Assembly (NCBI RefSeq): GCF_031769215.1 | Contig: NW_026782129.1 | Location: 930,001 to 994,000, forward strand | DNA: 64,000 nt | DNA from: Ylistrum balloti | Taxonomy: Eukaryota | Direction of reading: 5' to 3' | In this document: positions 1-64,000 of the stretch, one piece after another | Layout of the letters: every line of letters starts with the position of its first letter | Position numbering within the stretch: position 1 is the stretch's first letter | Program-made: the position numbers and the translations under genes | Notes under the pieces: generated by a model | The model's input: only the letters and a program-made list of their open reading frames with translations | Database searches by the model: none | Told to the model about the DNA's origin: nothing

Positions 1-71
1 TTTGATCAATTATTCAAAGGCGGTTAGGTATTCCCCAACCACAACCCCCTTGCCCTTTCTTTGTTAATTCT

Positions 72-836
72 CTAATTCGTGACGGGCTAGTACGGCAAAT
101 GAGTATTTGCGGGTTTGAGTTTTCTTTTCGGGCACGAAGTGGAGAGAAGACTTAAATATTCCCGCGTTTCGGTAGTATAGCGGGAATAGTTCGTCTTCTC
201 AGGCACGTAGAGCACGTGCGTATGCCCAGGTAAGGGTGGGTGCGCGGGTGAATAGTCATTCTCTAGCTCTCCGTCTAGCAGTGCAGTCCAGTTAATTTAG
301 TTAGTTAGTGTGCCTATCAGTATTATTATATGTAGTTGGTTTGCTCCGTTTTCTAGTCTTGCTATTTTATGCTTGCATTCCTGGCGAGGAAATCTGGAAG
401 TCTGGGTATGCTTAGTGGGAGTGTGATTGGCTGATATTGTGTTAGTGGCGCTCCGGTAGAACGATTGTTTTTATTATTTTTTTTTTTTTCGACACCGGTC
501 CTTGTGTCGGCCCGGAGAACGTATTGCAATTGGAGGTAATCGATTCCAGCCCCGTTGGACACAGGTTTCCGGGGATTATCTCCGGTTTTTCCTGGGCGCG
601 CGATACATTCTGTGATGGGAGGTGAGTATGGAGTGTCTAGGACGCTCTCGTGGGTGAGGAGTGTGTGCGTTAGGGACGTTTGCGTCACGTCTGTCGGAGT
701 GAGATTCGTACGTACAATGTATTTTCTACACCATGTATTATTAAACGCCTACTGCACTAATTCGTGACGGGCTAGTACGGCAAATGAGTATTTGCGGGTT
801 TGAGTTTTCTTTTCGGGCACGAAGTGGAGAGAAGAC
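72..836. mobile_element. End of a retroelement with B-A-B split direct repeats (Ngaro/PAT-type DIRS 3' end, or Penelope-type partial-tandem pLTR)
   Basis: An identical 80-bp sequence (CTAATTCGTGACGGG...GGAGAGAAGAC) occurs at 72-151 and 757-836, separated by a 605-bp GC-richer segment. AT-rich DNA follows 836. The element body would lie left of the window, so the class is inferred from architecture only. Confidence 0.55.
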
Positions 837-2679
837 ACAAAGAAATTTAATAGAAGGGGCGTCAAAATGAGTTTGTTATGAACAAAAATTTATCATAAAA
901 TTTGTTGTACAAGTGGTTCTACTACTAATAACACATGGTGATGCAGGCGGGGAATCGTCTAAAATTCGTTATATACAAAAAATTGTACAAACCGAGTTCG
1001 ATATAACCGATATTTACTCAATATATATGTAAGTGGTCTAACACAGGACGTAAAGAGAAAGGTTGGGATAATTGGGCGCCTATTATTCTCACAACAAAAG
1101 ACTCCCGACAAAATATAGGGATAATAAGATAAGATGTTCCCGACATCGGTCGTACAAACTTTGATCAAACCAATCACGTGATATCTCGTTCTAAAACGAG
1201 AACAAGTTAAACAACAACGGAACTACCGGACACACTAACGGAAACACGTCCAACTTTTCACACAAGAAAATAAGATATTTTCCAACTCGATCATTATGAA
1301 GACCTTAAAACTTCCTCATAATCTACATAAACCTGCATCTCTCGAAACCCTGTGTTTTGAGTTTGTCAATTACCGACAGAAACCGTGATTTGGAAACAAG
1401 CCCTTGAATATTTATCAAGTGAGTCATGTAAACACCATATGTTTGGGAAGAAAAGATATTGCTATCCGAAAACGGAAAATTCACAATAAGGCAATCGAAA
1501 TCATAAGGTTACCATACAACATGATAGATAGCAACACACATAAAAACAGTGTATTAGTATTGATATCTATAACAGCGAGGGGAAATGCAATCAATAGATT
1601 ATATCTTGTCTATTGATGAATAACAGATGTTTAATCCTGTGGTGTGGAAAGCTCTGATAGTTTCTTGATCTTTTCCACTCACTCGAAAAAACATTTCCGG
1701 CAACTGTAATTTATCAGGGATGGCACCACCTTTTAATGTTACAATTTTATAACAAGAAAATATAACTATCAATATATGTATAATTATTTTTTCACACGGA
1801 GATATACACATTAACCTTCTATCATCGCCTTAAAATAGGATGCTATGTTTAAGTTGTTGAATAAATAATCATGTATGTCAATTGCTTATTCAAGCGGAAA
1901 TGAGCATAGCCAGCTACCAATTTTTTGCGTTCATAAATGATAAACGTATATGTATATACTGGCACTTATTTAGATTATCATAGTTTTGACTAACCACTAG
2001 GTGTCATAAATTTATCAAAATCAATCTTACTGTCAGGTCTAAGAGTCTTAATTTCACGACGATGTTGTATTTCACTCATGACAACCTCTTTGTTTCTAAC
2101 ACCACAGCAGAATGTGGTGTACACATTTGCATTGCTTGATTACCGATTGGCGTGGTTGAAGACAGAACGACATTATCCATGTAACAGTCAATTTGTATGC
2201 AAACTAATTACAATTATTCCAAAAAAAATATTTTCAAAACACACACACATGGAATCGGAGACTGATAGAAACAAGCATATCTATAACTAATGAACCGAAA
2301 CATTGATTCAACCATCAGATAACGACGTCACCATGACGACTGATAACTCCTCAAATGGAGATGTAAGTTTGAGGGGTGTGTGCTCGTAAGAGCTGAAGAC
2401 TAAAGGGTTGTAGAATTCACGAAAAAATTAAAAACAAAACACAAAACAAGCAAAATAAAAAAAAATTATTGGAATTTCCTTGGCTATAAACACTTAGCCT
2501 TTGAACTTTAAAACGACGTGACGTTATCATATTACTACAGCTTACAGTAATTAGTAATCAACAATGATAAATGATGCATATTCTTATAACTACATATAAA
2601 TATATGTATCAAAGATAGGTAATTTAGGAACTTTCCTTAATTATAGAGCTAATGCACTTTCCCATCTGCATTTTGAATT

Positions 2680-2830
2680 TTTCTCAGTCGCCTCCTAGGT
2701 TTAAAATTTAGGTCCTTAGCATTACTGAGAGTCCAAGAAGGACGTAACAGCTGTATGATGTAGTTTAATTCAATGTTTGGTGCTGTTGTATCTGATTTAC
2801 ATTTGTATCAAAAAGTATTATTCACTTGTG
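2680..2830 (+). mobile_element. Decayed hammerhead-ribozyme-bearing repeat (retrozyme/PLE-like), copy 1
   Basis: Core at 2725-2755 reads CTGA-GA GTCC AAGAA GGAC GTAAC AGCT GTA. Helix I flanks are GCATTA and TGATGT. The flanks align with the copies at 4385-4860 (-), 11340-11700 and 14190-14460. Confidence 0.7.
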
Positions 2831-4384
2831 AGTTTTTGTACAATATCTAAAACACATACTTTTAAACAATACGCAACATCAAGCACTTGTCAAATTTAAC
2901 ATAACTCTTTGCGAACTAGTTCGTAAATTGTAAATATATTACTATGATGGTACTGTCGCAAGCCCGGGACATATGACTATGTATATGGCCCATTAAAAGC
3001 AGTCCTCTGCTTTATGCTTGGCAGCACCTTGGTAACTTAAGCATCCGATTTCGAAAAACACCACTTCTGCGTTTGATAGTACTTGAATAAAATCCTTATT
3101 TGTATTCAATATTTAATTTACCCAATCACCAATAAACTTTATTTCTGTGCAACGGCAATGTTCAGTGTTTCATTGGAATCAACGGAGAACATATGATATA
3201 CAGCAATCAAAAATCAATATAACGAGTCATTAAATTGACTGCATTTATTTCTGCATTGTGCAACCATTAATAGTTTTACTGTTGTGTTGAGTATTTCTGC
3301 ATGGCATGTTTACCCCAATCGATAATAAACTGCCAATCAAGAAACCAGCGTATAAAGGGAGATAATGTTAACTGGATACATATTGAAGTGGTTTCCTGGT
3401 AGATTTTACCACAAGCTGTATATTGCTGTTTTTGCTCGTTTATCGGTAAAAGGAAACTTTTCATCCTTGTTTTGATCGTTTCTTGTATCAACGAAGTAAC
3501 TAGAAACAATTATTTATTGAATACGTTTACCTATTCGGTCGTTTCCATGTTGTGTAAAATAAACTCGTTTTTGTTTTATGGAGCGCGGAATTTTGAAGCT
3601 GAATAATCACTACTTGTTCATTGAGCCTTGCTTAAATAACTTTCTATATAGATCTGATAAATTCTTCTCAATTAAAATTTAAGGAAGATAAAGAAAAACA
3701 ATAAGATTAGTATACCTATTAATTTCGATTATTTACCATACCACGAGAAGAACCTTGTCAGTTTACCAAAATACAAAAGGCTGAATATTTATTCGTTTCT
3801 TACATTACTAAGATAGGCTATTTTACTTATTTTCACCGTATTTTACGCTTGCTTCTATCACTTGAAATCATAATTCGTCCAAAAGCTTAGTAGTAAACAC
3901 CAGGTTGGCCTAATCAGATATGATGCTTACAAAAAATGAAAACCTAACCAAACTGAAACTGCAAATATTTCTAGTGTGTAAGATATTTAACGTTGATAAC
4001 AATAGGTAAACAGATCGACAAATAGTCTCTCTTCTGAACCCAGAAAACACCAAGCTATAAATAATTATGTAATCCCTAGGATACATCATACTTTTGATCT
4101 GATCACATGACTACAACGGAGAACAGAATACACATGTTAAAAACTGTCTGATGTAGTGTTAGTTCACCATTCTGGCTGATAGACACATGTGAAACCGTTT
4201 TGAAAATTCAAATTTTATATAGCTGTATCTGAAAATTTAAAATACTCCAATGTTTGGAGAATATGACATTTACTTGGTCTTATGATATTAAATTCTATAA
4301 ATAATGGGTTTGAGAAGCCTATCAACACTGTTGTAAAAATGACTAACAATCGCAAAGCATCTTTAAATGAGGCTGTACAAAAGG

Positions 4385-4860
4385 TACACATGTGAATAGC
4401 ACATTTTGATACAATTTAGAGCTAAATATAATAAAGCCAAACAATGAATCTACTGGCCTCATACAGCTGTATCGTCCTACTAGTACCCGTCAATTATGCT
4501 ACGGATCCTTATTAATTTTGATTCCAAGAAGGCGACGTAGGAAAGTCCTAAGTGATCGAAAGACAAGTCAAAATCTAGACGGGGAGGTGCACTAGTCCCA
4601 TAATTGAAATTAAAAGAATATTCATGATCAGATAACTTTAAATCAAAGTCAAGTACATGTGTATGAATTAGAACGTGGCATGTAGATTACGACAATGCAG
4701 TGTCGACCTTCTGTCTCGAAGATTGCGAGGAAAACAGTTTCAGGTCTAGCCAGACGAAGCCAGATAATGAAGCAAACTCCGCCATCATACGCTTTGTCCT
4801 TCGAGGACTCTTTAGTGATTCTAAGGGTTTAAATTGGTGAATTCTAGGAGGCGAAGAAGG
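4385..4860 (-). mobile_element. Decayed hammerhead-bearing repeat, ~1.5 tandem units with two ribozyme cores 322 nt apart
   Basis: Minus-strand cores at 4815-4788 (CTAAAGA GTCCT CGA AGGAC AAAGC GTA TGATG) and 4493-4462 (TTGACGG GTAC TAGTA GGAC GATAC AGCT GTA). The spacer carries GACACTGC and ATACACATGTACTTG motifs that also occur in the 11.3-kb copy; GACACTGC also occurs in the 14.2-kb copy. Confidence 0.7.
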
Positions 4861-5024
4861 AAGATCTTAACCGTTTCTTCAGATTGTTTGTGTGCAGCAC
4901 AGTGTTCTCAATATCTTTAGTTAACTAATAATATAACAATACCTTCATTAATAGAAACATTCAGTTTCCAGTCAATTGTTTAATACATTAGCTGTGCGAA
5001 ATTGCCATTTGTTAACTACGGTTT

Positions 5025-5144
5025 GAAATTACCAGAACCTTCCCATCTAATCGTGAAATTACCAGAACCTTCCCATCTAATCGTGAAATTACCAGAACCT
5101 TCCCATCTAATCGTGAAATTACCAGAACCTTCTCATCTAATCGT
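5025..5144. repeat. 30-bp tandem repeat, 4 copies
   Basis: GAAATTACCAGAACCTTCCCATCTAATCGT x4, with one substitution in the last copy. It explains the VKLPEPSHLI repeat of ORF 5002..5223. Confidence 0.97.
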
Positions 5145-5149
5145 TGTAG

Positions 5150-5570
5150 CCCAACAGTTTCCATTTGTAAACAAAACGAAACAAACCAACAAAAACAATA
5201 ACGATGACCGATGGTTCAAATAGCTCGTTGTAAATGAGGACCCAGTGTAAAAAATTACGTCACGATTCACACGTCGTGAATCGTGACGTAATTTGTTTAC
5301 AGTGGGTCCCCGTTCCCATTCATCTGTTTCAGACAGCCAAACATGTGCTCAAGACAAACCCAATGTTATTCAGTGAACACTTGGTTAGTCATAAGATTAC
5401 TTACCTGACCAGCAACCAGTCTGAATGGTCTGACAGACAGGTGCAGTCAACCGATAAACAGATTATTGCTAAACAAGAAACATGCTTTCATTGTATCGAG
5501 TGTCTTGTCAGATAACCGGCCAGCAGCATATCCGGCAAGATGGAAACCAGCGACTGGAGTAGAGGGGTAT
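5150..5570 (+). repeat. Left arm of a diverged ~400-bp inverted repeat flanking the Kv gene
   Basis: 5388-5412 matches the reverse complement of 8821-8845 at 23/25. 5507-5536 matches the reverse complement of 8739-8768 at 27/30. Further collinear blocks extend to ~5150 and ~9095. Confidence 0.8.
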
Positions 5571-6689
5571 TTTATATTGCAAAACAGCGATCCGTTCTAA
5601 AATATTAAGAGCCAGAGACGGTACTGAGGCCGGATTAGGTGCCAAATTAGTCACAGGGAGATCTGTTTTTAGTATTACCGGCCGGATAACAAGAAAACCG
5701 GATAAACGGTGAAAGAATAAACATGGAACCATTGTAATAAACTCGTCTTATTACTTGTATACAGTCTCAAGTATGCCCTAGGTTTAATACAAGTTAACAC
5801 AACTAAAGTACACAACAGAACACATTATCAGCTTTGAATGAAAACAAATACGTCACGTTAGTTTCTCAAGATGGACCTGGAATAGTAATGTATATATTGT
5901 AGAATGTCAATCTCTACATTATGTCACTTATAAATATATATATATATATTGAATCTAGTAATTCTGAAAATGTAGGTGTTTTTCTTATACTTGTTATAGT
6001 TTACAGTTGAAAGTGTACATAAATAAGGTATGATTGTCATATATCATTGTCATAGTATTAAAGTATATGTTATGTCTAAAAACGAGATGAAAATACCAAC
6101 ATGTAAACAGAATTTTAATTCGAACTCAGAATCGATTAAACGTGGTCAAAGCCTGATGAAGATTTACAAGGACACCCCTGAGGAAAAACAAAGAGAATAA
6201 AACTAGGTTTTCCTGAAACAAACTATGAATTACGCAGTGTCAGTGTAGTGTTAGACACAGTGCTTGGTATGGTAGTCCCTGACGATGTTTTCATGCCCCA
6301 GAACATTTGATAAGCAGACGCTGTTAATGTCAGTTATGTTTCCATAAGAGATCTTCGCGTTATACAAACAGATATTTCATGATGGTGAACGTACCAACAC
6401 TTAACGTTACTAAAAAGCATCTCATATATATCTAAATAAATAATAAAGTGATATACGTATTCGTTCGTTCTGTTTACTCGACACATTTTCAGATAAATCG
6501 TTATTGGTACTGTAAAAATGTCGGCGAACTTCTGTATTTGGATGGACGATTCCATTTCATCGATCGTACGTAGATCGCAGTTAAGATAGGTTAGAACGAG
6601 GCATTGTATTATACAAATGTCAAGTTATATAAAACCAGTACCATATACACCACTGGATTAACACGTAAAGGTGTATAACTGGTCGCAAG

Positions 6690-8543
6690 ATGGCTTTGGG
6701 GGCGAACAGACAAGAAAAAGTCAGACTCAATCTTCGGGGAGTCTTATATGAAACACAACGTACCACAATTTCTTCATTTCCTAATACATTGCTGGCCTCT
6801 CTCGATTGCGATTCTGAATACTGGGATGCTGAACGTGATGAATATTTCTTCGAAAGAGATCCGGGAGTCTTCAACTCAGTTCTTAATTTCTACACAACGC
6901 ATGAGCTTCATCTCCCAAAGAATATCTGTGGCACAGTTTTTCGCAAGGAAGTAGAGTTTTGGAAAATCCCTGTTTCTTACATTTCTGAATGTTGCTGGAA
7001 GAACTATTATGACGTTGAGGAAACAGCAGAAATAATGGGTGTTATAAAGAAAGTTGGTGAGGATGTCGTGCATTCCTCAAAACAGGACTATGGGAATATC
7101 AATTGTAATAGTACCAGGTACCGGATATGGGTTGCCCTTGACAACCCGAATGTGTCAAAGGCCGCAATGGTAAGCACATGTGTTCATTTGTACTTAACTA
7201 CAACCATACGTGGTCATATAAAATTGAAATTAGCTATTTTGCATGGCCGATAACTAATATAGTTATTGAATAAGCTCTAAGATATTTTAATAGCGTGTAA
7301 AAGAGCTGATAAATTATCTAAACCTGCTGTTGGTTAGATCTAATTCAAGGGCTTTTTATCACCATGGTCTTCATGAGAAATTCACTCCAATTGATCAGGT
7401 TGTACATTGTATGTACTCCATTGTTATTTTACTCAAACCCTCGACAACAAAATATGTTACATAATTGCCTGCTCGATTGTTATAATGCATTAACATGACT
7501 TCATTATTGGATGTTTACTTACTTCAGCACGCACTGTATATTGTTTATCACGATAACGTACATAATAGTTTTATTATCCATAAACCAGTGTACCATTCAT
7601 TAGCCGCCAAGCTTTGTCTGATAGATGGACTAATATGACATGATCATTGTTCTGGTGTTCACTGCAATAGGCTCATGTCTTAAACAAATTGAAATGAATA
7701 TGAAATCAATCACTTTTACAGGTCTGGAACTTGCTGTATATGATGGTGGTTATCGTCAGTACTCTCGTATTCTTCCTGGCATCGATGGAAGAATACCGAT
7801 CTGATCTCTACCTCTCAACTCTTAAAGAGGTACATGTTAATTATACCATACCTTCGAAGAAGCTTCGAATTTACTACTTAAAAGACATGGACCCTATACT
7901 GTTCATCACTGAATACATCTGTATGTTCATATTCACTATAGAATTACTTCTGTATGTCGTGGTGTGCCCATGTCGAAGGCAGATTATCTACAGTCCTATG
8001 AAGGTTCTTACCATGCTATTGGTATTGAGTATGTGGGTGTCATTTATATTTGAATTTTACAAAGGGATGATGATTGGGTCTCAGAATACCGCTATATGTT
8101 TTATGGTATTTCGATTCATTACTGTATTAAGAGTGGTATTAATTCTAAGACTAGAAAGACACTTTTACGCATTTCGTGTCTTGTTACATGCGATTAGAGC
8201 CAGCCTGGAAGAGTTATTTCTCTTATGTTTAGCGTTTGGTGTTGCAACTGTCATTTTCGCGTGTGCTATATTCTATGCTGAAATATTTGATGATGATACA
8301 TATGATAACCTATTCCTAGCGATGTGGTGGGTCGTTATCACGATGACAACAGTCGGATATGGAGACATCTTTCCCACTACGTCGATGGGATACGTTGTGG
8401 GGGTATCATGTGCCATTTTTGGAATCTTAATTATTGCATTGCCTATTGCCGTTATTGCCTCCAACTTTGCCAGTTTTTATTCCTGTAACAACTTTAGAAT
8501 GCGGCATTTGAAACACGTACGCGAGGAAAGGAATTCACATTAA
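6690..8543 (+). CDS. Voltage-gated potassium channel alpha-like subunit, divergent Shaw/Kv3-like, 433 aa
   Basis: join(6690..7169,7722..8543), with a phase-0 intron GTAAGC...TTTTACAG. Exon 1 encodes the T1/BTB domain (VRLNLRG..YET, EYFFERDPGVF..VLNFY, CGTVFRKEVEFW, SECCW). Exon 2 encodes S1-S6 with the pore WWVVITMTTVGYGDIFP and S6 ALPIAVIASNF. A TATA-like TATATAAAA lies at ~6624. Confidence 0.93.
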
Positions 8544-8699
8544 AATGATATGATGTACCAGACTCTACTGTATATATGTACATGAATGCTACACATTTTA
8601 ATCATTGAATATTTTCTCTATATTTAAACTTATTCAAGATAAAATTGTTGTACTTGAAACTACGTACAGCTAATAGCTTCATATTACCAAAAATGAAAA

Positions 8700-9095
8700 G
8701 CTCCTCTTATCCAGCCTCCAATTTTCGACTTGTCTCCGGCCGTATATGCTGCCGGCCGGCTATCTGACTACACACAATGAAATACTCCTACCAGTGGGTG
8801 TCGTGTTATTCAAACGTTCGCTGGTCATGTAATTAATCTTATGACTTACTAAATGTTCAATGGATACCGCTAGGTTTGTCTTTAGCAACTGTTTGGCTGT
8901 AGGAAACGTACACAAATGTCGTCACGATTCACTTGTCGTTGATTTTGTTCATTATAACGAGCTGTTTAACCGTCAGTCATCGCTTTTGTTTTGTTTTTGT
9001 GTTTGAATTTGTTTTGTTTGTCTTTTATCATTATTATTATTTTCATTGTTGTTGTTGTTGGTTTATATTTGTTAACAAATGAAAACTGTTAACGT
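8700..9095 (-). repeat. Right arm of the diverged inverted repeat flanking the Kv gene
   Basis: The reverse complement aligns collinearly with 5150-5570 (see left arm). It is interrupted by a simple-repeat expansion at ~8985-9065. Confidence 0.8.
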
Positions 9096-11339
9096 TACAG
9101 TGGTTGAAAGAGAAGGCCCTTGTCATTTCCAATGCCTTCCAAGCCATAGTTTAGCCACTGGTAATTTTGTTTACCTAATCTAGCTTGGGACGATATTGTT
9201 CACCGCTGGATAAATGTTCCAGAATCAGCAATGATTCTCTATATTCGCTCATAACAGCTTATGTAATTGTGATCTTACAACCTCATTTGAAATCCACTTT
9301 TTAGTGCTTCATATAATTTTAGCGCTGCTTTATTCGTTTGTCTTACTCAAATTGTTGTTACTGACAGGAGACAAAACGATTACAGATCATGTTATTGGTC
9401 TACATATTGTACTTCAGTAATACAGCCGCTTCATTATCACGCTGGAGTTTTGACGGTACCTTTTGAAGGAGACTACGTGTAAATCTTATTTTTCTTCATA
9501 TGTTGCCATAGTTTTATGGAATTTGAATTTGACTGATGATTATGTTGACATTTTGGTATTTTCTTGTTTTCTTTTTGTTTTTGTTTTTGTTTTGTTCTGA
9601 TGAAGCTTTCTATAATAATCAGTCATATGGTTGTGGATGTATATTACAATTTAACAGAGCCCTGAACATCCTGAATTCGTTTTGCGGGAAAAAAGAACAT
9701 TGATTGTGCATCAAGAAATTGCATACTAATTAATGGCTGACAAGGAAAGCGAATCCCGGCCGTATTAGTGGAAGGCGATTTTCCATCCACCATCTGGGCA
9801 ATATTGTTTATTGCGATAATAAAACATAGGAGCTGACATCATTCCAGTTACATTTTACAATTTAGTAATCAAATAATAATAGCTTCTTACTGACACCTTA
9901 TGTCACAAATCTGTCTAAAGCTCCATTTTTCAGAGTTATCCGTTTCGGTTTCAAATACGTTTTCAATTCTGAGGACACAACTCACATATAGACATAATTA
10001 CAAGAACTAAATTCATTTACACGTACAGAAAATAATGAAAGGTGTTTTTTTTTTTCGAAATGGAAGTGCCTATACTCTCTAAATTGATTAAGTGACTCTC
10101 TAAATGCGTTTAAATTTATATATCTGTAAATAGGAAATGTTTGTAACCTTTAACCTAATAACAAGTACCTTGTTGCCATTGATTGTCTGGTTTTACTGTA
10201 AGGCTGCTATGGAAACTCAAGAAGTCGATCCAATGATGCAGATGTGAATGAATATGTTTTGTGAAGATATTGATATATATATAATCAGCGCGATGCCGAC
10301 GACAGGACAGCAAAGACAAATGACAGTGAATCATGCTATTAAGCCAGGAGAAACATATGATTCTTCTTCTGAATCAATAGTTCTTTTTTAATACCAAATT
10401 ATACATGCATGTAGTTGTCAGCATTCATAACCATACCTGGACATACATTCAACGACCATTTGGTGTTTTAAAGTAAAAGTATACAACGTTATTGTTAATT
10501 ATTTATCATAGCGTCCGGTACAATTATCTGTTATATCATCGGATATTGTTATAGTATTGATCACGAACTTCGACTTTCAAAGCAGTGTAAATTGATGGTG
10601 TTGCCAACGCAAAGCTCTGACAGTTGTGAATAAATAGTTAAGATCAAGTGACGAATTGATGCATAAACGACACGATACAACTTGTATATAGTATTCCGGT
10701 GTATCTGGTCTTCAACATTTGTATGCTTCTGATTGTGACTTATGTATGACCTATTATTGATTTGTATTAAGTTCATATATATCTATATATATATGCTCTA
10801 CAGAAAAAAATGACGCAATTTCTTAACATGTGTTTCGAAGCTCAATAGTTCAATGATTGTCCATCTTGGGTTAAATCACTGAATGTACAAATGACTGCCC
10901 AAATGAATATATCGTCCCAAGTGTGTTTCCTTTCAATTTACAAATGATCAAATAAAGCAGCATTAAATGGCATTAAATAGCATTAAGTGCTTCGTTTTGT
11001 GAACATTCGATGAGGGAGAACAAAAATGTTGCTTATCTTGACGGTTAAATAAATAATAGGAATAGGAGTCTTTCTATCGTTTTATCAATTTCATCCTATC
11101 AAGATTTTATATGGGAAATATATTCCATACCTAGCCAGCTGGCCTTTGTTATTGAATCTGTAGCATTAAGTATCAAGATGATTAGGTCTACTGTTAGTAG
11201 ATACGCACAAATATTTCCATAACTATAACAGATAATATGTACATATGTCTTTGTCAGATAAAACATACGGAATAATTCTATTTCATAACGATTATTGATC
11301 TAATTACAAATTATATAGTGCTTCTATGATCTACAATAT

Positions 11340-11700
11340 ATGGTGATAGACACTGCTGGTTGACTTTTATTCCCTGCAGTTTGCCGTAACAAGTATGTCA
11401 CGTCTTATTTCATTCGAACAATGACACGATTCAAAATATACACATGTACTTGGCGTTATCTTGAAATCAAGCAATATTGAAATTAATGAGATTGTAAGAA
11501 TTTAGACATTTTTAATACACTTTTCGTTGATTTTTTTCCTCTGTCAACACCTAGAATTAATTATTGAGGCATCACCATTGATGAGTCTTAGAAAGACAAA
11601 ACAGCTGTATCATGCAATTTAATTCATCATTTTGATGTATTGTGTCTTTATCTTGATTCTAAATTTGTATGGAATGGTTCTAAGATTCTACATTTGTATG
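11340..11700 (+). mobile_element. Hammerhead-bearing repeat, best-preserved copy
   Basis: Core at 11578-11609 reads TTGATGA GTCTT AGA AAGAC AAAAC AGCT GTA, two transitions away from CTGATGA...GAAAC, with a perfect 5-bp helix II. The upstream body starts GGTGATAGACACTGCTGGTTGACTTTTA, homologous to 14193 onward. Confidence 0.75.
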
Positions 11701-12790
11701 AAATGGTACTAAACTCGTGTGTGTCTTTCATTCGAATCGTAGATTACATTTCAGTGTAATTTTTGTAAGTATGTTAAACATGGCAAGGTCACTTATTTCA
11801 TATCGTTGTAACAAGTTTGACATTACACCTCATTTCTTCTTAAACTGCGAGAGTCTGATTTCCTCTGTTGTATTTTGTGTACGAGTTTTATACTATTTGG
11901 AAACAAAAGGACTATTCTAATTTTTGCCTGCACAAGTTAATTTCGTCTTATAAATAGAAATGTATCTCTCAATAACTTTTTCAGAAAAGGCTTAATTTTA
12001 CGTTATTGTTAGCATTTGTTTTAAAGTAGAAATCCATATTGGGCAACGGTTCGGGAAGTGTAATAACGTTACAGTCTATATGTATTTAATTAAACTGTTT
12101 GTTTTATCACTGTAGAAGATCGATTTTCCATTCACGTTATTACAGGTACTTGTAAAGCAACTATTATTTTTAACTACCACGTCTTGAGCGAGTGCTAACT
12201 TTTTAACAAGATGTATAACAAAAAACATGTAAGTTACGTAATCAAAAGTGATACAATGTAGGCTGGCCAATGTGTGTAATTTGAAGTTGGTAATATAGTT
12301 ATCTCGTACAAGCTTCAGGACTTCGGTAAAATTAGAGTGTTCTCGTGAGAATGATAGTTGAATTCAATAAGTCATTTCAAACGATTCCCTACTCATGGGG
12401 ATTCTAAACAAAAAAAAATAACAATTTGATTAGTTTTAAACGATTCGAAAGCAATATCGTTAAAAATCGATATTTATATATGCATAATTCATATGTCGTC
12501 TTGGTGACATATGATGTACCATATCGCTTCATTATTTCCAACAGAATAATCCTGGATGAAGCTATGTAGTAACATTATAACATGGTGTGTCATAGGGTTG
12601 TCCTATGTCACAACTGTTTGGAAAACATTTGTCAACAAGAATGGCTGATCAATCAGAAGAAATTAGTAGGACCCTTATCAGACTAAATAAGTTGGGTACA
12701 CCTTGGATACTATTCAAAGTAATCGAAGTAATCAAAGATCAGTGGGGGAAATCTAACGGTATCAGCAACTACTGCTCTAGGGAAATTATA

Positions 12791-12895
12791 TGTCCTTGAT
12801 GTAAATATGAATTCTGCATGAAGTGCATCAACACATCAGATTCTCGCTATCTATGCAAAGCTAACAAAGACCTTTCTGGCATGCCACGGTTGTGC
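12791..12895 (+). pseudogene. Possible decayed PHD-finger remnant (as in LINE ORF1 proteins)
   Basis: Translates as C-P-*-C-K-Y-E-F-C-M-K-C-I-N-T-S-D-S-R-Y and, after frameshifts, F-W-x-C-H-G-C. The Cys spacing resembles the C-terminal part of a PHD finger, but one stop and two frameshifts are needed. Confidence 0.3.
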
Positions 12896-14189
12896 TATAT
12901 CTGCGAAAGTACTCAGCCAACCACATGAGTACATAAACAAATCACTGCAAGAAAAATGTTTTTTAACTTGCGGAAATAATGAACAAAATTAGGGTGGGAT
13001 TAAAATCAACAACAAAAAGATCAAGCAAGGCCGACACAATGAAGAAACCACGAATGTGGTTGATGTCATGATGGACGAACGATTCAGCTAAGGAAGATAA
13101 TACCATTGGTCATAGTTTTGGGAGACAAAAAACAAACTAACACTGCTCCTGCAAGTGTAAGAATGGATAAAAAAATCACTAGACCTATCCAGAGAGTAGA
13201 AATATTCATAAACCTTACAAAACTACATAGAATGAATAAGGAGAAGTCACTAGACATATTCAGAGAGTAAAAGTATTCATAATCTTACCCGTACGTTATA
13301 TGTATTAACTAGTGTACAATTTGAAATTTAAAGGCAATTTGAAACATAATGACGTTAAAAGAGAATATCGTGGAATCCGACAAAACAAAAGCAAAAGGAG
13401 ATCATCTCATAATATTTTTGTGTGTAAAGTTGTCCAAACAGCTTTGATATAAACAACTCACTGCTTAATTTTGAAGTTTTATTATTCTGGAACATCACAC
13501 CTACTGATATTGTGGAATCACAACACGAAAGCAATTAGTTGGTCAACCTATTGAACTTCTGTAAAAGAATAGCACATGTTTAAAGAAGATCTGTAATTGC
13601 TTCCTTCGTCAGCATGTTCGCCAATTAACAAGATTAAGTGAGATTCTTGAATGAGTTTTTATAAATTAGGAAAAAACGGAGGAGGAAGTAATTTACAATC
13701 CGTGATAAGGAAACAATGACCATTTAGTGTTGACTTTCGATCCGAAAACAACCTTGACCAGCCAAACTTTCACTAGTGACTATGCGGCCATCAGGGGTAA
13801 AGTCTCCGTTCTAAACACTAACAAACTAGCATTACAGATCAAGTTAAAGAATATATACCAGTGAGCAAAGCAAGAACAAGGACAACAACATAACCATATA
13901 TCAATAAAGAAGCATTTAAGACAATTAAAGTCAAACACCAAAACATTGAATATATTCATTGCGGAAAGAGAATGAACCAAGCATTGTTTGCTGTTGGAAT
14001 TACACTCCAAAGTTACAAAAGAGAAATAGCGAGTTACATCAACCTGAATATGAAACCTTTCTTGAATTATGTACAAAACAGTTGTAGGTGCAGTTTAAAT
14101 CATAGTTTGTCTTTACTGTATCTAAATATAATTTGAAATTAAAGGTGCTAATCACCCATGTGTCCTTTGTTTGTTCAGTCTACGAGATT

Positions 14190-14460
14190 GCAGGTGGTAG
14201 ACACTGCTAGTGGACTTTTAGTCTCTAGGGTTTGCATACAACGTTTGTTTTATTTCTTTCCAATAATTGCATGATTCAGAAAATACATATGAACTTTACT
14301 TTGTTCTAATGGTATAAGATGTATGGAAACTGGAATTTATTTAATTATGGGGGTTTTGATTTTTCTTCCGATTACTGATTTTCCGCATTCGCCTCCAAGG
14401 TTTCAAAATGTATCCAGTTAGTATCACTGACGAGTCCTAGCGGAACAAAACAGGGGAGCT
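14190..14460 (+). mobile_element. Hammerhead-bearing repeat copy
   Basis: Core at 14427-14454 reads ATCA CTGACGA GTCC TAGC GGAAC AAAAC AGG, with an intact CTGANGA. The body is homologous to 11340-11580. Confidence 0.65.
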
Positions 14461-16199
14461 AACTATCAATGTTATTGAGACCACTAATGTTCTGAATGTC
14501 TGTTGTATTGGCATTCGCCCTACGATGCTTTACAGGAAGAAACTACCAATTTGCACTCTCGGACATAACATATATAAAAGGTGACGTAGAGAAATCAAGA
14601 AACTTAACCATAACATATCAACCAGACCAGATGACCTCTATCCAAAGCTTTTAAGTAAAATGTCGAACTTTTTCTCAGAATCACTCACAAGTTAATCCAG
14701 TAAGGACATCTACCAGCAGAATAGTTGATGGCAAATGTTTGTTCAATTGCAAAATAGGCTCGACCAAATCTCCAGTGTAAAATGTAAAGTGCTTCAACGC
14801 AAAGTACTTAAGGATAAAAGCAATTTATTATTTTTTTTAAAGTCAACACGATTCAGAGCACGAAATCAATTACCACTCAAATCCTGGAAGTTACAGGTGA
14901 TTGGAAAGCCGCTATGGAAAAGTTACAGATCAACAACGCTTTTGACACGTGATGCGTAGGTTACTGAAAGAAGTTGAAAGCTACAGATATCAAATGAAAA
15001 GTACACAACTGGATAAAAATTTACTGATTAACAAGAAACATAGAATAACCATAAATTACTTTCTTCAAAAATACCGAAAGCGGTGTTATCGGGCTACTTG
15101 TGTTCCATATTTAGATAGCCGTACACAGTTTCTCGGTGTGGCCATGGGTGATTTTTTTTGCTCATTAGATTACCCCATTACAAAGGTTTTAATTAAAAAT
15201 GAAAAAAAAAATCCTTGCTAAAATTGGTCCTGTCATGTTTAGGTGGACAATGTGGGGTTTCATTTTTTTCAGGATAATATTTTAGTTTTGTGTTGGAGAT
15301 TACTATTTGGGCAGTCTCGAATCTGTGTCTACGCACCAAAAACTAGCTTTACAGGAAGTGAAAGTTTCATAGTGTTTACATGTGGTCATGTTATGAAGGA
15401 TTTCCGAGTTGGAATTTGCTGAAATGTAAGTACGTTGTTACCACGACGTTGTTTTTGCTTTTAAGATAGGTGTTTAGAGTTAAATCTAGAAAGTTGTAGT
15501 GTTAGGTTGAAATTAGAAGTATTTTTGTATTTTTTCAGTAGGTAACCATGACAATCAAATGTCAGAAATCAAAGGAAATTTTTGATTTACACAAATTTCA
15601 TCTCTCTACTATTAATGTAATTGTTATGTAGTTTATAAATATATATACATGTAATGATGTATTTTTCATAACCAATCTGCTATACCTTTATATCTCAAAC
15701 ATGACCAATGATTTCAGGAAAAATGCAAATTAACTGTTTCCTGCTACCTTGCATCAATGACATGCCGGAAGCAGTTGACTTTATCATAACATTATATGCT
15801 GACGACAGTAAGTATCAGCAATGGATGATATATTTATTCTATAAATAACATCGGGACTGCTAACAACTTCTGTAAATATTTCGTGAGGGATTTATTTTCG
15901 CGTTTATATGCAAGACAATGACATCCATGTTGGTTTAGTTACTGGTATCAGGTACTGAAGAGTCCAGGTCTCTCATAACTGAATTGAAAATAATTTCTAG
16001 ATCAACGTTCATATATTCGTGAATATACCTGAAGAGTTACGTTCGCGAAGTAAAAGTATTTGTGAAGGATTTACAGTACGTGGATGGAATGAAACGCCTG
16101 ATGAATCTGAATTTGGGAAATTCTAAACATATGGAGCTATAACAAATACTATCAGTACAACATTTTTGACCATTCAGAGGCCAAGACTGTGTTGTCACA

Positions 16200-16620
16200 G
16201 TGACTGGTTTTGAAATACCTGATAAATTTCAAGTCAGTTGGATGCTCGACAAACAACGATTTCTCAAAATGCATAGCCGGACAAATTTGACTCAGGAGGG
16301 CTCCTTGAGGAAGAGAAATGCAAAGTCACTTCAGGGGCATATCTCCACATTGTACTGACCATTCCCCAAAATATTTTTAAAATCCGTTGTAAACTGGGTG
16401 AATGCAATGATTCCATTACACCAAACTTTGTTGCGGAGGTATAATGATTAATTTCAGAAGTGAACCCGATACAGAATATAACATGCAACTCCATTACTGT
16501 GAGGTTTCTATACAGAATACTAATTTCAGAAGTCCGATACGGACTATAACATACAAATCCATTACTGCGGGGTATCCATTTTAAGTTCTCCTCGCTGTGT
16601 TTATGCAGAATAGTTATTGT
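16200..16620 (-). pseudogene. Possible highly decayed reverse-transcriptase fragment (Penelope-like)
   Basis: Across frames: TSEISILYRNL (cf. TxDVxSLYTNI), LPQGALLSQI...HFEK...LKFIRYF (cf. RT motifs before YxDD). It contains multiple stops and lacks the catalytic DD. Confidence 0.25.
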
Positions 16621-17532
16621 AAGCAAAACACCCTATACCAACAATAGTATACTATTCTGCTTTTGGAACATAATTATTTGCCTGCAGTTTCCAAATGAAA
16701 TTATCCCGTCATAGGATGTCTGTTACACCTTTCCCATCCATCGTCATTCAAGACCTCTCACAAGCGTCTATTCAAGCAAGGTAGAGCTATTTTACATAAA
16801 ATGACAGTTTATTACGAATTTGTTGTAAAACAAATAAAGTTTATATTTTCATCTTCATCCATATTCTACTTATTCTATATATATTAACTGGTAGAGGAAA
16901 TCGATCATCAGCGAATATCAATTAGTGTTAACAGCGGGTTTTATTGTGTAATTAATTAAGTAAGTAGGTGATGCGGAGGATGCACTCTCCATATGTGAAC
17001 ATAGGAATGGAAGTTCTATATTTCCCCAATCCGCAAATACATATCTCAATTAATATTTAACATTGGAGATAAAAGTACTGTTTCTTTGAAATAGAACTGA
17101 TTTGACTTTCTTGCTTCATCGGAAATTAGCGCAGCAAGTTTCTCTCGGGGAGTAAAATCAGACAGGAAACATCTTTCTCAAAGTATCACATTACAAAATA
17201 TTACGTGATATGCTTGTCAGAACTGATCTCCATTGTTATATAAGTGATCAGCGAATCAACCAACTTGATCAATAATGTGTCTGTTTACATGTTGGGGCGC
17301 CGCTTTACTATTTATTTCATTTAAAAGATATCACTAATTCATTATGATGATACCAGAGAGATAGCATTAATTCTATATAGTAATATCCTTAATGCGTTAA
17401 AGTGATTTCATCAATACTTCATACCTTTTTGTAATAATGAAATAAATATAATAGATTGGTGATATTACCTCATCGTTTTAGTGGTATCAACAAAAAGTAG
17501 CGCGAGTAAAACGGCGTCCCATAGCTGCCAAC

Positions 17533-17702
17533 TATAAATAAATGTTTGCGAAATTTGCCTCTACACACGCGTAACGTGTACACAAACAGTGGTGTGCAGA
17601 TCACGCGGCATCCCACGAACAGTAAACCTGTGAGGTACAGTTTTGACTGACAGAGGCGATCTTTTCACACAGGACATCATCGCAGAGAGAAGGGTCCCAC
17701 AG
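17533..17702 (+). promoter_or_regulatory. Candidate promoter and non-coding first exon of paralogue A
   Basis: TATAAATA at 17533, a CpG-richer stretch, and a strong donor CAG|GTAAGT at 17703. An acceptor TTCTAG lies 10 nt before the ATG at 20058. The linkage between them is inferred. Confidence 0.35.
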
Positions 17703-20057
17703 GTAAGTAAACTGGACATCATATTTTTTACTATTTCTTACCGTAATGTCTATAATTTCGTTACTCAACGTGAAATTTCGGGTTTAGATATCATCCCTCG
17801 ATTGCATACGCTTTTTCTGAGTGTGCAAAAATAGGTCAAATATTTTCCCAAGATCTGTTGGTTAGAAATACTTGTATGTACGACCAATGCAGGACATAAT
17901 ACACACCAGCGAGGAATGTTGCTCGGAGTGATATATTGGAAATTCCACTGTGTTGTGATGCTCGTCTACAACTAACCATCACTGGTATCAAATTAAGTTC
18001 ATTTCAAACGTTATTTTCTGAATAGCCCTCAAGTAATGTATTTCTAAAACCCCTGACATTTACTGTAGTCAATAACTTCTCAATAAAGGATGTGTATAAA
18101 ATTTTGCCATACAGCGTCCTATGTCTGTTGGGGGACCACACTATCTGACATGTACACAAACGATCGTGTGTGCATGAACGCAGCACTGCTGTGATACATC
18201 TTAATCCATGTAAAACTCGGCCAACATCTCAATGATACACTGTACAGTTGGGGCGTAACCGATTTGGCGTTTTAGGATATATTTCAAGAGGAGATGATAA
18301 ATAATGTTTCCATTAGGACAAATCCTAAGTATACATCGAGTATGAGTACGTTTGGAATCGCCAACAATGGATGTCTGATTAGCCAAAATTTTATTAAAAT
18401 CTCCCCCTAGACTTTTTAATGATATTCTATGACAAAGATACCATGTAATAACTATAGTAAAACAATTACATTTAATTCTCTTTACACATGTCGGATCTAT
18501 GATTGGCTGAAGGGTCACATTTTTCAAATGTGACATACTCTTTAATAACAGCATGAGACAGAAGTGAGAATATTACCAGTTCAAAGTTTACATTAGACTA
18601 ATAAAGCGCTGCTTTGTTTAAACGAGTATTTGCAAAAGTAACTACATTGTATGTGATGTGATAGAAAGAATCTCATACCCTTTCCCGTTTTATATGAAGT
18701 TTTTGTAACTCGTCACGATTATTTTTCATCTTATCGAGTCTCTGACTATAAGACTCGTTTTTTTATCTCACGTGGAGGGACAATTATGTAAGATCTATCG
18801 TATATGTGATAAAGTGTAAATAATTCACACTCTCGTTAGTTAAGTTACTGTCTTTATTCTTATTATAGATTGTTTAGTGAAGTGAGATTACAATACCAAC
18901 ACATGTGTGGTCACATAGTCAACGGTAATTATGACTGTTGGGGACTGGCTACTCGGCTAATAGAGGATGTAAACGTCCAGTGACAGTTATGGTCACCCAT
19001 TCCTTATCGTTGAAACTACGTTACACTGGGTATTGTATCCGATCAGTAGGGGTTGAACAGCAGATGTTTCATCTGCCATGTCAAATAGGTCCCACGTTAC
19101 CTCTGTAAAAGCGTGGGAAATGACAGTTAAAATACCACTTCCCATCACTTCTCGAGACTAGCCGTATTTTCTCAGTTTTCGCTTATACAAATGTTGTCAC
19201 CATGCGTAATATATGTACCACAATTCATGCGAATCAGAAGATCAAGGTCTCGTCGTAAACTGAAGCCACTTATATATATGTGATAAATGCCATAGTAAAT
19301 TTTCCAAATTCTGGAAAAAATCTTAGAATGCAAATGTTTCAAACAGAGTTTATTGAGATTAGAAAATTCAGAAACGTGAAATCTAATTGACTAAATCCCT
19401 ATTTACATTCCATGAATAAAGAACGATGTGCTTTCGATGGGTTTTGTTTAAAACCAATATTTGTCATTTTATATCAAAACACTACGATTCTGATGATATA
19501 CGCAAAAACAATGTTTTTGTTTTGCTTTTGTGATTAACGCCCTTGTCAAATGAGGACAGTCGCGCATGTCAAGAGGGAAACATTAAGTATAATGCATAGC
19601 ACAGAATCATTCATAGTGTCAGAATGCTTACAGCAGAGCTATTTTGATCTCTTCCTGTCTCCCGGAACCTAATGGTCACAAACTTGAAAAGTGATATATA
19701 TTCTTAAACATCCTCTTTGGGTCTATACCAGTCGTCCTGGTGCGGTTTCTTTAATTATGGAACTATGAGACTATTAAGACTAAGGAGTCTTTGCTATCTT
19801 TAAAGAGCCATATGTGTTCATTTTCATTTTGTTTTCGTGGCTTACTTGCTTACTTCTATGGATAACTTGAGTATATCGATAACATCGTTTGCCGAAATAT
19901 CGATATTTAACATGAAGTTTTGTTAATATGCATAAAGAGATATCGAAGCCGTGTAACACATTTTTGTGGGAAAGTTATATTTAGAAATGTTCAAAAGAGA
20001 ATTGTACTTCACCTGTTCAATTAACAAACACTTTAATAAATTTCTAGATTTCCAAAG

Positions 20058-21527
20058 ATGGCGGAACATAATTGTCCACGTATAGCTGTGATCATCGTCA
20101 CAGTCTTTGTGTACATCGTCATGATAGCCTTTAATGCTTTATCTGGAGCTGGCGGACAAGCGCTGGGTAAGTAAATCTAAAATCGCTTTGTATATGAACA
20201 ACAACAAACAAACAAACGTTAGATACTATCATTGAAAACTCAAACAATACAAAAACAAAATGCTAAGAAGATAAACGAACCTGATCTGTACCAACGTGTT
20301 TTGATAACGATCAGTTGAAGGGATATGCTGTGAAATGCTGCTAATTAATATCCAAAACGTACAATTTCAGAAATACGTAGAAATATTATCCTTCATTACT
20401 AGCTATAACAAATAATAAATTGCAAAGCAAAAGATTGATAGATATCCATATAAAATCAAATTATTTCAGAAACAATCGTAAAATCTTGCATATTTTAATT
20501 TCTGGGAGTAAGTGAAGTGCCCTTTCGGTCAAAGTTCATGTTATCAACCAATCAAATAACCGGAAGGTCACACAAATGTCTCAGAGTGGAATATGAGAAT
20601 AAGAAGGTGTTTTATTTGAAATTTATGAAACTGCAACAGAAAGTTCTGCAATAGTCGATTAATGTTTAAGTCCACAAAATACTTCACCTGTATTTGTTTA
20701 TTGTATTTACAGGGATATTCAACAGCACTGTCGGTGACGTCTCCGATATTTTCTATCTCGAGGTGACTCCCGCGGGCTGGACGTTCAGTATCTGGGGCTT
20801 CATATACACATGGCAGGCCCTCTGGCTCATCTACGCCCTCACCACCATCTGTCGTAAAACTAAATCTGGAACCTACATCTACCAACTTCCGGTTCTTCCT
20901 CCAATAATATATGTATTGTACATTTTCAATAACATTTGCCTTGTCTCGTGGTTGTTTGTCTGGGATAGGAAAGAACTTATTTGGGCTTTAGTTACAATTG
21001 CCTTACTTCCTATCACTCTCGCTATAGCCCTCTTCTTTTCGTTCCGAAGGCTGTATCACAACCTCGAAGAACTTACAGAAGATGAGGCTGTCCGAGACAT
21101 CTGGCTCATACGTTTCTTGGTACAAAATGGCATGGCTTTCTTTGGTGCATGGGTAACCATAGCTACACTACTGAACGCTGCCATGGTGATGACCTACAGA
21201 GGTAACCTTACGAATGAAGATGCTTGCACAACTGCCTTGGGTATTTTGTCCTGCATCATTGTCACATGGTTTCTCCTTGACAATACAATACTGGACCGAT
21301 ATGTACGGTACACTTTCAGCCCCTACATTACACTTACTATTGGACTCAGTGGTGCCGTCGCTAAGAATTATGACATTCAACTTCATTATAGAAATTCCAT
21401 CTTTTTGTTGACTCTTCTTGTTGTCGCTGCGGTGATGCTTATTACCAAATTCCATATCATGATATTTCGCCATTTTCGGAAGCCTATTTCTTCTAAAATG
21501 CAATATAACATGAATGCTGAAATTTAA
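20058..21527 (+). CDS. Uncharacterised ~8-TM membrane protein with TspO/MBR-like N-terminal half, paralogue A, 307 aa
   Basis: join(20058..20166,20713..21527), phase-1 intron GTAAGT...TTTACAG. It begins MAEHNCPRIAVIIVTVFVYIVMIAFNALSGAGGQALG|IFNSTVGDVSDIFYLEVTPAGWTFSIWGFIY. Eight hydrophobic segments, and four homologues in this window. Confidence 0.92.
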
Positions 21528-21624
21528 GTAGTCACTCTGTTTATTTTTTTCTTGTCATTTTGAAGTAAATTGAGAACAGATATTTATCGTCTGTTCTGTG
21601 TAAGGAACATGGATTTCTAAAATT

Positions 21625-21776
21625 ACCGTTAAGTGGCTTGCCCCAAGATCGGTCAGTCTCTCAGCTTCCTGAGAAACTCAAACCGCCATGGTAGGTAGTC
21701 TCACCACACACCTCAGATCTCCACCTTGTTATGAATATCTAGGCCAACGCTCTATCAACCCAGCTGTTGTAGCCTC
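21625..21776 (-). mobile_element. tRNA-derived SINE remnant with CORE-like motif
   Basis: Minus strand: AGCTGGGTTGATAGAGCGTTGGCC (A-box-like), GGTTTGAGT (B-box-like), CTTGGGGCAAGCCACTTAAC (resembles the CORE-SINE CTTGGGCAAGTCACTTAAC). Confidence 0.5.
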
Positions 21777-21993
21777 AAAGATATTTTTGTATGATAATTA
21801 TTACTTTATTGTCGACTACTTGACGACATGTCCTTAGGAACAAAGAACATGTGATGGTTGATGGTTAATGTTATGTAAAACATACCTTAAGGAGCACTAA
21901 ATGTGTACCAGGTAAAGAATCAGTCATCGGACCACTGTATATTTTGTATATGACGTTTTTAACTCTTTTAGTTTAGCTATATTCGTCTTTGTA

Positions 21994-22172
21994 CGGAAGC
22001 CGGTTCGTGCAAGTATTTTTTCTCGTAATTACGACTTAATTATCTCGTAATTACGACTTAATTATCTTGTAAGTACGACTTAGGTATCTCATTTTTTCGA
22101 CCTCACTATGACGTAACTAAGTCTTAATTACGAGATAAAAAAAATACTTCAAGTGGCACTTACTGGCTTCCG
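21994..22172. mobile_element. MITE with TA target-site duplication and internal 22-bp tandem repeats
   Basis: TA|CGGAAGCC...GGCTTCCG|TA termini. The imperfect inverted arms extend through AAGTATTTTTT and CTCGTAATTA. About 4 copies of TCTCGTAATTACGACTTAATTA start at 22021, 22043, 22065 and 22087. Confidence 0.85.
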
Positions 22173-24089
22173 TAATTTAGTGAGCCACAGTATTTTTATT
22201 CGAAAACAAAGATACAACTTGTGCGAGATATACTTAAAGTACATCTTGACGCATTGGGTAGTAGGGCATTATTATCAATGACTAGAAGCTTCAGCTGTTA
22301 ATCCAAGATGGAAGGATAATTTGCTGATATTACAAGTATGAATGTCATCTGAAAGCCGTATATTATTTATATATCAGTTTCATAAATATCTTTTATGCCA
22401 TGTGAAATTTGAACCTAGGCGTTTAACACGATAGATTATGTAACGTTTATGTGCATTTCGTTGGATAAAATATTGAGATTCAGATGTGTTGACCTTTACG
22501 TTTGTTTGGTGTCAGATATGATGACGTGAATAATGTAACTTTGGTATGGTCATGTAAATGCCGGTTGGAAATTGATATTTGATGATAACAGCTAGACCTC
22601 TGTATCAAACTTATAAGGTATCAATATGGTATCCTAGATCACTACATCATCGTTACCTATTTCCCGATGGGATTTGTGCATTAATGCTAACTGAGTTAAT
22701 GAATGTAAAAGTTTGGTGACTTCTTCATTTTTCAACGTTTTGCGAAATATGTATTATTTCATCAAATTTCTTAACCGACATTTTTTCCCATAGTTTTTTT
22801 TTATTATTGTTATAATTTTCAATCGGATGATTCCAAATCTTGTACCCAGCTTCATTTCGGTTTTGTCAAGGGCAGTAATACAAGCGAGATTTCAATATAC
22901 TCACATTTTTAGAGAGTTACTATTCATACCGGAGAAAATACTGCTATTTGATTTCATTTTGCTTTTAGATTCAATTCAAATGTTTGTTAGAGTGACAAGC
23001 TTCAGAATAAAAAAAAATAAACACTGTTTATGTGTAAAATTTCATATACATCTCTCTTCTCAGTTAGTGTCAGTGAAGTTTATTTAATTATATGAATCTC
23101 CAGTTTGTATAACATGCAGTTGACACTTGCCACATATAGTTTTGCTGTTTTCAGCAATGACGGAAAACAGCTGTATTTTAGCACGTGTGGTAATTCGATA
23201 GAATTACTCTCTGAATTTACTTAAAAATTACGTTAAAAATATGAATTATTTATAAAAAAAGGCGTTATTATATGTTGTAATTAACACTTTTATTTAGGAA
23301 AATTCATAAAATCGTTGTCATATCCGTTGAAGTTTGTCTTCCTTCTTCCTAGCCAAAATACAGCTTATATTTTAAGACACTGTTCATGTACATTTATTCT
23401 CTATATACCTGATGTGATATTACCATTATCATGCTTAAGATCAAACGCAATTTGTTTGAGAAGATATACATATATAGGCATGAACTGCCTTTTTCATTGC
23501 TTCACTCAACTCATTTATACACCATTTTAATGAAACATTCAAATAATCAAATCCAAGTAATTATATTTTACATTTGTTATATGATATATATTTTATTATA
23601 TTTTATTATATGCATACTGTATAACAAACAGATATCACAATTACTTCCAAATAATGAGTGACGAAGGTTTCCGAGTCTATAACCGAAAATACGTAAACAG
23701 GAAACCATATGTGTTCTTATCTTCATTAGTAAGAATTTGTGTTTTCAAACGTGTTTAGCAATATTCAGACCATGAATGCGTACATTTGTCAAATTTATTT
23801 GAATTGTTTAAAGTTTTAGTATGTTTTATTTCCATTTAAAAGCCTGAAAAGATAGTGTTTTGATTTCTGACGTCATTTTCTAATTGTCTGTTTCTTCTGT
23901 TCTAATACATTGTAAAACTTATACGGTGCCGGATATGATAAAGCATAGCTACATGTGTATACTTGTATTACGGAGAGGACATTGATAACAAGTGTCCTAT
24001 ACTTTTATATATTATTTATGTAATAAAAATGGTTTTAATTTCAGTGTTGTTTATGACTGAGTGAGGTGACATGGTTATGACATTTCAGT

Positions 24090-24917
24090 AGGATAACACT
24101 AGGAGTCCATCATTACCCCTATTATACGTGGACTCTGGCATCATATGTCCCATATTATCACTAGGACATATAACAATTTATCACATAACCGACCCGTTTT
24201 CCCATGTCATACGCCCATGTCATAATAATGGTAATACACATGTGTAATAAAGGTTTGGGGTCTGCTGATTGGTCAAAACCGTGGGAACGTATTCATACGC
24301 CAGCGCGCGTACTACTTTTATTTACTACGACAACAAACTGTAGTAGAATATGGCTGACCAGATCAACATTGGCGACACAGTTTTTATTGATAAGAAGGGG
24401 ACTGGTGTGGTGAAGGTGATATTCTTACGGGGGTTGCTGTATTTTATAATGTTGAATTGTGTGGGATTGACTTTCAAATTGAGCTTGAGCCGAACCTGAT
24501 GACCCGTGATGACGAGGTGAGGTGACGTCACGTTACCAATATCAAGTGAATTTCCAGATTTTTTTCGTTTTTTTTTGTAATTTTTAAAAGTTATTTTGAC
24601 ATTAAATAGAATTTAAATGCTTTACTTTGTCGATATTATTTTGGAACATAATCTCTTATTCAATCATTGAAAAAAGGTACTATTTGCAACACGGATGGGT
24701 AAAACTATGATTGCTGTGCGTTGGTTTTGACCTATATAGAAACAGCTGATTGCATAGTGGAAGTAAATCGTAGTTTTCTGGCGATTTTTGCATTTTAATT
24801 GGTTATGTGATAAATAGAATCTTACACTCGTGTCAAAGTATTATGGAATTTATTAAACTCGTTCCATAAATTGATATGCCACTCGCCGATTGACACTCAT
24901 GTAAGATCCTCTATTTA
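24090..24917. mobile_element. Non-autonomous DNA element with subterminal inverted repeats and a terminal fold-back (Crypton-like, tentative)
   Basis: Perfect 15-bp inverted repeat ATTTATCACATAACC (24176-24190) / GGTTATGTGATAAAT (24801-24815). Fold-back TAAATAGAATCTTACACTCGTGTCAA ... TTGACACTCATGTAAGATCCTCTATTTA at 24811-24917. GAGTCCA/TGGACTC hairpin at ~24103-24136. The superfamily is not established. Confidence 0.5.
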
Positions 24918-26190
24918 CCAACCTCCATTTGAAGAAATACGAAACCAAGCTGGACATCATTCGTGAAAGATTTATACAAAGACTGTCAAAATCAAATATC
25001 TAGTAACGGTTTCAGAAAACCATAGATTTTTTCTGTGTGCCTTTGTCCCAAATTTAACAATCAGAATAATCACATTCTTCAATTATTAAATCTTGATCCT
25101 CAGAAATACACCTAGGGATTTCCTAATTATTTCAGGAAGTACATGTAATTACCTTTACCTCCTTTTGTCGGATACTGATGATTCCATAAACAACATATTC
25201 TTTGATTAGCTTGTCTAGTAGTGCATTTACTTAATGCTTGTAAAACTGTTAAAAATATGGTCTGCGACTAAACAGTAGTCATTTTCCATTCAAGTCTCTC
25301 ATATTCTTATTTTCATTCACAACTTTCCTATATCTATTAAAGCGGCAGAAAAATAAACAAGAAAACTCTGTAATCAATTCAATGTATATATTACAAAATT
25401 TAATAATGCCATAAAAATGTACAAAACATATACATAAGTTATCTATAAGCTCTCAAATTTGTTTCTGTGAAAATATTGTTCCCCTACTTAATAACACAGG
25501 TACTTCACTTGTATAAGGGAGACAACCGCGACGTTACAGTTATATAAACAAGACGAGACAGTGGCTTAAATAACAGAGAAAATGAAATAAATTTACGATA
25601 TAACAAAAATACACGCAGACAATCGCATCTAATGAAGGTGGTCCTAACAGCGTTGACTTGGTACATGGTTCAGATTTAATACCAGCAACGTCAGACCGGT
25701 AAGACTAGAGCACCAAGTAGTATATCACGGAAAATATAGCAATTGTTCACATCTAGTAATACGTGAATGACATGCAGTATACACCTAAAGAAACGGATAA
25801 ACAATATACAAAACTGTCAACTAACATGTCACTCTACTTTAACAACCATTTAACACTATATGAAAACATCAACTCGTTAACTTGTTTCTCTTGAATCCTA
25901 CGATGGTATTCATTGTGAACAGATTATGCGATTTCCTTATTTGGAGAAAGTATTTGCAATGTCGAAATGACTTATAGCTAATACTTTTGCTGCATTTATG
26001 CAATAAAGTACGTTTAAATCAATCAAATATATATAAGGTAATGCAGACCTAGATTATGATGTTGTGTTATAAAAAGTATGTGATGTCGGACCAGAAGCGG
26101 AATAAAATTATTATTTTGTTCATTACACTTAAGAAAACAGCACATTTAAAGCACCGGTCTGAATGCAACTCAGGCCTTCAGTTGTGTCAC

Positions 26191-27566
26191 TCATATAGTT
26201 GGTTCATATTCTATTTTTGGTGAAATAGGATTTTTAAAATGACGTACAAGCATTACGATAATTTTAGTGAGCAGTAACACGCCAGCTATGATGAGAAGAG
26301 TTAATGAAAACAGAGAATTCCGTTCACGGATATCAAGGTCATAGTTCTTAGAAACCACACCACCGAGTGCCATGGTTAAGGTAATGTAGGGACTGAAGGT
26401 GTACCGAACGTAACGGTCGAAAACCGTGTTTTCTAGGATGACCCACGTGGCTATGATAGCAGACAACATACCCAGAACGGCAGTACAGGCATCTTCATTA
26501 GAAATGCCGCCTTTATATGTCATCACCATAGCAACATTAAGCAAAGTGGCTATGGTAACCCAGGTGGCGTAGAAAGCCATGCCATTCTGTACTAAGAGGC
26601 GGATGAGCCAGATGTCTTTGACAGCGTTCTCCTTATTTAGCTTTCCAAGGTTATGGTACAGCCTCCGAAAAGAGAAGAACAGTGCCACATAGAGCGTGAT
26701 CGGGGTAAGGGCAATGACCACTAGTGACCACACTATTTCCTGTGTATCCCACACGAACAACCAGGCGACGTTTGCAATGTTGTTTAGAATGTATGAAACA
26801 TAGATGACTGGAGGAAGAACCGGAAGTAGGTAGATGTAGGTTCCAGATTTAGTTTTACGACAGATGGTGGTGAGGGCGTAGATAAGCCAAAGAGCCTGCC
26901 ATGCGTAGATGAATCCCCAAATACTGAACGTCCAGCCCGCGGGGGTGATCTGGAGTCTGAACACATTCGAGATTTCACCGGTTGTGTTCTTAAATAGTCC
27001 TGCAAGTAAAACAGCAGCTGTATTTCACAATCAAACCTAACAAGGAATATTCAGTGAATACAACACGAATTGGAGACTCTGTAAAGTCACATTAATACAT
27101 GGGACTAAGTACTACTGAATAGGAGCTACACTCGATGTTTTCTGTAAGATCTATGTGGACAAGTGGCTGGTTGTGCTTCGGAAGTCGCTGTGAGTAGAGG
27201 GCAGAGGCAAAAGTATTTACACTAAATAAGATCTTGACCTCTAACAATGTGTTTTGAAACTCACCGGACATATCTACCCCCCACCAGTATCCCATCCCGA
27301 CCATCACCTCGAGAATTTTACTTGCATAGTAATAATATAAACTTGCAGAAGTTTGAAAGATGTTGTTGTAATCTATCTGGTAACCAAATTGTTCACAGAT
27401 CAATTTTCGGCTGAAGTAATATTTATTTAGAGAACACCAGTCAGTTTGTCCACTTACCAATTTTTTGTCCGACAGATCCAGCCAGAGAGTTGAACACCAC
27501 CATGACGATGTATATAGCAACTGTCATGATGATCAGTAGAATACGCAAGCCGTTGTGGTCCGCCAT
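26191..27566 (-). CDS. ~8-TM TspO/MBR-like membrane protein, paralogue B, 305 aa
   Basis: complement(join(26191..26999,27458..27566)), phase-1 intron GTAAGT...TTGCAG. It begins MADHNGLRILLIIMTVAIYIVMVVFNSLAGSVGQKIG|LFKNTTGEISNVFRLQITPAGWTFSIWGFIY. Its closest relative is paralogue A, with which it is tail-to-tail. Confidence 0.92.
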
Positions 27567-28103
27567 CTTGGAGACTCTAAAACAGAAAATTTAACGACTC
27601 CATTATAGAGACATAAGGATATGACTGTACTGTATCGAGGTGTTTAACAAGCGAACACGTCGCATATGAATCGCTGATTTTAGATTTGTTTCATCTTCAC
27701 ATTGGTTAGACAAAAAAGATGTCTCCAAAATTTGGCACAGTTCATTTTGTTGCATACCTATTTTTATCGAGACAAAACCGCGAATGATAAGAGTCCTTCA
27801 CCTTCTTGTTTGTGAGAGAGAGAGAGAGACGGAGCAGATGTTTCTACCCCACCTGACAGAAATATCCACACTTCCGGTGAGGGTAACACGCACAGAAAGT
27901 GACATTTCAGATTCGTGTTATTGTTATTGACGTCATTTTTATGACGTGTCGCGGTCAATTGGGGTCAATGACGTCATTTACACTTGTCATCCGGGCCTCA
28001 ATGCAAATGACCATACCAATGGTTATAATGTAGATGGTATATTTATTTGCTTATTAATCTTTACGTGGACAAAAACGGTAGAAAAATGATAATTCCCTAC
28101 CTT

Positions 28104-28211
28104 GAGGACAGGATAGATAAATCCCCACCTGGGGAGGAGATTTCTGACAGTCCGAGGGTTAGGCTGTCAGGAATCTCCTCCCTAGGCAGAGATTTCTCTG
28201 TCCTACCCTCC
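28104..28211. mobile_element. Diverged fold-back element / MITE
   Basis: Arms GGGAGGAGATTTCTGACAG (28132-28150) and CTGTCAGGAATCTCCTCCC (28164-28182) differ by one mismatch. Imperfect symmetry continues outward to ~28104 and ~28211. Confidence 0.7.
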
Positions 28212-29582
28212 AGGTTGAGAAAGATCCTATTAATCCTCACCTATACTGGTGTGACATTTTCTGACCTCGCTCTAAGTTTGATACGCGGGGTCGGGGTTTC
28301 CCTTTTATATTGATGACGTCACATCAAATAATTGTGATAGAAAAGGGGAGAGTATGTGGGGAGGGGTATGTAAAGATTACTACTAATCCACAGTTTTACT
28401 GGTTTAATATATCGCTCTTCGGGCCAGGTGAGCTAATAACACATGTCCTGGCCTATCTGGAAACGTGAAATCACCACTCGCTTTGTGCGGTCTATTTACA
28501 CATATGACGGTTACTATTTATTGAACGCGGTCAGCAGTGGTCTGTATGTGTATGTGCCAGAGGGCGGAGCCTCATTAACCTATAACATGTATGTATGGTT
28601 ATCTTATCACGTGCTGTACTTAAGATGTCCATCAGTGTTTAACGTAAATATAGCCTCATTTACTTTGGAGCAAACAATTCCCTGGGCAGATTACTTTCAA
28701 AACTGGATCCGTCCTTTATGGTAGAGGAGAAATGTCTCCGTTTGGGTACATGTCTTCAGTCCAAAAAAACTGACTATATTAGCATGGGCTTCACAATTCT
28801 AATGGAATGCCACAGGGTCGTTTTTTGATGTATTATGTGCCTCGGCGCATCGGCCGTCGACATCTGTTCATTCACCGAACACTAATTCTGAGCCTGTTTT
28901 CATAGTTAGGAATGCTATGTAACTTTATTGCAAATTTCTTGAAAATACCAAACGGTTCAGGACGTTGCATTAAATTAACTGAAACATTTATATGTGATGA
29001 TCATGTTTTAACTGTACCGTCAATCAACACCAAGAAATACATTATATCATACTCTATACGGACACCGCTACCACATCAAGTGTATACTCCAACAATTATA
29101 AATATTGTGAACCTTAATCAGTTTTAAAAGGGCTCACCACGCACTCAGCTATAGATTTAAATTGTTGATCACGTGATATAAATCAGATTAACTTTTGACA
29201 TAATCCGTGCAGATTTGTTTTAATACTGATATTCCCCCAATGTTACCGTGCGTTAAAAACTAGTGAAAGTATCGTTTATACAGTGTATACGTAATGTAAT
29301 ATACGTACCGTTCCGCTGCGTGCTTCACCCAATAGTTTTTTCTCAAATATGTCACACCGTGCTTCGTTTCGTTGTTTATATCCTCAGGTTTTCAAACCTC
29401 GTGAGTAGACACGTGATAATTTATTTCCTTACATAAATACACTTGAAATTGTGTTACGGTAAATTCTTACCCATTAAAAATCTACCAGGAACGAACGACA
29501 CACTTAACTATCTACATGAATATTACAGGTCCTATATGTATGCATGTGTATATACGAATGGCAATGGTAAAAAAATAACACG

Positions 29583-29584
<2 letters not shown>

Positions 29585-29614
<30 letters not shown>
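29585..29614. repeat. (TA)n microsatellite
   Basis: About 15 TA units are directly visible. Confidence 0.95.
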
Positions 29615-29617
<3 letters not shown>

Positions 29618-32437
29618 AGATAATCATTCATCTGATTGAAACATCTGTTACAGAATTATAAAAACGAATTTTAGAAAAAAAAATTAGTAGTGTTTTCGGT
29701 AACAGCAAACCGATTTTAGCCGTGTTGCTAATAATTTGACATCTTCACACTTGAACAATAGCAAAATTTTAGCCACACTAATGAAATATATATGTTATGG
29801 TTGAACACGTGATAAAATATCCTCTACACAATGATTGCACAAAAGTGTAATAGAACTGGTACTTATGTACAGTTAAAAGGCACATACCATTTGAATTTTA
29901 GGCGCTTTTGACCAAACATATTCGATTATCACACCTGTTCGCATCTGGTTCAGTATAAGTGAATTATTGCGGACTTTGTGGTTGGGAATACTTGAGCTAA
30001 GAACGATTTTCTGTTGAATGGTGACCTTAGACTTATTTGGGTTGGGGTATAATTTACCAGGGGTAGAAATTGGGGCGTGTTATTATATAACTGAGAAAAT
30101 TTGTAAACACGAGTCATCTCCCTTCCCCAGTGAGTAATGTTATGATGGCTCAGTTCGTGTTAAGGATGAGCACGGTTTTAAGTGCGGTTACCTTCTGAAA
30201 GGCGAAAAAGGAGGTCATTACTTTTCTTAACGTGACGGAATTGTCAGTGACAAACAAAGCATGTCACGAGGAGACCTACAATGCATACGTAAACAAATCG
30301 GATACTGCGTCTGAAAATATTACACATTTACACAATAGTTTAATTGATACGGAATACATGATATATCTTATATGTGGACAATAATATCTACATAACGTAC
30401 ATAGTGAGATCTCTCTGTTTGGTCTGTTGTAATATACATGCAATATCTACGAAAAAGCGTAGAGATGTAATACTATTTTGTTTAATGAGGACGCTCCGAT
30501 TCAGATGTTGGGTGTTCTCCACAACCTAGTTGTATTTACAAGCAATTTTTTTTAACAGTGGTAAAACGATTAAGTATATAAATGTTGAGTTGGTGAGTGG
30601 TTTGGTATATGATTTTCACATTTGTAAGCAAAATTCATCTGATAAATATTTCAGAGATTAAAACTAGAATAACTTTCTTTATTATAATGCTTATCTATAT
30701 TCCTCACACACTGTCGCTCTGCCTTATTCCCACCCCACATTAATCCCTATATTGTTCGCCTGAAGCCTTCTCGGCTGTGTACATATATACAGTGACATAC
30801 CTGGTATATGCTACATTTTAATTCGTAAACAGTGAATTTGTGAATTTAAAATCTTTTGCCTCGCGAGAAATCATCAACAAAATGCTATTCAACGTTTATA
30901 GTATTTCTGCATTAAAATGAATGGCGAAAGTGGATATCTCGTGACATGGTTTGTGATGCAGCTGTATTTATTTACACGAACTGTTCGTCTGGATGATGGG
31001 CCTGCACACGGTTTTATTTTAATTTGATGTACATGTGTTTTACAACAGACTTGATTGTTTGCACAACTCCAAGTTTGTATTCGTTTAGTTATCAAACTAT
31101 CGGGATAAGCAATGTGCGAATATATTTGAATTATTTGAATTGTGAAATATGTCTAACCAGTATGTTCACAGTAACATGTATCCACCATTTGACGACCTAC
31201 AAATGTAGGTCAATACACGTGTCAGTATTTGTGACACGTGATGTCCAGACGTCGAACAATCTCAGTATATACATGATCACAATGTTTGATCTCTGACAAT
31301 TGTTGTCATAGAAACAGGAGACGTATATCAATGAATCAAAACGTGGAGAATTACACGAAAAGTATTTCTTGTATATCACTATGTGACGATTACTAGTAAT
31401 ATATTTTCAAAAAAGCTTACTTCTTAATGCGACCAACAATTTAAAATGTTAAAATGCAGATCTACTTTAATATTGAAAATAGGTAAAGGTTTGTTTTGAA
31501 GAATGCAAGGCTTTGTAATTTGAATTATGAGACATGAAATAAAAGTTGTTATCTCATTATATTCTGATTCAAGTTCAATTCAAGTTCTTTATTACCTGAA
31601 GCCTTGTCGATGGCTTACAGTAAGAACGTCGAAAGTGCTGATATTTTTGGGGAAGAACTCGTTTATTTCAACGTTGTCCTTTATGTCGAATAATGTTATA
31701 TGTAACGGATTAATGCTTATTTGTAAACTTTTCTACCTAAATATAAGTATGTATTTTACACATTTGTCTTGATATGAAAGCAATGATTAGGACTAAACAG
31801 AATCCCTAAGCAATTTTGAGGAGGATTCAGAAGGAAAATTAAGAATCCGCCCAGTAGAACATAGACTTAAATGGCGCTAAAGGTTTTGACTTGTCACAGA
31901 ATTAAGAAAAGCAATGAACCCAAATGTTGTAGGTAAATCTTCAATCATTCTTAAATATCATTATTCTCCGGGTAGTGTTTTATATGTATTACATTATAAG
32001 TTCACTTAATGTATCAGCTGTACTTCTAGCTCAACAACATGTCATGATCACATACTACAAATTGGTTATGTCATAGATTTTTTAATTAATCAACACCGAT
32101 TTCAATACACAAGCTGCATATAACATATAATTCTTGCTAATACAGTATTGATATGAAAATACAACATTGATATGAAAATAGAATATATATAATCACAAAA
32201 CTATACCAAAGTGACCTCATGACAATCACATCACACCATCCACCTGTTGGTGCATCAACAGTGTAGACAACACATCTTTACCACAACGATATATACTTCT
32301 CTTTAGTTTACATAGCTTTGTCAGTTCCTTACCATCTCGTACACAACGGACGCCAGTGCTAGTCGGTCCAAACTGGTCATTTGTCGGATCAGAAGGAGAT
32401 CATGTAATCATCGAAATGTCACACTCTAATATTTTAT

Positions 32438-32861
32438 TTATTAGCTCACCTGGCCCAAAGGGCCCGTCCGTCTGGCGTCCGTCAACTTTTCATTTAAACA
32501 ACTTCTTCTGAAATACCGAAAGGCGTAGAGTTATCATATTTGGCTGGAAGGTTCCTTTGATGAAGAAGCCAAACAAAGTTTGCAAAAAGAAATTACCTTG
32601 ACCCATAATCAAGGTGACAGAGGTCAAACGTATTAAAACATTTAAACGACTTCTTCCAAAATACCAGAAGGCCTAGAATCATTATATTTGGCTAGAAGGT
32701 TCCTCTGATAAAGCCCAACAAAGTTTGCAAAAAGAAATGACCTTGACCCATAATTAAGGTCACGGAGGTCAAATGTGTTAAACGTGGAACATATGCACAG
32801 ATATAGTAATGTTGGTCATAACGATCCAGATGAGCGATACAGGCCCTCTGGACCGCTTGTT
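32438..32861 (+). mobile_element. Non-autonomous Helentron-type element (HINE) with two ~148-bp internal monomers
   Basis: 5' TTATTAGCTCACCTG and 3' CAGATGAGC form subterminal inverted repeats. A GTCC/GTCT-type microsatellite stub follows the 5' end, and the 3' end has a short palindrome AGGCCCTCTGGACCGC then TTGTT. Monomers start at ~32493 and ~32641. This is the established bivalve/Drosophila HINE layout. Confidence 0.85.
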
Positions 32862-34016
32862 GGCTGTGTTATAAGAACTGTAACTAAGTTGAAAATGTAT
32901 ATTGTATCCTTTGCAATCAGTGCTCCGATCACGTGATCAGATCACATGTACATGTAGTTTGAAAATCATGCGATGAAAAATATGCAAGTGTGTGTAACTA
33001 GACTTGAATATTCATGTAAATTAATAACATTCAAAACAATTGTTACTCTATACATTGAACTCCATGCAAGATGAAAGACGGGGTATTTGTTGTAAGTGAA
33101 TAAATATCATACCGATTAAGAAACACGATAAATCATATAGACAATCATTACATTCATTCGTTTATTTGTGATCTTCGTGTAACAGGGTACATCTACATCG
33201 TTGTAAATGTCACATAATGGTAGCATATCAAACAGGCATGAATATGTATACAATGTAAAAAAATTTCAAACAAATCTGTTTAAACATCAGTTTGAATATA
33301 CATGTAAAACCCCAGAAACAGCAGTCGTACACGTGATTTAAGCAGGGTTGATTATGTACAGGTCGTGAACTGTGACTAAAGACATTGATTCGCTGCTGCC
33401 ATTCACTATTTCGTATATATAAGAGAAAAGTTTACTACAAAGAAATTTGCATCGAGCAATCTAATGAAAATGGCACATTGAAAAACATTGAAGATAATGC
33501 GTCATTGCGTGTTGTACACTTAGCTGGAATGCGATGAAAAATATCACTGCAAAATTTTGGTTTTGAAGCCGATGGATTGGGTACAATGCTAGTTGGAGTA
33601 CAGGGGTTTGTCCCGAATGCCTAACCCAGCTATCTGTATAAATATATCATATATAACAAATACATGGACCGTGAGGTTGGTAATCCATGGCAAGCTCCTG
33701 TGTTGGGATTGGAGATGATCTCAGTACAAGCAGACTATCAACCTATGTTTGGAACATAACTCCGTTTACTTGTTTCCTGAATAGAATTGAAGATACGTTA
33801 ATGTCTAGATTCAAAATGGTCCGTAACTGTTAAATAAATAGCTGGAAACATTTACTAAAGGTTTCTTTCTTTTAAAAAACCCCAGCATTAATGCATACAT
33901 TTCCCCCGGGTCATACAATGTGAAATATGTGTAATATGGTTTATTCTTATACATTATGATTCGTGTGTGATTTTGTGTGATTTCAAGTCAATTGAAGGAA
34001 GTAGAAAAATAAGTCT

Positions 34017-35295
34017 TCAGACTATCGAGTTTGTTGATTTGTCCGACGTTGTTGGCGTGTACACCATTGGGGACAAAGGCACGCGGTTGTGACGGAGAAG
34101 AATGATGATAAATTTCAAGAATAAGAAAATACTAGAAACACATAAAATCGTTACTGAGAGAATGGAGTTGCGGTACCGAAGTTCAAGGTCAAAGTTTTCT
34201 GCAATCGACCCTGTAAGGGCTATTACGAGGACGATGTAAGGGCTGAACATGTATCTGGTGTAGTTGTCAAGTAGAATGTTCTCCGACAGGAACCACGAAA
34301 TCACGAAAAATAACAGCATGCCGAGAACTGTGGTACAAGCGATGTCATTGGCTACTCCTCCACTGTAGTGCATCACCATGGCAACATTAAGGTGGGTCGC
34401 AACAGTGACCCAAGTGGCATAAAATGCTACTCCGTTCTGAAGGAAAAAACGTATGAACCATGCTTCCTTACCCGCGCCATCTTTAATCAAGACACTGAGG
34501 TTATTGTGTACTGCCCGACAGGAGATACCCAATATTACGTATAAGGTCAATGTCACTAAAATAATGTCCGCCAGGGCAATTTCTATATATTTCCGGTCAA
34601 ACAATATCATCCAGGCAACGTTAAGTCCAAGATTCAGAATGTAAATGATATAGATTGCAGGAGGCATGACCGGAAGTTGATAGATGTAAATACCGCTGTC
34701 AGACTTCCGGCATATAGTAGAAAGTCCATATATAAGCCAAATGATTTGCCATATATAGATGAAAAACCATATGCTGAATGTCCAGCTGGCGGGGGTTATC
34801 TCCAGGTAGAAGTAATCAGACACGTCACCAGTACTACTCTCGTAGATACCTGTAATTCACAGAGAAAATTAAGGATTGAGTGCATGTTCTTCATGTTTTA
34901 GTTTATTACGATCTGGTTTATATCTAAAACATTTAATGAGGAGACAAAATAAAAGAAAACTTTGGCACATAATAAAACACTCAACTACATTTACAGCGTT
35001 TCTTTTATTTAACAAACTTCGATTAAAATCATCACGTGACTCTGTTCGATTGATCACCTGACTAAGTCAAATGATCACGTGCACGTGGCTAAAAACAATG
35101 TTTCAATTCTCTGAATGACTTTCCGAACATAGGTTTATGATAGGATGATAATGACTCTGTGGTCATATATTACTTACCAAGAGCTTTACCTTCACCTGAT
35201 CCTAGGTAATTGAAGAAAAGCGTCACACCGAACACGAGGACAGAAATCAGGATTAATGAGATTCTGTAACCGCTGTGTCCGGAATCGGCAGCCAT
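34017..35295 (-). CDS. ~8-TM TspO/MBR-like membrane protein, paralogue C, 316 aa
   Basis: complement(join(34017..34849,35178..35295)), phase-1 intron. It begins MAADSGHSGYRISLILISVLVFGVTLFFNYLGSGEGKALG|IYESSTGDVSDYFYLEITPASWTFSIW. Confidence 0.92.
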
Positions 35296-35406
35296 CTTCG
35301 ATATCTGTTCAAAGTAGAAAAGTCAGCATATAAATTCACGTGTTATAGGAAGCACTTGAATTTAACGTCCTTTTGTGTCGGAACAACGTCGCTGAATGTT
35401 ATACAT

Positions 35407-36086
35407 GTACAGATAGACAAAGAAAAACTTCCTCTCTAGAATCTGTCTGACCGTGTCTCTCTTTATACCACTAGGTATAGATAGACAAAGAGAAAATTCC
35501 TCTCTAGAATCTGTCTGACCGTGTCTCCCTTTATACCACTAGGTATAGATAGACAAAGAAAAACTTCCTCTCTAGAATCTGTCTGACCGTGTCTCCCTTT
35601 ATACCACTAGGTATAGATAGACAAAGAAAAACTTCCTCTCTAGAATCTGTCTGACCTTGTCTCCCTTGATACCACTAGGTATAGATAGACAAAGAAAAAC
35701 TTCCTCTCTAGAATCTGTCTGACCGTGTCTCCCTTGATACCACTAGGTATAGATAGACAAAGAAAAACTTCCTCTCTAGAATCTGTTTGACCGTGTCTCC
35801 CTTTATACCACTAGGTATAGATAGACAAAGGAAAACTTCCTCTCTAGAATCTGTCTGACCTTGTCTCCCTTGATACCACTAGGTATAGATAGACAAAGAA
35901 AAACTTCCTCTCTAGAATCTGTCTGACCGTGTCTCCCTTGATACCACTAGGTATAGATAGACAAAGAAAAACTTCCTCTCTAGAATCTGTCTGACCGTGT
36001 CTCCCTTGATACCACTAGGTATAGATAGACAAAGAAAAACTTCCTCTCTAGAATCTGTTTGACCGTGTCTCCCTTTACCACTCGGT
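35407..36086. repeat. 68-bp minisatellite, 10 copies
   Basis: The unit GTATAGATAGACAAAGAAAAACTTCCTCTCTAGAATCTGTCTGACCGTGTCTCCCTTTATACCACTAG starts at 35407, 35475, 35543 ... 36019. Confidence 0.98.
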
Positions 36087-36772
36087 ATCTATGATAAAAT
36101 TTATTTCTATACCTCTGTACAAAAGTTAAAACATGCCCTTTACTTAGTTAATGTTAATCGAATGAACAACCCCCTCTGGTAATGTTGTATGGAGGACTGA
36201 GAATATTTTAGAATACAATATACGGTGTCTTAAGTGATGTACAAAATTATATACGACATTCCTTTTTAGGGTGATACCACGCACATTATACGATAAAATA
36301 ATCAAAATATCTTGTTATCATTTGGTGTAGGATAGCATGAGCTCGACATTATATTTAGAATATAAATAATAATAAAAAAAAAACAGACATCATGTGAATT
36401 TTGCAATGATACACGCATTAAAATGTGAAAATATCAGTTTAGTTCTGTTTCTACGCTACATTTACTTTTAAAAGAAATGTTTATATCAAGGATACCTGTC
36501 GTAAGGTATATCCGCCAATAAGATGAAATTGTATAATGATTTGTGTTCTTCAAACTTTTTTTATCCTTTTTGGCAACAATATACTTAAATACTTTCAGTA
36601 TTTGTCCCTTGTAAATTTAAACAACTATTCACTTTAATCTTACCTTAGTATAACTGCGCTGTTGGTTAGTATTGGCCTGACTGCACTCCAATCCAACCGT
36701 TTCCCTTCAAGTACAAGTTCAATATTTGCTAAAATGCCATATACCCACGTTGTATATATATTCACAAGCTAA

Positions 36773-36790
36773 CACGTTACTCGAAACGTG
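36773..36790. promoter_or_regulatory. Tandem E'-box element CACGTT-N6-AACGTG upstream of paralogue C
   Basis: ACACGTT ACTCGA AACGTGAC. The same motif with the same spacing precedes paralogues D and E. It lies 129 bp from a candidate 5'UTR donor (exon end 36644, GTAAGA). Confidence 0.7.
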
Positions 36791-39010
36791 ACATTTCTTT
36801 AAAAATCAGTCGTAGTCACTGAACTGTGACAAACATCTTGTATAACAACTGTTAGCCGTTTCATAACCAGGACATACCTCCCATAATCAAAAAGTGTGGG
36901 AAATGTTACCACTGTCCACTGCACACCTAATTGGGTAGTTATGACGTAAAATGGACGTCATTTAATAAGATAGTAATAATGACCGTAGGTCAATGAATAG
37001 AACTGATTTAAATAACAATACAGTTAGGAGTTGTAAACTTATTTACCTTTGACACCGACTTACCCGTACCGTGAGACGACACCCTCTGTCCAGTTATTCA
37101 TATACTGACCGTTCCACCAGTTTGTTTGACGGGCAATGTTACGTGTACGAATGTTTGTTATCTTTAAACACAAGAATTTGTTATCTTCATTACGTTAATG
37201 TTAAAACCTGTATCTGCGTAGATTGTGTATGTAAGATGTGTGCAGCGATATATATGACATATGTTGGGGCGGTCTGGCAAACACTTGTTCCATGTTGTGT
37301 AATCAGTCAATGTATCGGAAGAAAAATCATAGAAAATCGATATGTTGTCTTTACGGGAGAAAAAGCGTAATAATGTAAGTATGACTTTAAACAGGGTGTT
37401 TAGTAGTCTGGATAACCTGCCTAGTTACGGTCAGATTTTGATTACAATATTCTTCATCTAAATGAACAGATTTTATTCCACTTTTTAAGAATTTGCAGTC
37501 CTTTCCTGTCCATTCAGCACATTATAGAGAAACCTTTTTTGACATCTAATATCTACATGCCGTACATACAATAGTTATTATAATGTTAAAATAACAATGT
37601 TTGATTGATATTGATAGTCCGTATTTGATACTGGTCAGATGTTTATTAAAAATGTACTACAATTGATTTACTATAAATATGGCGTATCGATTGGTTCCTC
37701 CGTGGTTGATCAAGAGTGACCAGTCAGTGTTTGATGATAAAATTTTTTGTGAAAGACTGGTACTATGGAAAAGGGGCCGTTTCATTATATCTAGTTGTTC
37801 ACTGAATCACGTATTGATTCTGTTCATTTGTAAATATGATGATTCCAAAAGTCAGTATCAGTTTTGTAACCCCAGGGTTGTCAAGGGTTGAAAAATTCTG
37901 TCTTGCACGTCTAGTTGTAATTTCTCGAGTAAGGACAGCTTACTCATTCTAAATGCTATTTGAGGGGCCATCTTTGGACATTTCCAATGACCTCAAAGTG
38001 TTTTACAAGACGTGGCTGCAGTATGATGATTCTTATATGTCCTCTGTATAAAGCCTTAAATGCATTTACATGTACAGTCTATATTCTACAATAATCCTCA
38101 TCATCTCCACTATTGAATATGCTTTGTAGATGACAAGTTGTGACCATAGTAAGTCAGTGTAGATGTCAATTGCTCTTCAGAGTTAACTAATTATCCTTCT
38201 TATCAATCCTCGTTTCAGATTTTTTTAGCTTAATAACTTCAAATAAACTGTATTCAATATAATTTGTTACACATTTACTATTTATTCTCTACACTTTTCT
38301 ATAGTGTATAAAGTCTGAAATTCCCCATGTTTCCCCACATACAATGGTTAGCGGTCAACATCTCGACGTTCACTGATCACAGCTCATTACTGTTCGGTCA
38401 CCGACAAATTCATCCATGTGCCAGAGGAACTGTTGTCAGAATATACAGAAGTGAAACACAACGCATTAGCACGGGTTGTTTCCCCTAGAAAAGTCCAAAA
38501 CGGAAACCTGTGAGATCATGATATAAAATTTTTTTCTATGATGATTCGGTTTTTAGATATCAACGATAGAAGGTATAACAAAACATATGTAGAGTGGATT
38601 TTCAGTAACATGTACTTCTATGACCAAGCTGTTGGCTTCGTCCTCGTGCAACAATTTAGTCCTCTGGTTAAACAAAACACATGTTGACCTCAAACCAAGT
38701 CAACAAATGTGTGGTATTTACCACAATATCTAAAATGCTATTTATTAGGAATATGTGATATGAAGTAACGTGCTGTGATTTTCTGAAGATTCCCATTGTG
38801 AATTGTGCTGTTGAGAATTGAGAATACCGCCAATTCGGATTCCGTATCAGTCTCATAAACTGTGGTTTTCACGAATGTTTACAAAATTGCATGTGATCAG
38901 CAGAATCTAGCATTAGTTCCATCTCATATGATATTTCAAATTTTTTCATGTTACCCCAACAGAGACGTGGTAAAAGATACTATTCCACACCGACTCCAGG
39001 AATAATATAC

Positions 39011-40562
39011 TAAAACATCAGAAACACGGATGCCAGGAACCATATACTGTAGTAAAACATCATATACACGGACGACAGGAACCATATACTGTAGTAAAAC
39101 ATCGGATACACAGTCGGCAGGAACCATATACTGTAGTAAAACATCATATATACAGACGACAGGAACTATATACTGTAGTAAAACTTTAGATACACGGACG
39201 GCAGGAACCATATACTGTGGTAAAACATTAGATACACGGACGACAGGAATCATATACTGTAGTAAAACATCAGATATACGGACGGCAGGAACCACATACT
39301 AAAGTAAAACATCAGATACACGGACGGCAGGAACCATATACTGTAGTAAAACATCAGATATACGGACGGCAGGAATCATATACTGAAGTAAAACATCAGA
39401 TACACGGACGATAGGAACAATATACTGTAGTAAAACATCATATATACAGACGACAGGAACTATATACTGTAGGAAAACATCAGATATACGGACGACAGGA
39501 ACCATACACTGTAGTAAAACATCAGATATACGGACGGCAGGAATCATATACTGAAGTAAAACATCAGATACACAGACGACAGGAACCATATACTGTAGTA
39601 AAACATCATATACGCGGACGACAGGAACCATACACTGTAGTAAAACATCAGATATACGGACGACAGGAACCATATACTATAGTAAAACATCAGATACACG
39701 GACGGCAGGAACCATATACTGTAGTAAAACATCAGATACACTGACGATAGGAACCATATACTGTAGTAAAACATCAGATATACGGACTGCAGGAACCATA
39801 TACTATAGTAAAACATCAGATACACGGACGGCAGGAACCATATACTGTAGTAAAACATCAGATACACTGACGACAGGAACCATACACTGTAGTAAAACAT
39901 CAGATACACGGACAGCAGGAACCACATACTGTAGTAAAACATCAGATATACGGACGACAGGAATCACATACTTTAGTAAAACGTCAGATACACGGACGAC
40001 AGGAACCATATACTGTAGTAAAACATCAGATACGCGGACGACAGGAACCATACACTGTAGGAAAACATCAGATATACGGACTGCAGGAACCATATACTAT
40101 AGTAAAACATCAGATACACGGACGGCAGGAACCATATACTGTAGTAAAACATCAGATACACGGACGGCAGGAACCATATACTGTAGTAAAACATCAGATA
40201 CACGGACGACAGGAATCATATACTTTAGTAAAACGTCAGATACACGGACGACAGGAACCATATACTGTAGTAAAACATCAGATACGCGGACGACAGGAAC
40301 CATACACTGTAGGAAAACATCAGATATACGGACTGCAGGAACCATATACTATAGTAAAACATCAGATACACGGACGGCAGGAACCATATACTGTAGTAAA
40401 ACATCAGATACACGGACGGCAGGAACCATATACTGTAGTAAAACATCAGATACACGGACGACAGGAATCATATACTTTAGTAAAACGTCAGATACACGGA
40501 CGACAGGAACCATATACTGTAGCAAAACATCAGATACACGGACGGCAGAAATGACACAGTAA
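39011..40562. repeat. 42-bp minisatellite, ~37 copies, with a 252-bp (6-mer) higher-order repeat
   Basis: Unit ACATCAGATACACGGACGACAGGAACCATATACTGTAGTAAA. The variant TACTTTAGTAAAACGTC recurs every 252 bp (~39968, 40220, 40472). ORFs 39973..40203 and 40225..40455 are identical. Confidence 0.98.
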
Positions 40563-42501
40563 AACATTCAACTGTAACGAAGCAGTCGAAACAGGAAAGG
40601 CAGCAACACCATATTTAAACAACAGACATATAAGACAACAAAATTAACCGGAAGTTTTGAGACAATCGAACAACTGGTTATCTAGCTCGCCGGACAGATG
40701 TGATACAATTCCTAATCAAAAGTTTCAATGAAGACAAACGTCTTGGTAGGTATTATTAAGGAGTCAGTAAAAAACAAAAAGTCTCAAATAACTTTCGTCA
40801 TTTTTAATAGTCTTCTGTAATTTACACTCAATTATGCATGTGTAAAGTCAGTGAGATACTTATTCCATGTAGTATCTCATTATTATTATGATACGATGTG
40901 TGTATGTAGTGAAGTTGACACAGGAACCACAGTCATGACTTATTCCTATATACAATTAAATATTCCTCTCATTGACGGAATCTTCATAACTCCACGCCAA
41001 GAGTCTCCAAAGTGACGTCATGACATAATGCCATATCATGACACTAAAGCGATCATACTGGATCCATCCATATCCAAATTATTGTAAGCGTATACAAGAG
41101 ACAAACATCGATTATGCAATTCGAGGGCAAATATTAGAAAATGGCATAGGCAGACACAACTAAACTGCATCTGTTCTGATATGCAAAGTGTTATATATTT
41201 GATATTAGAGGATATCTAATGGTTTATGTGAAATATCACATACATTCAAACATAAAAACAAGCGGTGTTTATAAAAGTTGGGGAAATATAACTGCGCTCT
41301 TTTGCGTCAATAGCTTGACATTACGCTTGACAACAAGATGTCGTTATTTTAAATAGGCTGTTTTACCTTTTTTCTACCAATTTATGATGTTGTTTGGTAA
41401 AAACTGCTTACAAAACTGTTTTTATATACCAAATTAGCGAAAATCAGAAACGGGAATCATTTGATGGAACTAACCTTGTTCAGCCAACGCTTCATTTGTG
41501 TCGGCGAATTTCAACGAAGTGATTAGAAAGCGATATTCTCGTTGATCAAAAGTACGAAAGTTATCAATCTCTTTCAGAGATGTCGTTCATTAATAGTAAA
41601 AATACACTTCTGTTAACGACTACCAACAGCTGACTTCGCGGTCAGGGTCAAAGTTTGAAATCGGGCAAAAATATGGTGGCATCCTGGATAACACCAACGA
41701 AGGAAACATTTGTTTTGTATGCCATCGATCAGCGTTAACGCCATTATCTTTCTGCGATAAATTTTACTACGTTTATAGCCATATTGATCAATGTAGTCAA
41801 TTTTTATTTAAACATATTTCATATTTTATGGAACAATTTCAAGTTTTTTCTATTAAGCTCTTTCACCACTTAACAAAGTACATAATGACAAGACAAAACA
41901 TGTTGAAAAAAAATTACACGGAGAGAGAGAGTGTGTGTGATTTGACGTATTTTTACATTGTCTTCCTTAGAGAAGTTATTTTTACCATATAGAAGTAACT
42001 TAAGGTCTACAACGATAAAATCCTTTGGTTCTCGGTAAAGAATTACTCTCCGATCCGCATAACTATTGAGAGTAACGTAATCATTTTTCAGGCTAACAAA
42101 TGTTTCTTTTCAAAATATCGACATAAATAACAAAATAGAGAAAACCAATTAAATAATTAGTTATTAGACACAAATACGTGTTTAAAGAATCTTAAAAAGG
42201 TGTGAGTTATTTACTGAGGTGATATGTAGGGTACCGCAATGCACTCTGGGAGAGATTCGAAAGTCATATCTTACTCACTGTAGTGATGATGTCAGTTATT
42301 ATCAAATCAAAAATATATATTACTGGCAAAAAATAATAAGCGAATCTGATGTCCCGAATTTTCATATCGAGCATCGGCATTTAACAATATATATATTTCC
42401 AATAATATGTGGCAATGAAAAGTTCATATTGAGGTATATCGCAAAAATTCATTCAGCAATGTCTCGTTTGAAACTGTTTCTGGAAAGCCTTCTGAAGACG
42501 T

Positions 42502-43829
42502 TTAAGCTTCCAACTTGAATGATTTTTCTGAACTCGTGGGCGTATGGCCACTTGCAGATAAAGGCGCGCGGTTGTGACGAACAAGGATTATAATCAGTTT
42601 CAAAATCAAGAACAACCCACTGATGCCTAATAGAATAAAAGATGTAATCGAGTTCCGGTACCGAAGGTCAAGGTCAAAATTTTTTGCCAACGAACCTGAT
42701 AGGGCTATGACGAGGACGATGTAAGGGCTGAACAGGTATCTTGTGTAGTTGTCAAGAAGGGTGATCTCTGTCAGGAACCACAAGATTACGAAAAATATCA
42801 GCATGCCGAGTGCAGTGGTACAGGCGATGTCATTGGCTACTCCTCCACTGTAGTGCATCACCATAGCAAGATTGAGATGGGTCGCAACAGTGACCCAAGT
42901 GGCATAAAATGCTATTCCGTTTTGAAGGAAAAAACGTATGAACCATGCTTCCTTACCCGCGCCATCCTTAATCAAGACACTGAGATTATTGTGTACTGCC
43001 CGGCAGGAAATGATAAGTATAACGAACAATGTCAATGCCATGATCGCGGCAGTCGGAAGAGAAATGTTTATGTACTTTCGGTCAAATAGCATCATCCAGG
43101 CAACGTTGAAACAAAGATTGAGAATGTAAGTAATATAGATTGTAGATGGCATGACCGGAAGTTGATAAATGTACACACCACTGTTTGACTTTCGACAGAT
43201 AGTAGAAAGTCCGTAAACAAGCCAGATAATTTGCCAAGTGTAGATAAAACCCCATATTGAGAATGTCCAACCAGCAGGAGTTATCTCCAGGTAGAAATAA
43301 TCCGATATGTTGGCAGTAGTGCTCTCGTAGAGACCTATATATGAACAAGAAAACGAAATATAAAAAAAAACTTCAAGTCATTATATATCTATATTCAACT
43401 CTTAAATAATCTCATTAAACATGCGATTTTTACCTAGAACATTTAAACGCGTGTTTAGCTGAGAATAGTACATCCGCAAGTGTTACGTGCAAATTACATA
43501 TCGATTTCGTTGAGCAATGCTCTTCAGATTCATGTTTTTCGTAACGATTTAACATTCTTATATAGGTGTGATACACTTTTAATAAGAATAGAAACTATCT
43601 GGTAGAAGCGAAACTAATACTTAATACTTAAACTGAAATTTGTTACCAACGGAAATCGTCCTATCACCTGGTACAATGACCTGATCGTCTACGGAATGAA
43701 CAACTTACCGATAGATATACCAATATCACCGACGGCCAGATAGTTGATGACAAAGGTCACAATAAAAAAGAAACACGTCAGCAGCATCAGCAGGATGCGG
43801 TAACTGCTGTGTTGGGGTTTGGAACTCAT
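42502..43829 (-). CDS. ~8-TM TspO/MBR-like membrane protein, paralogue D, 317 aa
   Basis: complement(join(42502..43334,43709..43829)), phase-1 intron GTAAGT...ATATAG. It begins MSSKPQHSSYRILLMLLTCFFFIVTFVINYLAVGDIGISIG|LYESTTANISDYFYLEITPAGWTFSIWGFIY. Confidence 0.92.
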
Positions 43830-45105
43830 CTTCGATATCTGAAAAAGAGTATTTTCTTGTGTTTTTTTATCATATGTAGACAAAGTGATCTGACATTCTA
43901 CCTGATAGAAAGTCAAGATACTAACCAGAATTTCCAATTCTTAAGTAACAACACCAACAACTATGCCGGTATTCTGGCAATGACTTACGGAATTCATAAT
44001 AATGATAATAATAACAGACAAGACATAGGTAAAAAAGGAGAAAATACATATTTCATTGCTGTCCTGCAAAGTCTAGATACAATCTCCCAGAATCCAGGAG
44101 TTTCCAAGTATTACCATAAATACAAGTCTGTAGTACTTAACGAACCTAGGTGTTTGTGTTTCTGTCTTTCTAGTTTTATTATATAAAAAATGTAGAAGTA
44201 AAATAGCTTACAATATGACTCAAGACAAAAATACAATAAATTACAAGTGCTTTTTATAACCTGTGTCTTATGCAATTAAATTACTTTGATATACAATATT
44301 TCAAATTATTATCGATGACTCAGTGACATACAGATCTTGGTAAATAATATTTTCTTTTTAATGTTGGTTGTCCGACTCTAGTAGGATAAAACCTGAAAAC
44401 AATTCATACCTTTTAAATAAACAAAACAAGCAATGTAAGTTTGATACGGGAAATCGATTAAGAGGATATGTATTATTATTGTGTCTAAGAAAAAAATTGT
44501 TCTTATCACGAGTTCTGCATGTACCTACATGCATGTGCAGTCAAAATTAATACGAGTGCAGCTTTGTTTCGGTAAAGCATACATACATGTATGCCATTTG
44601 CATCGAATTCTTAACACACTCATAATTATGAAGATTTATTTTGCCAATATTTTCCTGCTGAAGAAGATCTTCTTTCCATTGTTGATATGACCTATGTCAT
44701 GTATACTGTTTAGAGCGGACGTGATGAGATGTACAATCTTTGTATTAGGACTGGATGGATATAGATCACAGAAATAGTGTTGACTGTAAGCTGTATACGG
44801 TACATTTAGTCCAAAGAAGAATGAGAGGAAGCGGACACAAAAACAATTTTCGTATAAAACCTTTATCTCAATGGAACAATCAAATAGTTGGACGTAGTAT
44901 TGATATTCTGATATATAACAATGTTAGGTGTAGGCTAAGTATGGTTTCTCTATTGTGCGTGTTCATACGGAAGTTAAAGGGTACATATATATCGGTGGCA
45001 AATCAATTATCATGGTAGATTCTCATTTTAATACTGTGGGAAGAGATTGGAAATGTTTTTGTCCACTGTTTGCTGCAGTTTTATCCTTTTAACATTAGCC
45101 TTCTG

Positions 45106-45327
45106 AAAGCATTGGCCTGCTGAAAACACTGGCCTGCTGAAAACACTGGCCTACTGAAAACATTGGCCTGCTGAACACATAGGCCTCCTGAAAACATTGG
45201 CCTACTGAAAACACTGGCCTGCTGAACACATTGGCCTAATGAAAACATTGGCCTACTGAAAACACTGGCCTGCTGAACACATTGGCCTAATGAAAACATT
45301 GGCCTACTGAAAACATAGGCCTGCTGA
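45106..45327. repeat. ~17-bp tandem repeat, ~13 copies, with 51-bp higher-order periodicity
   Basis: Units of the form AAAACA(C/T)TGGCCT(G/A)CTG. The 17-aa repeat in ORF 45081..45458 reflects the 51-bp period. Confidence 0.93.
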
Positions 45328-45619
45328 AGGTTAACATGATAAAAAATTATCATTGATATTTTATCACACTGGTTGGAATATTTTGTACTGTGACCTATCA
45401 TTACCGATGAGCAGTAGTTTTTAACAGAACGAGAATTTGAAGAAATCGCCATGCACATTGTTTTGTCTTAAAAATCTCTCCCATCCTCACATATTAAACA
45501 TGTTGTTAATGTTAATAGGGATATATTATACTTACCTAAAACCTTCTTCTAATAACCGTGTGTCTGCACCCGTCCCCTACGGTACATTTGTGTTTAGTAC
45601 CCCAATACTCGCTAGCATA

Positions 45620-45637
45620 CACGTTTTCTGAAACGTG
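45620..45637. promoter_or_regulatory. Tandem E'-box element upstream of paralogue D
   Basis: ACACGTT TTCTGA AACGTGAC. It lies 84 bp from a candidate 5'UTR donor (exon end 45536, GTAAGT). Confidence 0.7.
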
Positions 45638-47171
45638 ACATCCTTTTTTAAATGATTTTTAACCACTGATCCTTGACAAAATATCTGGGCCGTCTACACG
45701 TGTATACAGCCTTTGCGTAACCATACGTAAGCGAAATAACGTGCCGTTGTGTAAGCCTGATGTTGTTTATTGGCAAACTACTGCAACTTTATACATAACT
45801 TACAATGTTAAAAGGGATGAGCATCTCCTTGTTACCATGAAGGTCTAACATACTGAGATCACCGCGTCAGGATAGAGAAACACGAACGATCCGATCTGGA
45901 GACGTTAGACACACCTGTAACTTGTATACACTAAGTATACGAACGCCTAGTCTCCATGTTAACAGCTAGGTAATGCTGGTTATTGTACAACGAACATTGT
46001 CTGGAAAACAGAAAAAAATGTGTATAGTTTTATTGAAGACAGAGAGTTTTTTTCTAGAATACCCGACATAAAAGCTACTTCAAATATGTACTAAAATATG
46101 AGATACACAGACGGTATCCATCATATACTAACACATATATTTCTCTGGTTCGTTTTGCCACCATGATAGTAAATCCAATCCATGGTGCAGATGATTCGAT
46201 ATCCAAAGATTTGATCCAAATATGACGACTTTGATGCAAGATGTCGGCAACTGACGGACAACTTCGTATCGAAAGGTTTCAAGAGAAGCAGGTTGATAAA
46301 AATGATGGAGATTTGTTACGGTCGTCTTAATAGCCTCACTCAGAATTAAGAGGTGCAGTTTATATTGTTGTGGATATGAAGTTGGGCGTGGTTGGTGCCC
46401 GTTAGTATACCTGTGTTTTTGCTACATCTCTGTTGACATTACTTACACGTACTTGGATTGACTAAGATTTACACAGCGGGTGTCGTCGACGAAGCAGAAA
46501 CCACAAACCCTTCCTTGATACTGTCCTAAAGTCAATGAATTTGAGTCTAAATTAGCATTCTGTTGACATGTCGGGGTTTTTTTGTCGCAAGTTACAAACA
46601 AGTAAATCTATGAATTAATGATACCATGTACTAGTTATCAGACACTCAAATATCGCAATCAAATTAAAATGATTAAATGCTCATCTATTAACACGAGGTT
46701 ATGCCTGCACATGTAAGACAAGTACTTACCATTACTAAACGTTATCATCCGTACTTACCAGTACTTGTCATCGAAACAGTTCTTATTAGCTCTTAGTAGA
46801 TATGATTTGGGAAAAAAATATCAGGAAAAGCACGGAGAAATCATCTTTATCTATCTTTAATATTCTGCAATCAATTCAACGTGTACAATTACAATATATT
46901 TGTTGTAATTTGGCTAAACAAATCCAACTAGATTTAATACGTCAATCAAATATATCTATTCAATGTTTCTAGAATAATATTTTGTACATATTCAAAATTA
47001 TAATTAAGTTATAAACCGTCAATTGCTTTCATACATAAAATATGACGAACATGAATATTAATGTTATTAAGCAGCAAAAGAAAGGATGATTAGCAAAACT
47101 GTAACTAGATTAACTGTGCATTCTACCTCGATGCTCTTCCGAATCGATAATCTGGCGGATAAACGAATGTT

Positions 47172-47835
47172 GATGCAGAGAGAAAGAGACAGGTTTAGCC
47201 GGATGGGTCACTATAAAGGAAAGCGTCCCACAAAAGCATTACTAAACGTTATCATCCGTTACTACAACAATTACGATGCAGACAGAAAGAGACAAGTTAA
47301 GCCGGATGGGTCACTATAAAGGAAAGCGTCCCACAAAAGCTACAACAATTACGATGCAGAGAGAAAGAGACATGTTTAGCCGGATGGGTCACTATAAAGG
47401 AAAACGTCCCACAAAAGCATTACTAATCGTTATCATCCGTTACTACGGCAATTACGATGCAGAGAGAAAGAGACAGGTTTAACCGGCTGGGTCACTATAA
47501 AGGAAAGCGTCCAACAAAAGCATTACTAATCGTTATCATCCGTTACTACGGCAATTACGATGCAGAGAGAAAGAGACATGTTTAGCCGGATGGGTCACTA
47601 TAAAGGAAAACGTCCCACAAAAGCATTACTAATCGTTATCATCCGTTACTACGGCAATTACGATGCAGAGAGAAAGAGACAGGTTTAACCGGATGGGTCA
47701 CTATAAAGGAAAGCGTCCCACAAAAGCATTACTAATCGTTATCATCCGTTACTACGGCAATTACGATGCAGAGAGAAAGAGACAGGTTTAACCGGCTGGG
47801 TCACTATAGAGGAAAGCGTCCGTTACTACGACAAT
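47172..47835. repeat. 103-bp minisatellite, ~7 copies
   Basis: Units start at 47172, 47275, 47353 (the second unit carries a 25-bp deletion), 47456, 47559, 47662 and 47765. Confidence 0.97.
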
Positions 47836-48191
47836 ACTAAAAGTCGGTGCTTAACGTCCTACATAGTTATGTAAAGGCATCTCTTAAAAAGAATCAGCAT
47901 TGAAGTTGTTTTTGATATTATAAGTAGTTATAATCTCTGTGTATATATATCGTCCATCATTATGTTCTATAAACTACCCGTACAGAGAAAGTTATGGCTA
48001 GATCTCACTTAGAGCAAGATATAAACAAATTAGCCAGAAACTGTATTATGCCGAATAGTATAGTATCCGCAAACATCACCAATTCACATATATGATATTA
48101 TGAACTGCCTTCACTTGAATATTGGCCTCAATACATGGTGTTAGTGTGGTTTCCCAATAGTTTTAGGTTGAAAAGGGTTTTAAGAAGCCGT

Positions 48192-49579
48192 TTATGCATT
48201 CGACTTCATGACCTTTTCGGTTGAAGTGGGTTTGTAGACAGTTGGAGACAAAGGTTTACGGTTGTGACGAATGAGAATAATGATGAGTTTCAAGACAACG
48301 AAAAATCCAGATATACCTAAAAGAATTACTGCGAGGATCGAGTTCCGATACCGAAGGTCAAGGTCGAAGTTTTTCGTAATCGACCCTGTAAGGGCTATTA
48401 CGAGGACAATGTAGGGACTGAATATGTATCTGGTGTAGTTGTCCAGTAGGATGTTCTCCGTCATGAACCACAAAATCACGAAAAATGTCAACATGCTGAG
48501 TGCAGTGGTAGACGCGATGTCGTTAGCTACTCCTCCGCTGTAACACATAACTATGGCAAGGTTAAGATGAGTCGCAACAGTGACCCAAGTGGCATAAAAT
48601 GCTATTCCGTTCTGAAGGAAAAAGCGTATGAACCATGCTTCCTTACCCGCGCCATCTTTAATCAAGACACTGAGGTTATTGCGTACTGCCCGACAGGAAA
48701 TGATAAGTATAACGTACAATGTCAATGCCATGAGCGCGGCATCTGGAAGAGAAATGTTTACGTACTTCCGGTCAAATAGTATTATCCAGGCAATGTTAAA
48801 TCCAAGATTGAGAATGTAAGTGATATAGATTGTAGGAGGCATGACCGGAAGTTGATAGATGTAAATCCCGCTTTCTGTTTTCCGGCAGATGGTAGAAAGT
48901 CCGTATACGAGCCATAGTATTTGCCATGCGTAGATGAAAGCCCATATCGTGAATGTCCAACCAGCAGGAGTTATCTCCAGGTAGAAGTAATCAGACACGT
49001 TACCAGTATTGCTCTCGTAGATACCTGTAACATATCAGGGAACAAGGATCGTGTATGCCATTTACTATAATTTTCAAATCATATGCCGAACTGTAAAGTA
49101 ATCAAAAGTAAGGAAACGTATGTTTGAGAAATCTTACCTTGTTTGGAAAAGCAATAACTGTCTTAGAGTAGTGGGGGGTTGGGGGGGGGGGTTCTCGGTC
49201 AAAATTAGGTAAAGGTGGTTCTCCTCTTTGTATGCTACACGTCATGGAAAGGTCCATATACGCATGTATCAGGTTCTCGAGTCCCTGTGTACGAGATCTT
49301 GTATCAGGTTCTCGAGACCCTGTGTCCGAGATCTTGTATCAGGTTCTCGAGTCCCTGTGTACGAGGTATTCTTGTCGGATGTTTTGGTTTTGCAACAATT
49401 GTTGTCAATATCACAGATAACTACTTTTCTACTTTTATATTCCTCATTAATGTGATTATATCTGACTTACCAAGAGATTGCCCGGCCTCAGCTGATGCCA
49501 GGTAATTAAAGAAAAGTGTCACACCTAACACAAGGCATGTCAACAGGATTAGTGAGACACGGTAGCAGCTGTGTGCCAT
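48192..49579 (-). CDS. ~8-TM TspO/MBR-like membrane protein, paralogue E, 313 aa
   Basis: complement(join(48192..49024,49471..49579)), phase-1 intron GTAAGT...TTACAG. It begins MAHSCYRVSLILLTCLVLGVTLFFNYLASAEAGQSLG|IYESNTGNVSDYFYLEITPAGWTFTIW. Confidence 0.92.
49266..49366. repeat. 35-bp tandem repeat, 3 copies, in the intron of paralogue E
   Basis: GTATCAGGTTCTCGAGTCCCTGTGTACGAGATCTT at 49266, 49301 and 49336. Confidence 0.95.
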
Positions 49580-50337
49580 TTTGGATATCTAAAAATATGA
49601 GAAACACAGAATGAGACACAGTGTATGTATGTATATTTCTATAACAGCATCTACCAACTTTTTATAATTTCGGATTAATTAAAAAAAAAATCGTGACTGT
49701 ATTCAAAACCGAAGTCTAGATATTAAACCTTTAAAGCTTTATTTTCAAACATTGTGCTGTATCATAGAAATAAGTTATAAAAACAAAATCACAAAAAAAA
49801 CTTTAACCAAAACCAATAATTTGAAAATATTTTCCCCGTTTACATACATCATAATGATTCGAGTATACGCCTTAAATTATTCAAAATAAATGACAAGATC
49901 AAGAAGATAAATCGTAAGTTTTATATGCTATTTTTTAAATAGATTCAGATAAATAGAATTAATTCGAAATCAATATTTTGTAAGTTCAGATAAAAGATTT
50001 TGGCTGGTAAAATGCTCTGCATTTTCGTTTGTTAATTTTACATTATACAAGTACCTGCCAATAATGAGTCTACTGGACGAAGTTAATGACTAGTCGTGTA
50101 CATCCTATACATATCAAAATTGTTACAGGTAGGATTTATTTAATCTACAAGATTATATTATTTAACAACGCCAGATTTCTAAATAAAAAAATGATTTGAT
50201 TTAGCGCCTGTTCAAGAGTAAAGATTAGAATTTCAAACATTCATTCAGTTCAGTTTCACCTTATGTCCTACTCAAATCGGTCATACCCCTATCCCACCTC
50301 CAGGTACATGTTCTAAGCCTATTAACCTACTTACGGA

Positions 50338-50355
50338 CACGTTTCTTTAAACGTG
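50338..50355. promoter_or_regulatory. Tandem E'-box element upstream of paralogue E
   Basis: ACACGTT TCTTTA AACGTGAC. It lies 78 bp from a weaker candidate donor (exon end 50260). Confidence 0.7.
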
Positions 50356-50770
50356 ACCTGTACTTCTGCATGTTTCGTGGCTACTCTACTGTGACGAGAC
50401 AAGCAATTATCCTTGTGTGTCGTAACCACACTCATACGTGTGTTAGGGTGGGCTTTCTGTCTGAAATCTGAGGCTATAACCGGTGGGAAAGATATAAGCT
50501 TGATGAAATTTGAAATATCACCACAACTTCTACCATATACTACAACTGGTTACCTTACATGTATAACAATCAGAAAAAAAAACGAGCGATATGGACAATT
50601 GAAAGTGACATGTATGAGGATTGTCCAGCTCAGCACCATAACTATCACAATGTTGTTTTGTAAAGGAACCAGTAAGAACGCCTACCTGTATTATACGTCC
50701 CTGGCCTACCCAAGGCAACATAGTGTTGGGAGAGGTAAATATTATTTTGCCAGGGAATATGATGGACTCA

Positions 50771-50800
50771 AATAAATAAATAAATAAATAAATAAATAAA
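50771..50800. repeat. (TAAA)n microsatellite
   Basis: About 7 TAAA units are directly visible. Confidence 0.95.
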
Positions 50801-52357
50801 TTCGGCAAAGTATCCATCCATGCGGTTCCTGGGTACGTCGAGACATGTTGCTATTGATGGTGAAACATGAATTGGTAGACTGAGCGTCATGTGAACAGTA
50901 TTCCAAAAACTTTTATGCACAATTTTAAATGACATATCTAAAATCGGGGTAGAGAAAACGTAAGCGATATGCAGCCGTTAATCATGAAGAATGTTTACCT
51001 TGTTACTCTACATACAAATATGTAACCCATCATCTACGAGAAAAGTTCCATGTAACCGTTCTTTTCACCGACACCATTTACTCTAATTAGGTGACCACCG
51101 TCTTCCCAAGCCCGGATACATTAAAATAATTTTTAAATATCAAAAACATATTTCTGGAAAGTTTTCAGAATGATTTTCATCCCGAATGAAAATTACGACC
51201 AATCTGTTTCTCATTTGAAAACTTTAACTGTTCACATGAAATATGTACATCAGGCATATTTCTGGACACGGAGAATTTACCATATATTCACTATATATGT
51301 ATATATATATAATACGATCTACAATGTACGTACAATTTAGGGCTTGTTCAGCACACGACTGTGTTGGAATGAACAGTTACTTTGTGTAAGAATGTTTGTC
51401 AATACAGTTTGTACAATAGGTAGAAACGTACGCTTAACGACCCTGACCAGACGTACGTCACCGAGTTAATCAACTGGAAGTACTTATAACAGAGTACCAG
51501 TTTACAATCGATTTCTCTTCGACATTATTTACCTTTGTGTAAGTATCCTAATGTGATAAGATCGATAAACAACGATTGAATCAAAATGACCAAACTGGCA
51601 ACAACTATTACAATTAAAAACATAAGATATGTAGATATTATATACATGTATTTCTTGGAATAACAGAAATTGTACACTGAAACATCGGGTATAGAGCTGG
51701 CAGTTATTACGATCGCATAAGCGTTGTTACATATTGGAGTCAAAAGCAATTCATGAATGACATACATACCATCGGGTGCAGCGCCAACAATACACAAACA
51801 CATAAAAATTGAGGTTATCCGATTTTTTACCTGCTTCCTTCTCTGTATTGTAGAACAGGTGAAAACTCGACACGGTCACGTTGATGGTCAGGTCTACCAC
51901 TAAGCTGTACAAACACATGTAAATCTCGAGTGGTCGACCAAATCGATTCTCTTAAACAATGTTAAATGCCCACGGGTGTGTCTCGTGTGACCACAATTAT
52001 GCCATTAGGGTAGGTAACGTAACACGTGACCACGTTTGTGCTTGTTGGGGAGGTTACGTAACACGTGACCATGTTTATGTTTTTTGTGGAGGTTTCATAA
52101 CGTTTAGCATACCTTACTTTGTTTTCATAATGACTGGTTTATTTCAAAATGCAAATTAACCAGTATTTCCATTCATTTGTTTTCGTGAGAAAGACTCGGT
52201 ATAAGTTATATGAATATATAAAAGTTACCCCATTAAAAATATCGACACTTGTACGCCTCTAGTATAATTTTTCCTTACAAATTCAGTTTTACTTGTTTGT
52301 GATCATCTAGAGTTCAACCACATTCGATTGAACACCTAATTATCTTCCTTAGGTAAT

Positions 52358-52465
52358 CATGATTACATGACCATGAAAGGGATTGCGTAGCGAACTGCAC
52401 GTGGTACAAGTAACATGATTCCACAGTCTATTGCACACAGCCCCTTTCATGGTCGAGTAAACATG
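52358..52465. mobile_element. Very small MITE-like element (~108 bp)
   Basis: 24-bp imperfect terminal inverted repeats with a perfect 13-bp core GACCATGAAAGGG (52369-52381) / CCCTTTCATGGTC (52442-52454). Confidence 0.6.
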
Positions 52466-53390
52466 ACTGCACACGGAAGGTAATCAGGCGTGCATTAGTA
52501 GTTAATTTATTATCCCCACTTAAATTGTGAGAGGTGTGAAGTATGCAGTTATAGCACAACCTAACGTCATTTAGTCTATTATTATTACGTATGACGGCTT
52601 AATACATCGACCCTATATGCTGCTTCTCCAGTAGAGCGGAACCACTATTCCACTGATATCTAATGGTAATATTGTACGTTAGGTATTCAAGATATTAAAA
52701 ATCGCATGACTTTCAATACAACGAACAAGTCCGTAAGAGTATACATGAAAAAGAGACGTCCGTGACATGTAGTCTGAATGTATAAGTGATGTACCAATAT
52801 GTGTCCTATGTCGAATAGATAGCCACAAAGGAATTTAGTGATTAGGGGTCCTTATTTACCACGTCTCTTTAAAATACATATATATGTGTTCTAAAGATTG
52901 CGTTTTATTTTTCCCACTTTAGGAATTCATTATTACATGTGAGAAAAAAATATCAGTTGACAATCTATACGAGTAACCTCCCTTTACTTTAAATACTTGA
53001 ACCACACCTGGAAATATTTTTCTTTCGACTGGAATCTCCATATTGCGTATAAATCCTCTGGAGGTTTAATTATGAGGTGACCGTTGATGCCTTTTGTTTA
53101 TTTGTTCTTGTCTATCACATATTTTTAGGAATGGAATGGGGATTTGCTTCCAGTTTTCTACACATATGTATATTTGTTTACTTATGTTTAGTTTATCTAT
53201 GTACTTTGCAGCAACATATTGCTTCAGATCATACCATATACAACTATTAACAGGCCTTATAGATAATACTGTCGAGCTATACACTTTGTCAAAACGATGT
53301 CCGTATTGGTTATGTCACCAGGATAATTGTGCTTATCGCTATACAGGAATGCACGTGATTTGTTTTGTGTAAGTTATTGTATACAACAAA

Positions 53391-53612
53391 CTACGGAATC
53401 TTCGAATTATTTCAGAAGTTTCCTGTATTGAAATATTTTGTTACAGTTTACAATCGATGATCCACACTAAACTTTCAACAGAAGGTCACTGTAATCCACG
53501 GACTACGAAATCTCCAAAATATTCCAGAAATCGTCTGTACTGAAATATTTTGTTACATTATACAAACGGTGGTTAATATCAAACTCTCTACAGAAGGACA
53601 GTGTAATCCGAC
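53391..53612. repeat. Old tandem duplication, two diverged ~112-bp copies
   Basis: Shared blocks CTACG(G/A)AATCT, TGAAATATTTTGTTACA and ACAGAAGG..C.TGTAATCC. Confidence 0.7.
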
Positions 53613-55518
53613 GTGTTATATTTAACTGCTATGTATTTTCAGGATCTGGAGATGCACTAGTTTACTTGGTATTAGTAACATAAAATAATGTTACATTGTG
53701 ATAGTATATTGACGATGTTGATGAACGTTGTTCGTCATTGTGTTTTCAGTATGCTTTTGTCATATGACAGACACCGTCAAAGTTAGCCATATGGGATATC
53801 TTAGTTATTTACACCTTTTCAAACATTTTAAGTTACATTATATTGTTGGTGTTCATTCATTGCCATTGCGTCTTGTACATTGTATACATTTAACTGACTT
53901 CTATTTTATAAATAAAACAAAGCATTATTTATATTAAAACAACATACTTTTATTCATCAGTTGCTTATAAAGAGTATCAAACAACAGAAATTACTGACTG
54001 GTGCTGGCAAAGTCAAACAACAGAATGAAAAAAAAAAAAATGAACGATGATTAGCATCGACAGGTTATGCGATATTACTAATCGAAATGTATAAAATTAC
54101 GAAACGAAATAAAGGCGAAACGAAATAAAGCATAACCATCAAAATGATTGCATGTGCTGGAGCAAAAGCCCCATACCAATAAGTGATTGATTTATGAATA
54201 TGCGAACCGCCAGCAACCGAAACGGTTCGCGTGCGTAGATAGGAATGACGTCACGCCAATTATCTCCTCTTTAATGCTATACGTATCAAAGAGGAGGTTT
54301 TCAGCATCGTCATGAGGATTAGAAGGTACTGAGTGCACATGTCCCATCCAGTGCTCGTGTTCATATATTATCAAGATGTGTGATACTGTTCGCTTGATAG
54401 GAATTTTCGTTGCGAAAAAAATGATCTATATCTAGCAATTGGTTCACTACGGTGAAGGCCTGTATCATGTCAAGACTCATTGTCTGGTTCGACATATCCG
54501 GTCTAAATCGAAGAATCCGGAACTAAACATTCCTTATTATTCTACGTAAAATAATCAAAAATTACCATTAAGGTCTTAGAGATTCGCTTTAGACAGGTCA
54601 ACACTATAAACACATGAAATACATGACTGGTTCATGAACAGGAGAAAACGACTTGTCAGTTAAACTTGCAATGGATTAACCTATCTCTACCCAGATTTAT
54701 CGTTCCTTACTCGCATTTGTTTTCGTGAGTGAAAGAAAGGAACGATACTTCTTCGTAGAAGCTGATTAAAATAAATATCTTAACCAGAGGTAAACATCGT
54801 CATGATCAAACCGCTGTTCACAAAACATGCATAACAGGAAAAAATGGTAAAGAAATAAGACCATTTCATCGAAATCTACCCGAAATTTTTTAACGAAAAT
54901 CCTAAAATCACACCTTATTTGTAAAAACAATTGCCCAAAAATTTGGGTCTTCTGTCTAAATATGACAGCAAAGTAACCATTATGGAATTAATTGATCGTA
55001 TTTATACACCGAATGTCTTATTTTAGGAATCTTAATTACGAAACGAAACATTAAGATATGGCCTAAAACAAACATATGTACAAATGTTTGTTAATGAATT
55101 AGTGACTGGCACATCATACATCATTGCTATAAACCTACACTACAAATACGTCTATTTGACCCGTGTATTTTCATAATCATCGACGGAAAGTGTTGATAGA
55201 ATCGTCATCAAATTTCTGTAAGTCACTCTAACACAAAAAGGTACGCTATGCTATCAGATCAAAATAAACAACAGTTTTGACTTAACGACCATCAACATCT
55301 TAACCCGATGATAATATTGTTCAACATTTATATACATTTATATTTGAACTTTAATATCAGTCACTCTGCCATTTTCGTTGTCTTTTCACATTTCGACGAA
55401 ATGATTGTCGTTGTACATCACCTATTAAAAGGCAGCGTTAATTCAAAATTTCAGTATTGAACTCCCAACTGTTTTGCTTCGAATAACATTGCACTTTATG
55501 TGATGACAAAATGCACAT

Positions 55519-58500
55519 TTATCCCATGGCTGTGCTACACCTAATGACAGAGTTTGTGACAGAATTGCGTCCAGACATCTGTAAATTTTGCAAGGATTTT
55601 CTTAGTTCTGAAGACACACGACCTCCAGATCTTCTGCCGCCATCTTGCAATTGTGCAATCGATCCAAACATCGCGGTGTCAAGGTCACTCCTAAGACGGT
55701 CAAGTTCAAGTTGTAAGTTTTCTGTGTCATATCCGGTTTCGGTCAATGATACGTCACCGTCGTCTTCTGGAATATATATACTGGAATAGTCGGACCACTC
55801 TGCTCGAGATTTAGCATAATCTGCTCTTGATCTTGTGAAGTCGGCCTGTGACCTTGACCTCGTTTTCAGTTCCTCAACGATCTTGTCATTTACATCGTTC
55901 AGAGCATCTCGAATGGCAGCTTCTGCTTTGTTGTCACCTAGCAACAAACGCACATGGTATCAACTTAATATCAATATAATTTTTACACTAATATTCGAAC
56001 TGACATATTTGTTGTATCATACAAACAGATAAGCGTTAATAAGATAATCATTATGAAATATATGTAAAACTGAATTATAGATATTCATCAACAAACTAAT
56101 GTTGAAAAATAACAGATCAAATTAATACCGAGATTTCTTTTATAACTTTATATAACATATCTTTCCAAAATTTTTTCCCCCAAAAATCGAGTTACCACAC
56201 CTAGTGATAGAGTCAAAGGAATAACGCACTTTAGAATGCCCAGAGTTGTTTAAAATACTTAAAAGAGTGCAGTTATTTCATGACAGTAATAAAACTCTTT
56301 AATTTGCTTCATCTCATGAAAGGGGACACGTAACCATTGCTGCGTAAACATAGTGGTAAATAAAAGTGAACTGCTCAAAAAATGAAGAAAAGGACCTAAA
56401 ATAAAGTAAAAAAGACATTTACATTTGTTCTTATGGATGATACTGTCTTAATAAAATGAAGTATTAAATGCCAAAAAGATGACGAAATCACAAAAAAGAT
56501 GGTAAAATGGAACAAAAACAGTCTTAACTGATTCCTTTTGAGAACATCTCTTTTCTGCAGCAAACATTAATAGGATTTCATGTAGTGAAAGACAAAGTAA
56601 ATCGCCAGCAACAAATTCATACCAAGTACATGGGGACCGTTTTTCTACTATTGTTTAGTTTTTCACAGTGTAAGCAGAGTAATGCTGCACAGGATATCTT
56701 ACAAATATTACTTTACCTTGCATTCTAGCCTGATCCATGGCTCTTTCGAAAGTGTTAAAGGCGGCGTGGTAATGGCGTAGTTTCACTGTAGAGGAAGAAT
56801 ACAAAAAATAATTCAAATCGCAATGACATATGTTCCCAAAGCATTACGTTATGCTAAAGAACTAAAACTTTATATCACAATGAATTGTGTTCGAAAAATT
56901 ACTACAAGGTATCTAAATGTTTAACAGGTAGACACGAATCCAATCTCAATCATGATTATTCTAGCTCTTTCTGAACCAGTTTTTATCAAATATTATATCA
57001 TTTTATACACAAATGTATCTTAAATCACTATTTCTACATTTAAACAAGTAAAGATAAATCATTTATTAAACTGACATAGCAATACACTTGAATACTGGTT
57101 TACGTACCTTCCACGACCCCTAGTAGGACCGAGCTTTGAAGTTGGTAGTTCCAGTCAAGTGCTTCTTCTGCCGCCTCGACTGATCGTCGTGCCGCCTCGC
57201 GAGCGTACTCATACTGACCCAAAACCAGGAAGCAGTTTCCAATTTCGTGGTACAACCATGCGGACTCAACACGAGTGGTACACAGCTGTATCTTCCGGGA
57301 AAATCTTTGAAGGAAAGACGTTTATAATGTAATACAAAAATGAAGTTTCATTCCATAGAACTCCAGGAAAATTACAACTCCAAATGTTATGCCAGGACAT
57401 ACTATGCACACTTAGGGACCAGTTTTCTTAACAAATCTATTTATATTCATCACCAACTCTTTACCGATACGAAATGAGGTCAGTAAACCTACTCGACGAT
57501 ATGATGGAGATATTTAACATAGCCGATATGGAATAGAGTTACGTTCATCAGCAGTTGTCTACATAATGGTTTTGATGGTCATATTTACTTCCAGCTGCCT
57601 CCATTTTAAGGACCGTCTGTATACCGTTTGATTGCAACCATAATTAGAGAAAATGTCATTAATGGTGAAGAGAGTTAGTGTTTAGCTTTTGTACTTACAC
57701 ATCCAGCGCCTTCTGGTGCTTGCTTTGGAACACGTAGATTCTTCCTAGATTTCCTAGGGCACGTGATATGGCCTCCGAATCGTTACTAAACGAGAAGATG
57801 TTACATTTTTAGAATTCGCATGTTAAAATATAAATTCAACAAATAGCAGTATTTCAATACTACAAACGAACATTGCAAAATCAGTCTTCCACTTCTTTAA
57901 ATAGCATGGGCAATCCATTTAATTCACTCATCGATACCACAACAACGTATAGTTTATAAAATGATGAATACGTATAGATGTAATAAGTTGATGCTACCGG
58001 ATAAATATCATTTCTCTACATATATTCCGAGTTTCAAACTACATCACCTATCTAGTCCCCTTAATCTTTTTTTAAATAAAACTCATCCCTAGGTAAAACC
58101 CATATAAGTGTGTCTTACCGGAATGTCTTGACATACTTCATTCATGAAGAACTCGATACTACTTTCTTTGTTCTATTGTCATTTCACGGTCATGTCACTC
58201 GGACACGCCCTTTTCTAACGCCACTTTCTTTGCTTGAAATCAATATAAGTAAAAACTCTGGTGAAGTACGATGGCTTGCATTCTATTATGATGTCATACC
58301 TTTTTTCACCGATTTCGAGATCTCTTTGGTGGTATTCCAGACCAGTGACGTAATCCCTCATCTCAATGGCAGCGTTTCCTATGTATGAGTAAATCTTGGC
58401 AGTAAGCGACATCACATTTGGAATATCATCTATTGTATAGCTGTTCATTGTGTTCAAACAGCATTCGGCTTTCCTGGCGCATTCGGAATACTTTCCTTCC

Positions 58501-60991
58501 ACATAGGCTGTAAAGAAAGGTAAACCCGAATGTAAACATATAAGTATAGTTAACACTTTCACCAAACCAAATTACTTTCCTTTCTGAAACATTATTAAAT
58601 TCATACTTTTATTTCAAAAACTTTATATGTGCTTATTTGATATAGAAAGAAACAACCTCCCTATTCAAGAGTACATCGGCGGTTGGTAATCCTAAATATC
58701 ATCGTACTTACAAATACAACTTAACTTTCCTTTGTTTGTTTGTTTACAAAATGGTTCTGACACGTACCGAATTCAATATCTTCCATAACTTTATCAATGT
58801 AACAAACAATCGGTTCCTTTCTGATACGACGTCGACCCCGATTGTGCTTTGACATGTCCGTGTTTGCATTGGGAGGTTTGAGAGTATTTTGGGGGCTCTG
58901 TCGTTCTTCCATAACATCGGGACAGACGCGTCGTGCACTCCCATTTGACTTAAGGTCGAGATCGCTATGGCCCTTGTAAGTGCTAAAACTAATGTTGAGT
59001 CCAGAGTCGGAGTCGGATGACGTGTGATGTTGACTAAGGTTATCCTTGAGTGTATTATTTCGTATTTTCTTGCGTTTCAGAGTGTTTTCCTGTTTAGGTC
59101 GACGGATGACGGGTCGCTGTGAACGCTGTGGATCTACAGTGTCCCTCAAATGAACTTTCTGCCCTTCAAGGATATGAAGGAACTGTGGAGGATTGGCTTT
59201 CCGAGTATTAGCCTCAGCAGCTTTTTTCTTGTCAAGATACCTAAACCAAGATCCTGGTGGCATAGGGTCTTTTTCTTTATTTCCTTTACTTTCCTTGTAT
59301 GTCTTTGCCGATTTCTCCTTCACGGTGCTTGAATTGCTCTGGGACTTATACGTGGAAGGTCGAGTTGTTGGGGCTTCAGGAGGAATAATTCGTCCTTGCC
59401 GTACCCAGTATAGCACACGATCGTACAGAAAATTTAAGCCGGTCTCCGCCATGTTGGTGAGGTCTACGCTGCCTCGTGGCACATCTGCAATGCAAACATA
59501 CTTTCATGAAAAAAGTGTTAATTACGTTTATACTAACGTAACAAATTGTGGTCGTATCGTTTTGTTTGTTTTGCGGTTTACTGAAGTAAAAGACAACAAT
59601 CAGACGTATAATAACACACCTGTCTGTTCAATAAGTTTCTCCAGGTACTTTTTGTCGCTGTACATTTTCCCCAATACTTGTTTTATTCGTTTTTCTGTAA
59701 CGTCCTGGTCTGGGACTTCAGCTGACGTAGAAGAGGTGTGGTTTGGATGCTCATTAGAGTTTCGTCCCTGTTCGATGCGGACCAATGGATTTTGTTGTCT
59801 CTGAGGAAATGTTGGTGTTGGTGCGTCCCTTTCGACAGAGTTAGCAATTGGAGATAGCTTTGCAATATTATTTCTTTCCCGTCTTCTGATCGAATCCTTG
59901 CGATTCTGGAATCAAGTGAAAAACATAGCATTCAAAACAAATGCCGTCTTCTATATATATGATAATGATGGTTGTAACTTACGAAACTACAATGACAATG
60001 ACAATGAGTTAAGACTCCCTCTAATCATCATTTCTTTCATGCTTTATACTACTCGTTGTTGGGTAATTCATTACGTTTAAAGCCTCGATAAATTTTGATT
60101 AAATGTACATTACTAAAAATATTAATAAATGTACCCTATGCACATACAATAATCCGTCCCGTTGACGTGCCTAGATTTTGATTTTTTTTTTCATTTGTGG
60201 TAGACAATGAAATATCTTTACTGTAGTATTTCTTTAATTGGTATTAAGGCTGTTGACTAAATGCATAGAATGTATATTTGATGACTTGAACGGGTGTGTT
60301 GACTTTATCATGACGGTGTAAAAAGGGGTAACTAAACAAACAATACAGTACGATAATCACTACCACCCAAGCAATTCATTCCCATGTAGAATAATCATTT
60401 TACCTTCGAGTTGTTGACCAGCATTGTCAAATCCCCTGCTTGTGTCATCTTCCTTCGGCGACCTATTTCATAAAATCATTATTGCGTCAATGAGAAATAG
60501 CATACGGTGTGATAGGTAAAATTAACTTATTCTTTATCATATAAGCGTCGGCGTCATTTCAACCAATTTGCAATTTGGTATATTTATTATTTGGTATAAT
60601 TTATATATATTATAGTTTTACCGATTTTCGTCTTTCCAACATATGCTTCAGACGACTTTTCCTTTTTTTTGTTTGCATTATCATTTTGTCGTCAGATTTC
60701 GTTGCTGACAAAGTGAAAAGAAGAAGTGTCCTACAAGTATTTGATTCACAATTGTTACCTACCTCGCTTCTTTCAATAAATTTTAAATGTGTTTTGTTTC
60801 AGTAATTGTTGCAACAGTACTAGCAAAGCAAACTCACCGGAAGTGATACTGTTGAGAGCTTCGGTTGCCTTATTCAGCCCTTCCTGGAACTTTCGTACGT
60901 CTGGTTTCTGTCTACATACTTTACCGTAGTACACAACTGCCGATTCGTAGTTCCGCTCAAGGAATAACAATTCAGCCTTTTGAAAAAGTGC
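55519..60991 (-). CDS. TTC25: Tetratricopeptide-repeat protein 25-like (ODAD4, outer dynein arm docking complex) divergent homologue, 5'-incomplete, 731 aa reconstructed
   Basis: complement(join(55519..55937,56717..56785,57108..57304,57699..57785,58300..58507,58768..59484,59620..59905,60404..60462,60838..60991)). All introns are GT-AG and phases are consistent (2196 nt). Collinear TTC25-type motifs: LFQKAELLF..NYESAVVYY, GDL, KQVLGKMYSDKKYLEKL, YSYIGNAAIE..HQRDLEI, SRALGNLGRIY, WLYHEIGNCFL, DALNDVN. The first exon(s) were not found in the window. Confidence 0.85.
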
Positions 60992-63900
60992 CTGAAACGT
61001 ACAAAATTCTTTCTAATCTCCATTGACGAAAAGTGATGTTGCTTGATATTTGCAATACACTACATTATGTACGTATTCCAAAACAGTAGAAAGAGTTTAT
61101 ATCTAGACATAAAGGGAAAATCATTATACAATAAATAGCTCGTAACCACAAATCCAATATACAAGACCCGTTGTTTTAGTCTAGATGGACCCTCATTAGT
61201 ATTGTTGTTACCATGTATTTGGATACAACCTATTAAAATCTTTGAATGTCTAGACGTGATCATATGGTTTTACTATGTTGGTATAAACATTGCAATAAAT
61301 AACATTACAACCACAGAATATAAGTTCACTTCTGGAGATATTTGTGTAAATGTAGTTTTCTTTTTCATTAGTTTGAAGGCAACTGTAATAGTCTCAAAGG
61401 TATTTCGTGACACAATATGCTATGCTACGGTAATTTTAAATGTTATATATTATTATTATTATTTTTATTTATACATGTATATTGAAAGTATAAATTACGA
61501 AAATACAAAGATAAGAGATCAATTTCCCCCTATCATTTTTGAGGAGAAAGATAAGATAAAGGCATTGTTTTTGTTTTGTTGAACACCTCCAAATTAACAA
61601 ATATAAGTCAGAAGGCAGGATTCAGTATGCCAAATGTCACAATCCGAATTGTAAAAGAGATAATGTTTTTAGTCTATACATCCTGTAAAGTCAATTTGAA
61701 ACAAATGTTTTTTGTTTTGTTTAATGGTGAACAAGAACCTTTGTTTTCAATATCACGATAAATCGTGTGGTATCTGATCATTTTATTGTAACATATCTGC
61801 GAGTTAAATGTAAAATGTCATAAAATGAAACACTATACCGAGTACAAAATAGTCAATCAATTGTTCATAAGTACGTTATACATAGGGTCCTAAATCAGGT
61901 GGCTTTTATAAATATCAGTGACATCATTTCTGCAGAATTGGCTAGACACAATATCAATATAAATACAAATACGATTGTTGCCAAAACACCGGATTTACAA
62001 TTATGTGTGCCTTTATGATATTTGGCGATTTGTCCACGGTTCAATACATTCACTTTAAAACTAATCTGATTTAAACAAAAAAAACTTTGGCAAGATGTGA
62101 ACAGTGTATTCGATGTGTCACGTATAAATTCGTGTCAAAGAAAATTTCAAAAGAAATCGTAACTTAATTAGATTAAAATTATTTGAATTTGTTTGTTTAC
62201 AGTTGGATACTAGCCCATATTTTGTGGTTACTATGTTTGCCTCGTTTTAAGTGAGGTGACGGGATTGTTCTGTGTTATGTTGCTATATAATAAATAAATA
62301 GATAAATGTAACAAAATTGTATTTGTTTTCAGTAGAATACCTCATTTGGACTTCGGTAAAAGCAATGTTATGTTACTAATTGTACGAAAAAGAAACCTAT
62401 TTTCAAAATCACGTGCACTCGCGTGTTGCTGGTAATGGACATATGAACAGCATGCCTACAATTTGGACTAAATTGGACTTGAACCCGATGACTTGTATGT
62501 GGTGATATTCGTATAATGGCTTTTTATGACGTTAAAATAAAAATAGAGAAGATACGCTTCATGTCGCGAAAAAAAGTTTTAACTCTTGGAGTTTTGAAAA
62601 TATACTCGTAGGTCTTTACTGACGGATATTGTAAATAACTATTTATTATGACACGTGTTTCAAAGTGTGTAATCATTGCACGTAAGAATGTCGATCACAA
62701 AAACTGCAGACCATCCTTCACGGTTAATTAAACTAGTAACATTATGGTGTATGGCAGATCTTTTTTTATGGTATACTTGTCTTTTGTATTATATACAAGA
62801 TATAAATTACGAGTATTTCCCTATGGTAGAATGTTCAATAACAATGTATCCGAAATCTAGTCTATATATAGTGCCCAAAAAGTCTTATTTAAATATAATG
62901 GTTATCTTTAATAGCCTTTCGTCATTTAAAAAGAAAGTGAAAACTTGTTAGATTTGGCTGTCATTGACACAATGGATACTTATTGGCACCCAAAACTGTA
63001 TGTACCACTAGACGTGTGTATCCTTAATATCTTACAAGTCAAAGATGTCTAGAGTCGAGAAAAACCACGATAATACTTTTCTTCTGTAAGATGATTATGT
63101 TGTTATTGCTGGATATTACTTTGTCCATTACAAAACTTACCGATTTAACTACCGTCCAATGTGTATCAAAAGTACTGTGACTCGGACGAAATTATAAAGA
63201 GAGAGTATAATAATTTGTTGTTTTAACCTCAGATTGGAAAATTTCACCTTTGAAAATTTTATTTTATTTTATTTTATTGACGGAACTACGTTGCATACCA
63301 TCCTTAATGTTTAAAAAGTTTCAAACTCAGATAATGATGAATTAATTATCAATATATCAATATATGATTAATCTCAGGTATTTACTAATAAAGCTGTTTC
63401 AGCATAAACAGGATATTATTTCACCAGGGAATTTGATTAATGAAACTGCATTGCATACAATTCTAAATGTTTTAAAATATTTAGACATTGTCTGAAATTT
63501 CTTACATAATGATAAAACAGTAACTAATTAATGAATATATCATCAATCTCATATCTTAATAAAAAGAAGCGGTTATATAGCAATAACGACCATGCCATAA
63601 CAATGTATAAGTAATATATTTGGGGAGTTGGTGTTGTTTAAATACTATAAACAATACCCTGATTCTATCGCCGATTTAGATTGTCAGTGATATCCCCAGT
63701 ATGAATCTACTTGATCTCCCGACCGATCAACTCCACCAATGACAGAGGGATCACTAGTTATCATGTTGACGATCTCAACAGAGACACAGAAGCCCCCTAG
63801 ACGTCAAATGTTTCTTAATGCATACATTATGTTTTTTTCTTATTTATTTATTAGCTTCATTTAGTACTGGAGGTTTGCAGATATCAACTTTAACAACCGA

Positions 63901-64000
63901 TTAACAATGAGTCTTTTCTTCTGTTTATTGTGGGAAATGCATTTAAACGTAAGAACTTGAACATAAATCTCAAGTAAAAAAGTATTTACATAAACGAATG

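What the first reader, a model, noticed from the sequence alone, without database searches (positions are those of the whole stretch)
20058..49579. Five-gene cluster of an uncharacterised 8-TM TspO-like protein family
Seen: five intact ORFs (305-317 aa) share the same layout, with an acceptor 9-10 nt before the ATG, TM1 on a 109-121-nt exon, a phase-1 intron and the rest on one exon. They form two subfamilies, A/B (convergent) and C/D/E (tandem). Conserved motifs are TPA(G/S)WTF(S/T)IW..IY, N..W...(W/F)DR, QNG.AF(Y/F)..WVT.AT.LN and FSPYI. Established: TSPO/TspO proteins have a PxW.F..W..LY first helix and an NxxW motif and bind porphyrins or sterols. Inference: a lineage-specific expansion of a ligand-binding membrane family of unknown function (I recall similar proteins being grouped with zebrafish si:ch211-161h7.5, not verified here), possibly diversified for sensing or detoxification.
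Basis: partly seen in the sequence, partly recalled or inferred. Interest (0 to 1): 0.7.

Follow-up and report, generated by a model that had tools for sequence, protein, structure and literature searches.

The report
Scallop cluster of long TspO-like genes
Five neighbouring, intact scallop genes encode an eight-helix relative of the porphyrin-binding membrane protein TSPO; the family occurs from bacteria to fish, nobody has studied it, and there are first hints that it responds to light.

Summary
The window (saucer scallop, Ylistrum balloti) carries five intact paralogues of 305-317 aa. Each has a 109-121-nt first coding exon holding helix 1, a phase-1 GTAAGT intron, and one large second exon. 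Four models equal NCBI "uncharacterized protein" entries letter for letter.

The TSPO link also holds. Pfam TspO_MBR passes its cut-off for gene C and matches 6 of 15 family members at E<=0.1. In an AlphaFold model, residues 11-201 superimpose on two solved bacterial TSPOs, ranks 1-2 of 48,161 chains. The TSPO helix-2, helix-3 and helix-5 motifs are kept. The TSPO loop-1 signature is not kept, and three extra helices follow.

This is not a scallop novelty:
- Relatives also occur in echinoderms, cnidarians and annelids.
- Bacterial "tryptophan-rich sensory proteins" of about 235-270 aa align through helix 7.

All copies are under purifying selection (dN/dS 0.08-0.23). A and B have one-to-one Pecten orthologues, while C/D/E look like a later triplication. 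Expression in this species could not be tested.

Function remains inferred: a glycosylated, ligand-binding TSPO-superfamily protein, most likely binding a tetrapyrrole. Weak leads suggest light or clock control.

The parts
20058..20166 (+). Gene A, first coding exon (helix 1), 109 nt, phase 1
   Evidence: Sequence read: ATG at 20058, donor G|GTAAGT at 20167, AG 10 nt before the ATG. Profile match to family positions 1-37.
20713..21527 (+). Gene A, second coding exon with stop (helices 2-8)
   Evidence: Open frame; acceptor ...TTTACAG| at 20712; 86% identical to Pecten maximus LOC117315576.
27458..27566 (-). Gene B, first coding exon, 109 nt
   Evidence: The model equals P0012 / LOC132550096. 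The transcript contig L015 of a related scallop aligns up to this exon end.
26191..26999 (-). Gene B, second coding exon with stop
   Evidence: L015 continues from exon 1 directly into this exon, skipping the 458-nt intron.
35178..35295 (-). Gene C, first coding exon, 118 nt
   Evidence: The model equals P0001 / LOC132550133.
34017..34849 (-). Gene C, second coding exon with stop
   Evidence: Pfam TspO_MBR 31 bits against a cut-off of 24. The AlphaFold model of P0001 has pLDDT 82.8.
43709..43829 (-). Gene D, first coding exon, 121 nt
   Evidence: The model equals P0005 / LOC132550063.
42502..43334 (-). Gene D, second coding exon with stop
   Evidence: The frame is open through the whole exon; the model is confirmed.
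49471..49579 (-). Gene E, first coding exon, 109 nt
   Evidence: The model equals P0004 / LOC132550134.
48192..49024 (-). Gene E, second coding exon with stop
36773..36790 (.). Palindrome CACGTT-N6-AACGTG, 1.5 kb upstream of gene C (candidate regulatory site or part of a 5' non-coding exon)
   Evidence: Three exact hits in the window against 0.22 expected, one upstream of each of C, D and E. The core is conserved in the alignment. The motif is also found upstream of both C-type genes of Pecten maximus.
45620..45637 (.). Same palindrome, 1.8 kb upstream of gene D
50338..50355 (.). Same palindrome, 0.76 kb upstream of gene E

Best explanation
The span holds five functional paralogous genes, plus a sixth divergent copy on another contig. 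They belong to an old, widespread but unstudied 'long' branch of the TspO/MBR (TSPO) superfamily.

Shown:
- Helices 1-5 (about residues 10-204) form a TSPO-type five-helix bundle.
- This bundle keeps the conserved cavity residues of TSPO. In gene C numbering against mouse TSPO these are: helix 2 W62/F64/W67/Y71 = W47/-/W53/Y57; helix 3 N116/W119 = N92/W95; helix 5 W186/A190/N194 = W143/A147/N151.
- Three more helices (207-295) follow. They are not a repeat of the first part.
- These extra helices are shared with bacterial homologues of about 235-270 aa.

Inferred:
- The protein binds a flat hydrophobic ligand from within the bilayer. A tetrapyrrole is most likely, as for TSPO, whose helix-2 and helix-5 tryptophans serve protoporphyrin IX binding and photo-oxidative breakdown.
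- It does this in a different cellular place from mitochondrial TSPO. The loop between helices 1 and 2 has lost the TSPO W-x-x-x-L-x-K-P signature. Instead it carries a conserved N-glycosylation sequon. That argues for insertion in the ER with this loop facing the lumen or the outside, and both termini in the cytoplasm.
- The scallop cluster arose by an old A/B/C-type split followed by a later triplication of the C type. All copies are kept by purifying selection.
For: Gene models and their identity to NCBI proteins.

TSPO homology:
- Pfam PF03073 gives 31 bits on C exon 2 and 28.8 bits on full-length C (residues 51-198 against profile 21-144), with a cut-off of 24. It matches 6 of 15 family members at E<=0.1, best E 4.2e-8.
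- The AlphaFold model has pLDDT 82.8, pTM 0.81 and eight long helices.
- In an exhaustive structural search, ranks 1 and 2 of 48,161 chains are TSPOs. They are 4ryi_A (Z 11.2, rmsd 3.5, 147 of 151 residues, 18% identity, model 11-201) and 8e7w_A (Z 10.7, 147 of 157).
- Profile-profile alignment to canonical animal TSPOs has E 0.0022 and aligns the three motifs in order.
- Numbering was transferred to mouse TSPO through.
- The roles of the two tryptophans come from PMC10598825.

A separate canonical TSPO gene exists in the same genome.

Breadth of the family:
- 3514 cluster representatives match at E<=0.001.
- Named members occur in molluscs, nemerteans, annelids, brachiopods, echinoderms, hemichordates, cnidarians, sharks, eels, coelacanth and amphibians. 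All are 'uncharacterized'.
- Bacterial homologues align over residues 3-267 with probability 96.8%, E 2.6e-10. They are auto-named tryptophan-rich sensory protein.

Other points:
- There is no internal repeat.
- Sequon enrichment: 111 of 131 members carry N-x-S/T in the 25 residues before the P-A-G-W motif, at 3.54 per 100 aa against 0.54 elsewhere.
- Purifying selection: dN/dS is 0.08-0.23 in all pairs.
- Orthology tree.
- An orthologue transcript is spliced at the predicted junction.
Against: - Foldseek found no PDB match at all.
- The VIA Z of about 11 lies in the range that helical bundles can reach by arrangement alone. Designed repeat proteins follow at Z 10.4 and 9.0.
- The hhalign probability to canonical TSPO is only 13%.
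- A family profile found no PDB sequence even at E 10.
- Genes A and B give no Pfam TspO hit on their own, and D and E stay below the cut-off.
- The TSPO loop-1 signature is absent. PMC10598825 finds that loop important for porphyrin binding.
- No ligand, localisation or glycosylation was tested.
- No RNA evidence was obtained for this species. The only run found consists of DNA contigs.
Confidence: 0.6

Rival explanations
1. The proteins are homologous to TSPO but have changed function. The conserved bundle serves something other than tetrapyrrole binding, for example lipid or sterol handling, a scaffold for partner membrane proteins, or transport. The three extra helices would provide the new activity.
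For: The loop-1 signature that TSPO needs for porphyrin binding is replaced. Three extra conserved helices carry their own motifs: Y-T-R-Y-x-F-S-P-Y and A-K-N-F-D. The sequon pattern points to a different compartment. The long form is old and separate from canonical TSPO, which coexists in the same genome.
Against: The residues kept invariant are exactly the TSPO cavity residues, including both functional tryptophans and the A147 position. The predicted loop 1 still has a short helix (46-52), as in TSPO.
Confidence: 0.3
2. The resemblance to TSPO is a chance or convergent similarity of tryptophan-rich helical bundles. The family is unrelated to TSPO.
For: Foldseek found nothing. The hhalign probability is 13%. 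Z of about 11 is not exceptional for helical proteins. Most single members miss the Pfam cut-off.
Against: Three independent lines agree. First, Pfam hits are above the curated cut-off in several members. Second, TSPO chains are ranks 1-2 of 48,161, cover 94-97% of the target, and have the highest identity in the list. Third, three motifs align in the same order and on the same helices. Bacterial long-form clusters carry PF03073 in 18-62% of members.
Confidence: 0.05
3. Several of the five copies are redundant, silent duplicates on their way to decay, and only one or two matter.
For: No RNA data could be obtained for this species. Tandem families often contain silent members. Pecten maximus has one 'LOW QUALITY' copy.
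Against: All five have intact frames and canonical splice sites. The duplicates are old (dS 0.58-1.37) yet keep dN/dS at 0.15-0.23 between paralogues and 0.08-0.13 against orthologues. C, D and E each keep the upstream palindrome exactly.
Confidence: 0.1

Closest known systems
TSPO / TspO (18-kDa translocator protein, tryptophan-rich sensory protein; Pfam PF03073; structures 4RYI, 4UC1/8E7W, 2MGY)
   Same: Helices 1-5 share the five-helix bundle. The conserved helix-2 (P-x-x-W-x-F...W..L/I-Y), helix-3 (N-x-x-W) and helix-5 (W-x-x-x-A-x-x-L-N) motifs are kept. These include the two tryptophans implicated in protoporphyrin IX binding and breakdown, and the A147 position. A short helix is predicted in loop 1.
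   Different: The proteins are about twice as long (305-317 aa against 162 aa for the scallop's own TSPO) and have three extra C-terminal helices. The loop-1 W-x-x-x-L-x-K-P signature is absent and is replaced by a sequon-bearing loop. Helices 4 and 5 are longer by about 20 residues. There is no clear CRAC-type motif after helix 5. The likely compartment is the secretory pathway rather than the mitochondrial outer membrane. No ligand is known.
Vertebrate 'uncharacterized protein si:ch211-161h7.5' and 'si:dkey-29d8.3' (fish, shark, coelacanth, amphibians)
   Same: These are full-length homologues of about 300-340 aa, 35-38% identical, with E down to 1e-96 and the same motifs. They belong to the same family as the scallop genes.
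   Different: They come from different phyla. There is no functional study of them either. The only mention found is a zebrafish differential-expression table (PMC11589825).
Bacterial long 'tryptophan-rich sensory protein' homologues of about 235-270 aa (e.g. Amaricoccus tamworthensis; Pseudomonadota, Actinomycetota)
   Same: They align with the animal family from helix 1 through helix 7 (probability 96.8%). They have the same Q/T-P-A/P-G-W-A/T-F-S-I-W-G-x-I-Y motif and eight hydrophobic segments.
   Different: They are shorter, with shorter loops and no sequon loop. They match neither Pfam nor NCBIfam. They were found in only 5 of 81 sampled relatives of that bacterium.

Membership tests
TspO/MBR (Pfam PF03073) | Sequence match to the family HMM above the curated cut-off (24 bits) | tested here: inconclusive
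   Met for gene C: 31 bits on exon 2 and 28.8 bits on the full protein. Six of 15 family members match at E<=0.1. Not met for A and B (no hit), D (10.8 bits) or E (17.2 bits) taken alone.
TspO/MBR (Pfam PF03073) | Five-helix transmembrane bundle superimposable on solved TSPO | tested here: met
   Model residues 11-201 align to 4ryi_A (Z 11.2, rmsd 3.5, 147 of 151 residues). Residues 11-204 align to 8e7w_A (Z 10.7, 147 of 157). These are ranks 1-2 of 48,161 chains. Foldseek itself found nothing.
TspO/MBR (Pfam PF03073) | Conserved motifs: helix 2 P-P-x-W-x-F-x-P-x-W-x-x-L-Y, helix 3 L-N-W-x-W, helix 5 W-x-x-x-A-x-x-L-N | tested here: met
   hhalign aligns the three motifs in order. The family invariants W62, F64, W67, Y71, N116, W119, W186, A190 and N194 fall on TSPO invariant or near-invariant columns.
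TspO/MBR (Pfam PF03073) | Conserved loop 1 between helices 1 and 2, with the W-x-x-x-L-x-K-P signature and a short helix | tested here: not met
   The sequence signature is invariant in canonical TSPOs (W32, L36, P39). It is absent from the family, whose loop reads G-I/L-Y/F-x-x-x-T-G-x-x-S-D-x-F-Y-L-E. A short helix (46-52) is still predicted there.
TspO/MBR (Pfam PF03073) | Size and architecture: about 150-180 aa, five helices only | tested here: not met
   The proteins are 305-317 aa with eight predicted helices. The scallop's canonical TSPO is 162 aa.
TspO/MBR (Pfam PF03073) | Binding of tetrapyrroles, cholesterol or PK11195 | not testable with these tools
   This needs purified protein.
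Long TspO-like family (si:ch211-161h7.5 / si:dkey-29d8.3 and relatives) | Full-length homology, about 300 aa, eight helices, motifs T-P-A-G/S-W-T-F, N-x-x-W, Q-N-G...W-V-T-x-A-T-x-L-N, F-S-P-Y | tested here: met
   E values run from 1e-92 to 1e-146 against named members, covering 90-99% of the query. The motifs are invariant in the 15-member alignment.

The most novel reading that the evidence does not exclude
The long TspO-like family is a light- or clock-controlled photoprotective membrane protein of animals and bacteria. It would handle a photosensitising tetrapyrrole or another chromophore in secretory-pathway or surface membranes.

Three weak, independent leads point this way:
- In one RNA-seq table, zebrafish si:ch211-161h7.5 is the most strongly induced gene alongside per2, cry5 (6-4 photolyase), cry-dash and ddb2. 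These genes form the light/ROS D-box set.
- The one bacterial homologue found by DNA pattern sits directly upstream of a photolyase-related (DPRP) gene.
- The C, D and E genes here, and both C-type genes of Pecten maximus, carry an exact CACGTT-N6-AACGTG double E'-box-like palindrome upstream.
Probability: 0.15. Interest if true: 0.8.

Novelty: new variant of a known kind. Interest (0 to 1): 0.45.

Why it matters
TSPO is heavily used as an imaging marker and drug target, yet its physiological role is still disputed. A second, eight-helix branch of the same superfamily keeps the TSPO cavity residues but appears to sit in another membrane system. It is present from bacteria to fish and amphibians and has no published study. 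That makes it a natural comparison case. If it binds or degrades tetrapyrroles, that would support porphyrin handling as the ancestral role of the fold. If it proves to be light-induced, that would tie the fold to photoprotection. The scallop cluster itself is an ordinary tandem family. Its value is as a clean set of five diverged, selected paralogues with a shared upstream element.

Tried and rejected
- Foldseek against the PDB gave no hit. A family-profile search of PDB sequences gave nothing even at E 10.
- NCBIfam has no family for either the animal or the bacterial proteins.
- The weak Pfam hits to herpesvirus glycoprotein M and Abhydrolase_9_N on gene A are below their cut-offs. I take them as hydrophobic-helix noise.
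- Internal duplication, with the C-terminal three helices as a partial TSPO repeat, is rejected: hhalign E 0.28.
- Expression in Y. balloti could not be tested. The single run offered turned out to be genomic DNA contigs that cover introns and intergenic DNA.
- Guilt by association in bacteria did not hold. The photolyase-related neighbour seen in Amaricoccus is not repeated at the four other bacterial loci examined, so it remains a single anecdote.
- D-box consensus sites in the window are not enriched (7 against 3.4 expected) and are not in the promoters.
- Literature searches for PTHR33802, si:dkey-29d8.3 and six scallop LOC identifiers found nothing. The supplements of a zebrafish light-transcriptome paper do not list the gene.
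Full report
**What is there.**
The span holds five large open exons of 257-277 listed codons. Gene D's exon is open further upstream than the ORF lister shows. A tblastn of each exon against the whole window finds exactly these five copies and no more. Identity is 68-70% within A/B, 78-82% within C/D/E, and 50-54% between the groups.

Each large exon is preceded by a short ATG-initiated exon encoding one hydrophobic helix. That exon ends in G|GTAAGT, and the intron is phase 1 and 328-546 nt long. The first coding exons are 109, 109, 118, 121 and 109 nt. In all five genes an AG follows a pyrimidine-rich run 9-10 nt before the ATG. This fits a further non-coding 5' exon, which I could not place.

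**Identity with public models.**
A protein search names the organism as Ylistrum balloti. It returns four "uncharacterized protein" entries: LOC132550096, LOC132550133, LOC132550063 and LOC132550134.

In one search a script tried exon-1/exon-2 junctions for each gene and printed only the coordinates of the junction whose translation equals a database protein. B, C, D and E match letter for letter. That was the only place where exons were joined.

All downstream searches used either single exons by reference or protein ids returned by the database. Gene A had no database counterpart among the fetched proteins. It was analysed exon by exon only, and its 307-aa length is a count, not a searched model.

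**Relation to TSPO.**
- Pfam TspO_MBR scores 31 bits on gene C's second exon and 28.8 bits on full-length C (residues 51-198 against profile positions 21-144), with a cut-off of 24 bits. It matches 6 of 15 family members at E<=0.1, best E 4.2e-8. A and B alone give no hit, and D and E are sub-threshold.
- An AlphaFold model of C, built with a 15-sequence alignment, has mean pLDDT 82.8 and pTM 0.81. It shows eight long helices: 9-39, 62-86, 103-124, 128-162, 166-202, 207-232, 242-258 and 265-295. There is also a short helix at 46-52 in the first loop.
- Foldseek found nothing in the PDB.
- The exhaustive VIA search puts Bacillus cereus TSPO first (4ryi_A: Z 11.2, rmsd 3.5 Å, 147 of 151 residues, 18% identity, model 11-201). 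Rhodobacter TSPO is second (8e7w_A: Z 10.7, 147 of 157). Generic designed helical proteins follow.
- The scallop has its own canonical TSPO on another contig, a 162-aa "translocator protein-like".
- A profile of 16 canonical animal TSPOs aligns to the family profile at E 0.0022, though with only 13% probability. The three hallmark motifs line up in order:
  - helix 2: T-P-A-G-W-T-F-S-I-W-G-F-I-Y against P-P-N-W-V-F-G-P-V-W-T-x-L-Y;
  - helix 3: N-V-A-W against L-N-W-A-W;
  - helix 5: Y-A-T-W-V-T-I-A-T-L-L-N against Y-L-A-W-V-T-L-A-S-A-L-N.

Through the alignment of scallop TSPO to mouse TSPO, family W62, W67, Y71, N116, W119, W186, A190 and N194 correspond to mouse W47, W53, Y57, N92, W95, W143, A147 and N151.

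In B. cereus TSPO, a helix-2 tryptophan (W51) supports protoporphyrin IX binding and a helix-5 tryptophan (W138) supports its breakdown (PMC10598825). Equating these with the columns above rests on my knowledge of the TSPO literature and was not tested here. However, every tryptophan of helices 2 and 5 is conserved, so the conclusion does not depend on that numbering.

**Where it differs from TSPO.**
- The conserved TSPO loop 1 (W-x-x-x-L-x-K-P), which that paper finds important for ligand binding, is not present.
- The family loop instead carries an N-x-S/T sequon in 111 of 131 full-length-like members. Sequon density there is 3.54 per 100 residues against 0.54 elsewhere.
- Together with the basic tail after helix 8, this suggests a topology with both termini in the cytoplasm and a lumenal or extracellular, glycosylated loop 1. 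That implies a secretory-pathway location. This is inference only.
- Helices 6-8 are no repeat of the N-terminal part. They have their own conserved motifs.

**Breadth and age of the family.**
- A profile search of 1.84 billion cluster representatives finds 3514 relatives at E<=0.001 and 407 at E<=1e-30.
- Named members come from limpets, abalone, oysters, mussels, octopus, brachiopods, nemerteans, annelids, starfish, sea cucumber, acorn worms, corals, a copepod, sharks, eels, coelacanth and amphibians. All are "uncharacterized", or named after the zebrafish clones si:ch211-161h7.5 and si:dkey-29d8.3.
- A pattern scan of bacterial genomes found a 235-251-aa homologue in Amaricoccus tamworthensis with the same helix-2 motif. 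Four more were found among 81 related genomes.
- The bacterial alignment matches the animal profile over residues 3-267 at 96.8% probability, E 2.6e-10.
- Atlas clusters of such bacterial proteins are auto-named tryptophan-rich sensory protein. Some carry PF03073 in 18-62% of members.
- The eight-helix form is therefore an old branch, not a mollusc invention.

**History of the cluster.**
- The genome holds the five window copies plus one divergent copy on contig C427.
- In a maximum-likelihood tree, A pairs with Pecten maximus LOC117315576. B pairs with P. maximus LOC117315586 and Mizuhopecten LOC110464882. C/D/E fall in a 100/100 scallop clade that is unresolved inside.
- The Pecten B-type and two C-type genes lie within about 30 kb of one another on the same chromosome record.
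- Synonymous distances among C, D and E (0.58-0.73) are smaller than to the Pecten or Mizuhopecten C-type genes (0.79-0.94). A-B is 1.37.
- So A, B and a C-type ancestor predate the scallop radiation. C/D/E probably triplicated later in the Ylistrum line, although gene conversion could mimic this.
- dN/dS is 0.08-0.23 throughout, which argues that every copy is functional.

**Expression.**
- The one public run found holds 46% of the sampled words of the stretch I submitted. When laid on the window, it covers introns and intergenic DNA with polymorphisms. It is therefore genomic DNA and says nothing about RNA.
- Indirect support comes from transcript-like Logan contigs of 1.8-1.9 kb from other bivalves, which carry uninterrupted full-length reading frames.
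- One of them (L015, 78% identical to B at protein level) aligns to exon 1 up to 27457 and then continues at 27001. It skips the intron within 1-2 nt of the predicted junction (27458|26999).

**Leads on function.** These are weak.
- The only paper mentioning the zebrafish gene lists si:ch211-161h7.5 at +4.03 log2 fold change (PMC11589825 Table 2). It sits alongside per2, cry5, cry-dash, ddb2 and soul5, in melatonin-treated fish against untreated fish under a light-stress protocol.
- per2, the photolyases and ddb2 are the known light/ROS-induced D-box genes of zebrafish (PMC7891740).
- In Amaricoccus the homologue abuts a photolyase-related DPRP gene on the same strand. Four other bacterial loci do not repeat this.
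I confirm three exact copies in the window (0.22 expected), one upstream of each of C, D and E and none near A or B. The core is conserved in an otherwise diverged alignment.
- There are two more copies upstream of the two C-type genes of Pecten maximus (0.03 expected). None lies within 6 kb upstream in Mizuhopecten.
- These three hints do not add up to a demonstration. They do define a cheap experiment.

**Verdict.**
"Lineage-specific expansion" is only partly right, and function remains inferred. The cluster is an ordinary tandem family of already annotated genes. The family it belongs to is a real, unstudied eight-helix variant of TSPO.

Noticed in passing
window 36773-36790, 45620-45637, 50338-50355; L029 3252-3269 and 11153-11170: An exact CACGTT-N6-AACGTG palindrome lies upstream of genes C, D and E only, and upstream of both C-type genes in Pecten maximus. 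In upE a GTAAGT follows within about 10 nt, so the element might sit at the end of a non-coding first exon rather than in a promoter.
   Followed up: partly
G000:C427:602944-603738 (L006): A sixth, divergent family member lies on another contig. It is about 32% identical to gene B and has an open frame of 297 aa without stops.
   Followed up: no
G000:C977:329760-330779 (L011, L012): The scallop's canonical TSPO gene (162 aa) is multi-exon. It also appears to carry helix 1 on its own exon, as the long-form genes do.
   Followed up: no
window 35407-36088, 39011-40548, 45091-45328, 47346-47821, 49265-49365: There are minisatellites between and inside the genes: 68 bp x 10 just upstream of gene C's ATG, 42 bp x 37, 51 bp x 4.7, 103 bp x 4.6, and 35 bp x 2.9 inside gene E's intron. 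They create long spurious ORFs on both strands.
   Followed up: no
L016 1824-2579 and about 2570-4087: In Amaricoccus tamworthensis the long TspO-like gene is immediately followed, on the same strand, by a deoxyribodipyrimidine photolyase-related (DPRP, PF04244) gene. A metallo-beta-lactamase-fold gene lies divergently upstream.
   Followed up: yes
L017 16433-19520: A DDE_3 transposase gene sits about 4 kb from the B-type gene in the Pecten maximus cluster.
   Followed up: no

Follow-up and report, generated by a model that had tools for sequence, protein, structure and literature searches.

Results

Genes C, D and E and their paralogues

The window analysed here, a 64-kb stretch of DNA from the scallop Ylistrum balloti to which all coordinates refer, carries three TspO-like genes, called here C, D and E, which are tandem duplicates with three exons each on the minus strand, and two A/B-type paralogues, called here A and B. 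The coding features are as follows:

34017-34849, (-), gene C exon 3, main coding exon (LOC132550133, 316 aa, TspO-like)
35178-35304, (-), gene C exon 2, ATG at 35295, conserved acceptor 9 nt before the ATG
42502-43334, (-), gene D exon 3 (LOC132550063, 317 aa), intact
43709-43838, (-), gene D exon 2, ATG at 43829
48192-49024, (-), gene E exon 3 (LOC132550134, 313 aa)
49471-49588, (-), gene E exon 2, ATG at 49579
20739-21527, (+), gene A main exon, A/B-type paralogue without the element described below
26191-26973, (-), gene B main exon, A/B-type paralogue without the element

The spliced coding sequences of C, D and E correspond exactly to P0006, P0003 and P0001, respectively. A shorter reading frame of gene D was rejected as an artefact of start-codon choice. 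TspO-like proteins are membrane proteins of the porphyrin- or sterol-binding type, and the C/D/E subfamily is uncharacterised; a literature search found no paper mentioning these C/D/E genes.

A double E'-box upstream of C, D and E

The sequence CACGTT-N6-AACGTG was found exactly three times in the window (36773-36790, 45620-45637 and 50338-50355), each time upstream of one of the minus-strand paralogues C, D and E, while no occurrence is expected by chance and 100 dinucleotide shuffles of the window gave no match. All three copies reported in the preliminary description, which had given the longer form ACACGTT-N6-AACGTGAC at 36772, 45619 and 50337, were recovered with the N6 spacing. Read in the sense of the genes, the element is GTCACGTT-N6-AACGTGT and spans 21 bp:

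36772-36792, (-), double E'-box of gene C, gene sense GTCACGTT-TCGAGT-AACGTGT
45619-45639, (-), double E'-box of gene D, gene sense GTCACGTT-TCAGAA-AACGTGT
50337-50357, (-), double E'-box of gene E, gene sense GTCACGTT-TAAAGA-AACGTGT

The element consists of two inverted non-canonical E-boxes and forms a near-perfect palindrome, with asymmetric flanks, GT at one end and T at the opposite one, and a fixed orientation relative to the gene. As had been described, the spacers differ and the flanking DNA aligns weakly, at about 68-70% over stretches of 60-75 bp. The spacer shows a semi-conserved pattern, T-n-r-A-G-r. The gene E element was free of variants in a second individual (DNA run X1). A common repeat had been singled out in the preliminary description as a possible objection; a dispersed repeat or transposon end was rejected, as the flanks are unique and the depth of run X1 over the motif equals that of its flanks (about 10x), compared with 65x at a true repeat near the element. 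In the ~250 kb of bivalve DNA examined, and likewise in the window and 9 loci, the element was confined to C/D/E-type promoters. A comparable element was sought within 7 kb of genes A and B and none was found, in agreement with the claim that both lack the full motif. These observations support the specificity of the element to the C/D/E subfamily.

Conservation across scallops and an ark clam

A check of conservation in related species had been recommended. Using all fetchable C/D/E-type genes from Pecten, Mizuhopecten and Argopecten, we found the element upstream of every orthologue fetched. Together, four genera (Ylistrum, Pecten maximus, Mizuhopecten yessoensis and Argopecten irradians) provide nine exact copies upstream of genes of the C/D/E type, with N6, one orientation and invariant GTCACGTT and AACGTG throughout. 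Two further elements bring the number to 11, namely an Argopecten variant that combines a CACGTT first box with an AATGTG second box, and a one-mismatch copy, GTCACGTT-N6-AgCGTGT, located at the same place in the ark clam Tegillarca. The spacing is N6 in 11/11 elements, and a search of spacings 0-5 and 7-14 yielded no copy.

Four-fold sites differ by about 0.30 among the Ylistrum C, D and E genes and by 0.4-0.65 between genera; silent sites of C/D/E-type genes are close to saturation between genera, only 8/50 shared four-fold sites being invariant in eight copies. Given this near-saturation, the probability that 14/14 motif bases were retained neutrally is ~7e-12 for the eight copies; with the Ylistrum trio the value is ~2e-4. 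Outside the coding sequence, alignment between genera is limited to the motif block and the splice acceptor preceding the ATG. These comparisons support strong purifying selection on the element, which is very probably a real, deeply conserved promoter element. Regarding the boxes themselves, none of the 18 in the nine exact copies is the canonical CACGTG, though one substitution would suffice, which argues for a factor or complex needing the asymmetric box and against generic E-box factors.

Position relative to the transcription start

With a conserved acceptor placed 9 nt ahead of the ATG, a non-coding exon must lie upstream, for which the following candidates were found:

36644-36770, (-), putative non-coding exon 1 of gene C, donor AAG/GTAAGA (score 10.9) at +147
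45536-45617, (-), putative non-coding exon 1 of gene D, donor TAG/GTAAGT (score 11.0) at +102
50260-50335, (-), putative non-coding exon 1 of gene E, weaker donor AAG/GTGAAA (score 7.2) at +96

The distance from the motif end to the donor is 129 bp for C, 84 bp for D and 78 bp for E, close to the 78-129 bp given in the preliminary description. The end of exon 1 of gene E is uncertain because its donor is weaker, and an alternative donor lies at +58. Strong donors at +102 to +147 are present in 6/9 copies.

In Tegillarca, three RNA-seq assemblies begin 2-4 nt past the motif and contain a non-coding exon 1, with its donor at +133, spliced to the ATG exon. The Tegillarca element, at about -19 to -2, thus abuts the transcription start, although RNA-seq assemblies can stop short of the true 5' end, so that the motif could be partly transcribed. 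By analogy with these transcripts, exon 1 of C, D and E would start just past the motif, and the exon-1 donors at +102 to +147 likewise suggest a TSS near the element in scallops, although TATA-like runs lie on both sides of the motif there. The acceptor, the donors and the Tegillarca assemblies all support the proposed position upstream of a non-coding first exon.

Agreement with the clock tandem E-box

The background invoked earlier, that CACGTT is the CLOCK:BMAL1 E'-box and that paired boxes 6-7 bp apart are circadian, holds in the literature, and the hexamers and spacing fit the published definition of the clock tandem E-box, as had been proposed. Four criteria define the EE-element (Nakahata 2008, PMC2254435): a first box that is CACGTG with at most one mismatch, a second box that is CACGTG with at most two, a spacer of 6 or 7 bp and a position at most 1 kb upstream of the TSS. 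The element conforms to all four. Box 1 is CACGTT in the nine exact copies, the Argopecten variant and Tegillarca; box 2 is AACGTG in the nine copies, and AATGTG and AGCGTG have two mismatches each; the 6-bp spacer is common to all elements; and the position is direct in Tegillarca and deduced from the exon-1 donors in scallops. It should be noted that these criteria are loose, chance alone yielding 33 matches to them within the 64 kb of the window, so that the fit alone is weak evidence and only the conservation is strong.

The E2 box of clock enhancers converges on AACGTG with a spacing equivalent to N6/7, and the NPAS2/BMAL1 consensus is quoted as GGGTCACGTGT (Paquet 2008, PMC2242825); the outer flanks of the scallop element match the GT...T flanks of this consensus. 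Binding of two BMAL1/CLOCK dimers is cooperative when the boxes are 6-7 bp apart, and at mouse Dbp an E2-E2 construct was less active than the wild type, a canonical E1 being needed for robust activation (Rey 2011, PMC3043000). This canonical E1 (CACGTG) is absent from all scallop copies. It is not universal, since two known enhancers do without it: that of mouse Per2, whose element starts CACGTTTT and lies at -23 (Nakahata 2008, PMC2254435; Doi 2019, PMC6561950), and that of Bathymodiolus, where activation by mussel CLOCK+BMAL depends on a CACGTT box and not on the canonical CACGTG (preprint, bioRxiv 10.1101/2025.10.08.681125). The scallop spacing is rigidly 6 bp, whereas in clock E1-E2 sites it may be either 6 or 7 bp. 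Both clock and cycle are expressed in scallops.

Discussion

A proposed reading of the element and its alternatives

We propose cooperative binding by two adjacent bHLH-PAS heterodimers, one per box, in which the outer CAC/GTG half-sites would be occupied by the ARNT/BMAL-type subunits and the inner AAC half-sites by their partners. Binding of the element by tandem bHLH dimers is likely. The best-fitting factor would be CLOCK:BMAL1 (CYC), in which case the element would be the scallop form of the EE / E1-E2 tandem E-box of the clock, and the C/D/E-type genes would be direct clock outputs. We put forward CLOCK:BMAL1 as the specific binding factor only tentatively, and control of C/D/E by the clock is possible rather than probable. 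The same reserve applies to the explanation as a whole, in which a TSS-abutting promoter element of C/D/E-type genes, supported here by its sequence, its conservation, its place at a transcript start in Tegillarca and its agreement with the published geometry, might be read by CLOCK:BMAL1 and the genes might be clock outputs. Rhythmic expression of C, D and E would be expected from it. Co-regulation of the three genes by a bHLH-PAS dimer pair, as suggested in the preliminary description, is a good hypothesis and not a result. A broader version appears rather doubtful; here the palindromic double E'-box would be an ancient clock or circatidal output element of pteriomorph bivalves, with two CLOCK:BMAL heterodimers placed back to back at the TSS, the non-canonical boxes excluding generic E-box factors, and the TspO-like subfamily timed by the clock while its sister A/B genes use a different promoter.

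Another bHLH-PAS:ARNT pair (HIF-alpha, Sim or Trachealess-like) could read the element instead, C/D/E then being hypoxia-responsive or tissue-specific and not clock outputs, which we consider fairly unlikely. The ACGTG core in both boxes fits the RCGTG core of the HRE, as does the Tegillarca AGCGTG, the persistence of the AAC half-site is in keeping with an asymmetric heterodimer, and the link of bacterial TspO proteins to oxygen and porphyrin biology also counts for this reading. On paired sites, HIF heterodimers do indeed assemble as a dimer of heterodimers, but the HRE/HAS pair is RCGTG-N8-CAC, with inward ARNT half-sites and an activity that is optimal specifically at 8 bp (bioRxiv 10.1101/2025.05.29.656908), whereas the scallop element has N6 and its CAC/GTG half-sites point outward. 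In its documented paired form, the HIF alternative mentioned in the preliminary description therefore finds no support, either in spacing or in polarity. The Argopecten AATGTG, moreover, loses RCGTG yet still fits the E2 box.

It is unlikely that bHLH-leucine-zipper factors (USF, MITF/TFE, Myc/Max, Mondo-Mlx) use the element, which would then serve general or metabolic promoter functions unrelated to timing. In their favour, GTCAC, formed by the outer half-site and its flank, is the preferred flank of USF/TFE-type factors and Tegillarca carries an extra perfect GTCACGTGATC just upstream of the element. Factors preferring CACGTG nevertheless leave the complete lack of canonical boxes unexplained. 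The ChoRE, read by Mondo/ChREBP-Mlx, likewise works on the principle of two heterodimers bound to a pair of imperfect E-boxes, but it needs exactly 5 bp, 6 bp strongly impairing the response and 7-15 bp being inactive (Ma 2006, PMC1761440), whereas all 11 elements have 6 bp.

A symmetric dimer, such as a bZIP or other ACGT-core factor, might recognise the palindrome as one unit, or the palindrome might be a family-specific core-promoter positioning element. The perfect inverted repeat, the rigid spacing and the semi-conserved spacer would suit this reading, as would the location in Tegillarca, which is the zone of pre-initiation complex assembly. No known factor class with such half-site spacing was identified, however, and the asymmetric flanks and fixed gene orientation mean that the element is not fully symmetric; we regard this reading as improbable.

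That the inverted repeat acts as an mRNA 5'-end hairpin or a DNA cruciform, and not as a protein-binding duplex site, is very unlikely. Every copy does fold into a 6-7 bp stem (-6 to -8 kcal/mol), the AATGTG and AGCGTG variants both keep G.U pairs on the sense strand, and RNA-seq contigs can miss the first transcript bases. The stem is short and weak, however, the three independent Tegillarca assemblies begin past the motif, and the stem sequence is invariant with zero compensatory changes in any copy, which points to base-specific recognition. Finally, a functionless leftover of the tandem duplication, from which some common upstream sequence would be expected, or chance, is effectively refuted by the neutral divergence (~30% within Ylistrum, near saturation between genera), the resulting retention probabilities for the trio and the eight copies, and the one-mismatch copy at the same place in Tegillarca.

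Significance and comparison with known systems

Almost no clock-controlled cis-elements have been defined in molluscs, and the only functional bivalve example that we found is a distal per enhancer of a deep-sea mussel. Being short, sharply bounded, present at several paralogues and in several species and placed beside the transcription start, the element is a ready test object for marine chronobiology. It could reveal whether bivalve CLOCK:BMAL1 shares the tandem-box grammar of flies and mammals, and whether it serves daily or tidal timing. If the proposed reading is true, a subfamily of TspO-like membrane proteins would be timed directly by the clock. The element also provides a first regulatory handle on this unnamed protein family and, since C/D/E keep it and A/B do not, a clear-cut example of duplicated genes that have diverged in their regulation.

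Among known systems, the HIF HRE/HAS pair is likewise an inverted repeat of ACGTG-type cores and is bound by a dimer of bHLH-PAS heterodimers (bioRxiv 10.1101/2025.05.29.656908), but differs in its 8-bp spacing and inward ARNT half-sites. The ChoRE, too, is a pair of imperfect E-boxes, in which the outer half-sites are often good and the inner ones degenerate, and on which two heterodimers bind cooperatively and the imperfect boxes confer specificity (Ma 2006, PMC1761440); its spacing, unlike that of the scallop and ark clam copies, is strictly 5 bp. The mammalian Per2 E2 enhancer, an EE-element, resembles the scallop element in starting with the non-canonical CACGTT(TT), followed 6 bp on by an E-box-like hexamer, in lying ~20 bp upstream of the TSS and in not needing the canonical CACGTG (PMC2254435, PMC6561950). 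Its second box is TATGTG, giving a direct repeat of degenerate boxes, whereas the scallop AACGTG gives a perfect inverted repeat. For Per2, both binding and rhythmicity have been demonstrated; for the scallop element they are predicted. With the insect and vertebrate E1-E2 elements it shares the hexamer-N6/7-hexamer arrangement, the E2 consensus AACGTG with its conserved distal GTG (Paquet 2008, PMC2242825; Rey 2011, PMC3043000), flanks that fit the NPAS2/BMAL1 consensus GTCACGTGT and a conservation that is concentrated on the element and drops fast outside; E1 is normally CACGTG there, whereas both scallop boxes are E2-like and their spacing is never 7. The per enhancer block 118 of Bathymodiolus azoricus is likewise from a bivalve and requires CACGTT rather than CACGTG to be activated by the mussel's own CLOCK and BMAL (bioRxiv 10.1101/2025.10.08.681125). 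That block is a distal enhancer whose three boxes span 86 nt at a distance of 6-8 kb upstream from a core clock gene, whereas the scallop element is an N6 palindrome that probably abuts the TSS and for which a role at output genes is proposed.

Gene models and copies of the element in the window

The five TspO-like paralogues of the window (genes A to E) encode multi-pass membrane proteins of 305-317 aa with a weak Pfam TspO/MBR match, and no name for them was found in any source consulted. The source assembly is GCA_031769215.1, and translation of the ORF at 48192-48998 gave a 100% match to LOC132550134. Exact models of genes C, D and E were obtained by requiring that the spliced CDS reproduce the RefSeq proteins, which it did in each case.

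Strand and structure of the five paralogues
Gene A: + strand
Gene B: - strand
Gene C: - strand, exon 2 at 35304-35178 (ATG at 35295), exon 3 at 34849-34017
Gene D: - strand, exon 2 at 43838-43709, exon 3 at 43334-42502
Gene E: - strand, exon 2 at 49588-49471, exon 3 at 49024-48192

The sequence CACGTT-N6-AACGTG, a double E'-box, is present at exactly three sites of the 64-kb window (36773, 45620 and 50338) and was absent from 100 dinucleotide-preserving shuffles of the window. The longer form ACACGTT-N6-AACGTGAC is exact at all three sites, and two CpGs lie within the motif. The spacers differ from copy to copy, and the flanking DNA aligns over 60-75 bp only, at about 68-70% identity. Motif scan and alignment thus agree with the preliminary description, which had reported three exact copies with a fixed 6-bp spacing, differing spacers and weakly aligning flanks. 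Since genes B to E run on the - strand, each motif falls on the upstream side of its gene, at 1495 bp (C), 1808 bp (D) and 776 bp (E) from the ATG. This range of 776 to 1808 bp reflects four tandem satellites within the cluster:

35271-36182: 68-bp unit, 10 copies, gene C intron 1
38876-40700: 42-bp unit, about 37 copies, between the gene C promoter and D
45040-45362: 17-bp unit, 13 copies, gene D intron 1
47159-47854: 103-bp unit, 6 copies, downstream of gene E

Genomic reads of a second Ylistrum individual (run X1) have normal single-copy depth and no variant at the gene E motif. At 51255-51454, about 1 kb upstream of the gene E promoter, the depth of this run climbs from about 10x on either side to about 65x and contigs are interrupted, indicating a dispersed repeat. 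Elsewhere in the window, a Kv-type potassium channel gene lies at 6690-8543 on the + strand, with BTB_2 tetramerisation and Ion_trans domains in two ORFs.

Conservation of the element

Orthologous loci were fetched from three further scallop genera by annotated gene ranges, which cover the CDS only. The exact element was found upstream of C/D/E-type genes in Pecten maximus (two copies), Mizuhopecten yessoensis (one) and Argopecten irradians (three). The nine distinct exact copies all read GTCACGTT-N6-AACGTGT in the sense of the gene and in the same orientation, and a scan of spacings from 0 to 14 gave matches at 6 only. Across the alignment of all nine copies, GTCACGTT and AACGTG do not vary, compared to a mean column identity of 44% over the whole aligned region, and the spacer follows loosely T-n-r-A-G-r. 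A semi-conserved TTGTCACAGnTCAGTGG block is also present 35-55 bp upstream of the double box in scallops. Between genera, the motif block and the acceptor region of the ATG exon were the sole non-coding DNA aligned by blastn.

By contrast, neutral divergence is large: at four-fold degenerate sites of these genes it amounts to about 0.30 among Ylistrum C, D and E and to 0.4-0.65 between genera. As only 8 of the 50 shared four-fold sites are invariant in eight copies, neutral retention of all 14 motif bases would have a probability of about 7e-12, or about 2e-4 for the Ylistrum trio alone. Conservation in related species is the main new result: it confirms and considerably strengthens the original observation, and the element is very likely a functional cis-element.

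One Argopecten irradians paralogue carries a decayed copy, ATCACGTT-TAAAGG-AATGTGT (L004:8914-8934), whose second box has undergone CpG>TpG; no donor of strong score was found within 230 bp of it, and this paralogue may be losing the promoter. In Pecten maximus LOC117315607, tblastn aligns the main coding exon (L002:17840-18645) only with two frame changes and RefSeq marks the protein as LOW QUALITY, so that the assembly is in error here or the paralogue is a very recent pseudogene; its upstream element (L002:15153) is exact despite the frame changes.

Position of the element relative to transcription start

Of the 10 C/D/E-type genes examined, 8 share a conserved acceptor, ttttcAG|ATATCCAAA-ATG, 9 nt before the start codon, which implies a further non-coding exon upstream. 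In six of the nine copies, a strong donor (AAGGTAAGA or TAGGTAAGT, score about 11) was found +102 to +147 past the motif start. From the motif end, the donor is 129 bp away in C, 84 bp in D and 78 bp in E, close to the 78-129 bp first proposed for candidate first-exon donors. The X1 run is genomic DNA whose contigs continue straight through introns, and it therefore carries no TSS information.

Transcript ends came from the ark clam Tegillarca granosa, whose homologue has GTCACGTT-ttattc-AgCGTGT at L008:4584-4604, with the same flanks and spacing and one mismatch, and a donor CAG|GTAAGA at +133. The double box is preceded, at a distance of about 17 bp, by a canonical E-box (GTCACGTGATC; aGTCACGTGATc at L008:4568-4579) that is a perfect palindrome; no such palindromic E-box occurs at the matching position of the scallop copies. 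Logan RNA assemblies of three Tegillarca runs map as four exons, and their 5' ends fall at L008:4605, 4605 and 4607, that is 2-4 nt past the last motif base, the three runs being from one study and assemblies of this kind being able to stop short of the true 5' end. A second ark-clam transcript (L013) is unspliced and adds no information. The element thus adjoins the start of non-coding exon 1, occupying about -19 to -2 in Tegillarca, and the scallop TSS would likewise lie next to the motif. In every scenario, no more than a few tens of bp separate the element from the TSS. Arcids and pectinids parted in the Palaeozoic, so this promoter architecture is old.

TATA boxes were considered as a TSS anchor. 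A perfect TATATATA is present at +30/31 in the Ylistrum copy Yb_C and the Argopecten copy Ai_B1, and TTTAAA-like runs occupy -20 to -9 in Yb_C, Yb_D and the Mizuhopecten copy My_1, so that candidates stand on both sides of the motif and, with a genomic GC content of about 35%, neither settles the position.

The palindrome may instead act as a hairpin, as it could fold into stems of -6 to -8 kcal/mol in which both natural variants would retain G.U pairs; however, no covariation was seen among the copies and the Tegillarca transcripts begin past the motif.

Promoters of the A/B subfamily

In the protein tree, the C/D/E type forms a Pectinidae clade separate from the A/B type. Genes A and B, which the preliminary description had set apart as lacking the full motif, indeed have no tandem box of any kind, nor do the Pecten A-type gene and the Mactra homologue. 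The regions 17535-17740 of the window and L007:4498-4697 of Pecten are conserved between the two genera and end in a donor CAG|GTAAGT, and are likely the promoter and non-coding exon 1 of the A-type gene. The conserved blocks of this putative promoter are TGCGAAATTTGCC and GATCACrCGGC rather than a double E'-box. An AACGTGT about 140 bp before the exon-1 donor of gene A has no conserved counterpart in the A-type orthologue of Pecten and was therefore dropped as a partial motif. The two subfamilies appear to combine a common gene structure with different promoter elements.

No C/D/E-type sequence was found among the proteins derived from Logan run assemblies, whereas A/B-like clusters reach 108 members, a hint that expression of C, D and E is weak or conditional. 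The encoded family (P0001-P0088) is an unnamed eukaryotic multi-pass membrane family with a weak TspO/MBR match only, whose relatives include proteins of molluscs, annelids, brachiopods, echinoderms, hemichordates, fishes and a bird. Literature searches returned no match for six LOC identifiers of these genes, and only mammalian TSPO papers for TSPO, bivalve and hypoxia.

Taken together, these results identify the double E'-box as a real, deeply conserved promoter element located at the transcription start and specific to one TspO-like subfamily.

Comparison with known paired-site elements

Tandem dimers of bHLH type probably bind the element. A pair of bHLH-PAS dimers, as initially proposed in circadian, tidal or hypoxic versions, would be the best available reading, of which the clock version fits published geometry better than the HIF version does.

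The EE-element is defined by an E1 with at most one mismatch, an E2 with at most two, 6 or 7 bp between the boxes and a distance of at most 1 kb from the TSS (Nakahata et al. 2008, PMC2254435). The scallop element agrees on all four points, the last with the TSS as inferred here; the definition is permissive, matching 33 times by chance in the window, and this agreement therefore adds little beyond conservation. The mouse Per2 element, CACGTTTTCCACTATGTG, lies at -23 (or -20/-15) (Nakahata 2008, PMC2254435; Doi 2019, PMC6561950). In the fly element, CACGTG is followed by GTG 9-10 bp on and E2 converges on AACGTG (Paquet et al. 2008, PMC2242825). The second scallop box is exactly AACGTG, and the outer flanks GT...T match the NPAS2/BMAL1 consensus GGGTCACGTGT quoted in that study. 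Two BMAL1/CLOCK dimers bind cooperatively at a spacing of 6-7 bp, which is lost at 9-10 bp, and in Dbp the E2-E2 form is weaker than the wild type (Rey et al. 2011, PMC3043000); unlike wild-type Dbp, the scallop copies have no canonical box. BazClock+BazBmal cannot activate a per enhancer of Bathymodiolus azoricus without its CACGTT box, whereas the CACGTG beside it is dispensable (preprint, bioRxiv 10.1101/2025.10.08.681125). Clock and cycle are expressed in scallops, and CLOCK:BMAL1 is a tentative candidate for the binding factor, somewhat short of an even chance.

The HIF version is not supported in its documented paired form: HRE/HAS is RCGTG-N8-CAC with an optimum of specifically 8 bp and ARNT subunits facing inward (bioRxiv 10.1101/2025.05.29.656908), and the scallop element differs in both spacing and polarity, RCGTG being present in each single box. 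The ChoRE needs exactly 5 bp, and 6 bp, the scallop spacing, strongly impairs the response (Ma 2006, PMC1761440). Pax paired-domain and Su(H) paired sites were rejected by eye, as they differ at key bases.

None of the 18 boxes has become canonical CACGTG, though one substitution would do, and the asymmetric AAC-GTG form may therefore be under selection. This asymmetry would be better explained by a heterodimer whose two subunits prefer different half-sites, or by exclusion of generic E-box factors, than by binding of USF, Myc or TFE type. The element is classed here with the known tandem E-boxes and is unusual in its perfectly palindromic form and its two non-canonical boxes.
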